The notes under the pieces are model-generated. The model did no database searches. It saw only the letters and a program-made list of their open reading frames with translations, and had not been told where the DNA came from. Made by a program: the position numbers and the translations under genes. A stretch of DNA of 64,000 nt from sequence record NC_025447.1. One strand, 5' to 3'. Within the stretch, counting starts at the first letter, position 1. Each line of letters begins with the position of its first letter. This document shows, in pieces, positions 1 to 64,000 of this stretch.

Positions 1-1
1 G

Positions 2-100
2 GTCTTCATGTTGTACGTGAAGCGTGGATTACTTGCAATCAAGACATTAACTGAAGCAACTGATGAAGATATGGATGGTGATAATACCTTTACCATGTGA
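2..100 (+). CDS. 3' end of a gene truncated by the window edge
   Basis: Open frame from base 2 to TGA at 98-100 (..DEDMDGDNTFTM*). Confidence 0.55.
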   Translation, partial: VFMLYVKRGLLAIKTLTEATDEDMDGDNTFTM

Positions 101-108
101 GGAAATAT

Positions 109-186
109 ATGTCTGAAAAGCCAAAAGAACCATTAGATCGTGATGATGATTTTTATGACGAACGATATGGAGATGATGATGAGTGA
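109..186 (+). CDS. 25-aa acidic micropeptide (MSEKPKEPLDRDDDFYDERYGDDDE)
   Basis: SD GAGGA before ATG109; below ORF-track cutoff. Confidence 0.45.
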   Translation: MSEKPKEPLDRDDDFYDERYGDDDE

Positions 187-430
187 ACATAGTGCTGTGC
201 TTAAAAAGATTTTAAAGGAACTTGATGGTGAGTTTAATGTCACAGAAGAAGAATATCAGCATTGGAAGAAAGGTTTTGAACAACTAACCGAGTATGATAA
301 AGTGTTCAATATGATTGGCGTAATTAGCCAGTACTTACTCGGTGGAGGACGTGCAAGTGCTTCAATTCTGGCATCTGCAATCATCTGTACATCACGATGG
401 TGTGATGAAAAAAGTTTGGAAGATTTCTAA
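179..430 (+). CDS. hypothetical protein
   Basis: ORF track 140..430; SD GGAG 169-172 favours ATG179. Confidence 0.65.
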   Translation: MSEHSAVLKKILKELDGEFNVTEEEYQHWKKGFEQLTEYDKVFNMIGVISQYLLGGGRASASILASAIICTSRWCDEKSLEDF

Positions 431-482
431 ATAAGATGCTATAATATATTATAGTACCTTAACAATATAAAAAGGATTTTAT

Positions 483-1343
483 ATGAAACCTATCCGAGTA
501 CTTTCTCTTTTTAATGGAATGAGTGTGGGATATATGGCATTGCAAGATGCTGGTATCCCAGTTGAAAAATATTATTCATCCGAAATTGATAAGTACGCAA
601 TAGCTGAATCTCAATCTAACTTTCCTGATATTATCCAATTGGGTGATGTAACTAAGTGGAGAGAATGGGATATTGAGTGGGACAAAATAGATTTATTAAT
701 GGGTGGTTTCCCATGCCAAGCCTGGTCAGTTGCAGGTAAACAGGGTGGTTTAAATGATATACGTGGGCAGTTATTTTTAGTAATGGTTGAAATTTTTGAT
801 CATATCAAAAGTCTCAATCCTAACTTGAAATTTCTGTTTGAAAATGTTAAAATGAAGGAAGATTTCAAAGAATACATTAATAGTATTTTAGGAATCACGC
901 CAGTACTGATAAACTCCCAGCATTATACGCCTCACTTCAGGCAGAGATATTACTGGTACAGTACTGATAAGCTTTTTATACCACCTGCATTATCCAATGC
1001 ACCTAAACTTCAAGATATTATTGAAGATGGTTGGTACACTGACAGAACCGCTTCGTACTGTATAGATGCTAACTATTTTAAAGGTGGTGATTGTAACCAG
1101 TACTTTAATAAATCCAGACGACAATTGGTGTTTCGTGATCCAGTGATTAATCGTCAATATCTATTAGAGAATGGCAAAAGAAATATTGACTATAGACACT
1201 TAAGTGTAGTAGAATGTTGTAAATTACAGGGTGTTCCTGAAGATTTCTTTAAAGTGTCTAGTAAGACACAAGCATACAAAATGCTTGGGAATGGATGGAC
1301 TATGCCAGTTATATCACATTTACTAAGAGAGATATTCTTTTGA
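483..1343 (+). CDS. DNA (cytosine-5)-methyltransferase
   Basis: C5-MTase motifs: I (SLFNG), IV (GGFPCQ), VI (ENV), VIII (RQRYYW), X (LGNGW). Confidence 0.92.
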   Translation: MKPIRVLSLFNGMSVGYMALQDAGIPVEKYYSSEIDKYAIAESQSNFPDIIQLGDVTKWREWDIEWDKIDLLMGGFPCQAWSVAGKQGGLNDIRGQLFLVMVEIFDHIKSLNPNLKFLFENVKMKEDFKEYINSILGITPVLINSQHYTPHFRQRYYWYSTDKLFIPPALSNAPKLQDIIEDGWYTDRTASYCIDANYFKGGDCNQYFNKSRRQLVFRDPVINRQYLLENGKRNIDYRHLSVVECCKLQGVPEDFFKVSSKTQAYKMLGNGWTMPVISHLLREIFF

Positions 1344-1825
1344 ACATAAACAAATACCAAACTTATATAAAACGTACAGAAAGTTTCAAACGGCTGGCTG
1401 TAAAATCTGAATTAGAATTTAATTTGTATTATCCTAATATTGGTGATGAGGTATTTTATTGCTCTCATTCAAAGAATGGAACTTTACTTAAATCGGGTAA
1501 AGGAACTATTGTTGATATGACCGCAAATTTCAGAGGTAAACTTAATGTAATGTACAAAGTACAAGATTCAAGTACTGAGTGTATTCATGAAGTGATGCAT
1601 AACATACCTGCATATCCAAAAGATTTTGTTCAGCTAATATCTCGAAGGGAGAAACCTATGTTTTATTGTGGTTATGACAAATTAACCAAACAAATTATTC
1701 CTAATACTATGGGAAAATTTAAAAGTGATGTGAAATCTGAACTTGAAAAGAAATTTGGCACGTCATGGGAAACTGAAAACGAGTTTATCGAAATTCGTTT
1801 AATTGAAATTACTATACTTGAATAA
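1340..1825 (+). CDS. hypothetical protein
   Basis: ORF track 1295..1825; likely TTG start overlapping the MTase stop. Confidence 0.65.
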   Translation: MNINKYQTYIKRTESFKRLAVKSELEFNLYYPNIGDEVFYCSHSKNGTLLKSGKGTIVDMTANFRGKLNVMYKVQDSSTECIHEVMHNIPAYPKDFVQLISRREKPMFYCGYDKLTKQIIPNTMGKFKSDVKSELEKKFGTSWETENEFIEIRLIEITILE

Positions 1826-1829
1826 TTAC

Positions 1830-1854
1830 AAATCCACGCATTGCGTGGATTTTT
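1830..1854 (+). terminator. intrinsic terminator
   Basis: AAATCCACG-CATTG-CGTGGATTT hairpin plus T run. Confidence 0.75.
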
Positions 1855-1867
1855 CATAGGTGCATAT

Positions 1868-2383
1868 ATGCCAATTCCTTATGTTAAAATTATTAATAAT
1901 ATTCTCGATTCATGGGAAGATGTTATTACTGGTAAAAAGCAACCATCACCAGTACATGCTTTATCTGGGAAACTTCAATTCAGAATGTCAAACCAAACTG
2001 AAACATTTAATAATCATGATATTTGCATTACATTAAAAACACCTATTAGTATTGTAATTAAAAAAAATAAAGATGATGAATTGACATTATCTATTGGTCG
2101 TGATAAAATCATTTTAAGTAATTTGTCTGAAGAAGAATTCTTTCAAAGAAGTACTATTATCGATATGAAAGATTTCACATATGAATCATTGGTTGAACTC
2201 AATACACGTTTTAACGATATTCAGGAACGATTGCGACCAATTCTTCGTATCGAAGAAGAAGCCTGGATTGAAAGTATTAGGAAGATGCAAGAAATGTTGA
2301 AAGAAAATATTAACAATCTGGGTAAAGCTACAATGGAATTTGGTAAAACTTTTAAACTGAACTTTTCAAAGGATCGTAAATGA
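1868..2383 (+). CDS. EExxFQxS-motif family protein
   Basis: SEEEFFQRSTIID; start moved to ATG1868, past the terminator. Confidence 0.75.
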   Translation: MPIPYVKIINNILDSWEDVITGKKQPSPVHALSGKLQFRMSNQTETFNNHDICITLKTPISIVIKKNKDDELTLSIGRDKIILSNLSEEEFFQRSTIIDMKDFTYESLVELNTRFNDIQERLRPILRIEEEAWIESIRKMQEMLKENINNLGKATMEFGKTFKLNFSKDRK

Positions 2384-2835
2384 AAATTGATAATTTGATT
2401 CATGTTTTAGGATCTTTACATAAAATATTATCACATCTACATGAGATAAAGAAACTGGGATTTAACATCTCAAATTCAATTGAAACTACATTTAAATATC
2501 AATCAATTACTGGTGATGGTTATTACATAATCGAATATACCTATGAAACCGATCCAGACTTCTATCCTCTTACGTTGAGAATTTATCCAACAAATCCGAG
2601 AGGAATTCACGACATATCATCAATTTCACTTGATCCAGATGGTGAAACGAGTATTGAATACAATAATGATTCAAAACCAGAATTTTACATTGATGATATT
2701 AAAATGATGTTCAACGATGAATATGTGTTCCAGCAAAGTACTGTGCATGATGTTGGAAGTACTAATGGACAATTTTGGAATACATGTTATTATCATATGA
2801 TTGAAATTTGTAAATTACTAAAAGGCGATGATTAA
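2380..2835 (+). CDS. EExxFQxS-motif family protein
   Basis: NDEYVFQQSTVHD; ATGA coupling. Confidence 0.75.
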   Translation: MKIDNLIHVLGSLHKILSHLHEIKKLGFNISNSIETTFKYQSITGDGYYIIEYTYETDPDFYPLTLRIYPTNPRGIHDISSISLDPDGETSIEYNNDSKPEFYIDDIKMMFNDEYVFQQSTVHDVGSTNGQFWNTCYYHMIEICKLLKGDD

Positions 2836-3218
2836 TGAAATACAGCATTGAAGTACATTACACTACAGGGGACACTGAAAATTGTTATGACGTTCTTAAT
2901 ACAATTGATATTCAATGGTCTTCTAAAGAGGAAGCAGTTGCTGCTTTACAGTGCCTAAAAGAGCATTGGGTGTTTTATATGAAGCAAGATAATTGCTATA
3001 CTAAAGAACACGAAACTATCGTTGAAAATGCTAAACAAAAAGAGTGGTTTGACCCAATATCACCAGAATATTCATTCTTGGTTAAAGTTGGCGATGTGAC
3101 AGTTCCATTACGAACACCGTGGAACGGCTACTTTGAAACTCTTCATAATGCACGAGTTGTCGCTGTTGATAATCCTGAGCAAATCGATTTCGATTCATTG
3201 GACTGGAAAAAACTATGA
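2835..3218 (+). CDS. hypothetical protein
   Basis: ORF track; TAATG coupling. Confidence 0.75.
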   Translation: MKYSIEVHYTTGDTENCYDVLNTIDIQWSSKEEAVAALQCLKEHWVFYMKQDNCYTKEHETIVENAKQKEWFDPISPEYSFLVKVGDVTVPLRTPWNGYFETLHNARVVAVDNPEQIDFDSLDWKKL

Positions 3219-3658
3219 CAGTACTGCACCAATTGAAGAAGGTTAAGCATCCAGTTGTATACGAGGATTGGAAACGACAGAAATTGATGGGTGATTTTTA
3301 TTTCCCAAAATCTAAAGTTCTTGCGAATTCAAGATGTACATATGTCACACATAATTATAAAGATACAGTATTTGTTGAAATGGGTTTCAATCCATCAAAT
3401 ACAATGTTCAGTACTAACCAGACATTTTACAAATTTCATATCAATAAAGATTCATTTTCTATTATGATTATAAAATTTTTAGTTGAAGATCTGGTATACA
3501 GTGAAGAAAGAGTTCCTTTATCATTAGTGGATATTCCTTATGATAATTTAGAGGAAATGTACTTCCAACAGTTGACAGTGCAAGAAAACTTCGGTATGAT
3601 AGGACTTCAAGAGTTAGAGATGATTAAGCAAATTCGTGATATCTACTTTAAGGAGTAA
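3215..3658 (+). CDS. EExxFQxS-motif family protein
   Basis: LEEMYFQQLTVQE. Confidence 0.75.
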   Translation: MTVLHQLKKVKHPVVYEDWKRQKLMGDFYFPKSKVLANSRCTYVTHNYKDTVFVEMGFNPSNTMFSTNQTFYKFHINKDSFSIMIIKFLVEDLVYSEERVPLSLVDIPYDNLEEMYFQQLTVQENFGMIGLQELEMIKQIRDIYFKE

Positions 3659-3660
3659 CT

Positions 3661-3804
3661 ATGCCAGTACGTAACAGTACTTCACGCTTTACGCTTCAAC
3701 AGAAAGCAGATCTTTTGAATATGGCTAACAAAGATTCTAATTTTTACTATCTAGTACTCGGTGGGTCAGTAGAAAAGATTGACCTACGTGAGTGTATGAA
3801 ATAA
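3661..3804 (+). CDS. 47-aa hypothetical protein
   Basis: SD AAGGAG; manually translated. Confidence 0.6.
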   Translation: MPVRNSTSRFTLQQKADLLNMANKDSNFYYLVLGGSVEKIDLRECMK

Positions 3805-3820
3805 CAAAAGGGGACTAAAA

Positions 3821-3991
3821 ATGAGTCTACGTGAATCATGGGAACAATTTAAAGAAGAGATTGGTTATCGTGGTGTTAAGATTGAAAAAATCAATCGAAC
3901 CGAAAGCATCAAAGCCAGTACTAATGGCACTACCTATGATCGTTATGATGAAAAGTATGGTTTGCATTCTAAACCGAAGGATACTGAATAA
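3821..3991 (+). CDS. 56-aa hypothetical protein
   Basis: SD GGGG; manually translated. Confidence 0.6.
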   Translation: MSLRESWEQFKEEIGYRGVKIEKINRTESIKASTNGTTYDRYDEKYGLHSKPKDTE

Positions 3992-4134
3992 TGGTATACA
4001 CTAACATTTTTACTGGTATTATGCGTAAATTTATTAATGGTACTGGATACGTATCTAATGACAACGGTAGTACATGGGTAAAAAATAATACGTCTGAATC
4101 TTTAGTAAAAAGTCTTCCGTATTATAAAGCTTGA
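3991..4134 (+). CDS. 47-aa hypothetical protein
   Basis: TAATG coupling; manually translated. Confidence 0.5.
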   Translation: MVYTNIFTGIMRKFINGTGYVSNDNGSTWVKNNTSESLVKSLPYYKA

Positions 4135-4159
4135 CACATGAAAATGGAGTATATATAAT
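4131..4159 (+). promoter_or_regulatory. sigma70-type early promoter
   Basis: TTGACA-17-TATAAT. Confidence 0.8.
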
Positions 4160-4191
4160 ACTCCTATATTAATTAAACGAGGATATACGAA

Positions 4192-4764
4192 ATGGCTGGT
4201 GTTGATAAAATTTGTGAATTCAGTTCAGATTATGAAGGTTACGAGATGTACAAGTCCAAGCGTAATCACATTCAAGTACTGTCAAAGTACCGTAAAGAAT
4301 TCCGAGGCCACAAAGCAACATTGTATGTTTTTGAGAATGGATATTCTGAAGTTTTCACAAGTGGTGGGTACAGTACAGCTAACATGGCACATATCAACCC
4401 AAACCCAACTGAAGATGATTGGAATAGTGGTAACGCTTTTCGTATTTCAATTTTGAATAAAATGAATCGTTACGACCGTTATTGTACATTCTTTGAAAAT
4501 ATTTCAGAATACAAACAAGCATTAAAGAAATATAATCAACGCTTACTAATGAATTATGATTACATTCTTCATGTGCCAACTGTTCCAGGTCAGGTTAATG
4601 GTCTGTATACGAATAGTACACATGATTTAACTGCGGTGAAGCGTCGCCTCAAACGTATGTTGGGTTGTCGTAATTTAACAATCAAGGTTATGCGTAATGA
4701 ATCAATGTATAACTTTTTAGATGTACTACACTACACACTGAAGGATAATAATGGAAACGATTAA
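4192..4764 (+). CDS. hypothetical protein
   Basis: ORF track; SD GAGG. Confidence 0.8.
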   Translation: MAGVDKICEFSSDYEGYEMYKSKRNHIQVLSKYRKEFRGHKATLYVFENGYSEVFTSGGYSTANMAHINPNPTEDDWNSGNAFRISILNKMNRYDRYCTFFENISEYKQALKKYNQRLLMNYDYILHVPTVPGQVNGLYTNSTHDLTAVKRRLKRMLGCRNLTIKVMRNESMYNFLDVLHYTLKDNNGND

Positions 4765-4948
4765 GTTTATGTTTGAGGTGTTTGTTGCATTCATCTTATG
4801 TGCTGTGTCTCTTACTATTGCTTTAATCCCAGTAATCGTTTACCAAGTTAATGGTGGGACAGATCCAACAATTGATATTTTACTTCGTTGTTTCGGCTTT
4901 TTTATATGGTTGGCGATGTTTATGTACTACATGCATCTTGAGGATTGA
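4751..4948 (+). CDS. small 2-TM membrane protein
   Basis: Two hydrophobic segments. Confidence 0.65.
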   Translation: METIKFMFEVFVAFILCAVSLTIALIPVIVYQVNGGTDPTIDILLRCFGFFIWLAMFMYYMHLED

Positions 4949-5781
4949 TTATGTCATTAGAAAAAATAATCATTTCTGAATTCCGAAAGTATATCATGGA
5001 TTGTGATAGAGATGTGCAGCGTAAGTTCAATGAGTACCTTGACAAATATCCGTATTTGATGTTTAATCCGTTTGAAACTGATGATGATTTATATCTTGGT
5101 TTTTACATAGGATTTACTCAACGAATTCTTCATAAAGATGAAATGAAACAATCTGAGATTTGGGTAGAAACTGACTCATCAGAGTCTAATGTTTTTTATC
5201 TTTATACATATTATGCCGAAATTGTTAGAGATACGACACCTGATGGTTGTCTATTTATACAATCGTCTGATATTGAAAGAATATATATCGAACCTGTATC
5301 TTTAGATATGGTTGCCCAGCTTCCAACTATCCAACAGTTAGGTGCAGACGAATTAACTTATTCTGTATTTGAATATCTAGGTAGAGATGATTTGACTCAA
5401 GAAATTGATAAAATGGTTTCTAAATATACTTCATCACTTATTTCAAATGGTAAACTTAAATTAGAATTAATTTTTGAAGATACTAGTATTAATCCAGTAA
5501 GAGGGGTAACAATTGGAAAAGTTACCATACGTGTTGTTTACGATAATGAAGTATTAGGATATATTTCAAAACGTGGACATGATTTATGTATAATTAGTAC
5601 ATTCGTTGTTTCTCGTAAAAAATGGAATGATTTAATGCAAAAAATCGTGGACGGTAGTAAAATTCGTGATATAATATGTAATGACATGGTAATTATTAAT
5701 CCTGATGTTGACTGTGATGTATATTTTCCAGTTCCTGGATTTACACGAGAAAACTTTAGTAAATTGAAGGATAAGAAATGA
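4945..5781 (+). CDS. hypothetical protein
   Basis: 278-aa ORF coupled to neighbours. Confidence 0.8.
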   Translation: MIMSLEKIIISEFRKYIMDCDRDVQRKFNEYLDKYPYLMFNPFETDDDLYLGFYIGFTQRILHKDEMKQSEIWVETDSSESNVFYLYTYYAEIVRDTTPDGCLFIQSSDIERIYIEPVSLDMVAQLPTIQQLGADELTYSVFEYLGRDDLTQEIDKMVSKYTSSLISNGKLKLELIFEDTSINPVRGVTIGKVTIRVVYDNEVLGYISKRGHDLCIISTFVVSRKKWNDLMQKIVDGSKIRDIICNDMVIINPDVDCDVYFPVPGFTRENFSKLKDKK

Positions 5782-6068
5782 AAATTTTAGAAGTCTTGCT
5801 AGAAAAAGATGCATCTGGTACTCTTTATGTTGGTAATGAGTTCAGTCCAGATCCAATTGATATGTTACAGAGAATCCAAACACTGACTCAAAACATCTCG
5901 GTTAAAAAACCGTTTCAGAAAGAATTGGAAATCTTTTGTGATAAAGATATTGAACAGCATGATAATGTGATTTCAGATATTAAAAGTCTATTGACAAAAA
6001 ATGGTTATGTAGAGTATAATCCTCCTATCGTAATCGTTATTCCAGACTTCATGAAAGGAACAATTTAA
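5778..6068 (+). CDS. hypothetical protein
   Basis: ORF track; ATGA coupling. Confidence 0.7.
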   Translation: MKILEVLLEKDASGTLYVGNEFSPDPIDMLQRIQTLTQNISVKKPFQKELEIFCDKDIEQHDNVISDIKSLLTKNGYVEYNPPIVIVIPDFMKGTI

Positions 6069-6337
6069 TGACTAAAGAAGAAATGAAATCTCGCTTAAGC
6101 GAACTGAAGAAAGAACGTAAACTAGTACGTTTAGACTGGGATATCCTTAACAGGAAAGATGAGCAATCATATGCTAACTGGAGTTCTGATAAAGTACGAA
6201 ATGACCGTTCTAAAGAAGATGCAAAGCAATTCATGGCATTATCGAAGCGACTATCATCTTTGAACAGTGAAATTACTGGCCTTCAGAAAGAGATTATTTC
6301 CATTCTTAAAGCGGAGATTGAATCACTCTATGAATAA
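6068..6337 (+). CDS. coiled-coil hypothetical protein
   Basis: Heptad-like K/E/L pattern. Confidence 0.7.
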   Translation: MTKEEMKSRLSELKKERKLVRLDWDILNRKDEQSYANWSSDKVRNDRSKEDAKQFMALSKRLSSLNSEITGLQKEIISILKAEIESLYE

Positions 6338-6626
6338 ACATGAAGTAATTCATTTTGATGATAAGATCTATATTCCAAATATTGATAGTACTGAAACATA
6401 TTACCTAATCAATAAGATTATGGCTGAAACAAATACGTGTTGTCGTCAACAGCCAGGAAAATATGAGTTCAGTCAGACTATTGGTTATTACCGATATGAT
6501 ATGTTAGAATCATTTACAATTGATAAGTCTAAAGTTATTGACATTCTTGTACAGAATGGATATAATGAACAACGTGTAAATAATACAGATTTACCAGTTT
6601 CAAAAATTGTTCTTTCTAATAATTAA
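6330..6626 (+). CDS. hypothetical protein
   Basis: Start moved to ATG6330. Confidence 0.7.
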   Translation: MNKHEVIHFDDKIYIPNIDSTETYYLINKIMAETNTCCRQQPGKYEFSQTIGYYRYDMLESFTIDKSKVIDILVQNGYNEQRVNNTDLPVSKIVLSNN

Positions 6627-6741
6627 AAATTGGACAAGAACAGATATTGTGATATAATGTTTGTTATCGGCAGATATTAAAATGCAAACCATTCCTCAAT
6701 GATGAGGGTTTTTCATAAAAAAGAAATAAAAGGGTATTAAA

Positions 6742-6951
6742 ATGGCTAAAGAAACTAACGCACAAGTACTAGATATCACCGACTTCGACCGCACTGTGAA
6801 CTACATTCAATTCCAGATTCATCAAGCAGAAGAAGCTCTAGCAGTATTCCACGGTACTGGTGCAAGGCCAATCCGTTTTGCTCACTTGATTGCATGGAAG
6901 AAAAGTCTTCAAGAAGAACTATCTGAACTGCGTAAAGCAAATCGTAAGTAA
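6742..6951 (+). CDS. hypothetical protein
   Basis: ORF track; promoter-like TATAAT at 6653. Confidence 0.7.
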   Translation: MAKETNAQVLDITDFDRTVNYIQFQIHQAEEALAVFHGTGARPIRFAHLIAWKKSLQEELSELRKANRK

Positions 6952-6962
6952 TTTATCTTACC

Positions 6963-6989
6963 GCCTCATCATTTTTGATGGGGCATTTT
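6963..6989 (+). terminator. intrinsic terminator
   Basis: GCCTCATCA-TTTT-TGATGGGGC plus ATTTT. Confidence 0.65.
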
Positions 6990-7016
6990 AATCATATAAA
7001 GTAAGAGGATTTATAA

Positions 7017-7523
7017 ATGAGTGTTGAATATTGGTTTTTGTTTGTGTGTATTGGTACACTTGCATTAATCACCATTGGATTGATTTTCAATACCATGATT
7101 AGTGGAAGTAAGTACTTTAAGACATTCCAACTTTTAATGTCTGCTATGCCATATAGTGCTGATGCCGAAAAAACAATTTCTCTAATTTTAGATAAGTTCG
7201 ATGCAAATCTTTTGGTGGCTAAAATTTCAGCATGTGATACAAATATTTCATTTTACACTGTAGAGACAGAACAGAATGGGATTGATACACAATACTCAAA
7301 TCCAGTAGTTGCTGAAATTTTCATTGGTTCAAAATATTATGCCTATGGATATGTAAGAAAATATTATTCAGAAGCAAAAGCTGAGTTGACGAAGAAGCGA
7401 CCATCAATAAAAACTTTAAAACGCATCATTGCGTTGGAAAAATCACTTCGTGGTCAAACAAGCGTTAATGAGCCACCATCAGTGATTAAATCCAAAAAAA
7501 GTAATGTTGTGGAGTTGGAGTAA
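7017..7523 (+). CDS. N-terminally anchored membrane protein
   Basis: Hydrophobic residues 6-25. Confidence 0.75.
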   Translation: MSVEYWFLFVCIGTLALITIGLIFNTMISGSKYFKTFQLLMSAMPYSADAEKTISLILDKFDANLLVAKISACDTNISFYTVETEQNGIDTQYSNPVVAEIFIGSKYYAYGYVRKYYSEAKAELTKKRPSIKTLKRIIALEKSLRGQTSVNEPPSVIKSKKSNVVELE

Positions 7524-7813
7524 TGGAACCAGAAAAATCAAGAAAAATTCTTATTGATGTCCAAACTAAATTATTAGATATTATGGAAATCATCAATGAG
7601 TTACCACAGGGTTATCAGTACAAAGTTCGTGAAATGTTATCTTGTGCCGAAACCGTTGTTTCTATGTACGATGATATTCAACATGGTATTATCCCTGATA
7701 TTCTCAAAGATGACGTAAATATTAACACTGAGGTAAAAGAAACTAAATTAGAATCAGAAACAGTATCTAATAAAAAAGTTCTAGACCTTAGTGGTATAAA
7801 AATTAATATCTAA
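7523..7813 (+). CDS. hypothetical protein
   Basis: ORF track. Confidence 0.7.
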   Translation: MEPEKSRKILIDVQTKLLDIMEIINELPQGYQYKVREMLSCAETVVSMYDDIQHGIIPDILKDDVNINTEVKETKLESETVSNKKVLDLSGIKINI

Positions 7814-7835
7814 AAAACATCCAATAGGAGAAGTA

Positions 7836-7985
7836 ATGAGTAATCAAAAAATCGACTTAGTAGTAAAACTTCAAGAGATTCAAGCACTAGCTAAAGACCT
7901 TGATAACACACGTGCATCAGTAGTTGATTCACTATGTGCAACAATCCTGACTGTTTTTACAGATTACGAAAAGAAATCTGATTAA
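7836..7985 (+). CDS. 49-aa hypothetical protein
   Basis: SD AGGAG; manually translated. Confidence 0.65.
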   Translation: MSNQKIDLVVKLQEIQALAKDLDNTRASVVDSLCATILTVFTDYEKKSD

Positions 7986-7998
7986 ACGTTACTTTGTA

Positions 7999-8028
7999 AA
8001 TACCCAGTCAAGTACTGGGTATTTTTTT
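7999..8028 (+). terminator. intrinsic terminator containing AGTACT
   Basis: AATACCCAGT-CAAGT-ACTGGGTATT plus T run. Confidence 0.8.
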
Positions 8029-8039
8029 AAGGAAATAAA

Positions 8040-8432
8040 ATGACTGAATCAGAACTACACGAAATGATAGATTTCATTTATGAAATGGTGCAAGATAAAA
8101 ATAACATCAATACAATTACTACTGGACCAAGACAAATTGGTAACCAAATGACCTATTCGTTGTCTTTATGGTTACACCCGAACTTCAAGGTTGATTGTTT
8201 GTATTTCCGTCCTGATATTGATGCTTATTATTTTGTAAATCATGATGCATTAATGAAACCAAATAAGCGTACAGTTGATGATACCTTTGTGACACACCCA
8301 TTTTACCTGGCTGATTCCGAAGAAGATGAGTTTCAAAAGAACACAACGTTAAACCTAGGTGAAATTTGCATCCCTCACGAACTTAAAGATAAAATGAATC
8401 ACATCACAGAAGTTATGAAAACATGCTTGTAA
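8040..8432 (+). CDS. EExxFQxS-motif family protein
   Basis: SEEDEFQKNTTLN. Confidence 0.75.
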   Translation: MTESELHEMIDFIYEMVQDKNNINTITTGPRQIGNQMTYSLSLWLHPNFKVDCLYFRPDIDAYYFVNHDALMKPNKRTVDDTFVTHPFYLADSEEDEFQKNTTLNLGEICIPHELKDKMNHITEVMKTCL

Positions 8433-8480
8433 GTGCAATGAATCTCTAGTATAATACTATGACTTTTTTAAGGAGAACAT

Positions 8481-9050
8481 ATGAACTTTATTAAATTCAA
8501 CACATCTGAGTTAGAAGCATACTTTAATACAAATAATAAATTCAATATTATTCTTAAAGACGGAACAACTGTTATCGGAGTATCATTGCTTTCATTTGAT
8601 GGCGAAAAACTCAAAACTGTTTATAAATTCACCAATCTTGATGGTGATTACTGGGATACATCAGATGTATCTAAAATTTGTACACATTATGTATTTGAAT
8701 CAATTGAAGTTGGTGATGGATGGGCATTGACCTGTAATGGTAATAAAGTATTTTCTGGTAACATATTTGGGGTAATTTCAAGTAAAGAAATCGTAGACCA
8801 TCATCTTCATGTTCTCAATAATAACGCCAACACTTATACACCTGATAATATCAAAATTCACGATATTGTAACATATACTGATTATAATGGTTTCAGTCAT
8901 AAAGCAATCGTAACTGAAGTTAAAAAACCAAAAAATTATTTCGACCACGGTTTAATTGAAGTATATATGGTAGGTGGCGACACACAATACTTTGAACATT
9001 TCACTTATACTGGTTGGGATAGATTTCTAACCGTTATTGAGGAATACTAA
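8481..9050 (+). CDS. hypothetical protein
   Basis: ORF track; SD AAGGAG. Confidence 0.8.
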   Translation: MNFIKFNTSELEAYFNTNNKFNIILKDGTTVIGVSLLSFDGEKLKTVYKFTNLDGDYWDTSDVSKICTHYVFESIEVGDGWALTCNGNKVFSGNIFGVISSKEIVDHHLHVLNNNANTYTPDNIKIHDIVTYTDYNGFSHKAIVTEVKKPKNYFDHGLIEVYMVGGDTQYFEHFTYTGWDRFLTVIEEY

Positions 9051-9051
9051 C

Positions 9052-9540
9052 ATGCCTATTCGTGGTGTACCAGAGCCATTAAATGAAGTATTAAAATATG
9101 TTAATATTGAACTGCGAGATGTAAATCTTCGAAGAAATAATATATATTACTTTAAATCAACTGAAATGTGTTCAGTGCAAGTAATTATAGGTACATCTGT
9201 TAAGATAACTCGTGTACTTGATGGTAGTACAGATTTCGTCGAATACAACGTACTTACTAACAAAGTAACACACACATATAAATGGAGTGGGTATAAAACT
9301 ATTAAGTATGAGTTTGATGTTGCTAGAACTGAAGAAGAACGATTTATGTTAAGTACTATCAATCCAGCAAACTACCCTGAACTTGATACATTTTTGCTAA
9401 TTTTAAAACTGTATAATGAAGCAAATGGGAAAGCTAAGGAGTATGATAGAATTATGTATGAACGCAAAAAAGAACGTGCTCAGAAAAGTTATGATCTTTA
9501 TGATAACCCATATGTAAAATATAATAAGGGGAGAAAATGA
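9052..9540 (+). CDS. EExxFQxS-motif family protein
   Basis: TEEERFMLSTIN. Confidence 0.7.
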   Translation: MPIRGVPEPLNEVLKYVNIELRDVNLRRNNIYYFKSTEMCSVQVIIGTSVKITRVLDGSTDFVEYNVLTNKVTHTYKWSGYKTIKYEFDVARTEEERFMLSTINPANYPELDTFLLILKLYNEANGKAKEYDRIMYERKKERAQKSYDLYDNPYVKYNKGRK

Positions 9541-9941
9541 ATAACGAAGTTGAAATTATCATAACTCCACCTATACAAAGTCTTGATGTATCTATTAGTG
9601 ATTTTTTAGAAAAATATTATGAATGGTTTAATAATGATAATATCATTTATAATCATACATTACCAGATGGTTTCGTGGAGCTTATAGAATTAAATTCAAA
9701 ATCACTATACTTCTGTGTTGAATACAATGATTATATGACAGATGAAGCTTATCGTTTTCGTTGTACATTGTATCCGAATTATTTTTCAATAGGTTATAAA
9801 GACTACCAGTACTGCACCACTAACTACAGTGTAGAGGAAGAATTTCAGTACAATTTACTTTATCCAGATTTAGATTATACTATTGCAGTACTGTTATCTA
9901 AAATTATGGATTTTTATAAAGGTAAATACAGTGCAGCCTAA
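9537..9941 (+). CDS. EExxFQxS-motif family protein
   Basis: VEEEFQYNLLYPD. Confidence 0.7.
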   Translation: MNNEVEIIITPPIQSLDVSISDFLEKYYEWFNNDNIIYNHTLPDGFVELIELNSKSLYFCVEYNDYMTDEAYRFRCTLYPNYFSIGYKDYQYCTTNYSVEEEFQYNLLYPDLDYTIAVLLSKIMDFYKGKYSAA

Positions 9942-10116
9942 AACATTTGACGAGTGGTATCAAATGCATTACAATATAAATGCAGGTGATGTATACTTCT
10001 TTAAGTTGGAGTTGTTTTTATTGTTAAATGATCCCGAATCGTACTATAACAATATCATTTATTGTGATGATTTTAGTACATATTTTAGTATTGCAGTTAT
10101 GGATATAAAAAGATGA
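9931..10116 (+). CDS. MTHEEW-like microprotein (divergent, KTFDEW)
   Basis: GTG9931 in frame with ORF 9883..10116. Confidence 0.5.
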   Translation: MQPKTFDEWYQMHYNINAGDVYFFKLELFLLLNDPESYYNNIIYCDDFSTYFSIAVMDIKR

Positions 10117-10286
10117 CACATGAAGAATGGTTGGTACAAACTGAACACTTGGTTATAGCAAGTATGAAATTTTGAAATGAACAGTTGATGCACTTGGTAA
10201 GTAATAAAGCGTATTACGATGCATTCTTTGGGAAAAATGCTACAATTGAGGTTCATGTGTATTATGCTATTACATTTGGTGATTAA
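10113..10286 (+). pseudogene. MTHEEW microprotein with in-frame TGA
   Basis: MTHEEWLVQTEHLVIASMKF, TGA at 10173-10175, then 36 more in-frame codons. Confidence 0.55.
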
Positions 10287-10289
10287 TTT

Positions 10290-10457
10290 ATGAAATATGA
10301 ACATTTAAAATACTATGCTGATAGAATAAATTATTATCCCTTTTATATAAGATTAGATGCATTAATATCAAAAAAAGTTGTATATAAACGTTCTCAAGCT
10401 GATCTAACCAATATAGCATTCATTCTTGCAGTACTGTCTAAAATGGGATAATATTAA
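10290..10457 (+). CDS. 55-aa hypothetical protein
   Basis: Manually translated (MKYEHLKYY..). Confidence 0.5.
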
Positions 10458-10477
10458 ATTAAGATGGATATTAAGAG

Positions 10478-10654
10478 ATGACACATGAAGAATGGTTAGA
10501 TGAACTAAAATTCAAACATAATCCTTTTGGTTTTGGTATACGCCAAGGTCATTATGATGTGTTAAAAGATAAACAACTTTTCAAATCATTTGTACTTGAT
10601 GCGGATAGCAACCACTGGTTCATCTATGAGCTTGCAATTAGAGACAAAAAATAG
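10478..10654 (+). CDS. MTHEEW microprotein (58 aa)
   Basis: Manually translated; paralog of 10997..11179. Confidence 0.75.
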   Translation: MTHEEWLDELKFKHNPFGFGIRQGHYDVLKDKQLFKSFVLDADSNHWFIYELAIRDKK

Positions 10655-10659
10655 TAAGA

Positions 10660-10995
<336 letters not shown>

Positions 10996-10996
10996 A

Positions 10997-11179
10997 ATGA
11001 CACACGAAGAATGGATGTACAAACAGCATAAAGAACATGACTGCTTTGGGAATGGTATTCGTCAGGTACATTATGATATTCTCAAAGATATAAATTTATT
11101 CATAAAATATGTTTTGGATGAAAATAAACATTGGTTTATATATGAGATTGCATATAGAAACTCAAATAAACAAAAATAA
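10997..11179 (+). CDS. MTHEEW microprotein (60 aa)
   Basis: Internal ATG of ORF 10979..11179. Confidence 0.75.
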   Translation: MTHEEWMYKQHKEHDCFGNGIRQVHYDILKDINLFIKYVLDENKHWFIYEIAYRNSNKQK

Positions 11180-11193
11180 ATAAGGAATATATT

Positions 11194-11412
11194 ATGGAAA
11201 CAACGTTATTTGAAGTTATTCAAGCATTAAAAACTGGTGATGACATTCAAGTATTGCTACATGGTTATCGTTTAAAAGGCACTGTGGTTTTAGTTAATGA
11301 CACAACGTTAGTTATTGCCGAAACAAATCCATATGATAGTAATCAAGTTGCTAATATCCATATTGATATTAAAAGCATTATTGGTGTAGGCGTAAATAAA
11401 AATCAAGAATAA
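11194..11412 (+). CDS. possible Sm/Hfq-like fold protein
   Basis: 72 aa; beta-strand pattern IQVLLHGYRLKGTV..LVI..IHIDIKSIIGV. Confidence 0.45.
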   Translation: METTLFEVIQALKTGDDIQVLLHGYRLKGTVVLVNDTTLVIAETNPYDSNQVANIHIDIKSIIGVGVNKNQE

Positions 11413-11490
11413 CAAATGTTTTTGAAAAAAACCAGAAAATGAATGATTTTTTTGGACAACTCAAAAATATATGATATAATAATTAGTACA

Positions 11491-11580
<90 letters not shown>

Positions 11581-11584
11581 ATAT

Positions 11585-11680
<96 letters not shown>

Positions 11681-11689
11681 CTAAAAACC

Positions 11690-11854
11690 ATGACGCATGA
11701 AGAATGGATGAATGATATTAATTTTAGATATTCGGGTATCGGTAGTTGGCGAAAATATCATTGGGAAATTATTTCAGACCCAGCAGAATACGATAAACTT
11801 ATAAACCATGAAGTATATCCGTGGTTCTTTATTGAAATAATGGTACGAATATGA
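11690..11854 (+). CDS. MTHEEW microprotein (54 aa)
   Basis: Manually translated; tandem duplicate of the next gene. Confidence 0.8.
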   Translation: MTHEEWMNDINFRYSGIGSWRKYHWEIISDPAEYDKLINHEVYPWFFIEIMVRI

Positions 11855-12011
11855 CGCATGAAGAATGGATGAATGACATTAATTTTAGATATTCGGGTAT
11901 CGGTAAATGGCTAAAGTATCATTGGGAATTCATTTCAGAGCCACATATGTATGATAAACTTATCAACGATCCAGCATATGAAATGTACTTAATTGAACTA
12001 CTGGTACGAAT

Positions 12012-12015
<4 letters not shown>
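11851..12015 (+). CDS. MTHEEW microprotein (54 aa)
   Basis: First 18 aa identical to the previous gene; ATGA coupling. Confidence 0.8.
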
Positions 12016-12177
<162 letters not shown>

Positions 12178-12185
12178 AAAAAAAG

Positions 12186-12599
<414 letters not shown>

Positions 12600-12656
12600 C
12601 TAAATAATTCAGTACTGAGGATATTAATATGTTTAAAGATGAACGTCCAGATTTGT

Positions 12657-12694
<38 letters not shown>

Positions 12695-12715
12695 GAATTC
12701 CACAATCAGACGTAT

Positions 12716-13033
12716 ATGGTGTAAGCTACGTCGATGCAATCCAGAACAAGATCTCTGGTACTCTAGGAAGTGGTGAATGTTAACCTAGACGGGTTTGATA
12801 ATTGGACGATAGGCAATTATTACTTGACTAGCAGGTTGAAACTAGAGGTGACAGTCCTTCACCAAACTGGAAAACCGGATGGACTTTTATTTAAAAGGGT
12901 AAGGCGTGGAAATATGTTTACAGAAGTTGCTTTTAGTAGCCTGTACGCCCCACGACAAGGTAGCCGAAAGGTAAGTTAAAACGGGTGGTTATAAAGCTGA
13001 ATTAACAGCGGCGTTTAAAAGCGTCACCATCCA
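12716..13033 (+). ncRNA. candidate structured ncRNA, about 315 nt, with tRNA-like 3' end
   Basis: Own promoter; ATGGTG/CACCAT closing stem; many hairpins; ends in CCA then T7. Confidence 0.6.
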
Positions 13034-13056
13034 TTTTTTTAATTAAAGTTGGCGAT

Positions 13057-13809
<753 letters not shown>

Positions 13810-13826
13810 TTCACATGATATAGGGA

Positions 13827-14088
<262 letters not shown>

Positions 14089-14096
14089 GAATCTTC

Positions 14097-14498
14097 ATGA
14101 AAAAGAATGACTTGATCAAAATGCTCCAAGAGATTGACGGCAATCCAGAGATTGTTATTTGGAATGGCTATGTCGATGATTATATGAACATCGAAAAAGG
14201 CTTGACTAAAATCACACTAGTCAAAGAAACTGAACAGTTCCTTCTGAACGCATTAGAGCATGAATGGTGCGAACGTAACAAGACATTCGACATTCCAGAA
14301 GACCAACGAACTAAGATTGCAGAACGTGCTAAAGAACTTCATAAGAAGCGTGAATACGATTTCCAGAACCCATATGTTACTGAAGAAGAATTCAATCGCT
14401 GGTACGGAAAAAGAAAGTTGACAAAGTATGTTCTTTCACCTAAACTACGTGGTAAGACTTCTCTTGGTGTATTCAATGCATCTGACTTAGATTACTAA
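14097..14498 (+). CDS. hypothetical protein
   Basis: ORF track; SD AGGA. Confidence 0.8.
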   Translation: MKKNDLIKMLQEIDGNPEIVIWNGYVDDYMNIEKGLTKITLVKETEQFLLNALEHEWCERNKTFDIPEDQRTKIAERAKELHKKREYDFQNPYVTEEEFNRWYGKRKLTKYVLSPKLRGKTSLGVFNASDLDY

Positions 14499-14508
14499 GG
14501 AAAACAAA

Positions 14509-14829
14509 ATGATGTGGTATTCAAATGTACCGTGTGAACCTAAATATATTCAGATTTCACATAATGCACTGAAAGCGTTCTGTGATAATTGCAGTACTAA
14601 AGATTATCACTTCGAAGACTTCAGAACGTTGATTTATGACCATCACTGTCAGCCAGCAACCAAAGATGGTATGTTTGTAATTGAACAATTCTTTCATGGT
14701 AAGGTATTGCAAATTGTTGCTGATTATCTGAAAGCAATGGGATATATTATCAAAGATGATTATCTTGATTTAGAAGGTGAATGCATTGTTGATGGTTATG
14801 ATGGTGTACTGATGAATTGGACATGGTGA
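14509..14829 (+). CDS. hypothetical protein
   Basis: ORF track. Confidence 0.75.
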   Translation: MMWYSNVPCEPKYIQISHNALKAFCDNCSTKDYHFEDFRTLIYDHHCQPATKDGMFVIEQFFHGKVLQIVADYLKAMGYIIKDDYLDLEGECIVDGYDGVLMNWTW

Positions 14830-14833
14830 TGAA

Positions 14834-15136
14834 ATGATTGCAACAATGATGATTGTACTTATCCCAATAGTACTAGTAATTCTAGTGACTTCATATGGTG
14901 CAACCACAACTATTGAAGATCTAAAAACACATTACGCTATCGTCTTTAGTGAAGCACATGAAGACTTTGGTACAGTACTGACCGATAAGACTTATATTGC
15001 AACTAAATGTAAGTACTACCGATTCTGGGAACGTTCTGACAAATACCACTACAGAGATGAGAAAGGCGTGAATCAGTACTTAGACGTACTGGATGCATTC
15101 TTGAAACCTTACTATACAGTAACCGAGGTAAAATAA
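14834..15136 (+). CDS. N-terminally anchored membrane protein
   Basis: Hydrophobic N-terminus. Confidence 0.7.
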   Translation: MIATMMIVLIPIVLVILVTSYGATTTIEDLKTHYAIVFSEAHEDFGTVLTDKTYIATKCKYYRFWERSDKYHYRDEKGVNQYLDVLDAFLKPYYTVTEVK

Positions 15137-15137
15137 C

Positions 15138-15353
15138 GTGAAAGCTAAAGATTTGATTTCAATTTTACAGAAAAACCCAGAAGCAGATATTCTTATTCAT
15201 GCTTCGCCTTATGATGACTATGCGATTGGTAGTTGCGAAACTGCTCATTCATATCAAGCAGGGGACACCGCTGTTGAAGAGTCTGGTGAAGATTTTTCGG
15301 AATCATTTGATGAAGATGGAAAACTCTTAGTACCAGTCATCATTCTCTCATAA
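15138..15353 (+). CDS. hypothetical protein
   Basis: ORF track; GTG start. Confidence 0.7.
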   Translation: MKAKDLISILQKNPEADILIHASPYDDYAIGSCETAHSYQAGDTAVEESGEDFSESFDEDGKLLVPVIILS

Positions 15354-15360
15354 AAGAACG

Positions 15361-15630
<270 letters not shown>

Positions 15631-15632
15631 AA

Positions 15633-15661
15633 TTGACATAACTTTGAATGGAGTGTATTAT
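15633..15661 (+). promoter_or_regulatory. sigma70-type promoter
   Basis: TTGACA-17-TATTAT. Confidence 0.7.
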
Positions 15662-15704
15662 GTTCCAAGAAGAAAACTGGGGTTTTTAACATAACGGGGA
15701 ATGT

Positions 15705-15837
<133 letters not shown>

Positions 15838-15838
15838 G

Positions 15839-15889
<51 letters not shown>

Positions 15890-15895
15890 TAATTA

Positions 15896-15968
15896 GCCGA
15901 CTTAGCTCAGTAGGTAGAGCGTTCCTCTTGTAAGGGAAATGTCACCAGTTCAATTCCGGTAGTCGGCA
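15896..15968 (+). tRNA. tRNA-Thr(UGU)
   Basis: GCCGACT/AGTCGGC, TTCCT-CTTGTAA-GGGAA; no encoded CCA. Confidence 0.92.
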
Positions 15969-15980
15969 CAAAATAAAGGT

Positions 15981-16421
<441 letters not shown>

Positions 16422-16429
<8 letters not shown>

Positions 16430-16787
16430 TCTAATAGTACGTATAATGCAAGATGTTTGTAATAACCTTTATACAGGCAATTTTGACGATCCGAACATAA
16501 AAATATTATGTTATGATGGTTTTACAATGGTACATCCAGCCTATTCAAATAATATCTACGTAGCATATACAGGTGAAAATCTATTGTATCAATTTGATAT
16601 ATATAGTACAATGACAAAGATAATTTTGGATGCATCTAAACCAGCAATCTTTATTGCTTCTCATGATTACCATTACACGGAAGAATCACTATTTCAGTAC
16701 TCAATGATTAATGACATTGGTGGGTTGACATTGGATGAGGTTAATGCTATACTAGCTGTCTCACGTTTGGTTAAAACCCACAATTAG
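16422..16787 (+). CDS. EExxFQxS-motif family protein
   Basis: TEESLFQYSMINDIGGLT. Confidence 0.8.
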
Positions 16788-16796
16788 GAGATTCAT

Positions 16797-16988
16797 ATGT
16801 TCTGGAATTTATTATGCTTGTTTGGTCGCACATTAGTACTTGCAATTATTCATACACCTGGCATTCGTAATTATGTTTCTTATGAATTTAAGAAAGATTA
16901 TCACAACGGTACTGAAGTACGTGCCACTAAAATGTGCAAAGACTTCAATGTATCCGTTCCTCCATTTAAGAAGTACGAGGATGAATAA
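16797..16988 (+). CDS. hypothetical protein
   Basis: ORF track; SD AGGAG. Confidence 0.7.
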   Translation: MFWNLLCLFGRTLVLAIIHTPGIRNYVSYEFKKDYHNGTEVRATKMCKDFNVSVPPFKKYEDE

Positions 16989-17272
16989 TGGAATTCATTG
17001 TTGCACCTGATGAACTTAAAACATTCACGTTCAGAGATAATAATAATTATCCTTATACAAATCATTCATTGAATTCATTACATGTTATTTCAATCATTGC
17101 ATCTGAATATAGAGATAATCCATGTATTGATTTTAAAACCACTGATGGTGAATATACATGGGTGATCCCAAAAGATAAATATAGTTATCAAGGGGCAGTA
17201 GATATTCGTGACTCGATTCTAAAACAAATCGAAGATGGAAATACTCATCCTAAACTAAAAACTCAGTACTGA
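16988..17272 (+). CDS. hypothetical protein
   Basis: ORF track. Confidence 0.7.
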   Translation: MEFIVAPDELKTFTFRDNNNYPYTNHSLNSLHVISIIASEYRDNPCIDFKTTDGEYTWVIPKDKYSYQGAVDIRDSILKQIEDGNTHPKLKTQY

Positions 17273-17459
17273 AATCGTTTAACCCGATAGCTTCTAGTCA
17301 GTACTGATTCCTCCTTATGTATAGAAGCTATCACTTTTTACGTATAATGATATTACCCTCAAATTCATTATATTCGTTACCCTCTAACAGTATCTTTTTA
17401 TTCCTCTTGGATGCTGTAATTTAGAAGTTGACATTTTAACTTCTTATATGTTATACTTA

Positions 17460-17487
17460 AGGCTGATTCAATGAATCGGCCTTTTTT
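17460..17487 (+). terminator. intrinsic terminator
   Basis: GGCTGATTCA/TGAATCGGCC plus T6. Confidence 0.7.
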
Positions 17488-17496
17488 CTTATATAG

Positions 17497-17925
17497 GTGA
17501 ATGCAATGAGTTATTTGTTTACTTTAATTGATAAGTATGTTGACATTGTATACCGTCAAGTTTGTAGTGATACGTTTGAAACAAAAAACCCAATTAGAGA
17601 TGGAATTTTTGATGTTGCCGTTGGATCATTTTTGAATGGGTACACCGAGTCATTATACAACAGTAATAATATTTTTATTTCAGTTCAATCAAGGCATACA
17701 TCAGACTATGCTGTTAGCATTGATATTTGGGAAAATAATATAGAAATAGACATAACGGAACATACTAACATTTGTGTTGATGATACATTTAATCAATTAA
17801 CTGAAGAAATGTACTTGCAGTTGAATTTTGTACATGATCTTACAAATATCAGTTATGATACATTAAGGAAAATATGTTTTCTTAGTGGGGTGATTCGTAG
17901 TAATATGAGTAAGTATGGGAAGTGA
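17497..17925 (+). CDS. EExxFQxS-motif family protein
   Basis: TEEMYLQLNFVHDL. Confidence 0.75.
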   Translation: MNAMSYLFTLIDKYVDIVYRQVCSDTFETKNPIRDGIFDVAVGSFLNGYTESLYNSNNIFISVQSRHTSDYAVSIDIWENNIEIDITEHTNICVDDTFNQLTEEMYLQLNFVHDLTNISYDTLRKICFLSGVIRSNMSKYGK

Positions 17926-18343
17926 AATGTTAAAAATTCCACCTAAGTCGTTAACACATCTTATTGAATGTGGTGTAATATTTTCCGAAGGTGATACCTC
18001 ATCATACACATCGGTCGATGAACCTTATAATTTTTCATACCAATCTTATAAAAATAATTCTAAAATTTCTTGTAGAGAGGCTGAAAACATATTAATAGAT
18101 GTTTCGTTACATAATGTTCCGAAATTTTACATTGATATCTTTGGTGATTCTTTGACAATTCGAACATATGATTATTTTATTAACAAAGACCTCTTGAATC
18201 TTCCAATTGAACATGATAGTATAGATTCAGAACTTTTCTTTCAACTATCAACTGTTTATGATTTACAGGGTTTAACTGTTGAACAGTTGAATGGTATTTT
18301 TGAGATTTCACGAAACATACGAAGCAGGAACACAAATGTCTAA
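17915..18343 (+). CDS. EExxFQxS-motif family protein
   Basis: DSELFFQLSTVYDLQGLT. Confidence 0.8.
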   Translation: MGSEMLKIPPKSLTHLIECGVIFSEGDTSSYTSVDEPYNFSYQSYKNNSKISCREAENILIDVSLHNVPKFYIDIFGDSLTIRTYDYFINKDLLNLPIEHDSIDSELFFQLSTVYDLQGLTVEQLNGIFEISRNIRSRNTNV

Positions 18344-18746
18344 TATTTTAAATGAAAAAACAGTTGATGTTGCTATTGGCGTTCTTAACACCGCAACTTC
18401 ATTTCAGAAGAAACACAGTGTTGTATACTTTGGTGAAGATTGTTGGCTGAACTATACTAATAATTCGTTTATAATTCGTGTAGAGGCTGATGATATTGGA
18501 TTAACCGTTCAGGTAGGATATACCAAAACTGGTAAACAAATCACTGTCATTGTCGATAAACTTACGTCTTCTTTTTATGATAGTATAAATGATTGTGAAC
18601 ACTATAGTTCAACATTTTATGATACCGAAGAAGAACATTTTATGGATAGTACTGTTAAAGAGTTAGCTATTCCATATAATCTAATGAAAGCCGTGAGTGA
18701 TTTAATTTTAAAATATAAAAAAATAGGAGTTACTAATGCAATTTAA
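18336..18746 (+). CDS. EExxFQxS-motif family protein
   Basis: TEEEHFMDSTVKE; start moved to ATG18336. Confidence 0.75.
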   Translation: MSNILNEKTVDVAIGVLNTATSFQKKHSVVYFGEDCWLNYTNNSFIIRVEADDIGLTVQVGYTKTGKQITVIVDKLTSSFYDSINDCEHYSSTFYDTEEEHFMDSTVKELAIPYNLMKAVSDLILKYKKIGVTNAI

Positions 18747-19182
18747 TGGTAAAGTTTCCAAAGTAGGTTTGGTTTTTGAAAACTGTGAATTTGTTGATAT
18801 TGATGTAAAGAATGTTTTATGGATGCATATTGCTGATGAGAAGACTCTTTGTAGCCGTTTTTCAAACGGACTGACAATTAGTACTGTTATCGGTGAGTTT
18901 GGTATTGCTTTACGCAGCAATACACCATCTGATTTCATGGATAACTCTACATTGTTGGAACGTTTGAAAATGCGTGACGTGACACACGTTTATCTTTATG
19001 ATACTAACGGTGTTATTCAACGTTATGTAGTCGAATGGGCTGATTACAACCTTAATGGGCAATATTCAGTTAACCAGCGTGTTCAACTAACGCCCGGTGG
19101 AAATATTGTGTTTGTTAGTTCAACTGGCAAATTAATCAGTGTAGATGATAAAAACATTGACCTATTCACAGCATATAACTAA
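18736..19182 (+). CDS. hypothetical protein
   Basis: ORF track; SD AGGAG. Confidence 0.8.
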   Translation: MQFNGKVSKVGLVFENCEFVDIDVKNVLWMHIADEKTLCSRFSNGLTISTVIGEFGIALRSNTPSDFMDNSTLLERLKMRDVTHVYLYDTNGVIQRYVVEWADYNLNGQYSVNQRVQLTPGGNIVFVSSTGKLISVDDKNIDLFTAYN

Positions 19183-19193
19183 TACGAGCTTCT

Positions 19194-19613
19194 ATGAAAA
19201 CAATCAAAATTCATTTCAAAGACACTTGGACAGAAGTAAGTACTGGTAATATTCAGGATATTTTATATAGTACTGAAACTATTCATGTTTATGATGAAGA
19301 AACTGGTGCCGAGCAGTTAAAAGTTTTGCATCGTAGTGTTGGTGAGCACACTGAATATGGAATTAAACATACTCGTGAATTACTTAATACTAATCACATT
19401 GAAACCCGTAAAGCAAACTTATCAAAAGAAGAAATGTTTGATTTCATCCTGAACCATAAAGTTCATATTGAACCTGATGGGTCGATATGGGAGAACACTG
19501 CTGGACAAAAAGTGCTGAAAAAATATCATGTTTCTATTGATAATGTAAAAATGTCAGGGTATGATTTGGAAGATGCAATTAATGAATATGTATCTAGGCA
19601 GAGGGCAAATTGA
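19194..19613 (+). CDS. hypothetical protein
   Basis: ORF track. Confidence 0.75.
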   Translation: MKTIKIHFKDTWTEVSTGNIQDILYSTETIHVYDEETGAEQLKVLHRSVGEHTEYGIKHTRELLNTNHIETRKANLSKEEMFDFILNHKVHIEPDGSIWENTAGQKVLKKYHVSIDNVKMSGYDLEDAINEYVSRQRAN

Positions 19614-19984
19614 TGAGCTTGATCACATTTACAATTATTTGTTGCATTACTATTGTACTTTGTCGCCTGATTCATGTATACTCATATCATAAAGCGTTGC
19701 GAATCGAACAAGAGATTTACAACGAAAACCGAGAACCAGAACCAGTCAAGAAGCCACCTTCCCCTTATGGGTTGAAACGTGAGATGCATTCTCAAAGTAA
19801 AAAGTGGGGTTATGCAATTACTAAAAATGGCTACATCTACACTGCAAGTAATGGTTATTTTCAAATTCACCACGAATTAGAAGTGGCAGTTCAAATTTTG
19901 TGGGAGATGGAGGACATTGGTGGTTATGAGCGTACTAAGTTTGAATTCATATCAAATGATCCAGGAACTTCACGAGAAACATGA
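19610..19984 (+). CDS. N-terminally anchored membrane protein
   Basis: Hydrophobic N-terminus. Confidence 0.7.
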   Translation: MMSLITFTIICCITIVLCRLIHVYSYHKALRIEQEIYNENREPEPVKKPPSPYGLKREMHSQSKKWGYAITKNGYIYTASNGYFQIHHELEVAVQILWEMEDIGGYERTKFEFISNDPGTSRET

Positions 19985-20129
19985 TATAATTGTTGATGTG
20001 GAGAAGAAGGAAGTCGTTATGAAAACGCAAGCATATAGAATTTTAGAAGACTTCCATCTAAAAGCATTTATAATGAAGTTCTGTACAGATGAACATCTTA
20101 CCGGACGAGTAATACGTAAGGAGTTGTAA

Positions 20130-20471
20130 ATGAACTTAAGTTCAACAATTCAGTACTTGAGCAGTAACTTCGAGAAAATTATTTCTCGCGGTGGGATGAT
20201 TGTACACCCAGAAACAGAGGAAATGTACATCATTGGATTTGATAAAAATTCTTATGATCAAGTACTTGTAATTTCCAAGTTAGAAAGTTATAATGAAGTT
20301 GTTCAGTTTTGCTGTACCGAATTTGGTATCTATATTAAAGACGCTGAAACTAATACAATTTCGCATTATTTTTACCACACACTGATGGGTACTAAAGATT
20401 TCGGATTGAAGTTCAATGATTTAGTACAATGTCACTATATGTTTAAAACCTTCCCAGCTAGTGGGCACTAA
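20130..20471 (+). CDS. hypothetical protein
   Basis: ORF track; SD AAGGAG. Confidence 0.75.
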   Translation: MNLSSTIQYLSSNFEKIISRGGMIVHPETEEMYIIGFDKNSYDQVLVISKLESYNEVVQFCCTEFGIYIKDAETNTISHYFYHTLMGTKDFGLKFNDLVQCHYMFKTFPASGH

Positions 20472-20485
20472 GGAGTATATCAATA

Positions 20486-21273
20486 TGAGCAACATTTTCT
20501 TCAAAACTATTTCTTTCAAAAAAGCATCTTACTCCTACGCCTACGTTGATGGTAAAGTGCTTAATATTGTACTGGATGGTGTTGATGTACCAGTTGAATT
20601 TAAAACACATGAAGAAGCAGTTGAAGGTGCTAAAGAATTGAATTCAATTCTTAATGGTGAAGTAAGTCAAAAACAAAATGTAAAATCTGATTTAGATGTA
20701 CTTTTGGAAAAAATCAAAACTGGTGAAGTATTAGAAATTTTAGACAACTGTAATGAAAAACTTCGTAATGTAGTTAATAATGTTCGTGACCAGATTCAAG
20801 AAAAAGCACTAGAGCAAGCATTCAAACATGTATCCAAGAATGCTGAATCTCGTATTGATGGTATGGTTAAAAATCTTGATGATGTACTATCCCATCTCTT
20901 TACTAAAGAATACGAACAAGAAGTTGAAGAAGAACCAGTAAAAGAAACCAAAAAAGAAAAACGTAGCTTTGGTTCAGGTGATGATGTGTTTGGCTTTACG
21001 AATGTCCGAACAAGTGCAGATGAACCAAAAGAAATTAGTGAGATGCTCATTGGTGACATGACAACTAAGCAGCTTCGTAATGAAATTGACAAGTTTGTAA
21101 CTAGTTGTATCAAATCAGAACGTGCACAAAGTATGTTTAAAAGCATTAGTGAGAACTTTGGTCCAGAAGCAACTGAGCAGGCACTAACTGCATTTAAAGA
21201 ATTGATTTATAATGTAGCCATTAGCAATCCAGATAAAACACTTGAAGAAGTTCTACGTGACAATTTCAAATAA
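20486..21273 (+). CDS. hypothetical protein, helical/coiled-coil
   Basis: Start moved to ATG20486 (SD AAGGAG). Confidence 0.8.
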
Positions 21274-21285
21274 TTAGATAAAATT

Positions 21286-21314
21286 AAAGCCACTACAATG
21301 TAGTGGCTTTTTTT
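21286..21314. terminator. bidirectional terminator
   Basis: AAAGCCACTAC/GTAGTGGCTTT hairpin between convergent genes. Confidence 0.85.
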
Positions 21315-21315
21315 A

Positions 21316-22470
21316 TTATGCGTTGTAACCAACTATTACGACTGAGCAGTCAAGCGGTTCTACTACTTTTAAAATCACATTATCATCTTCATCCACTTGT
21401 ATTTCGCTATGAACTACATGATTGTCTGAAGAATATAATTGAACTTGTGGTAGTGCTTTACCATGTTCAGTTACTGGAACTGAGATAGAGTACATAGAGT
21501 CTTCACCGAGAACCCACTCACTTAAAGTATATTCTTTATGGAAAGGAGTAGTATGCAGTGTTTTTCCGATTATACTCAAAGAAACAGGTAAATTATCAGT
21601 TTGATACACAGTAATATTACCTTCTGCGTCTACAGAAAGATCTACACCAACTTGATATAAGTCACCACTGTATGCTTGAAGTGCTAAGTACTGTCCACGA
21701 TCATGAACATCAAATGGAACAACCGCAGAAAATACACCTTCCGAAACAGGTTCAAATTGGGATAGAAGAACTGATGTAACAAAATCAATATCCTCACCAC
21801 TTTCAAGAACATCAAATTCCACCACTTTAGTGTTATAATATGGAGAAGTGAGCGTAGCAGTACCTTTCCCTGATTGTGTGATAACATCAACTGGAATTGT
21901 AAATGCATCATTAACAAATTGGGTAGTAAAGTATTCTGTCCCGTCTGGTAATACGATTGTTATTACCATACCGTTAGTATCAATTTCTGAACCAGTGTTG
22001 AATAATTTACCACTAATTGAGTCATTACCAACAAATACTGGTGAAATGAGAATATTATCTATATCACGATCTATAATACCACATTCAGGTGTATACATAT
22101 GATACAAGGTTTGTGAACTACCTAAAATTGTTTTATGTAGCATGAATTTATATACAAATCCAGTATCAGTTTCTTGTGGCTCTTCGGAATATCCACGAAC
22201 AAAGAAACAATTTTTATTAATTTCACTTAATAGTTGGTCATTAGTTTTATTGTAATTTAATAGATAACCTTTATTATCTTTAGTTGTTATTTGTACTTTA
22301 CGATATATTATATTAGTTCTGGGATCAACTAAATCATATAATCTATGGCTTCTTTGGCGATAGATTCTAATATTTTTTAGTCTAGTTCCATCGTTGAGGA
22401 TTGCACCATCAACAACATAACCACATTCACCAAACTTATAGCGTCCAGCCGCAGCAATTGACCTTGACAT
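21316..22470 (-). CDS. 384-aa beta-rich protein, probably late/virion-associated
   Basis: Only minus-strand gene before 55 kb; SD GGAGGG; TAAATA upstream. Confidence 0.8.
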   Translation of the reverse strand: MSRSIAAAGRYKFGECGYVVDGAILNDGTRLKNIRIYRQRSHRLYDLVDPRTNIIYRKVQITTKDNKGYLLNYNKTNDQLLSEINKNCFFVRGYSEEPQETDTGFVYKFMLHKTILGSSQTLYHMYTPECGIIDRDIDNILISPVFVGNDSISGKLFNTGSEIDTNGMVITIVLPDGTEYFTTQFVNDAFTIPVDVITQSGKGTATLTSPYYNTKVVEFDVLESGEDIDFVTSVLLSQFEPVSEGVFSAVVPFDVHDRGQYLALQAYSGDLYQVGVDLSVDAEGNITVYQTDNLPVSLSIIGKTLHTTPFHKEYTLSEWVLGEDSMYSISVPVTEHGKALPQVQLYSSDNHVVHSEIQVDEDDNVILKVVEPLDCSVVIVGYNA

Positions 22471-22530
22471 TTATCCCTCCATTGGTATAATTATTATAAC
22501 GTATTTATTATGCATATCCAAAAAATGAGC

Positions 22531-22559
22531 TTGACTGGTGTATGATTTGGTGTTATCAT
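22531..22559 (+). promoter_or_regulatory. sigma70-type promoter
   Basis: TTGACT-17-TATCAT. Confidence 0.7.
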
Positions 22560-22586
22560 GTAGTGAATGAATAATGAGGTGTTTTT

Positions 22587-23171
22587 ATGAATGTTATTGA
22601 TAATAGATTAGTACTGAAAAATGGAAAAATGACTGTTAAGTTATATAAAGATGAAGCAGATTCTTTCATGGCAAAAGCGATTGAAAAATCAGAACGATAT
22701 AAACTTTTGGCTCCAGCCAGTAAATCGCCATATGGTTTTAATCATGCACATAGTCATTTTGTTGGTATGGTATGTGAGCACGCATCTTTAGTACTTTTTA
22801 ATGAAATTGAAAACAATACTGGTATTAAACTTAATATCGATCCAGCATTCCAAAATGAAGCACGTGACGGTGAATGTGATATTAAGGTAAACAACCTTCG
22901 TATTGAAGTAAAAGGTATCAAGTATAAATCATGGACTGACTTTGGACCATGTGTTAGTACTCGACAGTTAAAAAATATCCAGAAAAAAGCTGACGTAATA
23001 CTATGGGTATTGTATAATGAGAAAAAACAAGAGTTCACGTTTGAGGGATTCAACTATGTAAAAGATATTAGTTCTATCCCAGTTATCCTCACTGGTGTAC
23101 CAGGGCGACCAATGATTGAAAATCACCCAGTACTCGGTATTATGAAACCACTACAGGAGTTACCATTGTGA
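22587..23171 (+). CDS. PD-(D/E)XK nuclease-fold protein
   Basis: GMVCE helix followed by CDIKVNNLRIEVK. Confidence 0.55.
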   Translation: MNVIDNRLVLKNGKMTVKLYKDEADSFMAKAIEKSERYKLLAPASKSPYGFNHAHSHFVGMVCEHASLVLFNEIENNTGIKLNIDPAFQNEARDGECDIKVNNLRIEVKGIKYKSWTDFGPCVSTRQLKNIQKKADVILWVLYNEKKQEFTFEGFNYVKDISSIPVILTGVPGRPMIENHPVLGIMKPLQELPL

Positions 23172-23395
23172 TTACTGCAACTGTATATCAAGATATCAAT
23201 GAAGAATTTCATTCTAAAATTGCGTTCTTATCATTTCCTGTACTCCCAGCAGTTGGGTCAACGTTGAATCTTACCATTTGTGGTTTTGAGAAATATTATA
23301 AAGTACTAGATATTGAGTACTGTGCTGATGTATATTCATGTAATAGTGAAATTGCAATTCCAGTATCAATCGATATTATTGTAAAAGAGGTTTGA
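23168..23395 (+). CDS. hypothetical protein
   Basis: ORF track. Confidence 0.65.
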   Translation: MITATVYQDINEEFHSKIAFLSFPVLPAVGSTLNLTICGFEKYYKVLDIEYCADVYSCNSEIAIPVSIDIIVKEV

Positions 23396-23853
23396 TTATG
23401 TTTAAGAATTTTATGGTTATCGTAGCAGTACTGTTTGGTACATCATGTTTCATTTCCCCAGTACACGCAGAAGAACAACGTCAAACTATTAAAACTATTG
23501 GGACTGGTAAAACTCCCCCTAAACGTACTGCTGAAGAATACATGCCTGAAATGCGTGAACGTTATCGTCAGACATACAGGGAAAAACATGCTAATGATAA
23601 ACCCATCAAGAAGCATAAATGGGAAGTTGTTAAATCTCCTTCATTTTGTGCTGGATATGCTAAAGTAAAGATTGAGCAGCACAAAAACCAGTACTATAAA
23701 GATATGTATTCCTTCTATGACTCCAGAATTTCTGACACAGATATGATGGCAGGGAAGGTTGATAAAGAAGAATTTCTACAAGGCTATGATATGATGGACG
23801 ATGACAAAATCATGGAATGCGTTGAAGTGTATGAAAAATACAGAGGCTTCTGA
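23392..23853 (+). CDS. secreted protein (signal peptide)
   Basis: Hydrophobic core plus VHA cleavage site. Confidence 0.7.
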   Translation: MIMFKNFMVIVAVLFGTSCFISPVHAEEQRQTIKTIGTGKTPPKRTAEEYMPEMRERYRQTYREKHANDKPIKKHKWEVVKSPSFCAGYAKVKIEQHKNQYYKDMYSFYDSRISDTDMMAGKVDKEEFLQGYDMMDDDKIMECVEVYEKYRGF

Positions 23854-24329
23854 TGTTAACAATAGTGTTGTTGGTTAGTCCATTTGTGTATTTTGTGCTG
23901 TATAATATTTTTAGTAATGCTAATCATTTTAAATATGCACAAACAATTGCAAAGCATGAAGGTTTTTGGAATTTTTTCCCAGCATTACTATGCTCATATC
24001 TATACCATGAACGCTATTTCATTTTTCCTGAATATAAAAATTATGGTTATGATTCTAAAGTAAATGGTATAATTGAGTACTGTATAAGAAATTATATTAA
24101 TAATAATGATAACGTCCAAGTAAGAATAGGAAATGGTAATATATCAAGAATAGTTTTCATACCTGATATACAAGACCCAATATACTTATATCCATATGAT
24201 TATAGTATTAGTGTAGGTTGTTCGATACATGGTAGTAAATCTATGTACGATTATTTTATCTTACCACCAACACAAATTAGATTAATAGAAAAATATTTGA
24301 GGGAAAAGTTTGACAACAAAGATTCTTAG
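23853..24329 (+). CDS. membrane-anchored hypothetical protein
   Basis: ORF track. Confidence 0.7.
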   Translation: MLTIVLLVSPFVYFVLYNIFSNANHFKYAQTIAKHEGFWNFFPALLCSYLYHERYFIFPEYKNYGYDSKVNGIIEYCIRNYINNNDNVQVRIGNGNISRIVFIPDIQDPIYLYPYDYSISVGCSIHGSKSMYDYFILPPTQIRLIEKYLREKFDNKDS

Positions 24330-24370
24330 TATTATAATTAACACACCAAGTAACCCAAGGGGGATGGAAA

Positions 24371-24829
24371 ATGGATGTATTAGCTACAAATTTCAAACGT
24401 AACACAGAAGAGCGTGAAGGTTATTTGAGTATTAGTGAAGTTGTCGATGACAATTTTAAACAATACATTTTTAATAGTGCAATTAAATTAAAATGCACAA
24501 AAGATTCACCTGATCGTAGCTTTACTAAATGGATTGCGTATTGGGAAGATTCACCAGTTGCAATTGAAATGACTGTGATTACAACAGTACTTGAAACAGG
24601 TTACATCAAAGCCATTATAGTTGATAAGAAAGTCCGTACTCTTGATGAAATTAATCCATATACAGCCCGAAATTCTAAAGTTTTTGGTGTGTTGGTTGAT
24701 GGTAAATTTATGATAGAAAAAGATGCAAAGGAATATGTAATTAATAAACTTCAAACTACATCAGAAAAAAAGGAAGTAGTGGACCAAAACTCTGTTGATG
24801 CAATCAAAAAAGCATGGGGACTAAAGTAA
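24371..24829 (+). CDS. hypothetical protein
   Basis: ORF track; promoter TTGACA-17-TATAAT at 24310-24338. Confidence 0.8.
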   Translation: MDVLATNFKRNTEEREGYLSISEVVDDNFKQYIFNSAIKLKCTKDSPDRSFTKWIAYWEDSPVAIEMTVITTVLETGYIKAIIVDKKVRTLDEINPYTARNSKVFGVLVDGKFMIEKDAKEYVINKLQTTSEKKEVVDQNSVDAIKKAWGLK

Positions 24830-24830
24830 T

Positions 24831-25253
24831 ATGTTCACACTAAGTAATGCAAAATATCTTTTTCTTATTAGTATTATTGGTTGGGTTATGGCTCCAGTGC
24901 TAAATGCACTGGGGTTTTCCGATGAACATAAACTTTTAAATGTTTCAGGTTTAATTCAGGGTATTTCATGGTATACATTAATTATATTTTCAGTGTGCAT
25001 CAATACATTTGCCCGTGATTATCGACGTTTGTTATATCTGAAAGTATTTGGAACTACACGATATAGTTTTGTTTACACTTTCATTTTAGTACCGTGTATG
25101 TTATATGCATTTGTATTTGATTACTATACATATCTATGGGTATGTGGAACTATGTTTGTTATGTTGGAATACATCAGAACTGTTCAAAACTCATATGCCG
25201 ATGAGTTTCATGATCTAGAAGTTAAACGAAAATTAACGGAGCTAAACAAATGA
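24831..25253 (+). CDS. multi-TM membrane protein
   Basis: Four hydrophobic segments. Confidence 0.7.
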   Translation: MFTLSNAKYLFLISIIGWVMAPVLNALGFSDEHKLLNVSGLIQGISWYTLIIFSVCINTFARDYRRLLYLKVFGTTRYSFVYTFILVPCMLYAFVFDYYTYLWVCGTMFVMLEYIRTVQNSYADEFHDLEVKRKLTELNK

Positions 25254-25675
25254 GAGGCTATAATAAGATTTGTATTTTTGTATTTTTAGTTTGTGCATTC
25301 AATTCGTTTGGTTACTACTGTACAGAAAATAATATTTCATATGGTTTAAATCCTTTGTGGTTTACAATTTCCAATGTAGCACAAATTGGTATTGCTCTTA
25401 TGTCTGCACTTATGTTCTGTCCAATTGTCACTATGGATACTGATCATGAAAGGCTTGGATTTCTCCGTGATACTGGAGACGAACCTTACAGTAGATTGAT
25501 TGTGTTGTATCCATTTATTGTTATTTTAGGTACTAACATCCAACTTGGGTCATTATCTAATAGTGTTACATCAGCAGCTATTGCTATATTTGCATTCACA
25601 TTTTTTATGGTACACAAATCAGTACTTAATTGGTATATCACAAAAATGGCAGAAGAAGGTACTAAAAATACTTGA
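25250..25675 (+). CDS. multi-TM membrane protein
   Basis: Four hydrophobic segments. Confidence 0.7.
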   Translation: MRGYNKICIFVFLVCAFNSFGYYCTENNISYGLNPLWFTISNVAQIGIALMSALMFCPIVTMDTDHERLGFLRDTGDEPYSRLIVLYPFIVILGTNIQLGSLSNSVTSAAIAIFAFTFFMVHKSVLNWYITKMAEEGTKNT

Positions 25676-25734
25676 CATAATTTAGTATGTTATATATAAT
25701 TATTTTGTTAAAAACAAATTAGAGTAAGGAACTT

Positions 25735-25986
25735 ATGAACATCGATAAGGTCAAAGAACTTAGTGCTGCACTAATTAAGAATGAAGAAGTTTGTGAAGAA
25801 CTTCGCAGTACTATCAAAGTTGAGTACGCACGACTCCAAGGTATGCTTCAAGAATCAGAATGGGTAGTAACTAAATCTATCGAAGCAATCTATAAGGATA
25901 TCGAATCCCTTTTCAACAAGAAAAGTAAGATTGAATCTGATTCATATAACAAACGTAAAGAGTTATCTACTGCACTTGGTATCTAA
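25735..25986 (+). CDS. coiled-coil hypothetical protein
   Basis: Own promoter TTGACA-17-TATAAT at 25672-25700. Confidence 0.8.
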   Translation: MNIDKVKELSAALIKNEEVCEELRSTIKVEYARLQGMLQESEWVVTKSIEAIYKDIESLFNKKSKIESDSYNKRKELSTALGI

Positions 25987-26060
25987 AAGTATTTGACATA
26001 ACAAATAATATGGAGTACAATGTGCTCCTAATTTAATTATCAGCTAAAAAGGAAAACATT

Positions 26061-26321
26061 ATGAAATCTATTCTCGTTGCAGTTAACCTGGTTGCTTCCC
26101 CATCTTTCAACTTCAAACAAGTTGTTGCTGATAATCTGAAGAAGATCTGTCCAAACGCTGAATTGACTTTCTGTGTATTTGATTCAGAAAAAGTAACTAA
26201 AGTTGATCTAAACTATCTTTTGAACGAAGTACAAAGCGTTTCTGGTGAAAGTAACTTAAAAGTTCTTCATGAGATTGCAGAAGATTATGATGACACTCTA
26301 GTAATTTCGGAGAAATTCTAA
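26061..26321 (+). CDS. hypothetical protein
   Basis: Own promoter TTGACA-17-TACAAT at 25993-26021. Confidence 0.8.
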   Translation: MKSILVAVNLVASPSFNFKQVVADNLKKICPNAELTFCVFDSEKVTKVDLNYLLNEVQSVSGESNLKVLHEIAEDYDDTLVISEKF

Positions 26322-26326
26322 ATCAA

Positions 26327-26746
26327 ATGATTACATTCATTCAGTACTTAATCATTAAATTTTTTGGCTATTATACGATTGAGGGCAAAGCTACGCTTGC
26401 ACATAAAATCTTTGTAGCATTATGTACGGGTGATTATGACGTATTGAATAAGTACTGTAAATCTAAAGAATGTATTGATATAATGGCACTTCGTATCTAT
26501 GAGTGCCGATCCAATAGATACAATTTTTACCAGTACAGATTTGATAAAGAAGAATTTGATAGCATCAAAATGCTAAAGAATTTATGTAACAATAAAAAGA
26601 ATATGCATATATCAGAATTTGTTGCTTTGTATTTTTATTTAAAAAGTTCATTGTATATGAACACGATGCAAAGATTCGATACTAGAATTAATGTATTCAC
26701 CGATAAAGAATTTTATATATACGATAAATTCTTAGATAAGGTTTAA
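26327..26746 (+). CDS. hypothetical protein
   Basis: ORF track. Confidence 0.7.
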   Translation: MITFIQYLIIKFFGYYTIEGKATLAHKIFVALCTGDYDVLNKYCKSKECIDIMALRIYECRSNRYNFYQYRFDKEEFDSIKMLKNLCNNKKNMHISEFVALYFYLKSSLYMNTMQRFDTRINVFTDKEFYIYDKFLDKV

Positions 26747-26747
26747 T

Positions 26748-27245
26748 ATGACAACTGTTTATATTGATAAACGATTAAATTTATTGATTACCGATTCTAG
26801 AGTTACGTCAACTATACCACGAAACTTATTTGGTTTTTTCCCACTAAGACCAAAATATCAATATGGAGTTGTTAATCAAAAAACTTTATATGTACATGAC
26901 CGTTTATTCAGTGCTAGTGGGTCAGTAAGTGAAATTGATAAAGTACTGGATTGGTTAATTAATAAAGTACCAGTTATACCTGACAGAAAGTTAAGTTGCC
27001 ATTGTGTGCTTCTTTCTAAAGATTATGTTATTCATATGATTTTAACTAAAGGAAAGTTTATTAAAAAACTTGAATATCTACATGAAGACTACACTTTCTT
27101 TATGGGAAGTGGTGGAGAATACATGGTAGATGCTGCTATTCATGAAGAACATACAACTTTATATGATAAAGTGTTTAGTACTTTCATGGATGTGCATAAC
27201 CATGATTGCTTCACAGATGATAATATTAATGTATATCGATTTTGA
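26748..27245 (+). CDS. Ntn-hydrolase / proteasome-beta (HslV)-like protein
   Basis: N-terminal (M)TT, DSRVT, ASG and FMGSGG motifs. Confidence 0.6.
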   Translation: MTTVYIDKRLNLLITDSRVTSTIPRNLFGFFPLRPKYQYGVVNQKTLYVHDRLFSASGSVSEIDKVLDWLINKVPVIPDRKLSCHCVLLSKDYVIHMILTKGKFIKKLEYLHEDYTFFMGSGGEYMVDAAIHEEHTTLYDKVFSTFMDVHNHDCFTDDNINVYRF

Positions 27246-27266
27246 TTTCGTCATTAGGAGATGTAA

Positions 27267-28232
27267 GTGAAAAAGCTTGATTTAAATACAATTGCCGAAG
27301 AAGTTCTGGATGAATGTTTTTCTAATGAAGAAGTCAACACACTAGAAGCCTTAGATTTCGTTGAAGATAAAGATGAAAATGAAGGTAAAGTACAAAGCAG
27401 TTTCAAATATAATATTACACTTAAGCGACCACCAAATGTTTCCAATGAAGATCTAATTCGTGATATTCAAGCTGGTATCAATGTAAAGAAAAACACTGAA
27501 CTGTTAGTTCGTTACAATTATGGACTTATTATTGATGTAGCAAGTAAATGTACTTGTTATATCCCATTTGAAGATAAGATTTCATATGGTGTTGAGGGGT
27601 TCATGAGAGCACTAAAAACCTTTGATCTTAATAAGAATGTGAAGTTCATTACCTATGCTTCTTCTAGTATTTACATGACAGTTTATAACGAAAGTTCTGA
27701 CGCTAACTATATGGTACACTTCCCACGTTATATGAGTGTTCATAAGATCAAAGTAAAAAGATTCTGTCAGGAATATATGCGTAAACATGGTGTTCGCCCA
27801 ACTCCTGAAATAATCTCAGAGGGTACTGGGATTGAGATTCAGCATGTTAATAACTGTTTGTTATTTCAAAGCGAATACACTTCTCTGGATGCACCATTAG
27901 ACGGTGTTACCGATGGTACACTAGGTGACATTATTCATTCACCTGCTTCTGATTTTAACCTCAATGTTGATAGTATTCGTGCACCTTTACGTTATGCTAT
28001 CAATGAACTGACTAACGAATTGAGTACTAAAGAACGTGAGATTATCCAGCGTGTTCATGGTCTAGGTGAATATGAACCTGAAACGCTTCGTGAGATTGCT
28101 GATAATGGTTTTGTTGATGATAATGGAAAATATGTTAAATCCCGTTCATCAATACATCGAAAGTACAGTGAAGCTATGCAAAAGCTTAAGAAGCTAGTAC
28201 TTGCAAAAGGGTACGAATACGAAGATTTCTAA
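27267..28232 (+). CDS. RpoD/RpoS-like sigma70-family RNA polymerase sigma factor
   Basis: Region 2 (LVRYNYGLI..GFMRALKTFD..KFITYA), region 3 (PTPEII..SLDAP), region 4 (LSTKEREIIQRVHGL..TLREIA). Confidence 0.9.
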   Translation: MKKLDLNTIAEEVLDECFSNEEVNTLEALDFVEDKDENEGKVQSSFKYNITLKRPPNVSNEDLIRDIQAGINVKKNTELLVRYNYGLIIDVASKCTCYIPFEDKISYGVEGFMRALKTFDLNKNVKFITYASSSIYMTVYNESSDANYMVHFPRYMSVHKIKVKRFCQEYMRKHGVRPTPEIISEGTGIEIQHVNNCLLFQSEYTSLDAPLDGVTDGTLGDIIHSPASDFNLNVDSIRAPLRYAINELTNELSTKEREIIQRVHGLGEYEPETLREIADNGFVDDNGKYVKSRSSIHRKYSEAMQKLKKLVLAKGYEYEDF

Positions 28233-28234
28233 AG

Positions 28235-28265
28235 AAAAAAGGTTGGCTTATGCCAACCTTTTTTT
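28235..28265 (+). terminator. intrinsic (bidirectional-type) terminator
   Basis: A6-GGTTGGC-TTAT-GCCAACC-T7. Confidence 0.85.
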
Positions 28266-28299
28266 ATGGGATGAAGTAAAAGTTTGTGATATAATTATC

Positions 28300-28780
28300 T
28301 TGTACAATTCTGTTGGCATGATATTCATGTACCTGATCCACTCGAAAACGTAGAGGGCAGTTGAGCAGTCCGACAGTGCGAACAGCAAAAGAAACCCGTT
28401 AGATGTGGGCATAGTTTGAACCCCTCACGGCAATGCGGCTGTATAAAGAACCACGTTAGGATAGCTGGTGGTTCCTTGATAGACATATAAGGATAACACC
28501 TTACGAATTATCTAAGGGAGAGTTATCAAATTTTGTACAGGAAAGTTGCGTCCAGAATTTGAGTACTCACATTAAGTATTTGATTGCATAGATACTTAAT
28601 GAAGATACACTATGTTTAAAAGTGTAGACCGTCATATGAAACTGAAGTAGAGAGAAACAGGATGACCCGCTTTCGCACTCGTTATGAGTAATCTTCAATG
28701 CAATAGCTCTGATACCATCAGCGTCAAATTTCCCTCCTTGTGGGGGGAAGAAAAATCCCTTCCTCAAATCCCGTCAATAT
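28300..28780 (+). ncRNA. candidate large structured ncRNA, about 450-480 nt
   Basis: Extended -10 (TGATATAAT 28287-28295); no credible ORF; at least 9 stems with plus-strand G-U pairs. Confidence 0.6.
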
Positions 28781-28789
28781 TAAAAGTCC

Positions 28790-28818
28790 TTGACAGTTAT
28801 TAATCATTCGCGTAGAAT
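28790..28818 (+). promoter_or_regulatory. sigma70-type promoter
   Basis: TTGACA-17-TAGAAT. Confidence 0.75.
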
Positions 28819-28882
28819 ACGTAGTATTAGAAGCGAACAGACATCTCGAAGAGATGGATGATTAACCATTAAGGAATATCCA

Positions 28883-29092
28883 ATGAATTCAGTAATCTTT
28901 TTAGTAGTCGCTTTCTCTGTTAATTCCGGTATACAAATAACCCCAATGAATTCCATGAATCAATGCATAGCAGTACGTGATAGTACATACGAACAAGTAA
29001 ACAAAGATATTTGGATTACAGTTAATAAAGAACAAATGTGGTGTTACAATAGTAATACTAACACAAAGCTTATTGTAGGACAAACTCAATGA
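28883..29092 (+). CDS. small exported hypothetical protein
   Basis: Hydrophobic N-terminus, two Cys. Confidence 0.65.
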   Translation: MNSVIFLVVAFSVNSGIQITPMNSMNQCIAVRDSTYEQVNKDIWITVNKEQMWCYNSNTNTKLIVGQTQ

Positions 29093-29319
29093 GTTATGGT
29101 GTTCGTTTTGAGATTCGTTCTATTGTCATCGATGCAGAGAAACAAGTATCGTTAGATGGTGATATACGTGAAATTTATCTATCATGTATCCGTGCGAAAT
29201 CTGAAGCAGATGCCTTAGTACAAATGTATAGTTTTAACTTTTCAAATGGATTCTATTTGGTACGAGTTGTTGAAGTTAAAAAAGTAATTCTTGGTTGTTG
29301 CATAGAAGGAATAATGTAA
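29089..29319 (+). CDS. hypothetical protein
   Basis: ORF track. Confidence 0.7.
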   Translation: MSYGVRFEIRSIVIDAEKQVSLDGDIREIYLSCIRAKSEADALVQMYSFNFSNGFYLVRVVEVKKVILGCCIEGIM

Positions 29320-30108
29320 ATGAGCACTATCGATGAACTGATTCAACGGAATTCAAAATATTACCAACCATCAGAAATTGTGGATAACATTACTAAATCT
29401 GAGTTTGGACCGAACACACGCAAACTCATTCATGTAATGTCACGTGATGGCTTTAAATGTGATTGTTGTGGTGAATCAAATGTAGTATTCACTTTACACA
29501 AGCACAGTACTAAAGAACGTTATAAATTCAGACCTTATGTACTTAAAGGGAAACGCCTTGTACGCATGACGTTAGACCATAATGTACTGGACTGTCTTCA
29601 GGGCGGTAATGATAAAGAGAACATGACTGCATTGTGTGAAGATTGTAACGCATTACGCCAGCATAAGTTTGCTGAGTACAGTGAGTTTAAACACTGGTAT
29701 CATAACGCGGATCGTTCAATCGAGCCTGACGTTAACTACTGCTTCATTGAGTACATTAAGAATGCCAAAGATACATACATTCTTAAATCAATGTCACCTA
29801 TTACCGTGTTTCCTGAGAACCTATTCACTACATTAAAGAATAGTTTTATTGTCGGTGATATTGATGCATTCAAGTATTTTGACAAAGGTGCAAAACATTT
29901 TGAAATTCAATGTCTTAGTACTGCACTATGTAAACTCATTAAAATTTACATAAAAGAGTATTTGGGTATTGACAATGTACGTGTACCAGAGTATACTTTT
30001 TCTATTGAATTCGATTGTGAATCAATTAAAGAGTTTGGAATTCTTTTCAATAAACAAATAGAACTTGCAATTCAAAACGAAATCAAGTACTATACTACTA
30101 ACATTTAA
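29320..30108 (+). CDS. HNH endonuclease-domain protein
   Basis: RDGFKCDCCG..TLDH..GGNDKENMTALCEDCN. Confidence 0.75.
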   Translation: MSTIDELIQRNSKYYQPSEIVDNITKSEFGPNTRKLIHVMSRDGFKCDCCGESNVVFTLHKHSTKERYKFRPYVLKGKRLVRMTLDHNVLDCLQGGNDKENMTALCEDCNALRQHKFAEYSEFKHWYHNADRSIEPDVNYCFIEYIKNAKDTYILKSMSPITVFPENLFTTLKNSFIVGDIDAFKYFDKGAKHFEIQCLSTALCKLIKIYIKEYLGIDNVRVPEYTFSIEFDCESIKEFGILFNKQIELAIQNEIKYYTTNI

Positions 30109-30123
30109 TCAGAGGAAATTATC

Positions 30124-30306
30124 ATGCAAATTATCATTCTTATCGTTGGCATCATGCTGGGTGTTTACGGTCACTCCTGGATGAACGAGAAGTTTCCTAA
30201 TACGCGTCCTGAGTATTGCAGTACTAATGTATTCCAGAATGGTGAGAAACCAAAGGAAAGTATTGGTAAAAAGCTGGACAAAGTACTTGATGTGATCAAT
30301 GAATAA
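30124..30306 (+). CDS. small membrane-anchored protein
   Basis: SD GAGG; hydrophobic N-terminus. Confidence 0.65.
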   Translation: MQIIILIVGIMLGVYGHSWMNEKFPNTRPEYCSTNVFQNGEKPKESIGKKLDKVLDVINE

Positions 30307-30517
30307 GGGCCATAAAATGTTTAAACCGAATTCCAATGTTGGAAAGAAAGTTCAATTACTTGAGGATGTATCCACTCTGAGTGGAATTTTCCCAAGAGGT
30401 CACATCATGACTATTATTGCCGAAACATCCCGTGGTTGGGACTTGGAAGATGCTGATGGTAATCGCATCCTTGAAGCTGGCTTCTATGGTCATCGTGAAT
30501 ATAAAATTATCGATTAA
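30299..30517 (+). CDS. hypothetical protein
   Basis: ORF track. Confidence 0.7.
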   Translation: MNKGHKMFKPNSNVGKKVQLLEDVSTLSGIFPRGHIMTIIAETSRGWDLEDADGNRILEAGFYGHREYKIID

Positions 30518-30614
30518 GGATATAAAATGATGTTAGAGGCTATCGTTGGTATTGTTAGTTTTAGTCATCTGTGTTGCTTGCTTTGGGTATATGATGATTT
30601 TTGGTGATTAATAC

Positions 30615-30642
30615 TTGACAGAAGATATCAGTACTGTATAAT
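30615..30642 (+). promoter_or_regulatory. sigma70-type promoter with AGTACT in spacer
   Basis: TTGACA-16-TATAAT. Confidence 0.7.
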
Positions 30643-30687
30643 GTTTATATCAAACGAAATCCACTTTAACAAATGATAGGAAATATT

Positions 30688-30966
30688 ATGTCTTTTTCTA
30701 AAGAAGAACGTGACCTTATTAAAAAAGCAATTTGGTTTTATGCTAATGAAGGGAAGTGCGATGAAGAAAAAGCACGTGAACTGTGTAATATCCTTGAGAA
30801 GAAACAAGAACTGAAAGTGTATCGTATCCGTGATTTGGATGAAGGGGATCGTATTGTCCTAGCTGAAACAAAAGAAGAAGCAGAACAAATCTTCACTGAT
30901 AAAAACGAAAATCCACATTGGATGGAAGAAGTCTGTGATGTTAAAAAAGGTACTTATATCGATTGA
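30688..30966 (+). CDS. hypothetical protein
   Basis: Start moved to ATG30688. Confidence 0.75.
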   Translation: MSFSKEERDLIKKAIWFYANEGKCDEEKARELCNILEKKQELKVYRIRDLDEGDRIVLAETKEEAEQIFTDKNENPHWMEEVCDVKKGTYID

Positions 30967-30991
30967 CAGTACTGAATAATAGCAGTATAAT
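30963..30991 (+). promoter_or_regulatory. sigma70-type promoter
   Basis: TTGACA-17-TATAAT; AGTACT overlaps the -35 box. Confidence 0.8.
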
Positions 30992-31000
30992 GTTTATATC

Positions 31001-31063
31001 AAAGGGAATGCAGTGAAAGGAAAGACAGCATAATCGTACTCGTCACTGCGTTCCCGCCCTTTT
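31001..31063 (+). ncRNA. leader hairpin / small RNA candidate
   Basis: 13-bp stem GGGAATGCAGTGA/TCACTGCGTTCCC, then GCCCTTTT. Confidence 0.5.
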
Positions 31064-31084
31064 AAATTAAATGAGGAATTAACT

Positions 31085-31393
31085 ATGTTTCAAACTAACA
31101 CTCAAGGTTTTGTAATCATCGATTTGAATCAAAACAGCGGTTATTGGATGAAACCTACTGACGCATGTATGCAGTTTGATTTCTTAGGTTACAGAATTAG
31201 TGTAAGTACTGGTGCTTCTGTACTGAGAGGTGGTTGTATCGTTGAACATCTGGTAACTGATCCAGAAGGTCGTGAGTATGAAATCGCAGGTTCAGTACAA
31301 GATGCCATTATGTTTGTATGTCAGCGTGAAATGAATGGTTCGAACTCAAATGCACTGACTCATGCTCTTTCTCAAGAAGTGGAGGTTCGTTAA
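31085..31393 (+). CDS. hypothetical protein
   Basis: ORF track; SD GAGG. Confidence 0.75.
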   Translation: MFQTNTQGFVIIDLNQNSGYWMKPTDACMQFDFLGYRISVSTGASVLRGGCIVEHLVTDPEGREYEIAGSVQDAIMFVCQREMNGSNSNALTHALSQEVEVR

Positions 31394-31644
31394 TGAAATA
31401 CATTGTAGCAGTACTCGTCGCATTTTTACTCACTGCATGTGATGCTTCAACCAAAGAACGCACAAGTGATTTTGAACTCCCTACTGAATTAAAAGAAGCA
31501 GGATGTAAGATTTATCGTATGCAACAGGAAGGTGCTGGTGCAACGTTGTATACAGTTTATTGTCCTAATGCAAACACCAGTACTGGATACACTAGCGGAA
31601 AAACACGAATCAACACTTCAGTGATTAATGGAGTACAACAATGA
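31393..31644 (+). CDS. lipoprotein
   Basis: Lipobox LTA-C. Confidence 0.75.
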   Translation: MKYIVAVLVAFLLTACDASTKERTSDFELPTELKEAGCKIYRMQQEGAGATLYTVYCPNANTSTGYTSGKTRINTSVINGVQQ

Positions 31645-32009
31645 GCCTTGATACAACCCGTGCAACAGATTTATTCACTCGTCTGAATGATGAAGAATAT
31701 CTTGCTGAAATAAAGTACAAGCTTGAAAAACTGGCTCGAAGTGCTGAAGTAATTGAAGTTAAAGGTCATTTACCAATGGATCAATTCCATACGTTCAAAG
31801 AAGATATGGTTTATTATCCAAATGAAATTTGGATTGAGTGGGAACATTGGACTAACAAAACTCTACGCATTGAAGGTTATTGTGTGAATTATGAATCTGA
31901 ACCTGGTGATGTTACAAAAACTCTCTCCATTTGGTGTACAAAAACACATGAACTAGTTGAGGTGAATTTGAATTATATGAAAGGTTTCCGTTGGGGTGAT
32001 ATTCAATGA
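31641..32009 (+). CDS. hypothetical protein
   Basis: ORF track. Confidence 0.75.
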   Translation: MSLDTTRATDLFTRLNDEEYLAEIKYKLEKLARSAEVIEVKGHLPMDQFHTFKEDMVYYPNEIWIEWEHWTNKTLRIEGYCVNYESEPGDVTKTLSIWCTKTHELVEVNLNYMKGFRWGDIQ

Positions 32010-32281
32010 TTAAAAAACTATTGACAGTTGTCTTTGTATTCTGTACAATGTTTCTTACAGCATGTAATGATGACGGCAGGTTTAGTGCAAAAGACTTAGT
32101 TCGTCAGGATTGTACATTCACAGGCAAGTCTTTTATTAACGAGTATGAAATATGTACACAATCAGGTCGTATCTGTGGTGGTTGGGAAAAACGTCAGGAG
32201 CGATTGTATGTATATGAATGCCCTGGACATCACAACAAAGTACTAAGCACACACAAACTTGTTTATGATAAGGTTGAATAA
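32006..32281 (+). CDS. Cys-rich lipoprotein
   Basis: Lipobox LTA-C; four further Cys. Confidence 0.7.
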   Translation: MIKKLLTVVFVFCTMFLTACNDDGRFSAKDLVRQDCTFTGKSFINEYEICTQSGRICGGWEKRQERLYVYECPGHHNKVLSTHKLVYDKVE

Positions 32282-32496
32282 TGACTACCAATGAAATGAT
32301 GCAGGTTATTTGGGATAAAGGTTGTGATATTAAAATCACCAGTACTGAAGTTCGTGTATTCAAAACAGAATATATGGAGTACTTGGACCTTGATACTTAT
32401 AATAATATTGTATCAATTGAACACAAAGGTGCAGTACTGGAAACGATTGATGTAGTTCTCAAGAAAGCTACCGACCTATTAGGAGTGGTAGTGTGA
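32281..32496 (+). CDS. hypothetical protein
   Basis: ORF track. Confidence 0.7.
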   Translation: MTTNEMMQVIWDKGCDIKITSTEVRVFKTEYMEYLDLDTYNNIVSIEHKGAVLETIDVVLKKATDLLGVVV

Positions 32497-32639
32497 ATAA
32501 CAAAGAGTGGGAAGATTACCGCAAGAAGTGCCGAGAGTTTGATAAAGAACTCACAGGTGCAGTGAACGCGGTAATGTGGGTATCTGCAATTATTGCAGTA
32601 CTTGGTTTGGGTGCTATTATTATTAATAAATTATTCTAA
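32493..32639 (+). CDS. 48-aa C-terminally anchored membrane protein
   Basis: GTGA coupling; SD AGGAG; manually translated. Confidence 0.55.
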   Translation: MNNKEWEDYRKKCREFDKELTGAVNAVMWVSAIIAVLGLGAIIINKLF

Positions 32640-32647
32640 GGACTAAT

Positions 32648-32848
32648 ATGTTTACTTTATATCTTGCAGTAGTACTAACTAATGGTGAAATCACTCGCAC
32701 CGTTGGTGAAGGTGTATATAAAACACCTGATCAGTGTTACTCTGCAACTCATTGGCCTCGTGATGCTGGTGATGAAACTCGCACTGAATACAAATGTATG
32801 AAGGTTAAAGGTGACTTTGTAAATCTAAAGGTTATTGAGACTAAGTAA
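32648..32848 (+). CDS. hypothetical protein
   Basis: ORF track. Confidence 0.7.
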   Translation: MFTLYLAVVLTNGEITRTVGEGVYKTPDQCYSATHWPRDAGDETRTEYKCMKVKGDFVNLKVIETK

Positions 32849-33366
32849 TGGATATTAATGAGTTGTTGAAATTAGTGTTTAATCGTGAACGCCGCGATAC
32901 AAGACCAATTGAATATCAAGATGTGATACGCATTGAAACTGATTTCTGTTATGGTAAAACAACTCATGATCTTTTGAATCTCTCTGGAAAACGCTATGCT
33001 GATGTTTGTTTTTCAGAGAGAAGTGATGGTTCAGAAATAACAAGTACTGATATTGTTTGTTACGCACGCAGTGCTGATAAATCTTATGAAATAGAACTTA
33101 TATATTCCCCTAGTTCTAAAACAAATCATCACCGCCATATTTTATATGATGTTTACACACCACCTGGTATTGCTGAATATTTTGTTATTGATTATAGTAC
33201 TGAAGAAAATGTGTTTCAACAAAGTTTGATTCATAACTTTGAGGTGAATGATCCATTAGTACCAAAGTTGTTCAAACTACTTGACACCATCGATGTTGAC
33301 TTTGAATTTGTTATGTGCATTAGAACTTCTTTATTCAATGAATTCATGGAACTTTTTAATATATGA
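32848..33366 (+). CDS. EExxFQxS-motif family protein
   Basis: TEENVFQQSLIHN. Confidence 0.8.
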   Translation: MDINELLKLVFNRERRDTRPIEYQDVIRIETDFCYGKTTHDLLNLSGKRYADVCFSERSDGSEITSTDIVCYARSADKSYEIELIYSPSSKTNHHRHILYDVYTPPGIAEYFVIDYSTEENVFQQSLIHNFEVNDPLVPKLFKLLDTIDVDFEFVMCIRTSLFNEFMELFNI

Positions 33367-33584
33367 ATAGATACTATGTTGTGTATGAACACGTCTCTGA
33401 ATTTAATAACATACGCGGGTTTTCCAGAGTAGTCACCAAGATGGATGTATTCATTCGTGCTCTTAGTGAAGTAGATGCACTGTTTAAATTGTTTGATGAA
33501 ATTACAAAGTATAACACACCCAAAACACACCGCTATGTGGAAACTGTACATAGCATTATGCTAACTGAAAGTGATGAGGAATGA
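33363..33584 (+). CDS. hypothetical protein (triplet member 1)
   Basis: ORF track. Confidence 0.7.
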   Translation: MNRYYVVYEHVSEFNNIRGFSRVVTKMDVFIRALSEVDALFKLFDEITKYNTPKTHRYVETVHSIMLTESDEE

Positions 33585-33587
33585 TAA

Positions 33588-33806
33588 ATGAATTTATATC
33601 TAGTTGAAGGTTTAGTACAAGTCTATAAACCAGAAGGTGAAGGTCAACGTTTTTCACACGTAGAAGAATTTAAGTACGTTGTACAGGCTGATGGTCAGTA
33701 CGATGCGGAAATTCAAGTAGATGAATCATTCCGTAAGAAAAATGAAATTGGTAAATTTCAATACCAGAACTTACAATACAAAGTATGGCCTAGCATAAAT
33801 GACTAA
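33588..33806 (+). CDS. hypothetical protein (triplet member 2)
   Basis: ORF track. Confidence 0.7.
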   Translation: MNLYLVEGLVQVYKPEGEGQRFSHVEEFKYVVQADGQYDAEIQVDESFRKKNEIGKFQYQNLQYKVWPSIND

Positions 33807-34014
33807 GATGTGGTGGTGTCATGGTGTATATAACGTGTATGTAAATGGTAGATATAAAATGTCTAGTACCTATGCAAGACGTGTTAATGCGAACAACCAA
33901 GTTGATGCTGCCTGTGAGATCATTGAGTGGTATGCTGAGTTCAATGCACCTGACTATATGTACGAAATAGTTACAATAAATGTTGTACAAATAGATACAT
34001 TTTTGATACAATAA
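33799..34014 (+). CDS. hypothetical protein (triplet member 3)
   Basis: ORF track. Confidence 0.7.
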   Translation: MTKMWWCHGVYNVYVNGRYKMSSTYARRVNANNQVDAACEIIEWYAEFNAPDYMYEIVTINVVQIDTFLIQ

Positions 34015-34120
34015 CCACATCAAAAAATTGCATCTGAGGATACTTATGTTAGTTAATCTTAATTTCATCACTTCACCTGACTGGGCATTACGTGGGGTTT
34101 CTTTAAACTTCAAGGAAACT

Positions 34121-34708
34121 ATGTTTGATTACATTGGTGAGTGTACATTGGTAAATGCAACTTTTGACCCAAATCATCCGTTCTGGGCTGAAATTCATGA
34201 TCCAACTGTAAACAACAATACATCTGTTATGACTATTGTCCAGACTAAACATGCAGGTATCCTTGCAGGTTATCGACCTGGACATGCAATTGAACACTTC
34301 ACTGATTACGATGTAGTGGATGAATACCCAATGATCCATGAAGATGGAAGTCTATACACATCTGAAGACTTCCGTGCTATCTTTAATAGTACTGATGATA
34401 TTCTACCAAGTGGACGTCCACGTCCTGAGTCTTATCTTATGCATCCATCTTATGGTGTAGCAGATACGCTTGAACAGATTATGAATAAGTACAAGAACCT
34501 AATTGAAGGTCCAGAAGAAATTGTCCTGTGCTATCACCCAGTACTTAAGTCTGAACAACCAAAGGATGGTGGATGGCGTTGGCATAAGAATGGTGAGTAT
34601 ATCGGTACTAAACGAAGTAAAGAACGTTTTGAGTACTTGTATGATGAACCAGATGTTGATGTGGTTTTGTGTTATAATTTTATTAAGGTGAAAAAGAAAT
34701 GTATCTAG
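34121..34708 (+). CDS. hypothetical protein
   Basis: Start moved to ATG34121 (SD AAGGA). Confidence 0.8.
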   Translation: MFDYIGECTLVNATFDPNHPFWAEIHDPTVNNNTSVMTIVQTKHAGILAGYRPGHAIEHFTDYDVVDEYPMIHEDGSLYTSEDFRAIFNSTDDILPSGRPRPESYLMHPSYGVADTLEQIMNKYKNLIEGPEEIVLCYHPVLKSEQPKDGGWRWHKNGEYIGTKRSKERFEYLYDEPDVDVVLCYNFIKVKKKCI

Positions 34709-34941
34709 TACTAAGTTTTGTTGTTGCACTATTGTTTATGTTCTATCCTACACTAGTGGCATTAGCCACTAGACGAACGATGGTAGATCTCACTACTGTA
34801 TTCTTGCTAAACGTGGCATTAGTACTGGTGTCTATTATCATTCCAGTGAGCTTTACAGTTATTGATATTATTTCGGTATTACTCTTCGTGTTAAGTTATC
34901 TTATGCTTATTGAAGAAACAAATGTTGACAAACGTTCGTAG
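34699..34941 (+). CDS. small membrane protein, weakly T4 Imm-like
   Basis: FYPTLVALATRR..VFLLN pattern. Confidence 0.45.
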   Translation: MYLVLSFVVALLFMFYPTLVALATRRTMVDLTTVFLLNVALVLVSIIIPVSFTVIDIISVLLFVLSYLMLIEETNVDKRS

Positions 34942-34952
34942 TACTGTATAAT
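34925..34952 (+). promoter_or_regulatory. sigma70-type promoter with AGTACT in spacer
   Basis: TTGACA-16-TATAAT. Confidence 0.7.
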
Positions 34953-34998
34953 GGTTCCTGTAGTCTGAAACTTAACACTTAAACTTGAGGTAAAAAAT

Positions 34999-35325
34999 AT
35001 GCTATCAGTACTAATTTCAATTCCGTCTTTAATTCTGATTTGGCTTCTGGTTTACGAATGCTTTATTACTGATGATAATGATAAAAAAGAGTTCTCTGAG
35101 TTGTTTATGCTTGATTCACCGATTGTGCGTATTTTCTATACAGTCGTTGTGGTTTCAGTAATTGTATGGGTTTTGAGTTTTATCTTCCCACTCGGTGCAG
35201 TAGTTAAAACTTTGGATTTAGTTGAGAACTTTGTTGCAATTATGTGGCTAATCAAAGCACTATTTGCAGGAAATGTTAAAATTTGGATTGATATTATCAA
35301 ATTCAAGTTCACGAATAAGATGTAA
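34999..35325 (+). CDS. 3-TM membrane protein
   Basis: Hydrophobic segments; SD GAGG. Confidence 0.75.
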   Translation: MLSVLISIPSLILIWLLVYECFITDDNDKKEFSELFMLDSPIVRIFYTVVVVSVIVWVLSFIFPLGAVVKTLDLVENFVAIMWLIKALFAGNVKIWIDIIKFKFTNKM

Positions 35326-35350
35326 CAGTGAAAATATCTCTATAGTATTA

Positions 35351-35385
35351 AATACTTCTGTACATATATATAGTACAGAAGTATT
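35351..35385. terminator. 13-bp inverted repeat, terminator-like
   Basis: AATACTTCTGTAC/GTACAGAAGTATT. Confidence 0.55.
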
Positions 35386-35403
35386 TCTCGTTAGAGGTTT
35401 GTT

Positions 35404-35763
35404 ATGAAGAGTTATATAAAATTAATAGCACTTGTGTGTGCATTATTTTCATGTTTTAGTTATGGTGCAGCAGCAGAAACATATTGTCGTAGTACTAAGG
35501 GAACGTGGCATGTATTGACTAACGACCCTAGAAATGGTAAAAATATAGTTGTTGATGGTGTGATTTATCGTTTTAAAGTAGAAAGTATTATCGGTAATAA
35601 AAAAATCTCGACTTATAGAGATGATTCTGGTACATTAGCAAACGTAATATTAATTGTAGACCCAAGAACTGGTAATGGTGATATCTATATAGTAATTTAC
35701 TTGGACTCATCGGTACGCCGTGACCTAGATATAGATAAATTGAACTTACACTGTGAAATATAG
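35404..35763 (+). CDS. secreted protein (signal peptide)
   Basis: Signal peptide; VDGVIYRF motif. Confidence 0.75.
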   Translation: MKSYIKLIALVCALFSCFSYGAAAETYCRSTKGTWHVLTNDPRNGKNIVVDGVIYRFKVESIIGNKKISTYRDDSGTLANVILIVDPRTGNGDIYIVIYLDSSVRRDLDIDKLNLHCEI

Positions 35764-35774
35764 GACTTAAAAAA

Positions 35775-36152
35775 ATGGTAAACACTATTTTACTTTTGTT
35801 GTTGAATATTCCAATTATTCTGTCTTTTTTAATTTCTATTTTTATGGCAGGATATTGTTTAGTTGCAGTAATTCATTTCATTTTAACAAACAAATATGTC
35901 CTAATTTCTAAGCTTGATTCTATTTTTGCTTGCGATTCGATTGCTTATAACTTGTGGTTAATTTGTTCTTGCATTATGGGAGTAACTTTCCTTCTGCATG
36001 TATTTGATGTCCTTGACCAAAAGTTCGTATACATCAGTACTGGATTGGCTCTTTATCCTGCTACGTGGTACTTGATTTACGTTGGTGATATATGGTATAG
36101 TACTTATAAAGAATATCAGTACAAGAAATCACTTAACGTTGGAGGAAAATAA
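35775..36152 (+). CDS. 3-TM membrane protein
   Basis: Topology like the 43.8 and 51.6 kb arrays. Confidence 0.7.
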   Translation: MVNTILLLLLNIPIILSFLISIFMAGYCLVAVIHFILTNKYVLISKLDSIFACDSIAYNLWLICSCIMGVTFLLHVFDVLDQKFVYISTGLALYPATWYLIYVGDIWYSTYKEYQYKKSLNVGGK

Positions 36153-36154
36153 TC

Positions 36155-36505
36155 ATGAAAATTATTTTATTTTTTGTATGTATGTTAATGTGTGGATTGT
36201 CATATGCTGAACCATTGGAAGGTTTAGTTTGTACAGATGGTAATATTAAACATATCTATCAAGGTGATAGTGACGATAGAGATATTGTATATATTGATGG
36301 ACAATCATATACGTTTGTTAAAGAGCATACAGTAGGCGACATTAGCTTCACTGAGTTTTCTAACGACACAGACCCTAACTTCTTAGCGTTTATTGAAGTA
36401 GATGTATATGAAGATAGTAATGGTACACAATATGCTAAATTAGTTATGATGCGTCGTGGTGCTAAAGAAACTAGTTTTGGTGGCTTGTGTAAATATAAGG
36501 ATTGA
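36155..36505 (+). CDS. secreted protein (signal peptide)
   Basis: SYA cleavage site; IDGQSYTF motif. Confidence 0.75.
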   Translation: MKIILFFVCMLMCGLSYAEPLEGLVCTDGNIKHIYQGDSDDRDIVYIDGQSYTFVKEHTVGDISFTEFSNDTDPNFLAFIEVDVYEDSNGTQYAKLVMMRRGAKETSFGGLCKYKD

Positions 36506-36509
36506 TATT

Positions 36510-36701
36510 ATGTTGATTTATCAAGGTGATAATATTCGTGTTATGCAGCATCCCTACTTACAAATCTTTGATGTGCAGCAGTATATGGAAGGTGATGACC
36601 CAAGAACCTATGGTCGTAAGTATGATTACTTCACTGTAAAGCAGTGTAAAAATATTAACGAAGTACGACAATTAGTTCAAGAACTTCAAAACAAAGGTTG
36701 A
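36510..36701 (+). CDS. hypothetical protein
   Basis: Start moved to ATG36510. Confidence 0.7.
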   Translation: MLIYQGDNIRVMQHPYLQIFDVQQYMEGDDPRTYGRKYDYFTVKQCKNINEVRQLVQELQNKG

Positions 36702-36727
36702 CTTCGGTCAGCCTTTTTTGTTATAAT
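36693..36727 (+). promoter_or_regulatory. terminator-promoter hairpin cassette, copy 1
   Basis: AAAGGTTGAC-TTCG-GTCAGCCTTT; TTGACT-18-TATAAT. Confidence 0.85.
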
Positions 36728-36755
36728 TCTCTTAATAAATTAGAGGATTTTAATT

Positions 36756-37196
36756 ATGTATGTATATCGTTTTGAACTTAAATTTAGTTACATTGAACCT
36801 AACTTAGATCCTGCACGAACTGTAGGTCCGTTTGCACGGTATTCAACCAGATACAGTACTAAAAATGGATTTGACCGTTTGCTCATGACTACACCTTCTC
36901 AATTCCAACCTGAACCAACTGAGGATGGGATCTATTCAATCAAAAGTGGATGGGTATTTGGCTGTCAAAGTTTGAAAGATTTGTTCAGATTCTTCACTAT
37001 GGACTTAGGTAAATTGCATCGTGCTGGGTTTGCTATATCTGTATATGAAGTTCCAGACCACCATGTAGACATTGGTCGTAATCAGGTTCAGTACTATTGC
37101 GGTAGTGCTAAATTAGTTCGTATCATGTCAGTTAAGGAAGCAAAGGATGAGTTCCGACAAAGTAAAAGAGAAACACATGAGGTAATATATGGATAA
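36756..37196 (+). CDS. hypothetical protein, possibly ADP-ribosyltransferase-like fold
   Basis: VYR..GPF..FGCQS..GF.ISVYEV..QV pattern. Confidence 0.35.
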   Translation: MYVYRFELKFSYIEPNLDPARTVGPFARYSTRYSTKNGFDRLLMTTPSQFQPEPTEDGIYSIKSGWVFGCQSLKDLFRFFTMDLGKLHRAGFAISVYEVPDHHVDIGRNQVQYYCGSAKLVRIMSVKEAKDEFRQSKRETHEVIYG

Positions 37197-37533
37197 AACT
37201 CAAATAGAATTAAAGAAATTTGTTTCATTCTATCTTCCTGATGACCCACGTAATTCACAAAAAGATATTGAATATTATAATATCCTATCTAAACAGTTAA
37301 TGAGAAAGTTTCAACAGTGTTTAACTATATTCAATACAGATGGAAGACGTAGATACCGAATCGTTTCAATGAATGATGAAAACGCAAATTTCTTTGATTA
37401 CGATGTGGTTTTTAGAGCATATAATGATGATCGTATAAAATTAAATTATGATCAAATTATACTTGACCTGAATGTTATATGTGTTATAATCACTCACGTA
37501 GCCGAACTTAATGGTTTTAAAGAATGGTATTGA
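37189..37533 (+). CDS. hypothetical protein
   Basis: ORF track. Confidence 0.7.
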   Translation: MDKTQIELKKFVSFYLPDDPRNSQKDIEYYNILSKQLMRKFQQCLTIFNTDGRRRYRIVSMNDENANFFDYDVVFRAYNDDRIKLNYDQIILDLNVICVIITHVAELNGFKEWY

Positions 37534-37547
37534 ATAAAGGATAACAT

Positions 37548-37814
37548 ATGAAGCTTAAATTACAATATAATGGATTTACTTTACGTAATGATACTGAATT
37601 TATTAATCGTTCTCCTGGTGCTGAACTGTTTTTACGAGAGATGAACATTCCTTTCATCATTACTACAGTGGGCGACCGTGAAGTTCTACAATACGCAGAG
37701 CATCCGATCATTGATGTTCCTTGGTACTCTGAGCATATGTACATGGATATGGCACGTCGCTACAACTGTAAGTTCGTAGTTGAAGGTGATAAAATTACAG
37801 TCGAATTTAAATAA
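37548..37814 (+). CDS. hypothetical protein
   Basis: ORF track; SD AAGG. Confidence 0.75.
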   Translation: MKLKLQYNGFTLRNDTEFINRSPGAELFLREMNIPFIITTVGDREVLQYAEHPIIDVPWYSEHMYMDMARRYNCKFVVEGDKITVEFK

Positions 37815-37825
37815 GGTAAATTAAA

Positions 37826-38119
37826 ATGATCAGTACTTCAGTTAATGAAAGCATCGTCGCTGACGTAGAAATGGTTAAAGAATGTGCAGATGAAACTCTT
37901 CGTGATATGTACATTAATGATTTAATTACTGAATACGGTAGTCGTGGTGTACACGAATTTATTCGTTTAAGTGGAGAGTTGATGAAAAATCGAATTCGTA
38001 TGAAGCTTAACGTACATCCAAAAGCATGGGCATTTACATTAAAATACGCAGAAGATATTGTGAATTTGCGTCGAACTGAAGTATATGAACGTTTACACAA
38101 TGGTATGTTAGATAAATGA
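37826..38119 (+). CDS. hypothetical protein
   Basis: ORF track. Confidence 0.75.
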   Translation: MISTSVNESIVADVEMVKECADETLRDMYINDLITEYGSRGVHEFIRLSGELMKNRIRMKLNVHPKAWAFTLKYAEDIVNLRRTEVYERLHNGMLDK

Positions 38120-38128
38120 TTGTAAAAT

Positions 38129-38154
38129 AGGAATTCTTAAATGAATTCCTTTTT
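38129..38154 (+). terminator. intrinsic terminator
   Basis: AGGAATTC/GAATTCCT plus T run. Confidence 0.65.
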
Positions 38155-38171
38155 GTTTATAAGGTATAGTA

Positions 38172-38393
38172 ATGAAATATATAGTACTTGTACTGATATT
38201 ATTCAGTACTGTTGTAAGTGCTAAACAAAAAGAATATGTTAAATGTATAAATTACGAAGAGAAATATGTTGAAACATATAAAAAAAGTATAATTAAAAAC
38301 GTTTCTATTACTGACCGAGGAACAATCATTGTACTTAAAAATGGGTTAATTATGTTATATAAACCACACGTTAAATGTGAAATTATTAATTGA
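38172..38393 (+). CDS. small secreted protein
   Basis: Signal peptide with VSA site. Confidence 0.7.
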   Translation: MKYIVLVLILFSTVVSAKQKEYVKCINYEEKYVETYKKSIIKNVSITDRGTIIVLKNGLIMLYKPHVKCEIIN

Positions 38394-38400
38394 GGAAATT

Positions 38401-38973
38401 ATGAATCGTAAAGGTCGTTTTAAAGTATCAAAAAAGAACAAAAGTTCTAGGTTTAAACCTATTGTTTTAACAGTTAAATCTAACAAAGATTTAACTGCAC
38501 TTAGTAAAAAGATAATTTCATCTAAGATTGAAGTATCATACGTAAATTCATTAAAATATATGAATGTCAAACCACTGGACCAACTCATTTCACTTATATT
38601 TGAACGTAATGATTTTGAGATATCAGTAGATGATTATAGAGCCTATAATGCTGGTTTCATTAATGTTACTTGTAATAAAAAACTAACTGAGTTGGAAAAT
38701 TTGTCATGTATAATAAATCTAGATAAAGGTGTTGTGAAGTACCATTTTGTACATTTCACTAATATCAATAATGGAATGGGTGTACAATCCAGACCTATAG
38801 TGCCTACGTGTGATGTTACTAAATTAGCAAAGCTCAATGATGAAGAATATTTTCAAGAAAGCATTGTAACTGAGCATTTAGATGATATAATAGCTACTTA
38901 CAAAGAATGCATATGGGTGTTGAATGCTATAAAACCTAAATTGTGTTTAATGAATATTGTTCGTGATTTATGA
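38401..38973 (+). CDS. EExxFQxS-motif family protein
   Basis: NDEEYFQESIVTE; start moved to ATG38401. Confidence 0.75.
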   Translation: MNRKGRFKVSKKNKSSRFKPIVLTVKSNKDLTALSKKIISSKIEVSYVNSLKYMNVKPLDQLISLIFERNDFEISVDDYRAYNAGFINVTCNKKLTELENLSCIINLDKGVVKYHFVHFTNINNGMGVQSRPIVPTCDVTKLAKLNDEEYFQESIVTEHLDDIIATYKECIWVLNAIKPKLCLMNIVRDL

Positions 38974-38986
38974 ATGGGGAATCGTA

Positions 38987-39430
38987 ATGAGTTGGGTAAA
39001 TGTTAATAGTATTGAACTTAACGAACAAGATATTTTTGCATTTGTAAATTTAACTAATAACACAGTACTAAAAGGGCGTTTGTTCAGTGCTAGTGATGGG
39101 TACAAATGGATCTCTTTGATGGATGATAGTGGTGTGATTTATAATGTAATGCAATTACCCCAATGGGTATATAGTAACACTGCTGACGATGTTCTTACCG
39201 CAGTTATGCGTGAGTTTGAAAAACTCCCAGGTGGTGATATCAAAAACAAAGTTTTTAATGCAGAACGTAAAAATTATACAGCACAGCAATTGGAATCCCT
39301 TGCCATTGCTGCTTATCAAGCTGCTATTAAGAAGCCAGAGTGCGTTATTCTTAAGTATGTACCAGACTTAAAACTTACGTTGGAAGACATGGATGCATTC
39401 ATTTTTACATCTGAACTTGAACAGTACTAA
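38987..39430 (+). CDS. hypothetical protein
   Basis: Start moved to ATG38987. Confidence 0.75.
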   Translation: MSWVNVNSIELNEQDIFAFVNLTNNTVLKGRLFSASDGYKWISLMDDSGVIYNVMQLPQWVYSNTADDVLTAVMREFEKLPGGDIKNKVFNAERKNYTAQQLESLAIAAYQAAIKKPECVILKYVPDLKLTLEDMDAFIFTSELEQY

Positions 39431-39501
39431 TTTAACTTTGGGACAACCATTCTTATTATGATATAATGTTTTATGTCATTCGATATAAATGACAACGGAA
39501 C

Positions 39502-39509
39502 TATAAATA
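39502..39509 (+). promoter_or_regulatory. T4-like late promoter motif
   Basis: TATAAATA 37 nt upstream of ATG39546. Confidence 0.5.
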
Positions 39510-39545
39510 TTATAGTAAAATTTATCTCTTATAGGAGTTATAAAA

Positions 39546-39929
39546 ATGGTTGATAAATGGAATAAGAAAGATCCATCACATGATGTTGATATTTCTGGTC
39601 TAGACAATGCACATAAGCACAAGTATCTAGATTCACTAGGTCTTCTAAAACCAGACCAAAGTCTTGCACATGATCGTCCATCCCGTGAAAAAGCATTTAG
39701 CCTAGAATCACTAGGTCATGAGCTTAATCGTGTGTTTGAGGATCACCCAATCTATGTACGTGATATTATCGAGAAACTTAAAGTAACTCCTAAAGAGCAC
39801 TTTAAAGCAACTGTACACTCTGCATTCCGTGCATTACATGAATCTCTAAAGAAAACTCACAATCTTCGTAAAATTCATGATGAAATCGTGAATGCAATCG
39901 AAAGTGAAAAACATAAGTTCAAGAAGTAA
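39546..39929 (+). CDS. helical H/K-rich protein, paralog of the 40199 N-domain
   Basis: KYLDSLGLL vs RYVNSLGLL; SD AGGAG. Confidence 0.8.
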   Translation: MVDKWNKKDPSHDVDISGLDNAHKHKYLDSLGLLKPDQSLAHDRPSREKAFSLESLGHELNRVFEDHPIYVRDIIEKLKVTPKEHFKATVHSAFRALHESLKKTHNLRKIHDEIVNAIESEKHKFKK

Positions 39930-39930
39930 T

Positions 39931-39968
39931 AAAAAGGGTTGACTAAGGTCAGCCCTTTGTTGTATCAT
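39931..39968 (+). promoter_or_regulatory. terminator-promoter hairpin cassette, copy 2
   Basis: AAAAAGGGTTGAC-TAAG-GTCAGCCCTTT; TTGACT-18-TATCAT. Confidence 0.8.
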
Positions 39969-39997
39969 AACTTCTCAATATAACTGAGGTATCATAT

Positions 39998-40111
39998 ATG
40001 CAAGGTTTAAAATTTGTAGTTGCTGCACTCATCGCCGCAGTACTGGTTGGTGGTGTATTCTATGTAGTGGATCAAAAAGTAAATCCACCTGCACAAGAAC
40101 AATCTAAGTAA
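39998..40111 (+). CDS. 37-aa single-TM microprotein
   Basis: SD GAGGT; MQGLKFVVAALIAAVLVGGVFYVVDQKVNPPAQEQSK. Confidence 0.7.
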   Translation: MQGLKFVVAALIAAVLVGGVFYVVDQKVNPPAQEQSK

Positions 40112-40117
40112 CAAAAT

Positions 40118-40157
40118 AAGGTTGACTTCGGTCAGCCTTTTCTTTATACTATAAATA
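40118..40157 (+). promoter_or_regulatory. terminator-promoter hairpin cassette, copy 3, plus TATAAATA
   Basis: AAGGTTGAC-TTCG-GTCAGCCTT; TTGACT-17-TATACT; TATAAATA at 40150-40157. Confidence 0.8.
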
Positions 40158-40198
40158 TAGACATAGAGAAAAAAATGAAATCTATGGAGAGAAATCAA

Positions 40199-41686
40199 AT
40201 GCCAAGTAATTTTACTGATAAAAATGGTGGTAACATGGCTGGTCACTCTGATAAATGGAGTGAACGCAACCGCCGTCCAAATAGTTATCAAGCAGGTCAA
40301 GGTTCACGTGGGTCACGTAACCAAGGAACTGGTCTAGCTGGTAAAGCAAACGCAGAAGCAGGTGAAGTTAAGAGTACTGAGAACATGACTGAGCTAGAAA
40401 AGCTACGTTATGTTAACTCATTAGGTCTTCTTAACGCAACACAAAAACAACGCCTTGCTGATATGGAACGTGCTGAGAAAGAACAAGCAGTTCCTAAAGA
40501 AGAACCAAAAGCAGAAGTACCTAAAGCTGCTAACCCTGTTAAAGAGTTATCAGATAACTTAGGTAAGATCTTTGCTAACAAACCACAGTTGATTCAGGGT
40601 ATTGTCAAAGCACTACAGGCAGTTCCTAAAGAAGAACTCAAAGGTAAAGCACAAGCTGTACTTGATGTAATGAAAGGTAATAAGAGCACTGAACCAACTG
40701 AAGTATTCAGTACTATCATGCGTGCACTTGAAGGTACACACAAAGAAGATTCCAAAGAACCTGAACAGGGTGAAGCAAGTCTTGATGGTATTCTTAAAAC
40801 TTTTGATAATATTGGTAAAGCAGACCGTGCTAATGCCCAGCAAGTCAAGAATGTACTGGCTAAACTTGAAAACCGTTTAGAAGGTAAAGACGATAAGGTT
40901 AAGCTCGTATCAGATGCAGTTAACAGTGCACTTAAATCTTATGTACAAGGTGAGAAAAGTCGCTTCGTAACAGCTATGGATGCTGCATTCAACACTATGA
41001 AAAAGTATGAAGCAGAACATGGTGAGAAGGTAACACCAGATGGTTATCTAAAGCGTGCAGATGAAGAGGGTGCAGTTGAACAGAAAGATGTTGAGCCTGA
41101 GCAAGAAGAAATACCTGATACCGTTGATATGGATGGATACATTCATCGTCCTGAGATGGAAGAGTTTGGGTCAGATAAAGAAGGTTTTGAACATGCAATG
41201 GCAGTATATAAAGCATTAGTTAAAAATCCAGATTATGCTAACCGTTTTGTTGACGAGTTTGATAGTGCATGGAATAACTACAAAGAGAAAGGTTATGACT
41301 TCCCTGCTGAAGCTGCATTCTTTGAACTTGGTAAACTATTAGCTAAACATGGAATTGACGTTGGTTCATCTGATTCCGAAGGTATGGAAGAAGAACATCT
41401 TGAAATGACCGATAAATCAATTCATGAACTTCAAAAGCTAATGATGTGGATATCCGAGATTGGCAAAAAAGCAGGTGCTGATCGTAAAAGTATCAACAAA
41501 AACATTAGTTGGATTAAAGATAATGTTGGTAACAATGCTCGTAAACTTCAAAAGGCGTGGGCTGATTTAGTAAATGGTGCAGATGATGTTGACATTGAAT
41601 CACCAGAAGCATATGAGTATGCACTAACTACACTTGATAACTCATTCAAAGAGTACGACAGTGGTGTTGGAAAGGATAAAAAATAA
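40199..41686 (+). CDS. about 495-aa A/E/K-rich helical protein, possibly an internal virion protein
   Basis: Long ORF; late-type motif upstream; SD GGAG before ATG40199. Confidence 0.8.
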   Translation: MPSNFTDKNGGNMAGHSDKWSERNRRPNSYQAGQGSRGSRNQGTGLAGKANAEAGEVKSTENMTELEKLRYVNSLGLLNATQKQRLADMERAEKEQAVPKEEPKAEVPKAANPVKELSDNLGKIFANKPQLIQGIVKALQAVPKEELKGKAQAVLDVMKGNKSTEPTEVFSTIMRALEGTHKEDSKEPEQGEASLDGILKTFDNIGKADRANAQQVKNVLAKLENRLEGKDDKVKLVSDAVNSALKSYVQGEKSRFVTAMDAAFNTMKKYEAEHGEKVTPDGYLKRADEEGAVEQKDVEPEQEEIPDTVDMDGYIHRPEMEEFGSDKEGFEHAMAVYKALVKNPDYANRFVDEFDSAWNNYKEKGYDFPAEAAFFELGKLLAKHGIDVGSSDSEGMEEEHLEMTDKSIHELQKLMMWISEIGKKAGADRKSINKNISWIKDNVGNNARKLQKAWADLVNGADDVDIESPEAYEYALTTLDNSFKEYDSGVGKDKK

Positions 41687-41692
41687 ACATTT

Positions 41693-41718
41693 AAAAGGTT
41701 GACTTCGGTCAACCTTTT
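41693..41718 (+). terminator. hairpin cassette, copy 4
   Basis: AAAAGGTTGAC-TTCG-GTCAACCTTTT perfect stem. Confidence 0.85.
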
Positions 41719-41757
41719 TTTGTAAATATAAAAGAGGAATTAAGAAGAGGGATTACA

Positions 41758-42343
41758 ATGAAAAAATATATTATATTTGGAATTGTATTATTTTCCAGTA
41801 CTAGTTATGGTGCAGATTATCATTGCTCCGTAGCAAGACAGGATTTCAGAAATGGGGATTTCTATACCACTTCATACACAAAAGGAATAATACACGACAT
41901 CGACACAACTATTGGATTTAATGCATTTGATAACAAAGATTCATATACTTCAGGTATACTATCTGAGCGTAAGACTGATGTAATGGGAATAGAAAAAGAG
42001 TTCCGGTGATTCAGTAGCAATGTGCAATGACATTGAAAGTACTAAAACAATTTATTATAATAATGAACGTAATTATCGTTTTCATAATTTAACCACAAAT
42101 AAAAGTTTACTATTTTACAATTGTAAAGAAGTAAAACTCCCACCCGACAATAGCTGTAACCCGACGAACCCATCACCAGCACAATGTAATACTCAATCTG
42201 AACCTGATAACAATAAAAAAGACAAAGATAAAGATAAAAAAGAAGACAAAAAACCTTTAAAAGATAAAAAGAAAGATAAAAAACCTAATCCGTTTAAAAA
42301 TAATAAACCAGCACAACCCGATATGACGTGTAAAATAAAATAA
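41758..42343 (+). pseudogene. secreted protein with K/D-rich tail, split by a +1 frameshift (or sequencing error)
   Basis: ORFs 41758..42009 and 42020..42343 fuse if one A is removed from GAAAAAG at about 41993-41997. Confidence 0.6.
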
Positions 42344-42352
42344 GGATATATA

Positions 42353-42772
42353 ATGAAAAAGATTTTTTTAAGTATTATTTTAGTACTTTTTAGTTTTAAT
42401 GTATATGCAGCAGATGCTAAACAGGTTGCAAATACAGTAAAAGATGTTATAGTAGATAATGCTCCTACATTAGAGGAAATTGGGGTAAAAACTTGTGATA
42501 TTGTAATATATAATTTAGTTAATGATGAACGAGTTATGTTGAATACGTATGAACAAGTAGTCCCATTGGTTGAATCTGGTGATGCTTTTAGCTTTACATA
42601 TAAAGTTAAATTAACAGGAGGGGTTGAAGTTAATCTTGACATTGATACCGCTTCAGTACTAAAAGATAAACTAGGATATGTGTTCAATCGTATTCGTGAA
42701 GAAGGTCATCTTAAGTATGTTTATGAAAGTAAAATACTAAAACGTGCAATAGTTATAGAAAACTGTAAATGA
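42353..42772 (+). CDS. secreted protein (signal peptide)
   Basis: VYA cleavage site. Confidence 0.75.
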   Translation: MKKIFLSIILVLFSFNVYAADAKQVANTVKDVIVDNAPTLEEIGVKTCDIVIYNLVNDERVMLNTYEQVVPLVESGDAFSFTYKVKLTGGVEVNLDIDTASVLKDKLGYVFNRIREEGHLKYVYESKILKRAIVIENCK

Positions 42773-42776
42773 TAAT

Positions 42777-42813
42777 AAAAGGGTTGACTTCGGTCAGCCT
42801 TTTTTGTTATGAT
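42777..42813 (+). promoter_or_regulatory. terminator-promoter hairpin cassette, copy 5
   Basis: GGTTGAC-TTCG-GTCAGCC; TTGACT-18-TATGAT. Confidence 0.85.
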
Positions 42814-42841
42814 GTTGATATTAACTACAGAGGATAAAGTA

Positions 42842-43483
42842 ATGACTAAGCAAGAAATATTCAAAACTTTAATTGACATTTTGCGTCCATCAAAAACTCG
42901 TTGTGCGATGGAGTTTGATATTCCTTATGCTGAACGCGTAATCTTTCCACAAGTTAAAGCTGCTGGACTTACTTTGCTTGGAATGGGGATGTACTCTGTA
43001 GTAGTTGAACATAAAAACTATCCTGGGCGTGCATTTAAAGTAACCACTTCACGCTGGGATGGTTTTCGTGCTTATGCAAAGTACTGCATTGAAAACGCAG
43101 GAACCAAGTTTCTTCCAGTGATCTACAGTGCCAACGAACAAGGAAACTTTGGATGGTATGAGATGGACAAGTACTATCCTATAATTAAACAAAAAAATAA
43201 TTATGATGACTTTGTTAGTACTAAAATTGGAGATTTATATTCTTATGCACATGCTGGTCAGTACGCTACTTCAGTGAATGATATGCGTGGTAATTCTGAA
43301 GAGATTGCTATTGCAACGGTCGCTGCTAACATCATGAAAGAGTTTCACGGGCGTTTTGTACCAGACATTCATTCAAGTAATGTAATGATGGATAAAGATG
43401 GGAATGTATTCATTACTGATCCTCTTTCGTGTGATGTGCGTAGAGAAATACCAATTACTGAAGAAGATCCAGTTTTTTATTGA
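42842..43483 (+). CDS. Ser/Thr protein kinase, T7 gp0.7-like catalytic domain
   Basis: LGMGMYS Gly-loop, AFK lysine, DIHSSNVM catalytic loop, ITDP. Confidence 0.85.
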   Translation: MTKQEIFKTLIDILRPSKTRCAMEFDIPYAERVIFPQVKAAGLTLLGMGMYSVVVEHKNYPGRAFKVTTSRWDGFRAYAKYCIENAGTKFLPVIYSANEQGNFGWYEMDKYYPIIKQKNNYDDFVSTKIGDLYSYAHAGQYATSVNDMRGNSEEIAIATVAANIMKEFHGRFVPDIHSSNVMMDKDGNVFITDPLSCDVRREIPITEEDPVFY

Positions 43484-43544
43484 CAGAACTGATGTTCTGG
43501 TGTATTCTTAATAAACCATAAAAATTGCGGTAAAGGATAAAATC

Positions 43545-43826
43545 ATGCGTTCATTTGAAAACTTAATAGGTAAGCATCTTTTATCTGAAATTGATGCAGA
43601 CGTTAAAGAATTATCCAAATCAAAAAGTTACATTCATTTGGATGAACTGTTTATTAAGTACGGTGAGATTGGTTTTAAGTCATTATTTGTTTTTACTATG
43701 AAAGTACATAGTTTAAAGTACTTCGATTTGAGTACTAAAGATGGTGAACCGAATCTATATTACATGTATTACCTTAAGAACAAAGATGAAGCTAATACAT
43801 TACTCTCTGAATATATATTGGGGTAA
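43545..43826 (+). CDS. hypothetical protein
   Basis: Own promoter TTGACA-17-TATTCT at 43480-43508. Confidence 0.75.
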   Translation: MRSFENLIGKHLLSEIDADVKELSKSKSYIHLDELFIKYGEIGFKSLFVFTMKVHSLKYFDLSTKDGEPNLYYMYYLKNKDEANTLLSEYILG

Positions 43827-43828
43827 AA

Positions 43829-44167
43829 ATGGAACAATATTTTGAATTAATAAACAAAGTATCATTTTATGTAGTATCTTTGGTTTGGGTGTATTATATG
43901 TTTTGCTATATTATTGCATTCTTCCGATATACTACTTTATATGAACGTATCTACTATGATGCCCCAATTTCATTCTTGATGTTTTGTGCCTGTACGTGGG
44001 GAATATTAGAAGTACTGATATGTGGGTATAGTACTGATGAATTAAATCTGGTATCGGTGTTGACTGGGTTTTCATTTGTTGTTATGATAGCTGCCGTTCC
44101 AGTATGGTTGTTCTTTGGACTAGTTCATCGCATTGATATATGGCGTTCTAATATCCCTGAAAAGTAA
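43829..44167 (+). CDS. 3-TM paralog family, array 1
   Basis: Three TMs; tail RSNIPEK. Confidence 0.75.
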   Translation: MEQYFELINKVSFYVVSLVWVYYMFCYIIAFFRYTTLYERIYYDAPISFLMFCACTWGILEVLICGYSTDELNLVSVLTGFSFVVMIAAVPVWLFFGLVHRIDIWRSNIPEK

Positions 44168-44176
44168 GGATTGGTA

Positions 44177-44518
44177 ATGATTTATTACACTAACATGTTT
44201 GCCTATGCTGTTGCTTGCATTTACATTGTTTACTTCTTATTCGGTGGAGTACTGTGCTTCTTTAAGTACAAAACGTTGTTCAACCGAATGTACCCAAATC
44301 ATCCAATTGTAGTTGTACTTTTGATTCTTTCAGTTTCTCAAATAATCGTTGAAACTACAATGGGTATCAGTAGTGTACATTATAGTTTTGGTACTATAGT
44401 AATTATTACTATGCTTATTGCATACATTTTAGTACTTGGATATGGTATCTTTGGTAATATTGGTATGAAAATGTATCATCGAATTAAAACATTACGTGAT
44501 AATCTACCGGAGCGTTGA
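44177..44518 (+). CDS. 3-TM paralog family, array 1
   Basis: Three TMs; tail RDNLPER. Confidence 0.75.
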   Translation: MIYYTNMFAYAVACIYIVYFLFGGVLCFFKYKTLFNRMYPNHPIVVVLLILSVSQIIVETTMGISSVHYSFGTIVIITMLIAYILVLGYGIFGNIGMKMYHRIKTLRDNLPER

Positions 44519-44519
44519 T

Positions 44520-44864
44520 ATGTATAATTTGAACCTAATCTCATATATTATAACAACACTGTTTACATTCTATGCCTTTGTTGGTATAATCCTACTGTAC
44601 TTTAAATTTTATAAAGTGTTTAACCGTTTCTATCCTTCAATGGAGAATGAGTTTTTCTTTGTGTTGTACGTAGGTTACACATTAATGGCTACATGTTTCA
44701 CTGTAGCCGATGGTGTCATCGGCATTAAAACTGATTCCCCAAATGGTAGTACGCTGGTTGCATTTATTCTTACTGGATTCCTTGCAACTTATATTGCCTT
44801 CATTACAACATGGTCAGTGGTTGAATTTCTCTTGCGACTACGAAAGAATATGCCGAATCGATAG
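44520..44864 (+). CDS. 3-TM paralog family, array 1
   Basis: Three TMs; tail RKNMPNR. Confidence 0.75.
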   Translation: MYNLNLISYIITTLFTFYAFVGIILLYFKFYKVFNRFYPSMENEFFFVLYVGYTLMATCFTVADGVIGIKTDSPNGSTLVAFILTGFLATYIAFITTWSVVEFLLRLRKNMPNR

Positions 44865-44873
44865 GAGACATAT

Positions 44874-45128
44874 ATGTTTGCGTTGCGTAATAAAAACACT
44901 AAAGAATTATTATGTATTGATACCGTATGGGATTGTGCGGGTTCAACTACAGTTCTTGAAGAAGGAACTGGATATTGCGTGTTTGTTGTACATGATAGGA
45001 ATGAACTCGAATTATTACTTGCTGAGTTCAATGCTGGTGGTAATCCTAACAGTACTGAATACCCTGAGATTATCAATCCAGCACCTCCAGGTTCATATGA
45101 AATCCTACCACTATGGGTGTTGAAATAA
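44874..45128 (+). CDS. hypothetical protein (paralog of 47000..47269)
   Basis: MFALRNK..EYPE..YEIL. Confidence 0.75.
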   Translation: MFALRNKNTKELLCIDTVWDCAGSTTVLEEGTGYCVFVVHDRNELELLLAEFNAGGNPNSTEYPEIINPAPPGSYEILPLWVLK

Positions 45129-45508
45129 TGCGACAAATGTACAAAGTAACCGAGCTAAACAAGCGTCTGGTTAAACAATCTATGTTTGAGGATAAAGAGT
45201 CTTACTATAACTTTAAACGTGCTGTAGAGGCTGCTATCCACATTCAGAAGCTTAAAGAACGTGGTTGTATTATTCTGGAAAATGGTTCGGAAGTTGTAAC
45301 GGATGACTTTAGTGTAGCGTTTGATGTTTCACCTGATGGGACGCTATCAATGCCCCGCTTAGGAACTGGAAACATGACTGTTTGGGTTGGCTTCACTATG
45401 GGGAATGTACCTGGTACTGTGTACGTAGATGATGCGGAATTGAAAGACAGTTTCAAAAACTTATCTTATCTTGAACCACAATACGCACATGAAATGAATT
45501 TATTTTGA
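45128..45508 (+). CDS. hypothetical protein
   Basis: TAATG coupling. Confidence 0.75.
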   Translation: MRQMYKVTELNKRLVKQSMFEDKESYYNFKRAVEAAIHIQKLKERGCIILENGSEVVTDDFSVAFDVSPDGTLSMPRLGTGNMTVWVGFTMGNVPGTVYVDDAELKDSFKNLSYLEPQYAHEMNLF

Positions 45509-45509
45509 G

Positions 45510-45537
45510 TTGACAAACACATTCAGTACTGTATAAT
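45510..45537 (+). promoter_or_regulatory. sigma70-type promoter with AGTACT in spacer
   Basis: TTGACA-16-TATAAT; leader hairpin GGGATGA/TCATCCC. Confidence 0.7.
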
Positions 45538-45584
45538 GCTTATCAAGGGGATGAACTTCTCATCCCTACAATCGAGGAACTACC

Positions 45585-46139
45585 ATGATTACTTTTAAGA
45601 AAACTGCTAACCACATCCATGAAATCTACATTAACGGTCATAAAGCTGGCCTTCTTCGTTTACTCGCCCATCACCCTGATGCTACCGTATCTGATAATGA
45701 ACCTAAAGATTGGCGTGTCTTTTTCTTTGGAAAGTACAGTGATTTTCAAGTATCAAACCTGAAGAACATTCGTTCAGTATGCACGTTAACTGAAATTAAA
45801 GAAAAGTTAGCACAAGCATTGAAAACTAATCCAGATGGTGTTCTTCCACCTGATAACTTTGTAGAGAAAGGTTATGCCTTAGCTCATTTCAAAGATGGTA
45901 CTATTCAATCTATCAGTACTGAATATGAATATCATTGGACTGAGTACTTCACTTATGGTTCGAGTAATACATTGATGGATTCACGTAGTAAATTGGAAGA
46001 AGTACTGACTCGTATGAATGAACGCGAGCGTCAGTTATATGACAAACCAGAAATGTGGAGTTCAACTTACATTGACCGTATTGACTATGTTATTATGACT
46101 CCAATCTTTGACACTGCTTACTATGATTCTTTGAAATAA
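45585..46139 (+). CDS. hypothetical protein
   Basis: ORF track; SD GAGG. Confidence 0.8.
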   Translation: MITFKKTANHIHEIYINGHKAGLLRLLAHHPDATVSDNEPKDWRVFFFGKYSDFQVSNLKNIRSVCTLTEIKEKLAQALKTNPDGVLPPDNFVEKGYALAHFKDGTIQSISTEYEYHWTEYFTYGSSNTLMDSRSKLEEVLTRMNERERQLYDKPEMWSSTYIDRIDYVIMTPIFDTAYYDSLK

Positions 46140-46150
46140 GGATAACTTAT

Positions 46151-46327
46151 ATGAAACTACGTACTCGTAATCGACTGATGGATGCACTGTACCATGAACA
46201 GCTTTCACTGAATGAAGTGAAGCGTCAGTTAATGTACACATATCAGTTTCCCGCTCGCATTGCAAAACAACGTGCTAAAGAATTGCTGAAAGAAGCAATC
46301 GAGTACTGGGAATCTGATTCGTACTAA
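46151..46327 (+). CDS. 58-aa hypothetical protein
   Basis: SD AAGG; manually translated. Confidence 0.65.
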   Translation: MKLRTRNRLMDALYHEQLSLNEVKRQLMYTYQFPARIAKQRAKELLKEAIEYWESDSY

Positions 46328-46366
46328 TATTACGTGATATGTCACGTTAATTAAGTGAGGCGATAA

Positions 46367-46618
46367 ATGAAAATATTATTAGTTCTAATACTACTAATAG
46401 TTTTACCATTTACTTTAGTATCCCCTGGACTTGCATGGAATGTATTTGTGTACTTAGTATGTACTATTGTAGTAAATGGTATCTTGTTCTTAGTTCTATT
46501 CATAAATGGAATAGGACACGGTGGAGGATGGACCAGTACTGCTGATATTGTACATAAAACCACTATGTCTTTATTTGTAATGTGGAATTTGTTCTGGACT
46601 TGGTTTGTGTTCTTCTAA
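46367..46618 (+). CDS. 3-TM small membrane protein
   Basis: Hydrophobic; SD GAGG. Confidence 0.65.
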   Translation: MKILLVLILLIVLPFTLVSPGLAWNVFVYLVCTIVVNGILFLVLFINGIGHGGGWTSTADIVHKTTMSLFVMWNLFWTWFVFF

Positions 46619-46626
46619 TTAAAAAT

Positions 46627-46998
46627 ATGAATATAGATTTGAAAGGTGCAACACGAACTGTTATCCTCATTGGGGAATATGCTATCAAGATTCCAACCTT
46701 TAAAAGTTGGAAGCTATTCTTAACAGGGATGATAGCTAACCTCAATGAACGTTCGTGGATGCAGTACTCCAATCGTAGTGATAGTAGTATCTGTCCTACG
46801 TTGTGGTCATCATGTACTGGACTAGTAACTGTACAGAAACGTTGTAAGCCAGTGCAACATAGGGGTTTATTTTGGGTGGAGTTGTGTGCATTAGCATCTA
46901 AATCAGAGTTGAGTACTGACTTCTTCTATTCAGATGCGAAGCCAGAAAACTTTGGGTATCTGGGTGGTAAGTTAGTTAAACTTGATTATGGAGATTAA
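46627..46998 (+). CDS. minimal protein-kinase-like domain protein
   Basis: GATRTV, YAIKIP, DAKPENFG, LDYG. Confidence 0.65.
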   Translation: MNIDLKGATRTVILIGEYAIKIPTFKSWKLFLTGMIANLNERSWMQYSNRSDSSICPTLWSSCTGLVTVQKRCKPVQHRGLFWVELCALASKSELSTDFFYSDAKPENFGYLGGKLVKLDYGD

Positions 46999-46999
46999 T

Positions 47000-47269
47000 A
47001 TGTACGCACTGTATAATAAAGAAAAGAAACGATTTGCTAAGGTTGAAATTTCGATTGATACATTTGATATGTTGGAGTACTGTATTGTAACTGACCTATA
47101 TGCTAACTTGTATTACGTTCTTGATGACGTATCAGTACTGCAACGATTGCTTGAGAATTCCAAAAGTCAATGCCAGGGCATCCATGATGGTTCATCTTAT
47201 GAAACACCTGAGTGTTCCTACGGCTATCTGGACGGGTATGAGATTGTGAAGTTGGGGATCATTGAATAA
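47000..47269 (+). CDS. hypothetical protein (paralog of 44874..45128)
   Basis: MYALYNK..YETPE..YEIV. Confidence 0.75.
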   Translation: MYALYNKEKKRFAKVEISIDTFDMLEYCIVTDLYANLYYVLDDVSVLQRLLENSKSQCQGIHDGSSYETPECSYGYLDGYEIVKLGIIE

Positions 47270-47272
47270 AGA

Positions 47273-47319
47273 AAAGGGTTGACTTCGGTCAGCCCTTTTT
47301 GCTATAATTATTTCATCAA
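47273..47319 (+). repeat. terminator-promoter cassette, copy 6 (47-bp perfect repeat A)
   Basis: AAAGGGTTGACTTCGGTCAGCCCTTTTTGCTATAATTATTTCATCAA. Confidence 0.9.
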
Positions 47320-47336
47320 GACGAGAGGATGAATAC

Positions 47337-47852
47337 ATGACACGCATTAACTTAGTACACGTTAAAGAACTTGCTGACCAACATCTGATGGCTGAATATC
47401 GTGAACTCCCACGTGTATTTGGTGCTGTACAAAAACACGTTCAAGCACGTAAGCGTGTACGTGATTTCAAAATTAATAGTACTTATCTGTTAGGTTCAGG
47501 TCATGTGACATTCTTTTACGACAAGTTATTGTACTTACAGAAGCGTCATATTGATATTGTCAACGAATGTCTGCGTCGTGGTATGAAGATTCAAAACACT
47601 GAAGTAAACGACATTAGCGGCTTCCCTGCTGAGTTTTGTAATGACTACGTACCAACGGAGTCAGAGATTAAAATGTCTCGTGATCGTTTGATTGAGAAGC
47701 TCCAGATGAAGCCTACGTGGTATAAGTTTACTGATGTTGAATGTCCACAGTACGTTAAAGATATGCAGAACGTAAGTAGTAAGAACGAATCTAGTACTGA
47801 TATGTTCGACGAAATTGAAGAACAAATCAAAGATGAAATGAATAATTATTAA
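47337..47852 (+). CDS. denV: pyrimidine-dimer DNA glycosylase / endonuclease V
   Basis: [36 protein letters not shown]. Confidence 0.95.
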
Positions 47853-47855
47853 AGG

Positions 47856-47872
47856 AAAGGGTTGACTTCGGT
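47856..47872 (+). repeat. truncated cassette, copy 7
   Basis: AAAGGGTTGACTTCGGT; 3' arm and -10 box missing. Confidence 0.75.
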
Positions 47873-47890
47873 TACACAAAGGAACATAAC

Positions 47891-48085
47891 ATGTTATTAG
47901 TATATTCAACGCGTTTCTGGATTTCTTTTATTGTACTATCGCTAATCGGCTTCGGTTTGAGTATACTCTTTTCGTGGGATGAATTGGGTACATGGTATTA
48001 TGAAGTCCCGTGGTACATGAAGATAGCTCCTTGTTATGCGGCATTGTTCGTGTCATTCCTTATTGTTGTCTTCAGCGAGGATTAG
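47891..48085 (+). CDS. 2-TM small membrane protein
   Basis: SD AAGGA; hydrophobic. Confidence 0.65.
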   Translation: MLLVYSTRFWISFIVLSLIGFGLSILFSWDELGTWYYEVPWYMKIAPCYAALFVSFLIVVFSED

Positions 48086-48191
48086 TTGATGTAGTATGTG
48101 CTACACCAAAGTATTTGGATATTTTAGATATAAACATTGACACCTGTTATATCTTTCTGTATTATGTACATCACCAAATGAGGAATACAAC

Positions 48192-48551
48192 ATGGCATCT
48201 TTAAGTGAAATCGCAGAATACAACCCACTAACAATCTCAACAATTCAACGTACAAAAACTTTTTATTTCCGTCCTGCTGATGGATGGAAACGTGGAATGA
48301 ATGGTGACTATCGAGTACTGGAAGATTCACTAATCGAGCGTATCAACTCTGAACTACAGAAGTATGAAGGTGTTAAAGTTGTGCGTTCAACTTCTCGTTA
48401 TTTTGAGTACTACATTGAGTCTTCAACTGTAAATGAAAACTCATCATTCTCGGTGGACAACACTGATATTCTTCGTAATGCAGTTGGTCTGTTATGCAAC
48501 ATTGCAGAAGAAATGGGCTTAACTATTACTACTATGAGTGAATTAGAATAA
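48192..48551 (+). CDS. hypothetical protein
   Basis: Own promoter TTGACA-17-TATTAT at 48137-48165. Confidence 0.8.
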   Translation: MASLSEIAEYNPLTISTIQRTKTFYFRPADGWKRGMNGDYRVLEDSLIERINSELQKYEGVKVVRSTSRYFEYYIESSTVNENSSFSVDNTDILRNAVGLLCNIAEEMGLTITTMSELE

Positions 48552-48554
48552 CAT

Positions 48555-48601
48555 AAAGGGTTGACTTCGGTCAGCCCTTTTTGCTATAATTATTTCATCA
48601 A
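48555..48601 (+). repeat. terminator-promoter cassette, copy 8 (47-bp perfect repeat B)
   Basis: Identical to 47273-47319. Confidence 0.9.
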
Positions 48602-48616
48602 CACAAGAGGTAACAA

Positions 48617-48856
48617 ATGAAACTATCTTTTATACGATTAGCTGAATTCTTCGGTACTGATATCATTACTTTACAACAAATTGCAGACAATACTTCATTA
48701 AGTATACAAGAAGTACTTGACTTAGATGTAATTCAGTGCGATAATACTTCAATCGATTTCAAAGAAGGTCTTGTCGAAAAAGATAAGATTCAGGCTAAGA
48801 TTAATGGTGCTGGACGGGTTCAGTACTGGAAAGGTATATTATCAAATTCAATTTGA
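48617..48856 (+). CDS. hypothetical protein
   Basis: SD GAGG. Confidence 0.75.
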   Translation: MKLSFIRLAEFFGTDIITLQQIADNTSLSIQEVLDLDVIQCDNTSIDFKEGLVEKDKIQAKINGAGRVQYWKGILSNSI

Positions 48857-48899
48857 AATTTTTTGTTATTCATCATATGATAATGAATGGGAACCATAA

Positions 48900-50363
48900 A
48901 TGTATAAAGTATATCGTTCAATTGAAGTTGAAAATGCATTAAGCTTGGCAAAAAGTGAAGAAGCATTTAGAATTTCGTTATTCATTCTTCGTGAAAAGCA
49001 TCCACAATTGCCAATTCCTGATTCATTTGATCAATTGGAGCAGGATACTAATACAGAATGTGATGAAAGTCTGTTGGGATTAATTCGAAATCCAAAGACC
49101 AAAGCTAAGTTCTATCTTAAAATTTGTAAAATTTGTGCAAATGATGTTCAATTGCATGGTTTGGGTGTGTATATTATTGCACAATCGTCATATTTGAATT
49201 CAATAATTCCATGTGGTTGTAGTGAGATACCAAAATGGACTCGTTATCAATATATTATTCGAATAGAAAGAAAAATTTCAAAAACTGGAAAGAAATTATT
49301 ATCAATACCAACTGGTATAATTAAAAGTAATACATATAAACCAACTCTTGTATGTGAACATCACCCAGATGAACTCATGAACAGTGCAACTATAAATGGT
49401 ATTTTATTTGGTTCGAATGGTACAAATGATGGATGTGTTAAATGTGGGAATGAAAGAAAGAAACAGTATCATCGTGAAAGTAATAACGGATTGGAAAATC
49501 ACATTAACGAAATAATGAATACTGGTAAGTTTCATCCAAAGACCACGTTCAAGCGTAGTGATACAGTTAATGATTATGGGAGATTTAGTAAACTTGTATA
49601 CTCATGTCCAATTTGTGCAAACGATGAATATACAAAAAATGGTTTATGTACTGGTGAATTTGAGCAAGAAATGCACACACTCAAACAGGGGCATTTAAGT
49701 TGTCGCTGTACTGGCGGGTTTCGTTGGACAAAAGAACAGCGTGAATATCAAATTAAAAAAGAATTATGTAATCGCTCAACTGATGAAGTGATGTTTACAT
49801 TTATTGGCTGGGACGGTGAATACACTAATTCCCGTAGTGTGTTTTTATATTCACGTAGTGATAGTTCAATTCAACAAAAAATTAATATTGCAGATTTTTT
49901 CAGTTTTGAATATGGTTTTTCAATGTATAATGAGTACGGGTTTAAGAAAAACAAACCTACACGTTCATATATGAACGTTGATCAAACAAACGAATCGGAT
50001 AAATTCGGAATAACCCAACAGGGTAACAGTATCAAACCCCGACTTAAAAAAATTAACAAATCTTTTTTAGAAGAGTATGGTGTTGATAATTTTTGGACTA
50101 ATGTATTAGTTATTTTTTTTCACACCGAAGAAGGGGGATTTTTGGCATCGGAGTTGGAAACACAAGTCCATACTGTTGCATTGTGTGGAAAACCACATAA
50201 AAATATTGGCTATTATAAAAGAGGTGATGGTTATACTGAAACATACAACAACATACATCGTCAAAATGTAATTGAAGTAATAAAACAATTCTTAGCCAAA
50301 CATGAAGGTGAGTACATTATTGAACGTGATATTAATGGTATTTTTGGTGAAGTAATTTTATAA
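48900..50363 (+). CDS. putative free-standing homing endonuclease (Zn-binding repeats plus C-terminal GIY-YIG-like domain)
   Basis: Duplicated CxxCAND..CxC..WT..Q unit; C-terminal Y..KFGIT..R..E motif. Confidence 0.55.
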   Translation: MYKVYRSIEVENALSLAKSEEAFRISLFILREKHPQLPIPDSFDQLEQDTNTECDESLLGLIRNPKTKAKFYLKICKICANDVQLHGLGVYIIAQSSYLNSIIPCGCSEIPKWTRYQYIIRIERKISKTGKKLLSIPTGIIKSNTYKPTLVCEHHPDELMNSATINGILFGSNGTNDGCVKCGNERKKQYHRESNNGLENHINEIMNTGKFHPKTTFKRSDTVNDYGRFSKLVYSCPICANDEYTKNGLCTGEFEQEMHTLKQGHLSCRCTGGFRWTKEQREYQIKKELCNRSTDEVMFTFIGWDGEYTNSRSVFLYSRSDSSIQQKINIADFFSFEYGFSMYNEYGFKKNKPTRSYMNVDQTNESDKFGITQQGNSIKPRLKKINKSFLEEYGVDNFWTNVLVIFFHTEEGGFLASELETQVHTVALCGKPHKNIGYYKRGDGYTETYNNIHRQNVIEVIKQFLAKHEGEYIIERDINGIFGEVIL

Positions 50364-50383
50364 AATAAAAGAGGTTAATTAAA

Positions 50384-50710
50384 ATGAAAAAGTTAATGTT
50401 AGTTATGTTAATGTGTTTATCAACAACAGTGAATGCAAAAAATGAATCATCAACTACTTGTAAATCTTCAAAAACTGATACGATTTATCAACTGTATTTG
50501 GATGTTTCAACAAAAACTGCTAAAATTGATGGAAAGAAATTTATGTTCGAAAGTCAAGAAGTTTTTAAAGACGGGAGTGGTTCATATACTATTTTTTCAA
50601 ATGATAAATTAAATCAAAAATTAAAAGTTTTTGTTATAAAACCAAATAAGATAAAATATATAATTACCTATAATGGTAAAAATATTGATATGGGTAATTG
50701 TGTGTATTAA
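50384..50710 (+). CDS. secreted protein (signal peptide)
   Basis: VNA cleavage site; IDGKKFMF motif. Confidence 0.75.
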   Translation: MKKLMLVMLMCLSTTVNAKNESSTTCKSSKTDTIYQLYLDVSTKTAKIDGKKFMFESQEVFKDGSGSYTIFSNDKLNQKLKVFVIKPNKIKYIITYNGKNIDMGNCVY

Positions 50711-50722
50711 ATATGTTTATAA

Positions 50723-50769
50723 AAAGGGTTGACTTCGGTCAGCCCTTTTTGCTATAATTATTTCATCAA
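50723..50769 (+). repeat. terminator-promoter cassette, copy 9 (47-bp perfect repeat C)
   Basis: Identical to 47273-47319. Confidence 0.9.
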
Positions 50770-50786
50770 CTGATGAGGATAACGAA

Positions 50787-51557
50787 ATGACCAGAGAAGC
50801 ACGCAGCATTCAAATTCAGAAAAACTTCAACTCCATGATGGTTGCTCTTGAGTGTTTGCTCGATGATAGCAGTACTGTAAAAAGTATGGTTGTCAGTGGT
50901 GCTCCTGGTGTTGGCAAGACTTACACCCTGTCTAAACGCCTCCAGAAAGCTCATGACGCAGCAGAATGGAACGTAGCTACCATCAGTGGTAAAATGACTA
51001 CTCTGGCTCTGTACGAAGTTCTGTACAAGAATCGTCATAGCACCAACGTATTAGTACTGGACGATATGGACAGTATTTTTGATTCTGAAGACGGTATGAA
51101 CCTGCTCAAAGCAGTACTGGATAGTGGTAAGCGTACCGTGTCTTATATGACTAGCTCTAAGTACTTGAGCACTAACGGAATTCCTAATAGCTTTGATTTT
51201 AATGGTCGCATCGTATTCATTACTAACAAAGATTTAGCGTTAGATGCTAAAGCTAAAACTAAAATGTCTGCTCATTATGCTGCTCTTATGTCTCGTTCTG
51301 TGTACGTGGATTTACAGATTCAGACTAAAAGTGATATCATGATTCATATTGAGAACGTGATGAATCAGACTAACATTTTAGAATCTAAGGGTATTAACCG
51401 TAATGGTAGTAAAGCAATTCTGAACTGGATGTTGAAGCACGAAGATTCTCTTCGTTCACCTTCACTGCGTATGCCACTGTTGATTTCGGCAGTATATAAC
51501 AACAACCCATACGATTGGGAAGAACAGTGCGAAAACTTGTTCCTTGAGAAAATTTAA
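50787..51557 (+). CDS. AAA+ ATPase
   Basis: Walker A GAPGVGKT; Walker B VLVLDD. Confidence 0.85.
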   Translation: MTREARSIQIQKNFNSMMVALECLLDDSSTVKSMVVSGAPGVGKTYTLSKRLQKAHDAAEWNVATISGKMTTLALYEVLYKNRHSTNVLVLDDMDSIFDSEDGMNLLKAVLDSGKRTVSYMTSSKYLSTNGIPNSFDFNGRIVFITNKDLALDAKAKTKMSAHYAALMSRSVYVDLQIQTKSDIMIHIENVMNQTNILESKGINRNGSKAILNWMLKHEDSLRSPSLRMPLLISAVYNNNPYDWEEQCENLFLEKI

Positions 51558-51564
51558 TTCAATA

Positions 51565-51593
51565 TTGACAGTACTAACAACGTGTAGTACTAT
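51565..51593 (+). promoter_or_regulatory. sigma70-type promoter with two AGTACT sites
   Basis: TTGACA-17-TACTAT. Confidence 0.6.
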
Positions 51594-51622
51594 AACAAAA
51601 GTTTAATCACTGGAGACACTCA

Positions 51623-51964
51623 ATGCGTGAGTTTTTTGAATCTAATATAATGCTTGGTATCACACTGATATACATGTTTGTATTCTTGTTTTATCATTCA
51701 ATTGTAATTAGTCTTTGGTATTTTAAAAGGAAAGTTGTTTTTAAATTGTATTCATATAATAATGTATTCTTGGTTGTATATAGCATTATACAAGGTGGAT
51801 TTATTTTATTTGGTGTGATGACATATGTGATTTACATGTTACAAATTGATAACACACCACACATTACACAATATGTTGTGTTTTCAGGACTAATCGTCTG
51901 GTTATTGGTGTGTACTATGTACTTTATTATTAAAGCTCGTGATAACTTTAAATGGGGATTCTAA
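51623..51964 (+). CDS. 3-TM paralog family, array 2
   Basis: LWYFKRK; tail ARDNF. Confidence 0.75.
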   Translation: MREFFESNIMLGITLIYMFVFLFYHSIVISLWYFKRKVVFKLYSYNNVFLVVYSIIQGGFILFGVMTYVIYMLQIDNTPHITQYVVFSGLIVWLLVCTMYFIIKARDNFKWGF

Positions 51965-52302
51965 TGTTAGAATTTTTTAAATCAGATACAATGATTAGTA
52001 TTACTTTGATTTATCTTTTTGGTTTTTTCTTTTATCATGCACTAGTTGTAGTACTATGGTATTTTAAAAAGAAAATTGTTTTTAAACTGTATCCAGTGAG
52101 GAATTCATCACTAGTTCTTTACACACTTGTTCAAGGTTTGTTTGCAATTGTTGGTCTTATGGCACACTTAATTTATTGTGCTAATCCTCACTTGAACTCA
52201 ATCTCACAATATATTGTATTCTTTGGATTGTTCATTTGGTTAGTTGCATACTTAATCCATCTCATTATTCATGGTAGAGATAAAATTCGCGGAGACTTCT
52301 AA
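51964..52302 (+). CDS. 3-TM paralog family, array 2
   Basis: LWYFKKK; close paralog of the previous gene. Confidence 0.75.
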   Translation: MLEFFKSDTMISITLIYLFGFFFYHALVVVLWYFKKKIVFKLYPVRNSSLVLYTLVQGLFAIVGLMAHLIYCANPHLNSISQYIVFFGLFIWLVAYLIHLIIHGRDKIRGDF

Positions 52303-52649
52303 TGTTTGAAGCTTATCTTGAGTTTTTAAGGAGTAGTCCAGTTGCACATTCACTTGCAGGGATTATTCTAACAACTTATGTATCATTTTGGGTAGTTATG
52401 TTTCTAGGATGGTATTTTAAACGACAATTCTATAAACGTAATGGTGAAGATTTTATGAATTCTGTCATTAATCAATCGTTGTTTGCATCAACATTGATTG
52501 CATGTATTGTAGCAACACTCACAGGAAAGGTACTACCAGCTTTTTCCGCAGTTTACGGCACACTTGGGATGATATGTTTAACTTTTATATTGACCATTAA
52601 AATTTGTTGTGTTATGATTGAACTTCGAAATAAGATACCGGAGGAATGA
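52302..52649 (+). CDS. 3-TM paralog family, array 2
   Basis: GWYFKRQ; tail LRNKIPEE. Confidence 0.75.
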   Translation: MFEAYLEFLRSSPVAHSLAGIILTTYVSFWVVMFLGWYFKRQFYKRNGEDFMNSVINQSLFASTLIACIVATLTGKVLPAFSAVYGTLGMICLTFILTIKICCVMIELRNKIPEE

Positions 52650-52984
52650 TGGAGTACTTTATTGATTTACTGCCGTGGTATATGAAAGTTAGTACCATGT
52701 ACTATATTATTAGTGCTGGATTCTACTTTCTGATGTGGTTCTTTAAACGACCAATTTCAGTATTCATCGCTGATAACATGCTGCAATTAAAATTACACGC
52801 ATGGTTTGGTATGGCGATGATTATGCCTATTATTCACTACTCAATGATTAGTAGAGGTTTCCGTTCTAATGGTGAACCAATTGTATTAGTATTCTATTGG
52901 GGTTCAACTATTGCATATGTAAGTTTGTTGTTGTTCCCAGTCGTTCATAAGTTACGTGCTAAAGTTCCTGATGCGAGGTACTAA
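52646..52984 (+). CDS. 3-TM paralog family, array 2
   Basis: MWFFKRP; tail LRAKVPD. Confidence 0.75.
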   Translation: MMEYFIDLLPWYMKVSTMYYIISAGFYFLMWFFKRPISVFIADNMLQLKLHAWFGMAMIMPIIHYSMISRGFRSNGEPIVLVFYWGSTIAYVSLLLFPVVHKLRAKVPDARY

Positions 52985-53299
52985 TGGATATAGTAACATT
53001 GATTTACACGTTGTATTCATTCTATTTCATTATGTGTTGGGTTGGATTTTTATTTGTACTCAAGATGTTTGATTATGTTGAAAAACAGATAAAAGAATTT
53101 TGTATTCCTTTTATCGGTTCAACCATTATTAGTGTTTCTTGTGTGTATTTTTTTGGTTTTTGATCCACCAGATAACACTGCAATGATTGACTTGATGTTA
53201 CTACCAACAACTGTTACTTTTTTATGTAGTCTGATGCCGCCGATTAGCCGTGGACTAACAGAATTTAGACGCAATCAAAAGCGTAAACGAGGGATGTAA
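52984..53299 (+). pseudogene. 3-TM paralog split by a +1 frameshift in a T7 run (or sequencing error)
   Basis: Removing one T at 53148-53154 gives a 104-aa ORF ending KRKRGM with TAATG coupling. Confidence 0.65.
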
Positions 53300-53667
53300 T
53301 GGAAATTGCTCTTATTATCTTAACTGCTATGCTGTTTATTAGTACTGTGGTTATAATTGGTAAATTCTTTTGTGTATCATTTTTAGAAACGGTATACGAT
53401 GAAATTGCTGATGATTATGAATTCCAAGCCGGATTTTTCATTACGTATTGGCTTAGTTTATTTTGTCTAGTCATTGCTTGGATTTTACATATCTTTAAAT
53501 GGGGTATGGTAGACGGTGATCCTATTATGGCAATTATTGTTCTAGTGTTTGGTATCCTTGGTGGTGCAGTGCATAATCTAATGGTTATCTGGCAAACTGT
53601 TCAATATGTTTTGGTTCCCTATTTCGAAAAGATGCACAGTACAATTAAAAAACGTAAACGAGGTTAG
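53299..53667 (+). CDS. 3-TM paralog family, array 2
   Basis: IGKFFC; tail KKRKRG. Confidence 0.75.
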   Translation: MEIALIILTAMLFISTVVIIGKFFCVSFLETVYDEIADDYEFQAGFFITYWLSLFCLVIAWILHIFKWGMVDGDPIMAIIVLVFGILGGAVHNLMVIWQTVQYVLVPYFEKMHSTIKKRKRG

Positions 53668-53668
53668 T

Positions 53669-54031
53669 ATGAACGGGATAGAATTATCTTTCGTTGGTCA
53701 ATTACTAGTAATGGCGTATACATTTATCTTCTCACTGAATGCATTCGTGTGCATTGGGAAGTACTTCCATAAGCGACCATTATCAAATATATATGATGTA
53801 ATCCAAAAGAGATATAGTCCAGCATATACTGTGTTGGGTACAGTATTCAATTTTGGTTTTATTGTATTAATAATTGGACTGTTCACATCCTCTTTGAATA
53901 CAATAACCTTCGGTCTTATGATATGTTCATTGGTATTAGCCGTAATTATATGTTGTTTAGTACTGCACCTTGTGGTACTATTGTATATAAAGATCTCTGA
54001 AATCCACCAACGTTTGGGTATGAGGAAATAA
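53669..54031 (+). CDS. 3-TM paralog family, array 2
   Basis: IGKYFH; start moved to ATG53669. Confidence 0.75.
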   Translation: MNGIELSFVGQLLVMAYTFIFSLNAFVCIGKYFHKRPLSNIYDVIQKRYSPAYTVLGTVFNFGFIVLIIGLFTSSLNTITFGLMICSLVLAVIICCLVLHLVVLLYIKISEIHQRLGMRK

Positions 54032-54032
54032 T

Positions 54033-54404
54033 ATGAGTTACCGTGAGATATTTTCCATTATTTCAATTATTATGTTCAGTACTGGAACACTGGTATGGTT
54101 ATTATACTTCTTCTGTATTAATCCAGTGTATAATATGTTATGTAATATTAAATCAAGTGCCGGATATATCACTTTTATGGTCTTTATGGGATATTATTGT
54201 CTAAGCATTTTAGGTGTTGTTTTGGTTGTTATATTTGATGTGGGACCAAATAGTGATGGTATGGAAATACATGAATTAATAACCATGTTTGGATGTATGA
54301 TACCAACAGCACTACTGTTTGTAGCTACTGGTAGTGGATTGATAAAATTATATAATTATTTAAAATCCATTCATAATTCCATTCATAATAAGCGTATGTC
54401 ATAA
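54033..54404 (+). CDS. 3-TM paralog family, array 2
   Basis: LLYFFC; tail SIHNSIHN. Confidence 0.75.
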   Translation: MSYREIFSIISIIMFSTGTLVWLLYFFCINPVYNMLCNIKSSAGYITFMVFMGYYCLSILGVVLVVIFDVGPNSDGMEIHELITMFGCMIPTALLFVATGSGLIKLYNYLKSIHNSIHNKRMS

Positions 54405-54405
54405 T

Positions 54406-54434
54406 AAAAATCCAGTACTTGATAGTACTGGATT
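54406..54434 (-). terminator. minus-strand terminator built from two AGTACT sites
   Basis: TCCAGTACT-TGAT-AGTACTGGA with A5 on its left. Confidence 0.7.
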
Positions 54435-54445
54435 AATAAGGAGTT

Positions 54446-55108
54446 ATGATGAAAACAAAATTAGGTTTGTTTTATAAAAATTATTTCGTTAAACAGCGTA
54501 AATTTATAAAAAAATATTTCTCTGGTGAGAAGTCTAGTCCTATAATTTTTAAAAGACCAAGTTATAATACTTACTTAGCTGGTGCTAAACAGTCTAAGAA
54601 ATTTATTACTCTTTTACATAAAAACAAAATTAAAGCTTCTTATGTTGAAACGAGAAGAAACTCATCAATAACTCCTGGTGATTTTATTGAGTACGGATGT
54701 TTCAATATTAAGTACAATGATAATACATACTTTATGGATATTGATTGTAATACATCCAATCTTTTTAACATTGTAGTAAATCCATTAAAACAATATAATG
54801 TTTATGGTGATTCTATTATCAAATTAATCAAAAACAAAGATAGCTTTGATTTTGAAATAAATGTTTTAGATGATAATTTTGACGAAGTACCAGTAAACCC
54901 TGAAATCTGTGATATTTTAAACAGTTTAAAAGGTAGTACCTACAATATATCATCTGATTTAATGTTTCAGTACTCATTAATCCATAAAGATATTGAAAAG
55001 TATATTGAATGCTCCAAAATTTTGAATTATCTTTACGATGAATTTAAAAAGAGTTCTAAAATAACCGCATACACTTTGTACAATATTCCTAAAATGGTGA
55101 ATCTTTGA
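54446..55108 (+). CDS. EExxFQxS-motif family protein (divergent)
   Basis: SSDLMFQYSLIHKD. Confidence 0.7.
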   Translation: MMKTKLGLFYKNYFVKQRKFIKKYFSGEKSSPIIFKRPSYNTYLAGAKQSKKFITLLHKNKIKASYVETRRNSSITPGDFIEYGCFNIKYNDNTYFMDIDCNTSNLFNIVVNPLKQYNVYGDSIIKLIKNKDSFDFEINVLDDNFDEVPVNPEICDILNSLKGSTYNISSDLMFQYSLIHKDIEKYIECSKILNYLYDEFKKSSKITAYTLYNIPKMVNL

Positions 55109-56241
55109 CAAATACAGTACTGGCAACTCCACCGTCTGTAATATATTGTCCAGTACTGTAAATTTGTATACCATCGGTTAAGTAAGTTCTGTATAAAGTT
55201 GCTGTAACATATACGTTATTCATATTCATCTCTATTGGTAGTACACATTTGGTATAGGCCGACACATCTGTTTGTGTACCTATACCTAATTGACCTGCGT
55301 TATCGCCTGTGTTATAACCAGTTGCGTAAACACCTAATGAAGTTATAATATGATTAGAAAAATATGAATAACCCACACTGCTTCTTATTATATCACCTGG
55401 TGCTTGTGTTGTTTGTCTTAACGAAATATATGTTTGTGATGTAGAACCATTTGCTAACTGACCAAAGTATTGTCCACCACCATGATATGCAAATAATTTA
55501 TTAGTACTATTATTACTTGCTATAGCAAAAGCGAAGTAACTTGAGTTTGTTGTATAATCTTTCACCGTATAGGTATTAGTTATTTGAGAACATAACGTGT
55601 ACTTTGAATATAACGTCATGTCGGTTGTACCTACGCCTGATATTGCACCAGTATAATACAATCTCCCATCGGTTCCAATAAATCCTTGCATAAGAAAATT
55701 TGCCAGTATTTTGGATGGTGTTACTCCAGTAGGTACTGTTCCTTGTACAAATGATGAAAGTGAATCGGTACTTCTACCATTTCCCAGTTGTCCATAACTA
55801 CCATAACCCGTATTCCATATCGTGTTGTCTGTACATAATACGCTTAATGCACCTGCACTAACTGCAATTTGTTTTATTGTTTTTCCAAGTGCTGTTATTC
55901 TATCAAACACTATCTTTGCAGAAGCCCACGTTGTTGACTTATCAGTTGATAAACCGAATGATGCACCATTTCCAGCATACCACATCGTATTATCTTTCTT
56001 TTTAATTAATGTTGACTCATACCCGAACCCATAGATCTTCTACGTTTGTATTGCACAAAACCCATTTGGTTTGTGTTATAATATTACCTATACCCATTTG
56101 CCCAAACTCTTGAGAGCCTCTACTGTACAACGTACCATCTGACATAAGGGCAAAAACTGTTGTATCAGATGAAGCTATTTTTGTAACAGAAGGTTGTATG
56201 TTCTTTTTTGATGATGTGATAATTCTTCCAAAGGGTAGCAT
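55089..56241 (-). pseudogene. RCC1/BLIP-II-like repeat protein with MLPF tag, split by a +1 frameshift (or error)
   Basis: 56017..56253 and 55089..55985 fuse at TGG-G-TTC (about 56025-56031); YGQLG motifs. Confidence 0.7.
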
Positions 56242-56280
56242 TGTATCCTCCAAATGTAAATCGTTATTATATTTAGGACA

Positions 56281-56309
56281 AAAAAATGCCAGTACTTTAG
56301 TACTGGCAT
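56281..56309 (-). terminator. terminator with twin AGTACT
   Basis: ATGCCAGTACT/AGTACTGGCAT plus T6 on the minus strand. Confidence 0.8.
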
Positions 56310-56321
56310 AGTTTTATAGTA

Positions 56322-57431
56322 TTATTTCGGCATTGTAATTGCAGACCATGAGTTCGTGGTGATAGGACCTGGTACATACAAAAAAGAACCACAAGCATAA
56401 ATTTGATTATTACCATCAAATACTATACTAAAATGTGCACATGTGTATAATGATGATTTTTCTGGGTTGTAATTATCTAAAGTTAGTGTATTGGTGAATC
56501 TACTCAAACCACCTCCCGAACCATTTCTACCAAATTCACCAGTACTGTATATCTTTCCTTCGGTTGTTGCGTACATATTAACATATGAAGTCGAACTTGA
56601 TTTTGATATTTTATGTATCTTACTATCAATAGGAGTGGAGTTAAATGTAAATGGATATACTTGTGTGTTCGTTGTAATACCGTTACCAAGTTGACCAATA
56701 TATTGCCAACCTGCGTTGTATATATTGCTGGCTGAATAAGCAAGAGTACCAGTACTGTTACCACCAAATAGTTTAACACTTGTTAACCTGCTTACTAGTG
56801 TAGTATACTGTCCGGGACTTACGCCAAGTGAACCATACCCACTGCTCCCGCAACCGAGAAGTTCATTATTTGATGTTAATATTAATGTGTTATTCTGTGT
56901 ACCCAATATATCAAGGACTGTATTAGCTCCGGTATTAACAACTGAAACAAAAGTACTCTGAGCAGTGGAATACCCACCACCGAGTGAATAGTTACCATTC
57001 ATGCCTCTACCATAAACAATCGAACCACTAGCATCAACGTAGTGCATTGTATCTGCACCAATTGATATCATTTTAATATTAGATATATGTGGAAATGAAG
57101 AAGTAACATTTAAACCACCCAACGGAATCATAGTATTTCCTGTGCCTAATTGTGTGGTAACTCCATGCATTATGAATTCTTCACCCTTGAGATAAAGAAT
57201 ATTGTACGCACCAGCCCATGCATCAGTAACACCTTCTGAAATTAATATCCAAGTATTTCTTGTTGCTGTATTTTCAACGTTTAACTGCAAATACGTATTA
57301 ACCCCACAACCATAAAGTGAACCATCGCCATAGAGGACGTACAAATTATCAAGACCGCACAGTACTTTCTTTATCTTTGGTGCTTCAGGTGCAATATTTC
57401 CGTACTTAACCATTCTTGTGAAAGGTAACAT
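56322..57431 (-). CDS. RCC1/BLIP-II-like beta-propeller protein with MLPFxRMxKYGN tag
   Basis: LYGCGVNTYLQL, GNYSLG, IGQLGNG repeats. Confidence 0.8.
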   Translation of the reverse strand: MLPFTRMVKYGNIAPEAPKIKKVLCGLDNLYVLYGDGSLYGCGVNTYLQLNVENTATRNTWILISEGVTDAWAGAYNILYLKGEEFIMHGVTTQLGTGNTMIPLGGLNVTSSFPHISNIKMISIGADTMHYVDASGSIVYGRGMNGNYSLGGGYSTAQSTFVSVVNTGANTVLDILGTQNNTLILTSNNELLGCGSSGYGSLGVSPGQYTTLVSRLTSVKLFGGNSTGTLAYSASNIYNAGWQYIGQLGNGITTNTQVYPFTFNSTPIDSKIHKISKSSSTSYVNMYATTEGKIYSTGEFGRNGSGGGLSRFTNTLTLDNYNPEKSSLYTCAHFSIVFDGNNQIYACGSFLYVPGPITTNSWSAITMPK

Positions 57432-57441
57432 AATTTTCTCC

Positions 57442-58621
57442 TTAAATTTGTGGCAATTGGTATTCAGTTAAAGTCCATGTACCAACAACTGTCCCTACTG
57501 GAGACATACCAGTGTAGTATAATTTCCCATTCACATATGCAAATAATGCATTGTCATTCGCAGCAACCAACGATGTTGACGGATCATAAACTACAGAATT
57601 TGGAAATTGTGCTTGGACGAAAATTGAAGCATTATTAGATGAATTGTTACCAAGCTGTCCATAATTATTATACCCTGTTCCAAAAATACGACTTCCATTT
57701 CTATATAATAATCCCCTAGGATTTTGTGAATATGTTTGTATAAATTCAAAATCGGAAACATTAGTTAATTGTAAATAAGTACTTTGTGGCGTTAAAGATA
57801 TCTTATTAGTATTAGATAGAACACCATTTCCTAATTGTCCGTGAATTTTGTGACCCTACACCATATAGCGGATAAGTATTATCTACATTAAGAACTATAC
57901 CCAACATATTGTTATATGAAATTATATCAACGGGGTACTGGCCTGTAGGAAAACTATACTTTGTCCAACTCGACAAAGTATCAGTAGCAGAACCAGTTAA
58001 CAATGTACCAGTACTAGTTTTACCACATCTCCATGCTGAATTATCATTTTTAATTATCCAAGTTGGACTATTGAAAAATGAACTAACCTTTTTAACATTA
58101 ATATTAACCTGTGTAAATGATGTAAGTGTAGATGAACTACTACCCAACTCATAGGTTGAATTATCACCTATTGCGTAAAGAACACTATCATTTGTTAGTA
58201 AAAACATATTACGAACATTTGGATATATCTCCTTGATATTATCCACATTAAAACCTGAAAAATAAGACGTACAATCAACAAATGTAGTACTTTGAACTGC
58301 ACTAGATGTACCAGTCCAAAGGTTCCAACCTGCATAATAAAATTTATTATCATTGGTCTGAACTAAGCTATATGAAGCATTCCTTGTGCACCAAAAATTT
58401 TTCACATTTTGCATTAAGCGAACCCATTTGGTCTGTGTCGTTGTATTTCCAAGACCGAATATACCAGCATTGTTACCGCCAATACCCCACAAATCACCGT
58501 TCTTATACAGAATCATCAATGTGTTGTTGGTAAAAGCCGATGGTGCTTGCATTTTAATTACACTAGATTCATATATAGGTGCTATATTCCCGTACTTAAC
58601 CATTCTTGCAAAAGGTAACAT
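57442..58621 (-). pseudogene. RCC1-like MLPF-tag protein split by a +1 frameshift (or error)
   Basis: A second frame from 57840 to TAA at 57442 encodes 132 aa starting GQLGNG. Confidence 0.7.
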
Positions 58622-58687
58622 AAATCCCTCCTTTATTTGTTATACTATATTTAATACAAAAAAGAAAAGCCAGTATCAAGTACTGGC
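58622..58687 (-). repeat. array intergenic cassette (terminator, TAAATA/TATAA, SD)
   Basis: Near-identical copies at 59911-59976, 61135-61200, 62354-62417, 63163-63227. Confidence 0.85.
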
Positions 58688-58730
58688 ATTATGTTAATTA
58701 ATAGTGTCTTTCTAAACACATTTCGTGCCT

Positions 58731-59910
58731 TTATTCAGGTAGTACCAATTTCTTCATTGTAACTTGTTGTGTACCTGGACTCTGTTCCTGAAACATAGAC
58801 CCGTTACCACACCAGTACACCTCATTAGTCCCCACTAACGCGTATAACACACCAGAACCACCTTGTACTGAAAATGCATTAACATCTGGTGCAACATCCA
58901 TATCCTCATATTGTACCTGGTGGTAATAAGATCTTTCTGATGCAGTAGTAACAGGCCAACCAAGAGGAACACCACTACCACATGTATAAAGTTTACCATT
59001 CTGTGTCATTGCCATTATAAAATAATTCAAACTGTGATTGTTCATCGACCCAGCATCTGGTATAATACCACTAATTTCGGGAGTAGCACTAAATGGACTC
59101 ATTGTAACCTTCGTGTCTCCATACCCAATTCCTAAACAATAATCAGTGTTTATCCCAGCAGTATATACTCTAATATTACCCTTATTCGATGTAAGTACTG
59201 AAGTCGTCAAATTAGTACATGAAATACCAATAACTGTTCCAGATATATCAGTACTTACTGTAAATGTGGATAGTTTAGATGCACTTGTACCTAGGTTATA
59301 ACTTGCGTTATTACCACATCTGTAATATTGACCATTTTTAACATAATGTAAAGCACCACCAAAGTGTGTACCAGCAATCATAGTAACACCAGTATCAATC
59401 TTAATCGGTGTCGCTTTTGCACCAGAAACACCCAGTTCACCTCCAGTATTACTACCTATCCCGTATAAATCACCATTGCTTAACATAATTAATAAAGTAC
59501 CATTTGAAGCGACAGTCTCAGTAGAAGCTATATCTTGAACTGTAGTAAGGCTTGGTATTGTAGACAATATTGATGTAATATTTGTCCATCCTGGAACAGG
59601 CGATTTGACCACACCAAGGTATCCCATTTGTCCTGCTAAGTAAAATTCTCCTTCAGTCGTAAGTATAATGGTCCCTGCGGATAAACACCAAACATTAGCA
59701 ACTTTATATGGACACTGTATCCATCCATCCATTTTGTAAATACGCAGTACTATCATTTCCTAGCCTATATTGTGCACCATTACCACGTAGATATAAATTG
59801 CCACTATCGAACAACATACCCACATGTGTTGTAGATGTAGCAATCTTCAGTACACCCGAAGGTGCTGGTTTAACATTCCCGTACTTAACCATTCTTGTAA
59901 AAGGTAACAT
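58731..59910 (-). pseudogene. RCC1-like MLPF-tag protein split at (ATGG)3 (or error)
   Basis: 59704..59910 and 58731..59756 fuse by removing 1 or 4 nt at about 59720-59732. Confidence 0.7.
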
Positions 59911-59976
59911 AAATTCCTCCTTTATTCATTATACTATATTTAATACAAAAAGAAATGCCAGTACTTGAGTACTGGC
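59911..59976 (-). repeat. array intergenic cassette
   Basis: GCCAGTACT/AGTACTGGC hairpin, TATTAAATATAGTATAAT, SD. Confidence 0.85.
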
Positions 59977-59982
59977 TTTATG

Positions 59983-61134
59983 TCAATAAACATCCCAAGG
60001 TAATGGTGTCTTTCTAAACCCATACCTAGTTGCGTTCTGCCCATCTCCGGCAATGTATCTACCGGTCCCACACTGATATAATTCAGTACTGCTACATATC
60101 GCACCACCAATAGTACCACTACACCACTGTGTTATATTAGAATATAATATTGGTAAATCACTACATTTGGTATATAATGCAACAGTGGCAGCCCCGCTCG
60201 GACCACCAAACACACTTCGGTTCGAACCCGTGTAATATATGCCGTCTGGACTCATAAATGCAGATGTATAAGTTGTACTGCAATCCACTGGACTTCTTAT
60301 ATTATTAAGATCGCTTGGGTATGCTCTAGCACCATATGTGTATACATTACCAGCAGTAGTAATACCATTACCTAACTGACCATCATTTTGTCCACCACAT
60401 GTAACCAACGATGCAGTACCGGAAACAATTGCAGTAGCATTATACGAAGTACCTATAGCAATAGAAGCACCCGCCCTTTGGGATGGGGTAGGAACTGCGG
60501 CTGCGTTCCCCTGACCTAATTCACCATTGACATTTCTTCCCCATCCATATACCGAGGTGGTATCTAATTGACATAGTACTGTACCATAACTAAACGTATA
60601 TCGTATATCTTTCACAGCCGATGGTAAACCACTAACTTTAGTTGCAACACTAATAACTCCAGAAATACCAGTAACTCCAGCGTTTGCGTTCATATTACGT
60701 CCATATGCGTATAAAGAACCATCAGCAGTTTTAATATGCATCATGCCATCTGTGCAATATAATGCATCGATGCTATCCACTACAACCGCTCCCATACTAG
60801 ACGTTATATCGTTCCACCCAAGCGTTGTAGTACTAGAAATTAAGTTATTTCCGGCGTAAAGTATTCTATTATCATTTGTAACAACTACAGTATAATTGGT
60901 AGTAACGCCAATTAATCTAACATTCTCATGTATCTTAGACCACATTCCTATTGAATTTGTGTTAGCGTCCAGAAATCCCAACTGACCAGCGGTATTATAT
61001 CCAATACCCCACACATCACCTTCACTGTCCAATAACACTTCATGTGAAAAGCCAATCTTAAAATCTTTTATTGTAGGAACTACCGGAACTGGTGCAATAT
61101 TCCCGTACTTAACCATTCTTCCAAAAGGTAACAT
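59983..61134 (-). CDS. RCC1/BLIP-II-like protein with MLPF tag
   Basis: True start ATG61134; GYNTAGQLG, GRNVNGELG, GQNDGQLG. Confidence 0.85.
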   Translation of the reverse strand: MLPFGRMVKYGNIAPVPVVPTIKDFKIGFSHEVLLDSEGDVWGIGYNTAGQLGFLDANTNSIGMWSKIHENVRLIGVTTNYTVVVTNDNRILYAGNNLISSTTTLGWNDITSSMGAVVVDSIDALYCTDGMMHIKTADGSLYAYGRNMNANAGVTGISGVISVATKVSGLPSAVKDIRYTFSYGTVLCQLDTTSVYGWGRNVNGELGQGNAAAVPTPSQRAGASIAIGTSYNATAIVSGTASLVTCGGQNDGQLGNGITTAGNVYTYGARAYPSDLNNIRSPVDCSTTYTSAFMSPDGIYYTGSNRSVFGGPSGAATVALYTKCSDLPILYSNITQWCSGTIGGAICSSTELYQCGTGRYIAGDGQNATRYGFRKTPLPWDVY

Positions 61135-61200
61135 AATTCCCTCCTTATTCATTATACTATATTTAATACAAATAAGAAAGCCAGTATCAAGTACTGGCTT
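61135..61200 (-). repeat. array intergenic cassette
   Basis: Hairpin, TATTAAATATAGTATAAT, AAGGAGGG. Confidence 0.85.
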
Positions 61201-61204
61201 TAAT

Positions 61205-62353
61205 TCATTGTATAAATGACATATCAACTTCGGTATATCTTGTAGTGTACTGCCCAGAACTTCCACCCATTACTAGATTGGAAAAACCAGTATAAAATAA
61301 CTTACCTTCATCTGTGAGAATCAAACTACCGATGTTATTCAGTACTAAACTGTAAGAACTATTAAAATTTTCATAAGACTTGGTATAATAGAACTGATTT
61401 GTAAGATTACCAACACCCAATTGCCCACCAGTGTTAACCCCAGTTGCAAATATTGTAGTCCCAAATCTGAGAATATGTGAAGCCATATTACCAACACAAC
61501 AGTATATATTCTGTACATCCGAATTCAATAAAGTTGGTGTTGTGTATTGCTTAAGTGTTGTGCCTGTGCCGAATTCATTACCATATGATAGTCCATATTG
61601 TGTACCACAAGCGTACAATTTATTATCATCTTTAATAAAAAATGTACTCTGATAACTTACATCGACATCTATAACATTAGTCTGTATTCTAACAACTCCA
61701 GTACTAGCAGTTTGATTGCCTGTCCCTAACTGATAGTAAGTGTTAATACCACAACCCCATAATGTATTATCTTCTTTTAGGTATATGTTACCAACAGCTT
61801 TTTTTACCGATGATATGGCTTCAATCTTAACAAAGGCGTTAAATGAATTTGTATTTGTGCCATTACCAAAAGATGATCTGGTTGATGTGCTGTTTGTTCC
61901 GCAGCAATATAAAGTACCATCAGTTGTTATCAAATTCACTTTAAGATCACTGTAACTACTCATGTATTTTATATCAGAAACATTAATACCACTGGATGTT
62001 ATCCATGAAGTACAATCTGTCCACGTGTTATAATATGCACCTGAACCAGAAAACGCACTCGGACTTCCAGTTATAAACACTTTTCCAGTACCGTCTTCTT
62101 CATATAATTGACAACCACTACTGTTATTTTCCAAAAGGACTCTTTTAACATTAGTCGCACTAAGAATAAATTTACTCGACGCTACACCAGTTCCAGTACC
62201 CTGACTGACTGCCGCTGATGCATACAAATTTTTCGTGTATGTATCATGAAAATACATAGCACTACCGCCGGAATATATTTTAAAACGTGTACTAGGATCA
62301 GGCGGGTTAGGTGCAATATTCCCGTACTTAATCATTCTAACAAAAGGTAACAT
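61205..62353 (-). CDS. RCC1/BLIP-II-like protein with MLPF tag
   Basis: True start ATG62353; GINTYYQLG, GVNTGGQLG. Confidence 0.85.
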   Translation of the reverse strand: MLPFVRMIKYGNIAPNPPDPSTRFKIYSGGSAMYFHDTYTKNLYASAAVSQGTGTGVASSKFILSATNVKRVLLENNSSGCQLYEEDGTGKVFITGSPSAFSGSGAYYNTWTDCTSWITSSGINVSDIKYMSSYSDLKVNLITTDGTLYCCGTNSTSTRSSFGNGTNTNSFNAFVKIEAISSVKKAVGNIYLKEDNTLWGCGINTYYQLGTGNQTASTGVVRIQTNVIDVDVSYQSTFFIKDDNKLYACGTQYGLSYGNEFGTGTTLKQYTTPTLLNSDVQNIYCCVGNMASHILRFGTTIFATGVNTGGQLGVGNLTNQFYYTKSYENFNSSYSLVLNNIGSLILTDEGKLFYTGFSNLVMGGSSGQYTTRYTEVDMSFIQ

Positions 62354-62417
62354 ATTTCCCTCCTTATTCATTATACTATATTTAATACAAATAAGAATGC
62401 TAGTATCAAGTACTGGC
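62354..62417 (-). repeat. array intergenic cassette
   Basis: Same cassette sequence. Confidence 0.85.
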
Positions 62418-62424
62418 CTATATT

Positions 62425-63162
62425 TTAGACTGAATTGTTAGGATAATATCTCCCACGTCCCCATATTATTCGCACAGCACCACCACCAGCAGCCGTATAA
62501 GAAAAATTATCCCATATACTACCACCACCACCATACATCTTACCAGCACCACCACTACCAGCACCACCATTATATGAACCATCGTATCTACCGCCAATAC
62601 CATTAGCACCTTGAACAATGATACCAGTACCACCACCCGTACCAATGAACGAGGTATTATAGAATGCACCACCACCACCGCCGCCGCCAGCACCATTTTC
62701 ACCAGTGATTGCATCTCCGTTACCACCTTTACCAGTGTAGCCACCAGCACCACCACCAATGACTGCACCACCACTTACACCAGCGTTGCCCCCATTACCA
62801 CCACCATCATTAATAGCGTTAGCAGCTTTCCCACCTAGTCCACCAACCCTATATTCACCAGTGAAGCTAACACATAGTTTTTCAGTTCCACGATATAAAC
62901 CGTTTTCAACTGCTGTAGTAGTGTTGGGATGTGTAAGAGAAACACTTAAGTACTCACCACTAGTAACCGGAATATTATTACGCCACGATAAGCCGCCACC
63001 AGCACCACGTTGACCACCCGGCGAAATAACACATACTGATATTTCGGTAACGCCAGCAGGAACTGTAAATTGTGTTGTTCCTATTGTCGTGATTAATTGT
63101 TCACCATCTGGCTTATATTCAATTTTATTCCCGTACTTTACCATTCTTCCAAAAGGTAACAT
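62425..63162 (-). CDS. glycine-rich protein with MLPF tag
   Basis: True start ATG63162; GGG-rich body, GAVRIIW near the C-terminus. Confidence 0.8.
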   Translation of the reverse strand: MLPFGRMVKYGNKIEYKPDGEQLITTIGTTQFTVPAGVTEISVCVISPGGQRGAGGGLSWRNNIPVTSGEYLSVSLTHPNTTTAVENGLYRGTEKLCVSFTGEYRVGGLGGKAANAINDGGGNGGNAGVSGGAVIGGGAGGYTGKGGNGDAITGENGAGGGGGGGAFYNTSFIGTGGGTGIIVQGANGIGGRYDGSYNGGAGSGGAGKMYGGGGSIWDNFSYTAAGGGAVRIIWGRGRYYPNNSV

Positions 63163-63227
63163 ACTTCCTCCTTTATTCATTATACTATATTTAATACAAA
63201 TAAGAAAGCCAGTACTTTGTACTGGCT
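63163..63227 (-). repeat. array intergenic cassette
   Basis: Same cassette sequence. Confidence 0.85.
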
Positions 63228-63233
63228 AAATTA

Positions 63234-64000
63234 TTACAATTGTCTAGGTGTATCCAGTACATATCTATTTGTAGTAGGACCACCATCATCATATGTTCCG
63301 GTTGAATATATATTTTTCATATCAGCAGTTAGGAAAGTACGATACGAACCGCGATATATTTTTATTTTATCATACATAGAATATGTTATTCCTGACGGCA
63401 ATGGACATGCAGTAAATTTACCAATAGTAACATTAGAACCAACACCCAATGAACCAGCATAGGCACTCGCATTTAAACCAGTTGCATATACACCTGTACT
63501 CGTAATTAGTATACTAGATTGTGTTGGGTATCCAGTATGAATTGAATACAAAGTACCAGGTGGTAGAGTAGTACTGTTATTTCCTAAAACTCCATTAACA
63601 GTGCTAGATGTAGTGTTATTTCCCCATGCTCCATTATTAGCTAACCCACCCACTAGGAACTGACGTGCTCCTGTATTTGGATTTTCAACTAAAGCACTTA
63701 CTGCACCAGTTGAGCATCCTGTGTATTGTAACGTTTTTGTGTATGTTGTATTTGGTTGATATAAAGTATATTCATTATATGAAGTCCATGTAGTCGCGGA
63801 ACTTATACCGGATGTAACACCACCAATATATAAATTATTTTGTTTATCAAACAACAATACACAGTTATTTGTTGACTGTATTTGTGCAATATCAACATTA
63901 GGTGTGACCGCTTTTACAAATGAACCATCGGTTATTTCATAAGTAGTTCCCGTTCCATCGGCGAATTGTCTAGCACTGTTCCACCCTGTACTCCATATTG
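63234..64000 (-). CDS. RCC1-like array protein, 5' end beyond the window
   Basis: Frame stays open from 63857 to the window end (IWSTGWNSARQF..). Confidence 0.8.
   Translation of the reverse strand, partial: IWSTGWNSARQFADGTGTTYEITDGSFVKAVTPNVDIAQIQSTNNCVLLFDKQNNLYIGGVTSGISSATTWTSYNEYTLYQPNTTYTKTLQYTGCSTGAVSALVENPNTGARQFLVGGLANNGAWGNNTTSSTVNGVLGNNSTTLPPGTLYSIHTGYPTQSSILITSTGVYATGLNASAYAGSLGVGSNVTIGKFTACPLPSGITYSMYDKIKIYRGSYRTFLTADMKNIYSTGTYDDGGPTTNRYVLDTPRQL

Follow-up and report, generated by a model that had tools for sequence, protein, structure and literature searches.

AGTACT is enriched throughout the 121Q genome

Short palindromes are commonly avoided in phage genomes, and Escherichia phage 121Q raises the question of why one of them, AGTACT, is multiplied there against this rule. 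The window analyzed here, i.e., the whole stretch of 64,000 nucleotides, corresponds to positions 62001 to 126000 of record NC_025447.1, such that a record coordinate minus 62000 gives the window coordinate. AGTACT occurs 185 times in the window (2.9 per kb), compared to 19.1 ± 4.4 times in 100 dinucleotide-preserving shuffles (maximum, 32), which amounts to a 9.7-fold enrichment (z ∼38). The original prediction had claimed an approximately 10-fold, genome-wide excess from manual counts of 14 copies at 1-4000 and 9 at 45001-47000. Both tallies were identical on recounting, the assumed expectation of 1.4 per 4 kb is near the 1.2 computed here, and the excess exceeds what had been stated. Across the whole 348.5-kb genome, 903 copies were found against 99.8 expected (∼9-fold, or ∼1 per 385 bp), and all 10-kb bins were enriched (11 to 65 copies each versus ∼2.9) except for two islands outside the window. 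No earlier account of the AGTACT excess in these phages was found in the literature.

The copies are dispersed over the window (1..64000, unstranded), with 155 in genes, 29 in noncoding DNA, and 1 mixed, and the spacing of the word is Poisson-like (coefficient of variation [CV], 1.18). All 185 of the 26-mers centered on the window copies are distinct, as are 902 of 903 in the whole genome; repeats therefore do not inflate the count, and a repeat-borne motif with common extended flanks was rejected.

Codon and amino acid usage do not explain the excess

The control for composition and codon usage proposed along with the original prediction was run here and left the enrichment in place. Under synonymous-codon shuffling, 43.5 ± 5.6 coding copies were obtained in the window against 155 observed, and 223 ± 12.5 in the whole genome against 779 observed. 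Since the excess persists under both dinucleotide and synonymous-codon shuffles, a compositional or codon artefact was rejected. Even an order-4 Markov model predicted fewer copies in the window than were observed (151 versus 185), although its AGTAC and GTACT inputs are themselves products of the hexamer. A general GTAC bias, the other artefact that had been considered, was likewise rejected: given GTAC, the flank pair A..T occurs 903 times versus 213 expected, whereas none of the other 15 flank pairs exceeds its expectation.

As claimed, AGTACT lies in all three reading frames (66, 36, and 53 coding copies in the window), exemplified by AGT ACT at 2758 in gene 94, xxA GTA CTx at 497 in gene 91, and xAG TAC Txx at 330 in gene 90. 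Ser-Thr pairs are encoded by AGT-ACT in 51% of cases versus 14% expected, and a Tyr codon placed between AG and T is TAC in 34 cases and TAT in 3, against a background ratio of 1:2. The dipeptides Ser-Thr and Val-Leu are over-represented. Among the genes of at least 300 nt, 61/81 contain at least one copy (∼12 expected), and the density is higher in noncoding DNA (4.1 per kb) than in coding DNA (2.7 per kb). Amino acid usage does not explain an excess that is present in all frames, in noncoding DNA, and beyond the synonymous-codon shuffles. The excess is upheld at the level of the DNA, which points naturally to a sequence-specific reader of AGTACT.

The best form of the motif, CAGTACTG, occurs 194 times in the 121Q genome versus 4.4 expected. 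At position −1, C accounts for 46% of the bases and G for 7.8% (a 2.2-fold depletion), and C is disfavored immediately 3′ of the core; the flank preferences are symmetric and continue as T-rich positions at −3/−4 and A-rich positions at −7/−8. A perfectly palindromic core with symmetric flanks fits a dimer bound to duplex DNA. The one-base neighbors of AGTACT are present at 1.2 to 2.2 times expectation, with only AGGACT/AGTCCT being low (0.59). AGTGCT/AGCACT reach only 1.7-fold, such that the phage word insists on its TA center, and GTACT in nonpalindromic, single-strand contexts is enriched 1.5- to 2.2-fold versus 9-fold for the palindrome.

AGTACT in promoters, terminators, and tRNAs

The original prediction placed AGTACT in promoters, in terminators, and inside tRNA-Gly, and all three placements were found. 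In an early sigma-70-type promoter at 12187..12215 (+), TTGACTAAATAGTTC[AGTACT]GTATAAT, the bracketed motif lies in the spacer adjoining the −10 box, and sister promoters are located at 12666-12693 and 13425-13452. The promoter TTGACAGAAGATATC[AGTACT]GTATAAT at 30615..30643 (+) resembles those at 34925-34952 and 45510-45537, while in TTGAC[AGTACT] at 30963-30990 and 51565-51591 the motif overlaps the −35 box. In total, about 25 to 30 early promoters carry AGTACT in the −35/−10 spacer or on the −35 box, and the fixed position is seen in two genera. A sigma-70 promoter element was rejected as the general identity of the word, given that ∼97% of the sites lie outside such promoters and 86% fall within genes.

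The intrinsic terminator ACCCAGTCA[AGTACT]GGGT plus T-run at 8001..8028 (+) includes the motif in its stem and loop (−13.7 kcal/mol; z, −3.7), and the hairpin TCC[AGTACT]TGAT[AGTACT]GGA at 54409..54434 (+) includes it in both stem arms (−15.5 kcal/mol; z, −6.4). The terminator of an RCC1-repeat gene at 56285..56310 (−), GCC[AGTACT]AA[AGTACT]GGC plus T-run (−18.3 kcal/mol; z, −6.0), has similarly built counterparts at 59954-59979, 58670-58692, 61181-61203, 62400-62422, and 63205-63228. In tRNA-Gly(TCC) at 10682..10754 (+), AGTACT forms tRNA positions 28 to 33 (window positions 10709-10714). A tRNA-Ser with anticodon ACT at 13464..13555 (+) decodes AGU, the Ser codon inflated by the motif (AGT, 405/1281 Ser codons). 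The placement in promoters and terminators could reflect mere genome-wide pressure acting wherever the sequence can vary.

The excess is lineage specific, and individual sites turn over

In samples of 22 to 50 kb from each relative, AGTACT was enriched across five genera of Enterobacterales jumbo phages (Rak2-like); the enrichment was 6- to 18-fold in 121Q, RaK2, GAP32, CBB, Yen9-04, and four metagenomic relatives. No enrichment was found in the stretches of Vibrio 2.275.O, PA5oct, and Atu_ph07 or in T4, and the nonenriched sister phages are those of Vibrio, Pseudomonas, and Agrobacterium. A 50-kb sample of E. coli K-12 contained three copies (0.06 per kb, or ∼1 per 16 kb, versus 2.6 per kb in the phage), so the word is ∼40-fold rarer in the host sample.

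Orthologous sites are conserved above matched background in two comparisons (37/57 versus 22.7 expected, P = 1e-4; 41/62 versus 31.2, P = 0.009). Lineage-private sites number 11, 6, and 14. No position of the motif is exempt from change: sites have been gained and lost at each of the three half-site positions, by transitions as well as by transversions. Because the sites are conserved above background and yet turn over, with Poisson spacing, it is their density that is under selection. With its large excess in coding and noncoding DNA, turnover at a maintained density, and lineage specificity, AGTACT has the properties of density-selected words such as USS, DUS, and Chi.

Other words are avoided in the same genome. 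GCGC is absent from 121Q (0 versus 7.5 per kb in the host), ∼28 palindromic hexamers other than AGTACT are also avoided, and dozens of restriction-type words are at zero. AGTACT is identical to the ScaI/Eco255I type II site, and restriction sites are normally avoided by phages; the opposite holds here, with the word multiplied about nine-fold. The loss of GCGC and the gain of AGTACT fall on the same node of the phage tree.

In one 7.5-kb stretch, the mRNA-sense strand lacks ACT altogether. Throughout this island, AGTACT is replaced by the asymmetric AGTACA in a single orientation (5.5 per kb), with 41 TGTACT on the strand opposite the ACT-free one. The word thus need not be strictly two-fold symmetric, and its reader may be strand specific, which counts against the dimeric protein proposed below.

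Search for the reader

Pfam scans covering 146 proteins of the window plus another 130 small proteins detected no sequence-specific DNA-binding domain except that of a sigma factor, and Pfam, PHROGs, and fold searches returned no candidate reader tied to AGTACT. The orthologue of gene 283, which is conserved, basic, and the sole clade-matched early protein modeled, is predicted to be all-beta, and its model had no significant structural neighbor. The early region also encodes a protein with a ParE/RelE/YafQ-like toxin fold.

Gene 91 (483..1343, +) encodes a 286-amino-acid C5 cytosine DNA methyltransferase of a DNMT3-like short form, probably a CpG methylase. RaK2 DNA is methylated at CpG by bisulfite analysis and is resistant to many restriction enzymes (PMC3622015). 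AGTACT contains no CpG, and on these grounds the gene 91 product is disfavored as its reader. 121Q lacks an equivalent of the Yen9-04 N6/N4 methylase, and the Dam family to which gene 417 belongs is present in ∼1800 unrelated phage records. The original prediction had proposed positive selection for a binding or modification site of a phage protein that may serve genome coating, packaging, replication marking, or self signaling; the longer form CAGTACTG, the clade limits, the absence of GCGC, and the fixed position in early promoters go beyond that prediction. Selection on the DNA is borne out by the distribution over frames, the noncoding sites, the codon distortion, the conserved sites, the independent lineage gains, and the avoidance of other palindromes, whereas modification is weakened by the methylase evidence.

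Proposed explanation and alternatives

We tentatively favor, at somewhat below an even chance, the explanation that AGTACT is the site of a clade-specific homodimeric double-strand DNA-binding protein of Enterobacterales Rak2-like jumbo phages. The dimeric state is what we infer; that the reader is phage encoded and serves self-marking or early shut-off is speculation. Selection on the DNA itself keeps the density high, and a two-fold symmetric dimer would load densely on phage DNA and scarcely on host DNA, because the former has about one site per 385 bp and the sampled E. coli DNA one per 16 kb. AGTACT would then positively identify as "self" the DNA of a phage without a nucleus-like shell or hypermodified bases; a phage nucleus is absent, and the phage DNA is spread diffusely through the cell (PMC11895373). 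Once accumulated, the same protein may turn off early transcription, as would follow from the presence of AGTACT in the −35/−10 spacer or on the −35 box. In an extended version, which we consider unlikely, a two-word sequence bar code (AGTACT plus GCGC) replaces chemical modification for self/host discrimination in these phages: ∼900 AGTACT per genome would be recognized by a clade-specific protein, which would coat or license the phage DNA and close early promoters, and a phage-made nuclease would destroy the host DNA by targeting GCGC.

Compared to a dimeric binding protein, other origins of the word appear less probable. A T4-type phage primase might start lagging-strand primers at 5′-(A)GTACT-3′, with a cryptic 3′ T and a five-base primer; chance alone would supply too few sites of this stringency, hence the selection on density, and a palindrome would serve both strands. 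The T4 primer is a pentaribonucleotide, and six bases equal one cryptic base plus such a primer; selection of density without phasing, a trait that tracks the clade and hence its primase, and the island pattern, which fits an ACT core read on single strands, agree with this proposal. We nevertheless find it quite unlikely: to our knowledge, the known primases require only three bases, the nine-fold excess of the palindrome is more than multiplicative relative to GTACT elsewhere, the fixed position in promoter spacers is left unexplained, and a ban on priming for one of the island strands has no evident benefit. Modification by a phage methyltransferase, e.g., the Dam-family gene 417 product as a candidate, with the modified sites being what matters, is improbable. 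Palindromic hexamers are typical targets of type II methylases, these phages encode several methylases, and RaK2 DNA resists restriction, but beyond the enzyme distribution described above, RaK2 DNA is digested in a pattern that points to ordinary Dam/GATC methylation, ten enzymes cut fEgEco12 DNA as predicted, and modification alone gives no reason for more sites to be better. Equally improbable is a neutral molecular drive, in which a repair or gene conversion bias during T4-like recombination turns near-cognates into functionless AGTACT sites. VSP repair, which shifts oligomer abundance in E. coli, is a precedent; the phage encodes a complete set of recombination proteins (UvsX/Y/W-like, gp46/47-like, and endonuclease VII), and a constant biased-repair drive can mimic selection, including both conservation and gain. 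Against it, no single precursor is depleted, sites change at all three half-site positions by transitions and transversions, the 9- to 44-fold effect with protein sequence changes is far above known repair biases, and promoter placement is again unexplained.

The word might instead recruit a host protein such as the nucleoid occlusion factor SlmA, with cell-filling phage DNA blocking division. The SlmA site (SBS), GTGAGTACTCAC, is likewise a palindrome, has AGTACT at its center (PMC3020112), and is read by a dimeric HTH protein linked to a division block; the Asteriusvirus Sharanji filaments cells while its DNA spreads through them (PMC11895373), and the trait is restricted to Enterobacterales phages. 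The 12-bp SlmA palindrome strongly requires G1, T2, A4, and G5, with a purine at position 3 (PMC3020112), and these flanks are missing and partly disfavored in the phage word. The SlmA-binding sequence was rejected as the identity of the word, with 0 full sites (GTRAGYRCTYAC) in 348 kb, only 20 half sites, and C rather than G at −1. SlmA also tolerates a CG or TG center, unlike the phage word. Vibrio has SlmA, yet the Vibrio relative lacks the trait, and a host factor is very unlikely. The least probable account, extremely so in our view, is an RNA-level signal, in which AGUACU is functional in transcripts and the palindrome supplies the same RNA word from either strand. The ban on ACT in the mRNA-sense strand of the island and the early toxin-fold protein are compatible with it, but the density is highest in noncoding DNA, the word is present in nontranscribed promoter spacers, and the exact palindrome and its symmetric flanks would have to be coincidental.

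Relation to known sequence words

If AGTACT is the site of a dimeric protein, an abundant, sequence-specific reader that is not known to have been described is implied in phages whose genes mostly lack an assigned function. One palindrome is raised in well-sequenced, therapy-relevant jumbo coliphages (121Q, PBECO4, RaK2, GAP32, CBB, and dozens more), and the pressure bends codon choice, dipeptide use, and perhaps the tRNA set. Once found, the reader would reveal how an unmodified 350-kb genome without a nucleus is organized, protected, or replicated in the cytoplasm, and the question can be put to a direct test, as E. coli K-12 supports the growth of Sharanji. ScaI-type systems should kill these phages unless AGTACT is protected. 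The density of AGTACT also provides a one-line metagenome classifier for the clade.

Like AGTACT, the USS of Haemophilus and the DUS of Neisseria are short words present at ∼1 per kb or denser, in all frames of genes and with peptide effects, and they form terminator hairpins as inverted pairs and turn over at a maintained density. Unlike AGTACT, they are asymmetric 9- to 12-mers that belong to cellular genomes and are recognized by the competence machinery, whereas the word of the lytic phage is a palindromic hexamer/octamer and involves no uptake step. T-even hypermodification (hmC, read by Alc and EndoII/IV) is a possible functional analogue, being a property of phage DNA that separates it from the host; the mark in 121Q would be sequence composition, while that of the T-even phages is chemistry. 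Chi (GCTGGTGG) and KOPS are also short words over-represented genome-wide that signal "self DNA" to an enzyme, but they are asymmetric and strand skewed, whereas AGTACT is symmetric, far denser, and nearly missing in the host (3 sites per 50 kb). Chi is itself over-represented in 121Q, with 18 and 11 copies on the two strands versus ∼1.5 per strand under a first-order model.

AGTACT is overrepresented throughout the 121Q genome

The window corresponds to nucleotides 62001 to 126000 of the plus strand of the Escherichia phage 121Q record (megablast, 100% identity; NC_025447 / KM507819). Phage 121Q is a Rak2-like jumbo myovirus (genus Asteriusvirus) with a genome of 348.5 kb. The palindrome AGTACT occurs 185 times in the window, compared to 19.1 ± 4.4 times (maximum, 32) in 100 dinucleotide-preserving shuffles. 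The roughly 10-fold enrichment of the original prediction is thereby confirmed, and its counts of 14 sites in 1-4000 and 9 in 45001-47000 were reproduced exactly. The remaining 121Q genome was also counted to check the claim that the enrichment is genome-wide, and it is: there are 903 copies against 99.8 expected (expected counts are from a first-order model unless otherwise given), with all 10-kb bins enriched except for two islands outside the window. No other hexamer of the window deviates nearly as strongly as AGTACT, and the next in rank, CAGTAC and GTACTG, are extensions of AGTACT itself. The best version of the site, the octamer CAGTACTG, occurs 40 times in the window (0.8 expected) and 194 times in the whole genome (4.4 expected). 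The 26-mer contexts are distinct for 185/185 of the window sites and 902/903 of the genome sites; thus, the excess is not caused by repeats.

The AGTACT sites in the genes of the window occupy all three reading frames, as predicted (66 AGT-ACT, 36 xAG-TAC-Txx, and 53 xxA-GTA-CTx), and their density is higher in noncoding sequence (4.1 per kb) than in coding sequence (2.7 per kb). The claim that amino acid usage does not explain the word withstood a control in which synonymous codons were shuffled inside each gene, keeping protein sequence and codon usage: 155 in-gene sites were observed in the window against 43.5 ± 5.6 in the shuffled genes, and 779 against 223 ± 12.5 genome-wide. AGT-ACT writes 66 of the 129 Ser-Thr pairs, compared to 18.5 expected, and where a tyrosine codon stands between AG and T, TAC outnumbers TAT 34 to 3 against an overall usage in which TAT is twice as frequent. 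Because the dipeptides themselves are in excess (Ser-Thr, 129 versus 83.5; Val-Leu, 166 versus 109), AGTACT has moulded the proteins. Nor does the enrichment reduce to a general GTAC bias, since among the 2,411 GTAC tetramers of the genome A...T is the sole flanking pair in excess (903 versus 213), with the remaining 15 pairs at or below expectation. High-order Markov models "explain" AGTACT only because AGTAC and GTACT enter them as input, and the excess of these pentamers itself stems from AGTACT: AGTAC is followed by T in 67% of cases against a background of 32%. The excess is therefore not a product of composition, codon usage, or GTAC bias. Of 1,281 serine codons, 405 are AGT, which is inflated by the motif, and only 68 are AGC. 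A tRNA-Ser with the anticodon ACT lies at window positions 13464-13555 and would decode AGU, the motif-inflated serine codon; bacterial tRNAs seldom have A in the wobble position.

The word is shared by Rak2-like phages that exclude GCGC

AGTACT and GCGC were counted in other phages, the relatives being represented by one 22- to 50-kb stretch each. AGTACT is enriched in the Klebsiella phage RaK2 (119 observed versus 12 expected), Cronobacter phage GAP32 (253 versus 14), Pectobacterium phage CBB (85 versus 12.5), and Yersinia phage fHe-Yen9-04 (82 versus 11), and it is near or below expectation in Vibrio phage 2.275.O (9 versus 6), Pseudomonas phage PA5oct (3 versus 12), Agrobacterium phage Atu_ph07 (3 versus 5), and E. 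coli phage T4 (5 versus 10). The host, represented by a single 50-kb sample of E. coli K-12, has 3 copies against 4.3 expected, or 0.06 per kb compared to 2.6 per kb in the phage. When IMG/VR was searched for loci with three AGTACT copies inside 78 bp, at least 119 were returned; among the matches listed, dispersed enrichment was found only in RaK2 and four Rak2-like contigs, two of which are only 45 to 53% identical in protein. The other matches listed were tandem or collagen-like repeats and were rejected as unrelated viruses bearing the trait. A megablast search of E. coli genomes with a synthetic motif array gave no match, although the query was not a meaningful one.

GCGC is wholly missing from the window (0 versus 29 expected) and from the 121Q genome (0 versus 178), as it is from all motif-rich genomes and contigs tested, including RaK2 (0 versus 18), GAP32 (0 versus 55), CBB (0 versus 38), and fHe-Yen9-04 (0 versus 20). 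The motif-poor relatives that were measured have normal GCGC counts (2.275.O, 40 versus 35; PA5oct, 43 versus 43), and so do T4 (61 versus 69) and the host sample (373 versus 405). Dozens of hexamers, palindromic and asymmetric alike, are also at zero in 121Q, among them GAGACC (0/59), CAGCTC (0/57), CTCCTC (0/52), CCATGG (0/47), and TGGCCA (0/43). That the exclusion is absolute and spans genera suggests an agent present whenever infection occurs; a phage nuclease directed at host DNA is one possibility.

Selection acts on the density of sites

Window positions 20000 to 44000 were aligned to two Asteriusviruses of 83% and 88% identity, with frame-matched hexamers as the conservation baseline. 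AGTACT is kept above this baseline in both comparisons (37/57 versus 22.7 expected, p = 1e-4; 41/62 versus 31.2, p = 0.009), and the three aligned genomes also carry 11, 6, and 14 private sites. Differences between genomes touch all half-site positions. One-mismatch neighbours of the word are mildly enriched (1.2- to 2.2-fold), with strong depletion only of AGGACT/AGTCCT (0.59). Above-baseline conservation, private sites, and mild neighbour enrichment argue for selection on density and not for a single directed repair pathway; a VSP-like pathway was rejected because no single precursor word is depleted and the substitution spectrum is mixed. The pattern thus looks like selection for AGTACT density with moderate constraint per site.

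Individual sites are spaced nearly as a Poisson process (mean, 385 bp; CV, 1.18). No periodicity was found in a search for regular spacing or helical phasing, and the distribution of sites within genes is flat. The flanks are symmetric, with C at 46% and G at 7.8% of -1 positions, T-rich positions at -3/-4, and A-rich positions at -7/-8.

Regulatory placement and the density peak

The predicted placement of AGTACT in promoters, terminators, and a tRNA holds. Approximately 25 to 30 strong sigma-70 promoters have the form TTGACA-N9-AGTACT-G-TATAAT or carry TTGAC-AGTACT over the -35 box, and a promoter of GAP32, which belongs to another genus, reads AGTACT-TTGACA-N10-AGTACT-T-TATAAT. GCC-AGTACT-loop-AGTACT-GGC is the plan of many intrinsic terminators (folding z-scores, -3.5 to -6.4), and one copy occupies positions 28 to 33 of tRNA-Gly. 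Together, these contexts hold <15% of the sites. Approximately 15 paralogous RCC1-repeat (beta-propeller) genes are arrayed on the minus strand from window position 55089 to 64000 and on to record position 131,255, each followed by a near-identical terminator made of two AGTACT copies. The gene for the RpoD-like sigma factor is followed directly by 720 bp without an annotated gene (window 28233-28954), at a place where the UE-S1 record has an annotated repeat region.

AGTACT density is highest at 130,000 to 155,000 of the 121Q record, with a peak of 65 per 10 kb at 130 to 150 kb; the genes of this block are very small and have individual promoters and terminators. The direct terminal repeat, reported to be 21 kb long (PMC13070987), is shown just once in the 121Q record and was placed by means of relatives whose records begin at the physical end. 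By this placement, the density peak would coincide with the ∼21-kb repeat carrying early genes.

An ACT-free island carries AGTACA

Outside the window, the plus strand (mRNA sense) of a 7.5-kb island (record 161,804-169,313) lacks ACT altogether, where ∼45 copies would be expected; the run reaches 16 times the maximum gap expected and is without parallel among other trinucleotides. AGT frequency is normal in the island. In place of AGTACT, the island has 41 copies of AGTACA (5.5 per kb), all in one orientation and distributed over the three frames (15/12/13). Sequencing artefact or hypermutation was rejected, as the substitution spectrum is ordinary and the island is present in ECO103 (8.2-kb ACT-free run, 44 AGTACA) and in TH47 (6,976 nt, 41 AGTACA), where the island proteins are only ∼55% identical. 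This conservation means that the island is real and under strong selection. The island shows that pressure for the word continues where symmetry is forbidden, and that ACT is read strand-specifically by something. A single-strand reader may therefore be involved, be it a primase or an RNase that cuts at ACU, and an ACU-specific RNase and strand-specific priming are both possible causes of the island. A single transcription unit spanning the island was not supported. The island holds uncharacterised paralogous genes found only in Asteriusvirus.

Candidate readers and a proposed role

From these facts, which are at the level of sequence, we infer a binding protein and a role for it. A perfect palindrome, symmetric flanks, and coding-independent selection for density on duplex DNA point to a homodimeric binder, and the most probable reading of AGTACT would be that a clade-specific DNA-binding protein of this kind binds it. 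The host protein SlmA, which binds GTGAGTACTCAC and requires G1, T2, and a purine at position 3 (PMC3020112), was rejected on the flanks, since 121Q has 0 full sites and G is disfavoured at the needed position. A Pfam search of all 146 proteins of the window and a further 130 small proteins yielded the sigma factor as the sole protein with a sequence-specific DNA-binding domain, and a PHROGs scan for DNA-binding proteins yielded no candidate. The basic early protein of gene 305 (record 150,456-150,710; 84 aa), kept in the GAP32 early region and in Klebsiella phage Muenster, was considered but proved to have a ParE/RelE/YafQ-like toxin fold (ParE/RelE superfamily, PF24732); in one source, a homologue is called a YafQ-like ribonuclease toxin. 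Gene 283 (record 143,769-144,038; 89 aa; pI 9.7; no Pfam family) lies inside the terminal repeat, 2 to 8 kb from the physical left end. Its homologues occur in exactly the motif-positive clade, the Rak2-like jumbo phages of Enterobacterales, with ∼70% identity between Escherichia and Klebsiella genera; by this phyletic pattern only, it is a candidate reader. The AlphaFold model of an orthologue is all-beta (pLDDT 77), with no significant neighbour in the PDB (best E, 0.33; TM, 0.35).

Methylases were also considered as candidate readers. Gene 91, in the window, encodes a 286-residue C5 methylase closest to DNMT3 catalytic domains; it was rejected because it is DNMT3-like, methylated CpG has been found in RaK2 DNA by bisulfite sequencing (Simoliunas et al., PMC3622015), and AGTACT contains no CpG. 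An N6/N4 methylase adjoining endonuclease VII in fHe-Yen9-04 lacks a counterpart in 121Q, where an 837-bp ORF-free interval (record 326,508-327,345) lies at the same place, so 121Q appears to have lost or never gained the gene. The phyletic spread of gene 417 (PF05869, Dam family) is uninformative, as the family occurs in approximately 1,800 unrelated phage records. In fEgEco12, ten ordinary enzymes cut the DNA as predicted (PMC13070987); thus, this DNA is not hypermodified.

The role favoured for AGTACT is that of a mark by which phage DNA may be recognised as self, given that the host sample is nearly devoid of the word, restriction-type words are purged, and there are neither hypermodified bases nor a phage nucleus, the last as reported for Sharanji (PMC11895373). 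At early promoters, the self mark might also serve as an operator for shut-off. A search of open-access papers on CBB, RaK2, Sharanji, and fEgEco12 and on the comparative genomics of jumbo phages turned up no mention of the enrichment, and open-access full-text searches for AGTACT itself returned no report of it. As a density-selected word, AGTACT resembles USS/DUS and Chi; unlike them, it is palindromic, phage-borne, and far denser, and its reader is only a putative one. E. coli Chi, GCTGGTGG, itself has 18 plus-strand and 11 minus-strand copies in 121Q, compared to ∼1.5 expected per strand (first-order model).

Follow-up and report, generated by a model that had tools for sequence, protein, structure and literature searches.

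Lineage-specific expansions of paralogs have been described in jumbo phages, where small, fast-diverging genes of unknown function stand in tandem on the same strand and take up a large share of the genome. Multigene families of similar appearance occur in large eukaryotic DNA viruses, such as the poxvirus ankyrin/PRANC adaptors, which are arrayed divergent paralogs sharing one small conserved element and having presumed host-interaction roles. The SUKH/Imm-type immunity arrays of polymorphic toxin systems likewise consist of tandem divergent paralogs encoding small acidic alpha+beta proteins, while p32/gC1qR/Mam33 are acidic proteins in which an N-terminal helix precedes an antiparallel sheet and a pair of C-terminal helices, MAM33 being a eukaryotic mitochondrial family.

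We analysed a window of 64,000 nucleotides (bases 62001-126000) from Escherichia phage 121Q (Asteriusvirus) and show that 16 of its ORFs are members of a single, hitherto undescribed superfamily of one-domain proteins in RaK2-like jumbo phages. The family resembles the jumbo-phage expansions in all the features given above; however, the papers compared define neither the family itself nor its signature helix, its spread or its size, which is about 67 members in 121Q and at least 41 in Klebsiella phage K64-1, and recognition of these genes as a single family was found nowhere in the databases or literature searched. The poxvirus adaptors are built from repeats and a separate docking domain, whereas the 121Q proteins form a single small domain and the host is bacterial. 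Unlike the SUKH/Imm arrays, the family has no profile match and no fold match in the PDB, and no toxin gene is annotated beside its tandem arrays in the annotations checked; membership of the SUKH/Imm/CdiI profiles was rejected, as among 60 members SUKH_6 (E=0.021) and CdiI_4 (E=0.025) each matched a single one, at chance level. It differs from p32/gC1qR/Mam33 in the six strands of its model, in a similarity that is not significant (E>=0.036, TM ~0.25) and in having no sequence-profile match.

All 16 ORFs picked out in the initial annotation exist, and each is an annotated CDS of 121Q, named gp93, 94, 96, 110, 112, 113, 128, 130, 141, 142, 146, 147, 148, 181, 197 and 233 in RefSeq; the RefSeq start differs from that of the initial annotation for gp147 (17927, not the upstream ATG at 17915) and gp233 (54449, not 54446). 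Their description as divergent paralogs was borne out by an independent profile, built from 152 sequences of other phages (none from 121Q, none >=40% identical to 121Q) and scored against 1251 ORFs, which at E<=1e-3 retrieved 14 of these members and matched nothing on the minus strand or beyond the family. Two members were marginal (gp110, E=0.034; gp113, E=1.0) and gp233 barely passed at 8.8e-4. Leave-one-out profiling placed 14 of 16 at rank 1 among about 331 other ORFs, and false matches to the family profile numbered 0 among 509 minus-strand ORFs. The estimate of at least 16 paralogs is the full count within the window; genome-wide it is far too low, since iterated profile searches recovered 67 in 121Q, some lying in two tandem arrays and others scattered. 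With about 67 to 71 copies, the family makes up roughly 11% of the genes of the phage (about 1 in 9). Genes in the tandem arrays lie on the same strand and often overlap. The window also holds a second large tandem family of 121Q, an array of RCC1-like paralogs on the minus strand (55089-64000), which differs from the present family in length (about 370 aa), strand, recognisable repeat fold, existing annotation and unrelated sequence.

All the window members are encoded on the plus strand, and the E-values given here are those of the independent profile. gp93 (1868..2383; 171 aa) carries the motif and a long C-terminal extension, scores E=2e-13 (rank 4 of 1251) and ranks first in the leave-one-out test; it is overlapped by 4 nt by gp94 (2380..2835; 151 aa; E=9.6e-8), which has a collinear reciprocal best hit in K64-1. 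The N-terminal part of gp96 (3215..3658; 147 aa; E=6.5e-9) scores 16.6 bits by itself, the highest of the window members. The marginal gp110 (8040..8432; 130 aa), whose motif is one residue shorter before FQ, nevertheless ranks first on leave-one-out (E=0.03). gp112 (9052..9540; 162 aa; E=3.1e-7) has an FM variant of the motif and a reciprocal best hit in K64-1, and is followed by the weakest member, gp113 (9537..9941; 134 aa), with a shortened motif and leave-one-out rank 5 (E=0.22), which enters the family via iterated search only. gp128 (12246..12599; 117 aa; E=3e-11) is preceded by a strong sigma-70-like promoter at 12187 (match 11/12), and its dN/dS against TH47 is 1.15 at low dS; gp130 (13057..13428; 123 aa; E=3.4e-4) has a shortened motif and leave-one-out rank 1. 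The two best matches are adjacent: gp141 (15986..16429; 147 aa; E=5.4e-16, rank 1), which has an acidic loop, and gp142 (16422..16787; 121 aa; E=9.4e-15, rank 2), which overlaps it by 8 nt and is linked to it by blastp at E=5e-10. Upstream of gp146 (17497..17925; 142 aa; GTG start; LQ variant; E=6.6e-5) lie a strong promoter-like site at 17428 and a terminator-like hairpin at 17459. It is followed by gp147 (17927..18343; 138 aa; E=8e-12), the protein modelled below, and by gp148 (18336..18746; 136 aa; FM variant; E=4.4e-11), which overlaps gp147 by 8 nt and has a reciprocal best hit in K64-1. Two members are isolated, gp181 (32848..33366; 172 aa; E=1.7e-7), with the top score of the iterated family profile (84 bits), and gp197 (38401..38973; 190 aa; E=2.2e-6), with a basic N-terminal extension. 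The outlier is gp233 (54449..55108; 219 aa from the RefSeq start), which has an FQxSLI core without the acidic cap and leave-one-out rank 281; its N-terminal part is atypical, scoring 0.9 bits, like decoys.

The signature lies on a helix of 10 residues and reads [TS]-E-E-x-aromatic-F-Q-x-S-[TL]-[VIL]-x-[DNE], its F standing 30-80 residues from the C-terminus. The motif is far above chance: depending on its form, 8-12 plus-strand ORFs carry it, where shuffles give 0.2-1.0, and the minus strand has none. Of 194 plus-strand ORFs, 8 contain the strict form E[ED]..FQ, compared with 0.24 +/- 0.47 over 500 shuffles of the residues, while none of the 152 minus-strand ORFs does; a looser form is present in 12 plus-strand ORFs against 0.64 in shuffles. 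An amphipathic helix had been proposed to follow, and it is seen both in the model and in the column statistics, which place a regular hydrophobic stripe along the C-terminal helix. As first suggested, the short conserved helix together with this amphipathic helix is the sole strongly conserved element. A block of 13 residues shows 83-99% identity, and every other column exceeds 2.4 bits of entropy. The polar motif residues are identical in 87% (E), 83% (E), 94% (Q) and 87% (S) of 254 sequences, figures that are inflated by the picking of members with motif-dominated profiles. The block is kept in Asteriusvirus, Alcyoneusvirus, Munch-like phages and unknown metagenomic phages.

In order to describe the fold, we used an AlphaFold2 model of gp147, which is of medium confidence (pLDDT 75.6, pTM 0.67). 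It runs from a helix (6-15) through six strands to the motif helix (101-110), the most confident part of the model (block pLDDT 93), and a last helix (118-136). The initial model of gp142 was poor (pLDDT 46.6), with its elements in the same order as in gp147. The predicted layout is thus shown to be an N-terminal helix, a six-stranded antiparallel sheet, the motif helix and a C-terminal amphipathic helix, in one compact domain. The N-terminal parts had been described as very different, and pairwise this holds: blastp linked 70 of the 2211 member pairs in 121Q at E<1e-3, and the N-terminal parts alone do not link. Family-wide, however, a weak signal persists in them, as a profile trained on other phages separated these parts alone from decoys with an AUC of 0.88 (p=4e-25). 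This shared profile signal and the single-domain model speak against the modular build proposed earlier, in which separate, unrelated target-binding N-terminal domains are fused to a C-terminal docking helix.

Pairwise methods miss most of the family: few pairs are linked by blastp, and in PHROGs the 16 members of the window fall into about 15 families of unknown function (only phrog_17453 unites three). Searches of known families gave no Pfam family common to the members (16 members; 60 members), no match in NCBIfam or PADLOC, and no relatives in the PDB, where a sequence search with family profiles found no p32 chain. In other phages, the members of K64-1 lie in two syntenic arrays; Salmonella phage Munch has 10 members in a 41-kb piece, and arrays of 7 and 11 members occur on metagenomic contigs. 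In a library of 1.8 billion proteins we obtained 146 representative clusters at a library-wide E<=1e-3, of which 140 carry the motif, and the best structural matches in BFVD were uncharacterised proteins of GAP32, CBB, fHe-Yen9-03/04 and RaK2. Between 121Q and K64-1, members share 28.8% identity with their orthologs and other genes 52.7%; despite the collinear arrays, no K64-1 ortholog is detectable for 53 of the 67 members. All 13 genes tested against TH47 are kept. The genes are under purifying selection, yet they diverge far more rapidly than the genes around them, at roughly double the pace of the genome as a whole outside the family. The rise in pooled dN/dS (0.29 against 0.17) is mild and does not demonstrate an arms race.

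What the invariant helix does can be approached from its tolerated substitutions, which fit a buried keystone of the fold and a docking site equally well: Q is replaced by M only and F by L only, T/L and V/I/L interchange, and cap-type residues alternate at the acidic ends. A possible, if rather unlikely, reading, which recasts the earlier docking proposal for a single domain, is that the members are adaptors, the exposed polar face of the helix (E-E, Q, S, D) docking onto one partner while the variable sheet picks targets; that partner might be a host hub or a phage machine, for example the ClpA-like/ClpP-like/ClpS-like/HslV-like set of 121Q. The near-identity of the 13-residue block amid variable columns, its retention across distant phages, and the presence of these Clp/HslV-type proteins in 121Q itself argue for docking. 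However, E, N, K and H never take the place of Q, a pattern that points to packing and not to a hydrogen bond with a partner; neither the model nor the N-part profile contains a separate targeting domain; and the Clp link consists in the co-presence of genes in one genome. In its strongest form, which we consider unlikely, the helix would be a universal handle by which some 70 paralogs per genome with differing surfaces plug into a single host or phage machine, such as the Clp/HslV-type proteolytic set. If true, RaK2-like jumbo phages would possess a programmable repertoire of substrate adaptors to remove or rewire host proteins, a phage counterpart to the substrate-receptor families of eukaryotic viruses.

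The acidity of the members and the hydrophobic stripe of their last helix would also suit oligomerisation, with the conserved and amphipathic helices forming the subunit interface of homo- or mixed oligomers resembling the acidic rings of the p32/MAM33 type. p32/gC1qR/Mam33 chains came consistently on top in Foldseek searches of the PDB, sharing the order of helix, antiparallel sheet and two helices, but the matches are not significant (E 0.036-0.6, TM ~0.25, rmsd ~14 Å), and Pfam MAM33 matched none of 16 members at E<=0.1 and none of 60 at E<=10; we regard this explanation as improbable. The grouping of conserved acidic and polar residues at one spot could point to a small enzyme or ligand-binding domain, with E-E, Q, S and D making up a site for catalysis or for a metal or ligand in all copies. 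This is highly improbable, given that about 70 copies per genome would be odd for one enzyme, the remaining columns are too variable to supply the rest of an active site, and no enzyme family was matched in Pfam, NCBIfam or the PDB. Being short, sharply defined and at a fixed distance from the C-terminus, the motif might be a protease cleavage site or a DNA or RNA element (recombination, regulatory), an interpretation that we find barely credible. Synonymous codons differ at the motif F, Q, S and E, with both serine codon families in use, and the 39-nt block is only 51% identical between copies; as the motif codons vary synonymously, the family is conserved at the protein and not the DNA level, which refutes a nucleic-acid element. 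Cleavage sites of this class lie in accessible linkers of virion or polyprotein substrates, whereas the motif lies within the most confident helix of a compact predicted domain and no member bears a virion-protein annotation in the annotations checked.

We tentatively favour an early-expressed repertoire of diversified binders, in which the invariant helix is mainly a keystone of the fold and possibly also a common contact surface. The plus strand of the window has 35 strong sigma-70-like sites where shuffles have 2.5, and genome-wide there are 107 on the plus strand against 14 on the minus strand. As the arrays lie among such promoters, early transcription by host RNA polymerase is predicted from these promoter-like matches. 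The product would be a set of small acidic proteins (the members have a median pI of 4.76 against 5.46, p=4e-6) whose hypervariable sheet and loops may each bind a different putative target, a host or competitor protein, yielding a diversified set of inhibitors or neutralisers for host takeover or counter-defence; the promoter-rich, non-structural setting fits such a role. The keystone would consist of a helix cap and of F/Q/S/[TL]/[VI], probably buried, as the substitution patterns suggest, and packed on the sheet and last helix, letting the fold bear extreme divergence of its surface. The top model confidence of the motif helix and the restricted substitutions argue for this keystone; against it, the identity of the polar residues goes beyond the usual need of capping or packing, though it is inflated as noted above.

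These findings mean that a single family accounts for about one in nine of the 121Q genes and for a similar fraction of those of K64-1, and that it has been retained by several phage genera with hosts in the Enterobacterales as well as by uncultivated relatives. The 'dark matter' of jumbo phages is usually seen as hundreds of unrelated orphans; much of it here reduces to one fold with one signature. The family provides a profile for annotation, one fold with many surfaces for structural work and an entry to early host interaction. If the helix is a common docking element, it would represent a new principle of phage-host interference.

Over its first 20 kb the window matches Escherichia phage 121Q (NC_025447.1 / KM507819.1; bases 62001-82000, plus strand) with 100% identity. 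This phage belongs to Asteriusvirus and is a RaK2-like jumbo myovirus with a genome of 348.5 kb; the RefSeq annotation of its bases 62001-126000 labels all 16 ORFs considered here as 'hypothetical protein'. These are gp93, 94, 96, 110, 112, 113, 128, 130, 141, 142, 146, 147, 148, 181, 197 and 233, all on the plus strand, with RefSeq starts slightly displaced from those read initially (gp147 at 17927, gp233 at 54449). The initial annotation had claimed a common motif in all 16, and we observed it in 16 of the 16 translations. It was not a product of composition: E[ED]..FQ was found in 8 of 194 plus-strand ORFs as against 0.24 ± 0.47 in 500 residue shuffles, and in none of the 152 minus-strand ORFs, while a looser form of the motif was found in 12 plus-strand ORFs against 0.64 in shuffles. 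The paralogs are as divergent as had been supposed, their pairwise similarity being nearly nil, and blastp joined only gp141/142/147 and gp110/130. Leave-one-out profiles nevertheless placed 14 of the 16 at rank 1 against about 331 other ORFs, with gp113 at rank 5 and gp233 at rank 281. An independent profile was built from 152 family sequences, none of them from 121Q and none at least 40% identical to any 121Q ORF. Searched against 1251 ORFs of the whole 121Q genome, it gave exactly 60 matches at E<=1e-3, all of them family members and none on the minus strand. Fourteen of the 16 window members passed this threshold, gp233 at 8.8e-4, with gp110 (E=0.034) and gp113 (E=1.0) falling outside it. 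The original observation is confirmed, two of the 16 members being marginal.

The estimate of at least 16 paralogs holds as a minimum, but iterated profile searches of the whole 121Q genome converged on 67, again with no match on the minus strand. A profile of the window's 16 members detected seven members on which it had not been trained directly upstream of the window (gp80 and gp83-88, 121Q 58.1-61.8 kb, E 3e-8 to 3e-5), and revealed another array, larger than the first, spanning roughly 160.8-189.2 kb of 121Q. At convergence the family comprised these 7 upstream members, the window's 16, a further 39 from gp342 to gp408, and gp256, gp436, gp505, gp534 and gp536, altogether about 11% of 121Q genes; four or five degenerate candidates, all outside the window, lay just under threshold. 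Only 70 of 2211 pairs of members were linked by blastp at E<1e-3, and in PHROGs the window's 16 fall into some 15 separate families whose function is unknown, which explains why the family went unnoticed. Paralogues have been reported to make up nearly 10% of RaK2 gene products (PMC3622015), 22 paralogous ORFs were described in CBB (PMC5259590), and arrays of related genes in phAPEC6 were taken as evidence of tandem duplication (PMC7247149). A comparative survey of jumbo phages describes expansions of other kinds, the zinc ribbons of phage G among them (PMC7824862). Within the literature searched, where journal coverage was partial, we found these general remarks on paralogs for RaK2, CBB and phAPEC6 and no description of the family or its motif.

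We determined the residue share of each column in 254 aligned members, numbering from the motif F as 0. Taken as upper bounds, since members were ascertained with motif-weighted profiles, the shares were T 50% and S 28% at -5, E 87% at -4, E 83% at -3, E 46% at -2, Y, F or L 78% at -1, F 99% at 0, Q 94% and M 6% at +1, S 87% at +3, T 49% and L 44% at +4, V, I or L 98% at +5, and D, N or E 85% at +7. All columns outside these positions had an entropy above 2.4 bits, although a D/N turn column was discernible 24 residues upstream of F. The helix following the motif had been described as amphipathic, and the column statistics of the same 254 members bear this out: hydrophobic residues form a regular stripe along that last helix. 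The motif is conserved at the protein level. Codons at the motif F (TTT 41, TTC 24), Q (CAG 32, CAA 31) and S (AGY 33, TCN 17) varied, and the 39-nt motif block was 51% identical between copies; this codon variation rules out a DNA-level element or a recombination hot spot.

An AlphaFold2 model of gp147, generated from an alignment of 60 diverse homologs, had a pLDDT of 75.6 and a pTM of 0.67, and consisted of a helix (6-15), six strands, and helices at 101-110 and 118-136. The helix at 101-110 coincides exactly with motif positions -4 to +5 and is the best-predicted block (pLDDT 93). The model of gp142 (36-sequence alignment, pLDDT 46.6) was too poor for use; the order of its elements was the same as in gp147. 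The T/S-E-E-E start of the motif resembles a helix N-cap, as does a T/S-x-E/D sequence ahead of the last helix, a reading that draws on general helix statistics. The N-terminal parts had been pictured as unrelated domains carried on a conserved module. When linked pairwise, 123 of 250 were singletons and no pairwise grouping emerged. A profile of N-terminal parts trained on other phages only set them apart from 814 decoys with an AUC of 0.88 (p=4e-25), or of 0.83 for those that no pairwise link joined to a training sequence. This family-wide signal, to which gp233 is the exception with a score at decoy level, contradicts the modular picture; the family is therefore one domain and not a module on unrelated domains.

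Searches for a known counterpart gave no match common to the members in Pfam, NCBIfam, PADLOC or PDB sequence searches, with either single members or profiles, and Foldseek of the model against PDB gave no match at E<=1e-3. Chains of the p32/gC1qR/Mam33 type were consistently at the top of the PDB Foldseek list (E 0.036-0.6, TM about 0.25, rmsd about 14 A). Since these values are insignificant and no sequence match is shared, 'p32-like' denotes a topological resemblance only and is a weak lead. One of the 60 homologs in the modelling alignment had a significant Pfam match to a RecQ-1-like helix-turn-helix (E=3.7e-12), which was absent from the ten longest on rescan. Resemblances to ADP-ribosyltransferase, Nudix and clamp-binding motifs were considered and rejected because the residue order does not fit and no profile supports them. 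Against BFVD, the best Foldseek matches were uncharacterised proteins (TM up to 0.61) from Yersinia fHe-Yen9-03/04, Cronobacter GAP32, Pectobacterium CBB, RaK2, Erwinia pEa_SNUABM_50 and PBECO4.

When the alignment of the 16 was used in a word-indexed protein search, only close Asteriusvirus orthologs came back. Profiles reached further. In the 200 kb scanned of Klebsiella phage K64-1 (Alcyoneusvirus), 36 ORFs were detected by the window-only profile and 41 by the iterated profile, in two arrays syntenic with both 121Q arrays and with no member on the minus strand; the 41-kb piece scanned of Salmonella phage Munch held 10 members. Among 1.84 billion representative proteins, 146 clusters matched a profile of 36 paralogs at a library-wide E<=1e-3, all of 62-217 aa and every one named 'hypothetical protein' in its source database. 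The motif was present in 140 of the 146. Identity to an ORF of 121Q or K64-1 reached 50% in only 49, and 21 had no blastp similarity to either phage. Two of these 21 lie on AT-rich metagenomic contigs that carry 7 and 11 members and are crowded with small ORFs on the same strand; a neighbouring protein there had its best isolate match in Erwinia phage Hallingskeid at only 31% identity. In the isolate phage collection, another blastp-orphan representative matched Hallingskeid only, and one further representative had no match. Many cluster proteins are labelled Escherichia coli or Salmonella enterica in NCBI records, on contigs of 320-384 kb; evidently whole jumbo-phage genomes sit inside bacterial assemblies, by carrier state or contamination.

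Between 121Q and K64-1, just 14 members formed reciprocal best hits, which were collinear, and 53 of 67 had no detectable K64-1 ortholog. The 14 pairs had a median identity of 28.8%, as against 52.7% for the 177 pairs of other genes (p=9e-7). In TH47, a phage of the same genus compared over the first 20 kb of the window, 13 of 13 family genes were kept, with a pooled dN/dS of 0.29 vs 0.17 for 22 neighbours. Retention, dN/dS and identity together indicate that the copies are individually maintained, functional genes with unusually fast divergence. Across genes of window 1-20000, synonymous divergence from TH47 ranged from 0.06 to 2.2, and six non-family genes (window 8481, 10780 and 13831-15136) had no full ortholog there; the pattern is that of a recombination mosaic with cassette turnover.

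Counting as strong a sigma-70-like site with at least 11 of 12 matches, we found 35 on the window's plus strand, where shuffles averaged 2.5 ± 1.3. The whole genome had 107 such sites on the plus and 14 on the minus strand, concentrated between 50 and 120 kb and between 140 and 160 kb, the latter just upstream of the second array. To judge from these promoter-like sites and their context, the arrays would be transcribed early by host polymerase. Many members overlap a neighbour by 4 or 8 nt, and members are more acidic than size-matched ORFs (median pI 4.76 vs 5.46, net charge -9 vs -4, p=4e-6). The annotation places eight tRNA genes between family members in window 10682-15969 (Gly, Ser, Leu, Ser, Met, Asn, Thr and another Ser-type). 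Rfam recovered 5 of these tRNA genes at its gathering threshold; tRNA genes likewise occur among the family arrays of phage Munch. The methyltransferase gene gp91 (window 483-1343) lies just upstream of gp93, with gp92 between them, and so stands between the run gp80-88 and the window members; a DNA methylase with internal intein (Hint) and LAGLIDADG endonuclease matches similarly adjoins a family array on metagenomic contig L015 (9548-11443). A second tandem multigene family, made up of some 15 RCC1-like genes each about 1.1 kb long, runs on the minus strand from window 55089-64000 to 121Q 131255 (positions 1-5255 of L005, a stretch outside the window); its very short annotated pieces gp235, gp237 and gp240 may be fragments of broken copies. 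Two same-strand runs of consecutive ORFs of about 60-75 aa, some 17 at L005 5358-9194 (121Q 131.4-135.2 kb) and some 22 at L005 29736-34781 (121Q 155.7-160.8 kb), look like additional tandem mini-gene families. The roughly 2 kb that follow the first run (121Q 135.2-137.2 kb) carry no annotation, and about 720 bp between the sigma-factor gene gp167 and gp168 (window 28233-28954) has no annotated gene.

The evidence on the role of the invariant helix is divided. Q is replaced by M only and F by L only, T alternates with L and V with I or L, and the acidic positions accept D, S, P, G and A; this pattern points to packing and capping, that is, to a keystone of the fold. Conservation of E, E, Q and S at the level of identity points instead to an added shared function, be it docking, oligomerisation or a ligand. 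We rank first, if tentatively, the reading in which the helix mainly holds the fold while sheet and loops vary as binding surfaces. The initial annotation had proposed that the helix docks onto one shared partner; this we place second and consider rather doubtful. An obvious candidate hub, and a possible set of partners, would be the phage's own ClpS-like adaptor, ClpA-like ATPase, two ClpP-like proteases and HslV-like peptidase (121Q stretches L003 22461-23006, L004 1-2013, and L006 38364-39059, 42420-43028 and 43356-43952). The conserved helix could also form part of an oligomer interface, which we judge unlikely, or of an enzyme or ligand site, more improbable still. That the motif serves as a cleavage or nucleic-acid element is scarcely credible: the codon variation speaks against the latter, and a cleavage site is ruled out by the position of the motif inside a confident helix and by the fact that no member is annotated as a virion protein.

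Taken together, our analysis establishes that the family is real, large and old, that it evolves fast, and that its acidic proteins are single domains with one invariant helix. So far it is specific to jumbo phages of the RaK2-like kind and to uncultivated relatives of theirs. With the helix as keystone of the fold, the family may provide these phages with an early-expressed repertoire of diversified proteins that would bind or inhibit proteins of the host.

Follow-up and report, generated by a model that had tools for sequence, protein, structure and literature searches.

The flagged region of Escherichia phage 121Q is a genuine locus for non-coding RNA and, as judged by comparison with homologous loci, consists of several distinct structured-RNA modules in a row (A, B1, and B2 with a three-way junction) rather than a single tRNA-like molecule. 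The window in which it lies (64,000 nucleotides of record NC_025447.1) is 100% identical to this phage, and the locus spans about 12700-13040 from promoter to U-tract (Table 1); since the stretch ends in a U-tract, a primary transcript of ~340 nt is plausible. Folding energies of single sequences are unremarkable (z-scores of -1.5, -0.7 and -1.8), and the evidence for structure is covariation, not thermodynamics. The explanation that we favor, at a rough probability of 55%, is that 121Q carries a non-coding transcription unit of independently evolving RNA modules, in which module A would be freed to act in trans and module C would provide punctuation.

Table 1 Features of the 121Q locus (positions within the window).
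Feature	Position	Strand	Remarks
70-nt tandem duplication, first copy	12595-12664	+	holds a weaker promoter copy
Sigma-70 type promoter	12666-12694	+	TTGACT (12666-12671), 17-nt spacer, TATAAT (12689-12694), extended -10 TG; scores 11/12
GenBank CDS gp129, 27 aa	12693-12776	+	overlaps the 5' part of module A; probably spurious
Module A, ~188-nt structured RNA	12696-12883	+	seven hairpins (P1-P7), two pseudoknots; no Rfam match
Module A, 5' tail	12696-12703	+	
Pseudoknot PKa, 5' strand	12697-12703	+	CCAC (12700-12703) with GTGG (12770-12773, P3 loop)
Module A, P1	12705-12735	+	loop 12715-12726 contains ATGGTG
Module A, P2	12741-12758	+	
Module A, P3	12762-12789	+	
69-aa GTG ORF	12770-12979	+	judged not a gene (probably)
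Module A, P4	12798-12820	+	loop GACGATAGG
Module A, P5	12822-12836	+	
Pseudoknot PK2	12828-12845	+	P5 loop CTAG (12828-12831) with CTAG (12842-12845) just 5' of P6
Module A, P6	12847-12863	+	
Module A, P7	12867-12878	+	
Module A, conserved 3' ATGGA	12879-12883	+	
AU-rich linker between modules A and B	12884-12899	+	CTTTTATTTAAAAGGG; not conserved
Module B1, long irregular hairpin	12903-12954	+	inner stems TACAG/CTGTA and GTTGC/GTAGC
Module B2, small tetraloop hairpin and linker	12957-12982	+	GCC-GAAA-GGT at 12963-12972
Module C, three-way junction	12983-13032	+	closing stem GGGTGGT (12983-12989) / ACCATCC (13026-13032)
Module C, inner hairpin	12996-13009	+	GCTG-AATTAA-CAGC
Module C, last hairpin	13010-13025	+	GGCGT-TTAAAA-GCGTC; directly before CACCAT
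T7 run	13034-13040	+	one base past the 7-bp junction stem (A, then T7)

Results

Promoter and 5' end of the locus

The near-consensus promoter that the sequence-only reading had placed ahead of the stretch (TTGACT-17-TATAAT) is there, and its -10 box is just one base away from AATTCCAC. From this element, transcription in 121Q would be expected to start at about 12700-12702. The same reading let the RNA begin some 20 nt past the promoter, at 12716; that start has to be moved, as the conserved RNA begins at about 12696-12700. Initiation at 12700-12702 would cost 121Q part of the 5' strand of the first pseudoknot described below, leaving at most its CCAC core. Further upstream, a promoter scan located the weaker copy in the first repeat (TTGACT-18-GATATT, 12596-12625). 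The 70-nt repeat is single-copy in the sister phage JNE01, and contigs of relatives in RNA runs X15 and X17 join 12594 straight to 12665. In JNE01 the same promoter drives module B directly and module A is missing from the locus, other Asteriusvirus phages retain the promoter alone, and in metagenome contig L023 a related promoter precedes module A.

Six RNA runs contain parts of the 121Q stretch, in contigs that also span neighboring genes and break at repeats; a discrete transcript was not seen in these contigs, which include the flanking genes. In X15, X17 and X19 the metatranscriptome contigs continue past the putative terminator and cover the flanking protein genes as well, and could represent DNA or read-through transcripts. 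The contigs from run X16 extend over 12665-12985 without any coverage beyond, which weakly favors termination at the T7 run.

Covariation and pseudoknots of module A

That the stretch encodes a structured RNA, as had been read from the letters, was borne out by an alignment of homologues. Across 19 sequences, 26 of the 45 base pairs of module A show compensatory change and 90.2% of the paired cells are paired, compared with 25-40% in slid controls. Not one of 500 shuffles matched the observed percentage paired, the number of covarying pairs or the covariation score, and 11 of the 500 reached the observed value for further pair types. A covariance model of the module (R1) scores the 19 copies at 133-226 bits. 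Several stems named from the sequence (CCAGA/TCTGG, CTAGG/CCTAG, TAATTG/CAATTA and GGTGA/TCACC) are present and undergo compensatory changes in homologues; a further one, CTGG-AAAA-CCGG, is present but does not. For P7 and the conserved 3' tail, the 19 sequences offer no support from covariation.

The alignment additionally supports two pseudoknots. In the first of these (PKa), the 5' tail would reach into the loop of P3, and the pairing extends through ATT (12697-12699) and AAT (12776-12778). Complementary 4-mers occupy the same positions in three lineages, as CCAC/GTGG (n = 12), CCTC/GAGG (n = 2) and GCAC/GTGC (n = 5), with almost no cross-match between the classes. The two strands of PK2 are separated by an A-rich linker, TGAAA (12837-12841), and every cell pairs, the combinations being CUAG/CUAG, CUGG/CCAG, CAAG/CUUG and CAGG/CUUG. 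The module also contains invariant loops (GACGAUA, GAGGU.AC, CCUU and G.UGG). Two other pairings were tried and rejected: GGUUUG of J3/4 with CAAACU, whose variable positions fail to compensate, and CUAG (12842-12845) with ACUGG (12866-12870), which is less consistent than the P5-loop pseudoknot and is broken in the L025 copies. The idea of a CsrA sponge acting through GGA motifs was also discarded, as the GGA triplets vary in Aeromonas and in contig copy L025b.

Module A, a cassette-like element of phage tRNA clusters

Module A is found in at least five phage lineages, among them several unrelated large virulent phages. Unaccompanied by the other modules, it is found within tRNA clusters in Bragavirus, Novosibvirus, a Stephanstirmvirinae phage and Aeromonas Emmerichvirinae, as well as in four metagenome contigs; the phages that carry it in this setting are PM2, Pm5461, SdyM006, Mm5, Proteus phage 1, KP13-16 and the Aeromonas phages. 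In most of these phages it lies directly between two tRNA genes, and it is always on the tRNA strand, at one copy per phage genome. The four metagenome contigs likewise hold it inside tRNA clusters only, one of them with two copies flanking a tRNA-Arg. Compared with Bragavirus, module A is 92% identical while the flanks are unrelated, and among close relatives its presence varies in the manner of a cassette, some of those that lack it retaining their tRNAs. No conserved protein neighbor or co-occurring partner protein was found across the lineages.

The scans of sequence collections returned known isolates only from viral contigs, the four contigs mentioned from metagenomes and none from genome contigs, and module A was not found in 185,579 bacterial and archaeal genomes. 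Model R1 had no match in T4, T5, KVP40, phi92, GAP32, PA5oct or XT18, and no second copy in 121Q. A search of the literature for an earlier description yielded general precedents only; the motif may be among the 10,006 candidate viral structured RNAs catalogued in PMC10690425.

In six independent contexts, conservation of module A begins 0-1 nt past the CCA with which the preceding tRNA ends and, where no tRNA precedes, just after a promoter. This arrangement would suit an element that acts in cis on its own transcript, either as a self-cleaving ribozyme or processing signal by which the upstream tRNA acquires its 3' end or, especially where module A directly follows a promoter, as an antitermination RNA of the put type that modifies RNA polymerase to read through the long untranslated tRNA array. 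The extreme 5' end is tied into a covarying pseudoknot, as is usual for ribozymes whose cleavage site is their own 5' end, the core is ornate with invariant unpaired bases, and theta ribozymes beside phage tRNAs provide a published precedent (PMC10879173). However, no Rfam ribozyme family matches in any lineage at E values up to 10, and the order of the strands is unlike the nested double pseudoknot of HDV, the partner of the 5' strand lying inside the P3 loop and not after the P3 hairpin. Moreover, the spacers between tRNAs in these clusters measure just 5-9 nt, so that the abutment may reflect mere compaction, no tRNA lies directly upstream in 121Q, RaK2 or contig L023, and module A is missing from close relatives that still hold their tRNAs. 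A role in cis strikes us as unlikely.

Open reading frames across the locus

The view that the stretch is non-coding also held, as the 69-aa ORF has no Shine-Dalgarno sequence and is not conserved. Neither this frame nor gp129 is probably a gene, and the annotation of gp129 is probably spurious, judging from the homologues. The competing proposal, that the conserved element is a small protein encoded by one of these frames or by a 21-aa ORF starting at 12915, has in its favor that the ORFs exist in 121Q and that one is annotated in GenBank. Nevertheless, Shine-Dalgarno sequences are absent, and in RaK2, K64-1 and contig L024 no frame stays open for 30 aa or more anywhere across module A. In RaK2 the region of the 69-aa ORF is interrupted by 42 inserted nucleotides and by an indel of 2 nt, indel lengths are not divisible by three, and Kuravirus has ATC in place of the ATG at 12915. 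Substitutions over the gp129 region follow base pairing with no frame conserved, the homologous segment occupies gaps between tRNAs, and a membership test for protein-coding genes found no ORF conservation among homologues. We give a coding function next to no credence.

Modules B1, B2 and C

The downstream modules are separate units that are found elsewhere without module A. The AU-rich linker behind module A may be where an endonuclease cuts; RaK2 and K64-1 have in its place the 42-nt insert, which contains a promoter (TTGAAC-17-TATAAT). The closing helix of B1, CGTGG/CCACG, has two pairs with compensatory change and an alternative register, GGCG/CGCC, while the inner stems are invariant. 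The stem GGCGT/ACGCC named by the sequence-only reading is present, but it competes with the shifted register CGTGG/CCACG, which a G-C to A-U change in KP13-7 favors. B1 recurs in Kuravirus at 83% identity over 54 nt, in phages that are otherwise unrelated. B2 travels with the three-way junction, and the two also occur together between tRNA-Ser and tRNA-Arg in EJP2. The possibility that module B is the leader of a conserved downstream gene was rejected, as 121Q gp130 and RaK2 ORF218 are unrelated.

In module C, three pairs of the closing stem and three of the last hairpin show compensatory changes; the inner GCTG/CAGC hairpin, also listed earlier, is present without such change. RaK2 has three copies of the module, and EJP2 and JNE01 one each. 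A second 121Q match at 42599 lies inside a CDS and forms no junction, and was dismissed as a chance match.

Module C holds the CACCAT and 'CCA' from which the locus had originally been interpreted as one RNA of ~315 nt, closed by ATGGTG and CACCAT and matured like a tRNA to a CCA end (...CACCATCCA-3'). The literal features of this model are all present (ATGGTG at 12716-12721, CACCAT at 13025-13030, CCA at 13031-13033, then T7): the hexamers are complementary and followed by CCA and T7, the hairpin directly before CACCAT (GGCGT/GCGTC) abuts the 3' strand in the fashion of a T arm, and the locus could plausibly be transcribed from promoter to U-tract as a single primary RNA. The long-range stem itself does not survive comparison. 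In 10.8% of shuffled sequences the 30 nt at either end already share a perfect 6-bp pairing, ATGGTG lies in the loop of the covarying hairpin P1, and CACCAT and the CC after it pair locally with GGGTGGT in the three-way junction, with compensatory changes, so that the 'CCA' lies inside or abuts a stem and is not a free 3' end. The halves are separate in many genomes: a promoter sits between A and B in RaK2, B occurs without A in JNE01 and the junction stands between two tRNAs in EJP2. Neither ARAGORN nor the Rfam models for tRNA and tmRNA detect anything at the locus. What remains of the tRNA likeness of module C is a rough outline in which a 5-bp hairpin continues the 7-bp stem, with no T-loop consensus (the loop is TTAAAA), no discriminator followed by CCA and no ARAGORN or Rfam tRNA score. 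A single tRNA-like molecule is, in our judgement, extremely improbable.

Together with the T7 run, module C looks like an intrinsic terminator, and it would serve as terminator-like punctuation between transcription units. It shares with Rho-independent terminators a G+C-containing stem with a T-run one base on, and in RaK2 a copy ends a tRNA unit, the third junction copy being followed by a U-rich run, a new promoter and tRNA-Met. It differs from them in that its stem, instead of forming a simple hairpin, encloses two inner hairpins and conserved junction sequence in a conserved three-way junction, and it was not among the hits of a simple terminator scan. As a clean U-run is missing from the EJP2 copy, the junction is not always a terminator.

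At the level of DNA, module C contains TTGACA or TTAACA followed, after a spacer of 17 nt, by a hexamer resembling a -10 box, and in RaK2 this promoter-like DNA is the sole visible promoter for module A. It is conceivable from this that conservation across the locus concerns DNA, as a recombination or homing-endonuclease target or as promoter and terminator signals, with the RNA itself functionless. Homing endonucleases shuffle the tRNA regions of T-even phages (PMC2330249), and in SdyM006 the tRNA-Gly ahead of module A has a seg-type endonuclease gene immediately upstream. On the other hand, substitutions in module A are strongly biased toward preserving the base pairs of one strand, those of the two pseudoknots included, which DNA signals do not explain; its orientation is always that of the tRNAs; and in module C the stem strand 5' of the -10-like box covaries with the box. 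We consider it very unlikely that the RNA has no function.

Comparison with known RNA families

The earlier failure to place the locus with RNase P, tmRNA or SRP RNA was upheld and extends to all Rfam families, tRNA included. A scan of 12560-13100 against Rfam 15 at E values up to 10 gave just two chance-level matches, to unrelated families, and scans of the window and of seven homologous loci at gathering and permissive thresholds gave tRNAs and noise, with nothing at the positions of the modules. ARAGORN and RF00005 found the neighboring tRNAs and nothing in 12696-13040, ARAGORN reported no tmRNA in the window, where Rfam has no tmRNA match and the required 5'/3' pairing is unsupported, and the Rfam covariance models for RNase P RNA, SRP RNA and 6S RNA had no match.

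Comparison with the T4 tRNA-cluster RNAs, drawn already from the sequence, is apt as far as genomic position goes and does not extend to sequence or structure. By annotation, rnaC and rnaD are small stable non-coding RNAs at the end of the T4 tRNA cluster, on the tRNA strand. However, model R1 has no match in the T4 genome, blastn returns no T4 record, and rnaC has a canonical T-arm sequence, whereas module A has no T arm and two pseudoknots. These T4 RNAs (species 1 and 2) have no known function. GOLLD and ROOL are ornate structured RNAs of about 600-800 nt with no known function, often phage-borne and often beside tRNA genes. They are much larger than module A, belong to Rfam families without a match here and occur in other host groups. 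A study of GOLLD and ROOL (10.1101/2024.12.08.627333) describes them as large ornate RNAs and reports cryo-EM structures. The HDV-like theta ribozymes are likewise structured RNAs immediately 3' of phage tRNA genes with their own 5' end in a pseudoknot (PMC10879173). Module A is about three times longer, has no HDV-type match in Rfam and shows a different strand order (tail, two hairpins, 5' strand of P3, partner of the tail, 3' strand of P3) from the HDV-like fold (P1-P2-P3-P1'-P4-P2').

Discussion

According to the reading that we favor, 121Q would make one primary transcript containing A, B and C that mostly ends at the junction and U7. Module A would be released from it as a compact, nuclease-resistant RNA by processing of the tRNA type: through cleavage in the AU-rich linker in 121Q and, where A lies between tRNAs, through the RNase P cut at the next tRNA and 3' maturation of the previous one. 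The freed RNA would then act in trans via its invariant loops, most likely by binding a protein of the tRNA or translation machinery, whether of the host or of the phage, and would supply an accessory function, useful to the phage yet dispensable. This trans-acting, protein-binding role is one that we infer purely.

A bolder proposal, which we regard as a long shot, is that module A represents a new functional class of phage RNA, a cassette moving between unrelated virulent phages that is either a new self-cleaving or tRNA-end-forming ribozyme or a compact double-pseudoknot decoy. In the latter version, the invariant GAGGU.AC/UCACC hairpin and the CCU loop may mimic the helix between Shine-Dalgarno and anti-Shine-Dalgarno sequences or another feature of tRNA or the ribosome. 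Such a decoy, if real, would manipulate host translation or defeat a tRNA-directed defence.

Phage tRNA clusters are now viewed as tools both of host takeover and of resistance to tRNA-cleaving defences, and the non-tRNA RNAs embedded in them have been unexplained since T4 species 1 and 2. The tRNA islands considered here hold several RNA modules (A, B1, B2 and C) that are reshuffled among them. With its strong covariation, two pseudoknots and occurrence in at least five lineages, module A constitutes a well-defined family of such non-tRNA cluster RNAs and, since variants with and without it exist naturally in a single genus (121Q and JNE01), its function is directly testable.

The structured locus of 121Q is a mosaic of mobile modules

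The locus lies in the tRNA region of Escherichia phage 121Q, an Asteriusvirus jumbo phage with a 348.5-kb genome (12560–13100 matches KM507819 74560–75100 at 100% identity by blastn). The literal features listed by the sequence-only reading are all present, among them ATGGTG at 12716, CACCAT at 13025 (with CCA and T7 after it) and a hairpin directly 5' of CACCAT. The novel structured phage RNA proposed there corresponds to a real structured locus, which is, however, a mosaic of mobile modules and not a single tRNA-like RNA; the observation is partly confirmed and its interpretation partly supported. The supposed closing stem ATGGTG/CACCAT is not supported: perfect 6-bp end-to-end pairing arises in 10.8% of shuffles, ATGGTG sits in the 12-nt loop of P1 (the first hairpin of module A) and, because the GGGUGGU/ACCAUCC closing stem of module C covaries, CACCAT and the following CC make up the 3' side of a local helix, so that the 'CCA' is not a free 3' end.

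Scanning the locus against Rfam 15 gave no match at gathering thresholds (two chance-level matches appeared only at E up to 10), and ARAGORN found no tmRNA. Single-sequence folding was unremarkable (z = -1.5 for the whole stretch, -0.7 and -1.8 for the first and second halves). The 69-aa ORF, noted earlier to lack an SD, is broken in RaK2 by a 42-nt insert and a 2-nt indel. Elsewhere in the tRNA island, five paralogous small ORFs of 54–66 aa share an MTHEEW... start; they lie among the tRNA genes and appear to form a family of repeated small proteins.

Features of the locus and its surroundings (window positions)
Feature	Position	Strand	Remarks
tRNA genes	10682, 11491, 13464, 13563, 13728, 15896	+	ARAGORN
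tRNA-Ser, unusual anticodon ACT (A at position 34)	13464–13555	+	ARAGORN and GenBank agree
tRNA-Leu(taa)	~11585–11666		GenBank, directly 3' of tRNA-Ser(tga); absent from ARAGORN and Rfam gathering output for the window
MTHEEW ORF starts	10478, 10979, 11690, 11851, 12012		all within 10478–12176
Tandem duplication of promoter region	12595–12664		70 nt
Sigma-70-type promoter TTGACT-17 nt-TATAAT	12666–12694	+	score 11/12, extended -10 TG
gp129	12693–12776		GenBank, 27 aa; sole annotation there until gp130 at 13057
P1	12705–12735		module A
P2	12741–12758		module A
P3	12762–12789		module A
P4	12798–12820		module A
P5	12822–12836		module A
PK2, 3' partner CUAG	12842–12845		module A
P6	12847–12863		module A
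P7	12867–12878		module A
B1	12903–12954		long irregular hairpin
B2	12957–12982		small GAAA-tetraloop hairpin with its linker
Module C	12983–13032		three-way junction
Promoter-like sequence in module C	12996–13030		

Module A occurs separately within phage tRNA arrays

A blastn search of 50,697 phage records confined full-length homologues to RaK2-like jumbo phages (96–99% identity in Asteriusvirus, about 80% in the Alcyoneusvirus RaK2 and K64-1). The first half alone (~12696–12882) was found at 86–92% identity in the T4-like Bragavirus (Proteus PM2 and Pm5461, Morganella Mm5, Shigella SdyM_006) and the T5-like Novosibvirus (Proteus phages 1, 2 and M4H10_20), with weaker matches in Klebsiella KP13-16 (Stephanstirmvirinae) and ~20 Aeromonas Emmerichvirinae phages. 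In RaK2 and K64-1 the 42-nt insert, with its own promoter (TTGAAC-17-TATAAT), separates the two halves, and in JNE01, a sister Asteriusvirus, the first half is missing and the 121Q promoter directly precedes the second. Given this separate occurrence, the promoter insert and the absence from JNE01, the first half is regarded here as a unit of its own (module A), and the second is divided into module B and a 3' element. Several other Asteriusvirus phages retain the promoter alone. The 70-nt promoter-region repeat is single-copy in JNE01 and in relatives from RNA runs X15 and X17.

Most non-jumbo carriers hold module A in a tRNA–tRNA gap, on the tRNA strand, flanked for example by Gly/Asp in Bragavirus, by Leu/Ser in Novosibvirus and KP13-16, and by Pro/Thr in Aeromonas AP1 and CC2; an annotated small ORF, not a tRNA, immediately precedes it in Mm5 and Aeromonas phage 65. 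Scanning metagenome contigs for a sequence pattern revealed four further loci, all within tRNA clusters. The pattern had no matches in 185,579 bacterial and archaeal species (one genome each), T4, T5, KVP40, phi92, GAP32 and PA5oct lack the family, and no protein neighbour conserved across lineages was found.

Individual loci showed further particularities. Metagenome contig ERZ808232 NODE-1756 is the sole case of two module A copies in one locus, diverged from each other and flanking one tRNA-Arg (2097–2285 and 2412–2605). The tRNA-Gly that precedes module A in Shigella phage vB_SdyM_006 is overlapped at its start by a segD-like homing endonuclease gene (1335–1940 of the comparison locus), consistent with endonuclease-driven shuffling of tRNA regions. 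The GenBank tRNA strand of Morganella phage vB_Mm5 (PP397179) is opposite to that of ARAGORN and appears to be inverted.

Module A is a conserved pseudoknotted non-coding RNA gene

The comparisons show module A (12696–12883) to be an RNA gene that is conserved, pseudoknotted and non-coding, and that behaves as an accessory cassette in phage tRNA arrays. A covariance model (R1) built from 16 sequences scored 133–226 bits on 19 copies, one per genome. On the alignment derived from it, the proposed structure of 45 pairs in 8 helices shows standard pairs in 90.2% of cells (25–40% with partners slid by 1–3 columns) and two-sided changes in 26 of the 45 pairs; the percentage paired, the number of covarying pairs and the covariation score were matched by none of 500 shuffles. 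Being fitted to the model, this alignment favours the proposed structure, but compensatory changes are visible already in plain MAFFT alignments. The homologue alignments revealed such changes in module A, the B1 closing helix and module C; within module A, P7 has no covariation support.

Two pseudoknots complete the fold. In PK2 the P5 loop CUAG pairs with a downstream CUAG (variants CUGG/CCAG, CAAG/CUUG and CAGG/CUUG), and in PKa the 5' tail pairs with the P3 loop through CCAC/GUGG, CCUC/GAGG or GCAC/GUGC at equivalent positions in three lineages, with almost no cross-matches between these 4-mer classes. Invariant unpaired segments include the GACGAUA of the P4 loop, the GAGGU.AC and CCUU that lie around P6 and, at the 3' end, G.UGG. 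No open stretch of at least 30 aa crosses the module in the six frames of RaK2, K64-1 or metagenome contig L024, and module A is non-coding.

The 5' pseudoknot, together with a position abutting the CCA of a tRNA, would also suit a cis-acting element, either ribozyme-like and processing the neighbouring tRNA end or acting on RNA polymerase. We consider this main rival unlikely, as there is no ribozyme match, the strand order is not that of HDV and some copies have no upstream tRNA. Theta ribozymes also lie directly 3' of phage tRNAs (PMC10879173) but differ in fold. The analogy drawn earlier with T4 tRNA-cluster RNAs holds for position, in which rnaC and rnaD are the closest analogues, but not for kinship, since neither R1 nor blastn relates them to module A. 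GOLLD and ROOL are likewise ornate phage RNAs found near tRNAs, but are much larger and gave no match.

Modules B and C recur in other contexts

B1 is 83% identical over 54 nt between RaK2-like phages and the otherwise unrelated Kuravirus podophages, where the ATG at 12915 reads ATC. Its inner stems are invariant between the two groups, and two pairs of the closing helix CGUGG/CCACG carry compensatory changes; the GGCG/CGCC register of the GGCGT/ACGCC pairing noted earlier is an alternative. In the Kuravirus Escherichia phage vB-EcoP-XT18, ~650 nt without an annotated gene upstream of an endonuclease gene (1150–1790 of the comparison locus), rich in G+C hairpins, contain a B1-like hairpin and GGACGAUA and CAGAUGGA motifs resembling those of module A; Rfam gave no significant match for this region, which may be a large structured RNA.

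In module C the closing stem encloses two hairpins, and this stem and the last hairpin have three pairs each with compensatory change. The RaK2 tRNA region contains three copies, one just upstream of module A and another after tRNA-Ser; behind the latter copy come a U-rich run, a new promoter and tRNA-Met. In EJP2 a unit of B2 plus C, which lacks a clean U-run, separates tRNA-Ser from tRNA-Arg. At the DNA level, module C also reads TTGACA/TTAACA, 17 nt and a -10-like hexamer (also at 1950–2000 and 3598–3650 of comparison locus L002), and RaK2 copy 1 (TTGACA-17-TATTAT) is the only visible promoter for RaK2 module A. The element may thus combine two roles, those of a terminator-like RNA structure and of a promoter.

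Transcription and possible function

Parts of the stretch are present in six public RNA runs, whose contigs, mapped on 12300–13500, also cover flanking protein genes and break at repeats. In run X16 the depth over 12665–12985 is double that of the upstream gene and nothing downstream is covered, consistent with termination at module C; in three further runs, contigs extend across the terminator.

In 121Q, one transcript starting at ~12700–12702 would carry modules A, B and C and end mostly at the junction and U7. A compact, stable module A RNA would next be freed, probably by a cut within the AU-rich linker in 121Q and through maturation of the flanking tRNAs elsewhere, and may work in trans by way of its invariant loops, with a protein of the tRNA or translation machinery as its probable binding partner. 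We assign this overall picture a probability of roughly 0.55, in which the modular, structured RNA gene carries much more weight than the trans-acting role. All models share one weakness: the 121Q promoter is so close that the transcript may lose the AAUU part of PKa and keep the CCAC core alone.

We found no published description of the RNA in the literature covered; a large catalogue of candidate viral structured RNAs (PMC10690425) may contain it. The locus matches no Rfam family and would belong with the stable RNAs embedded in phage tRNA clusters.
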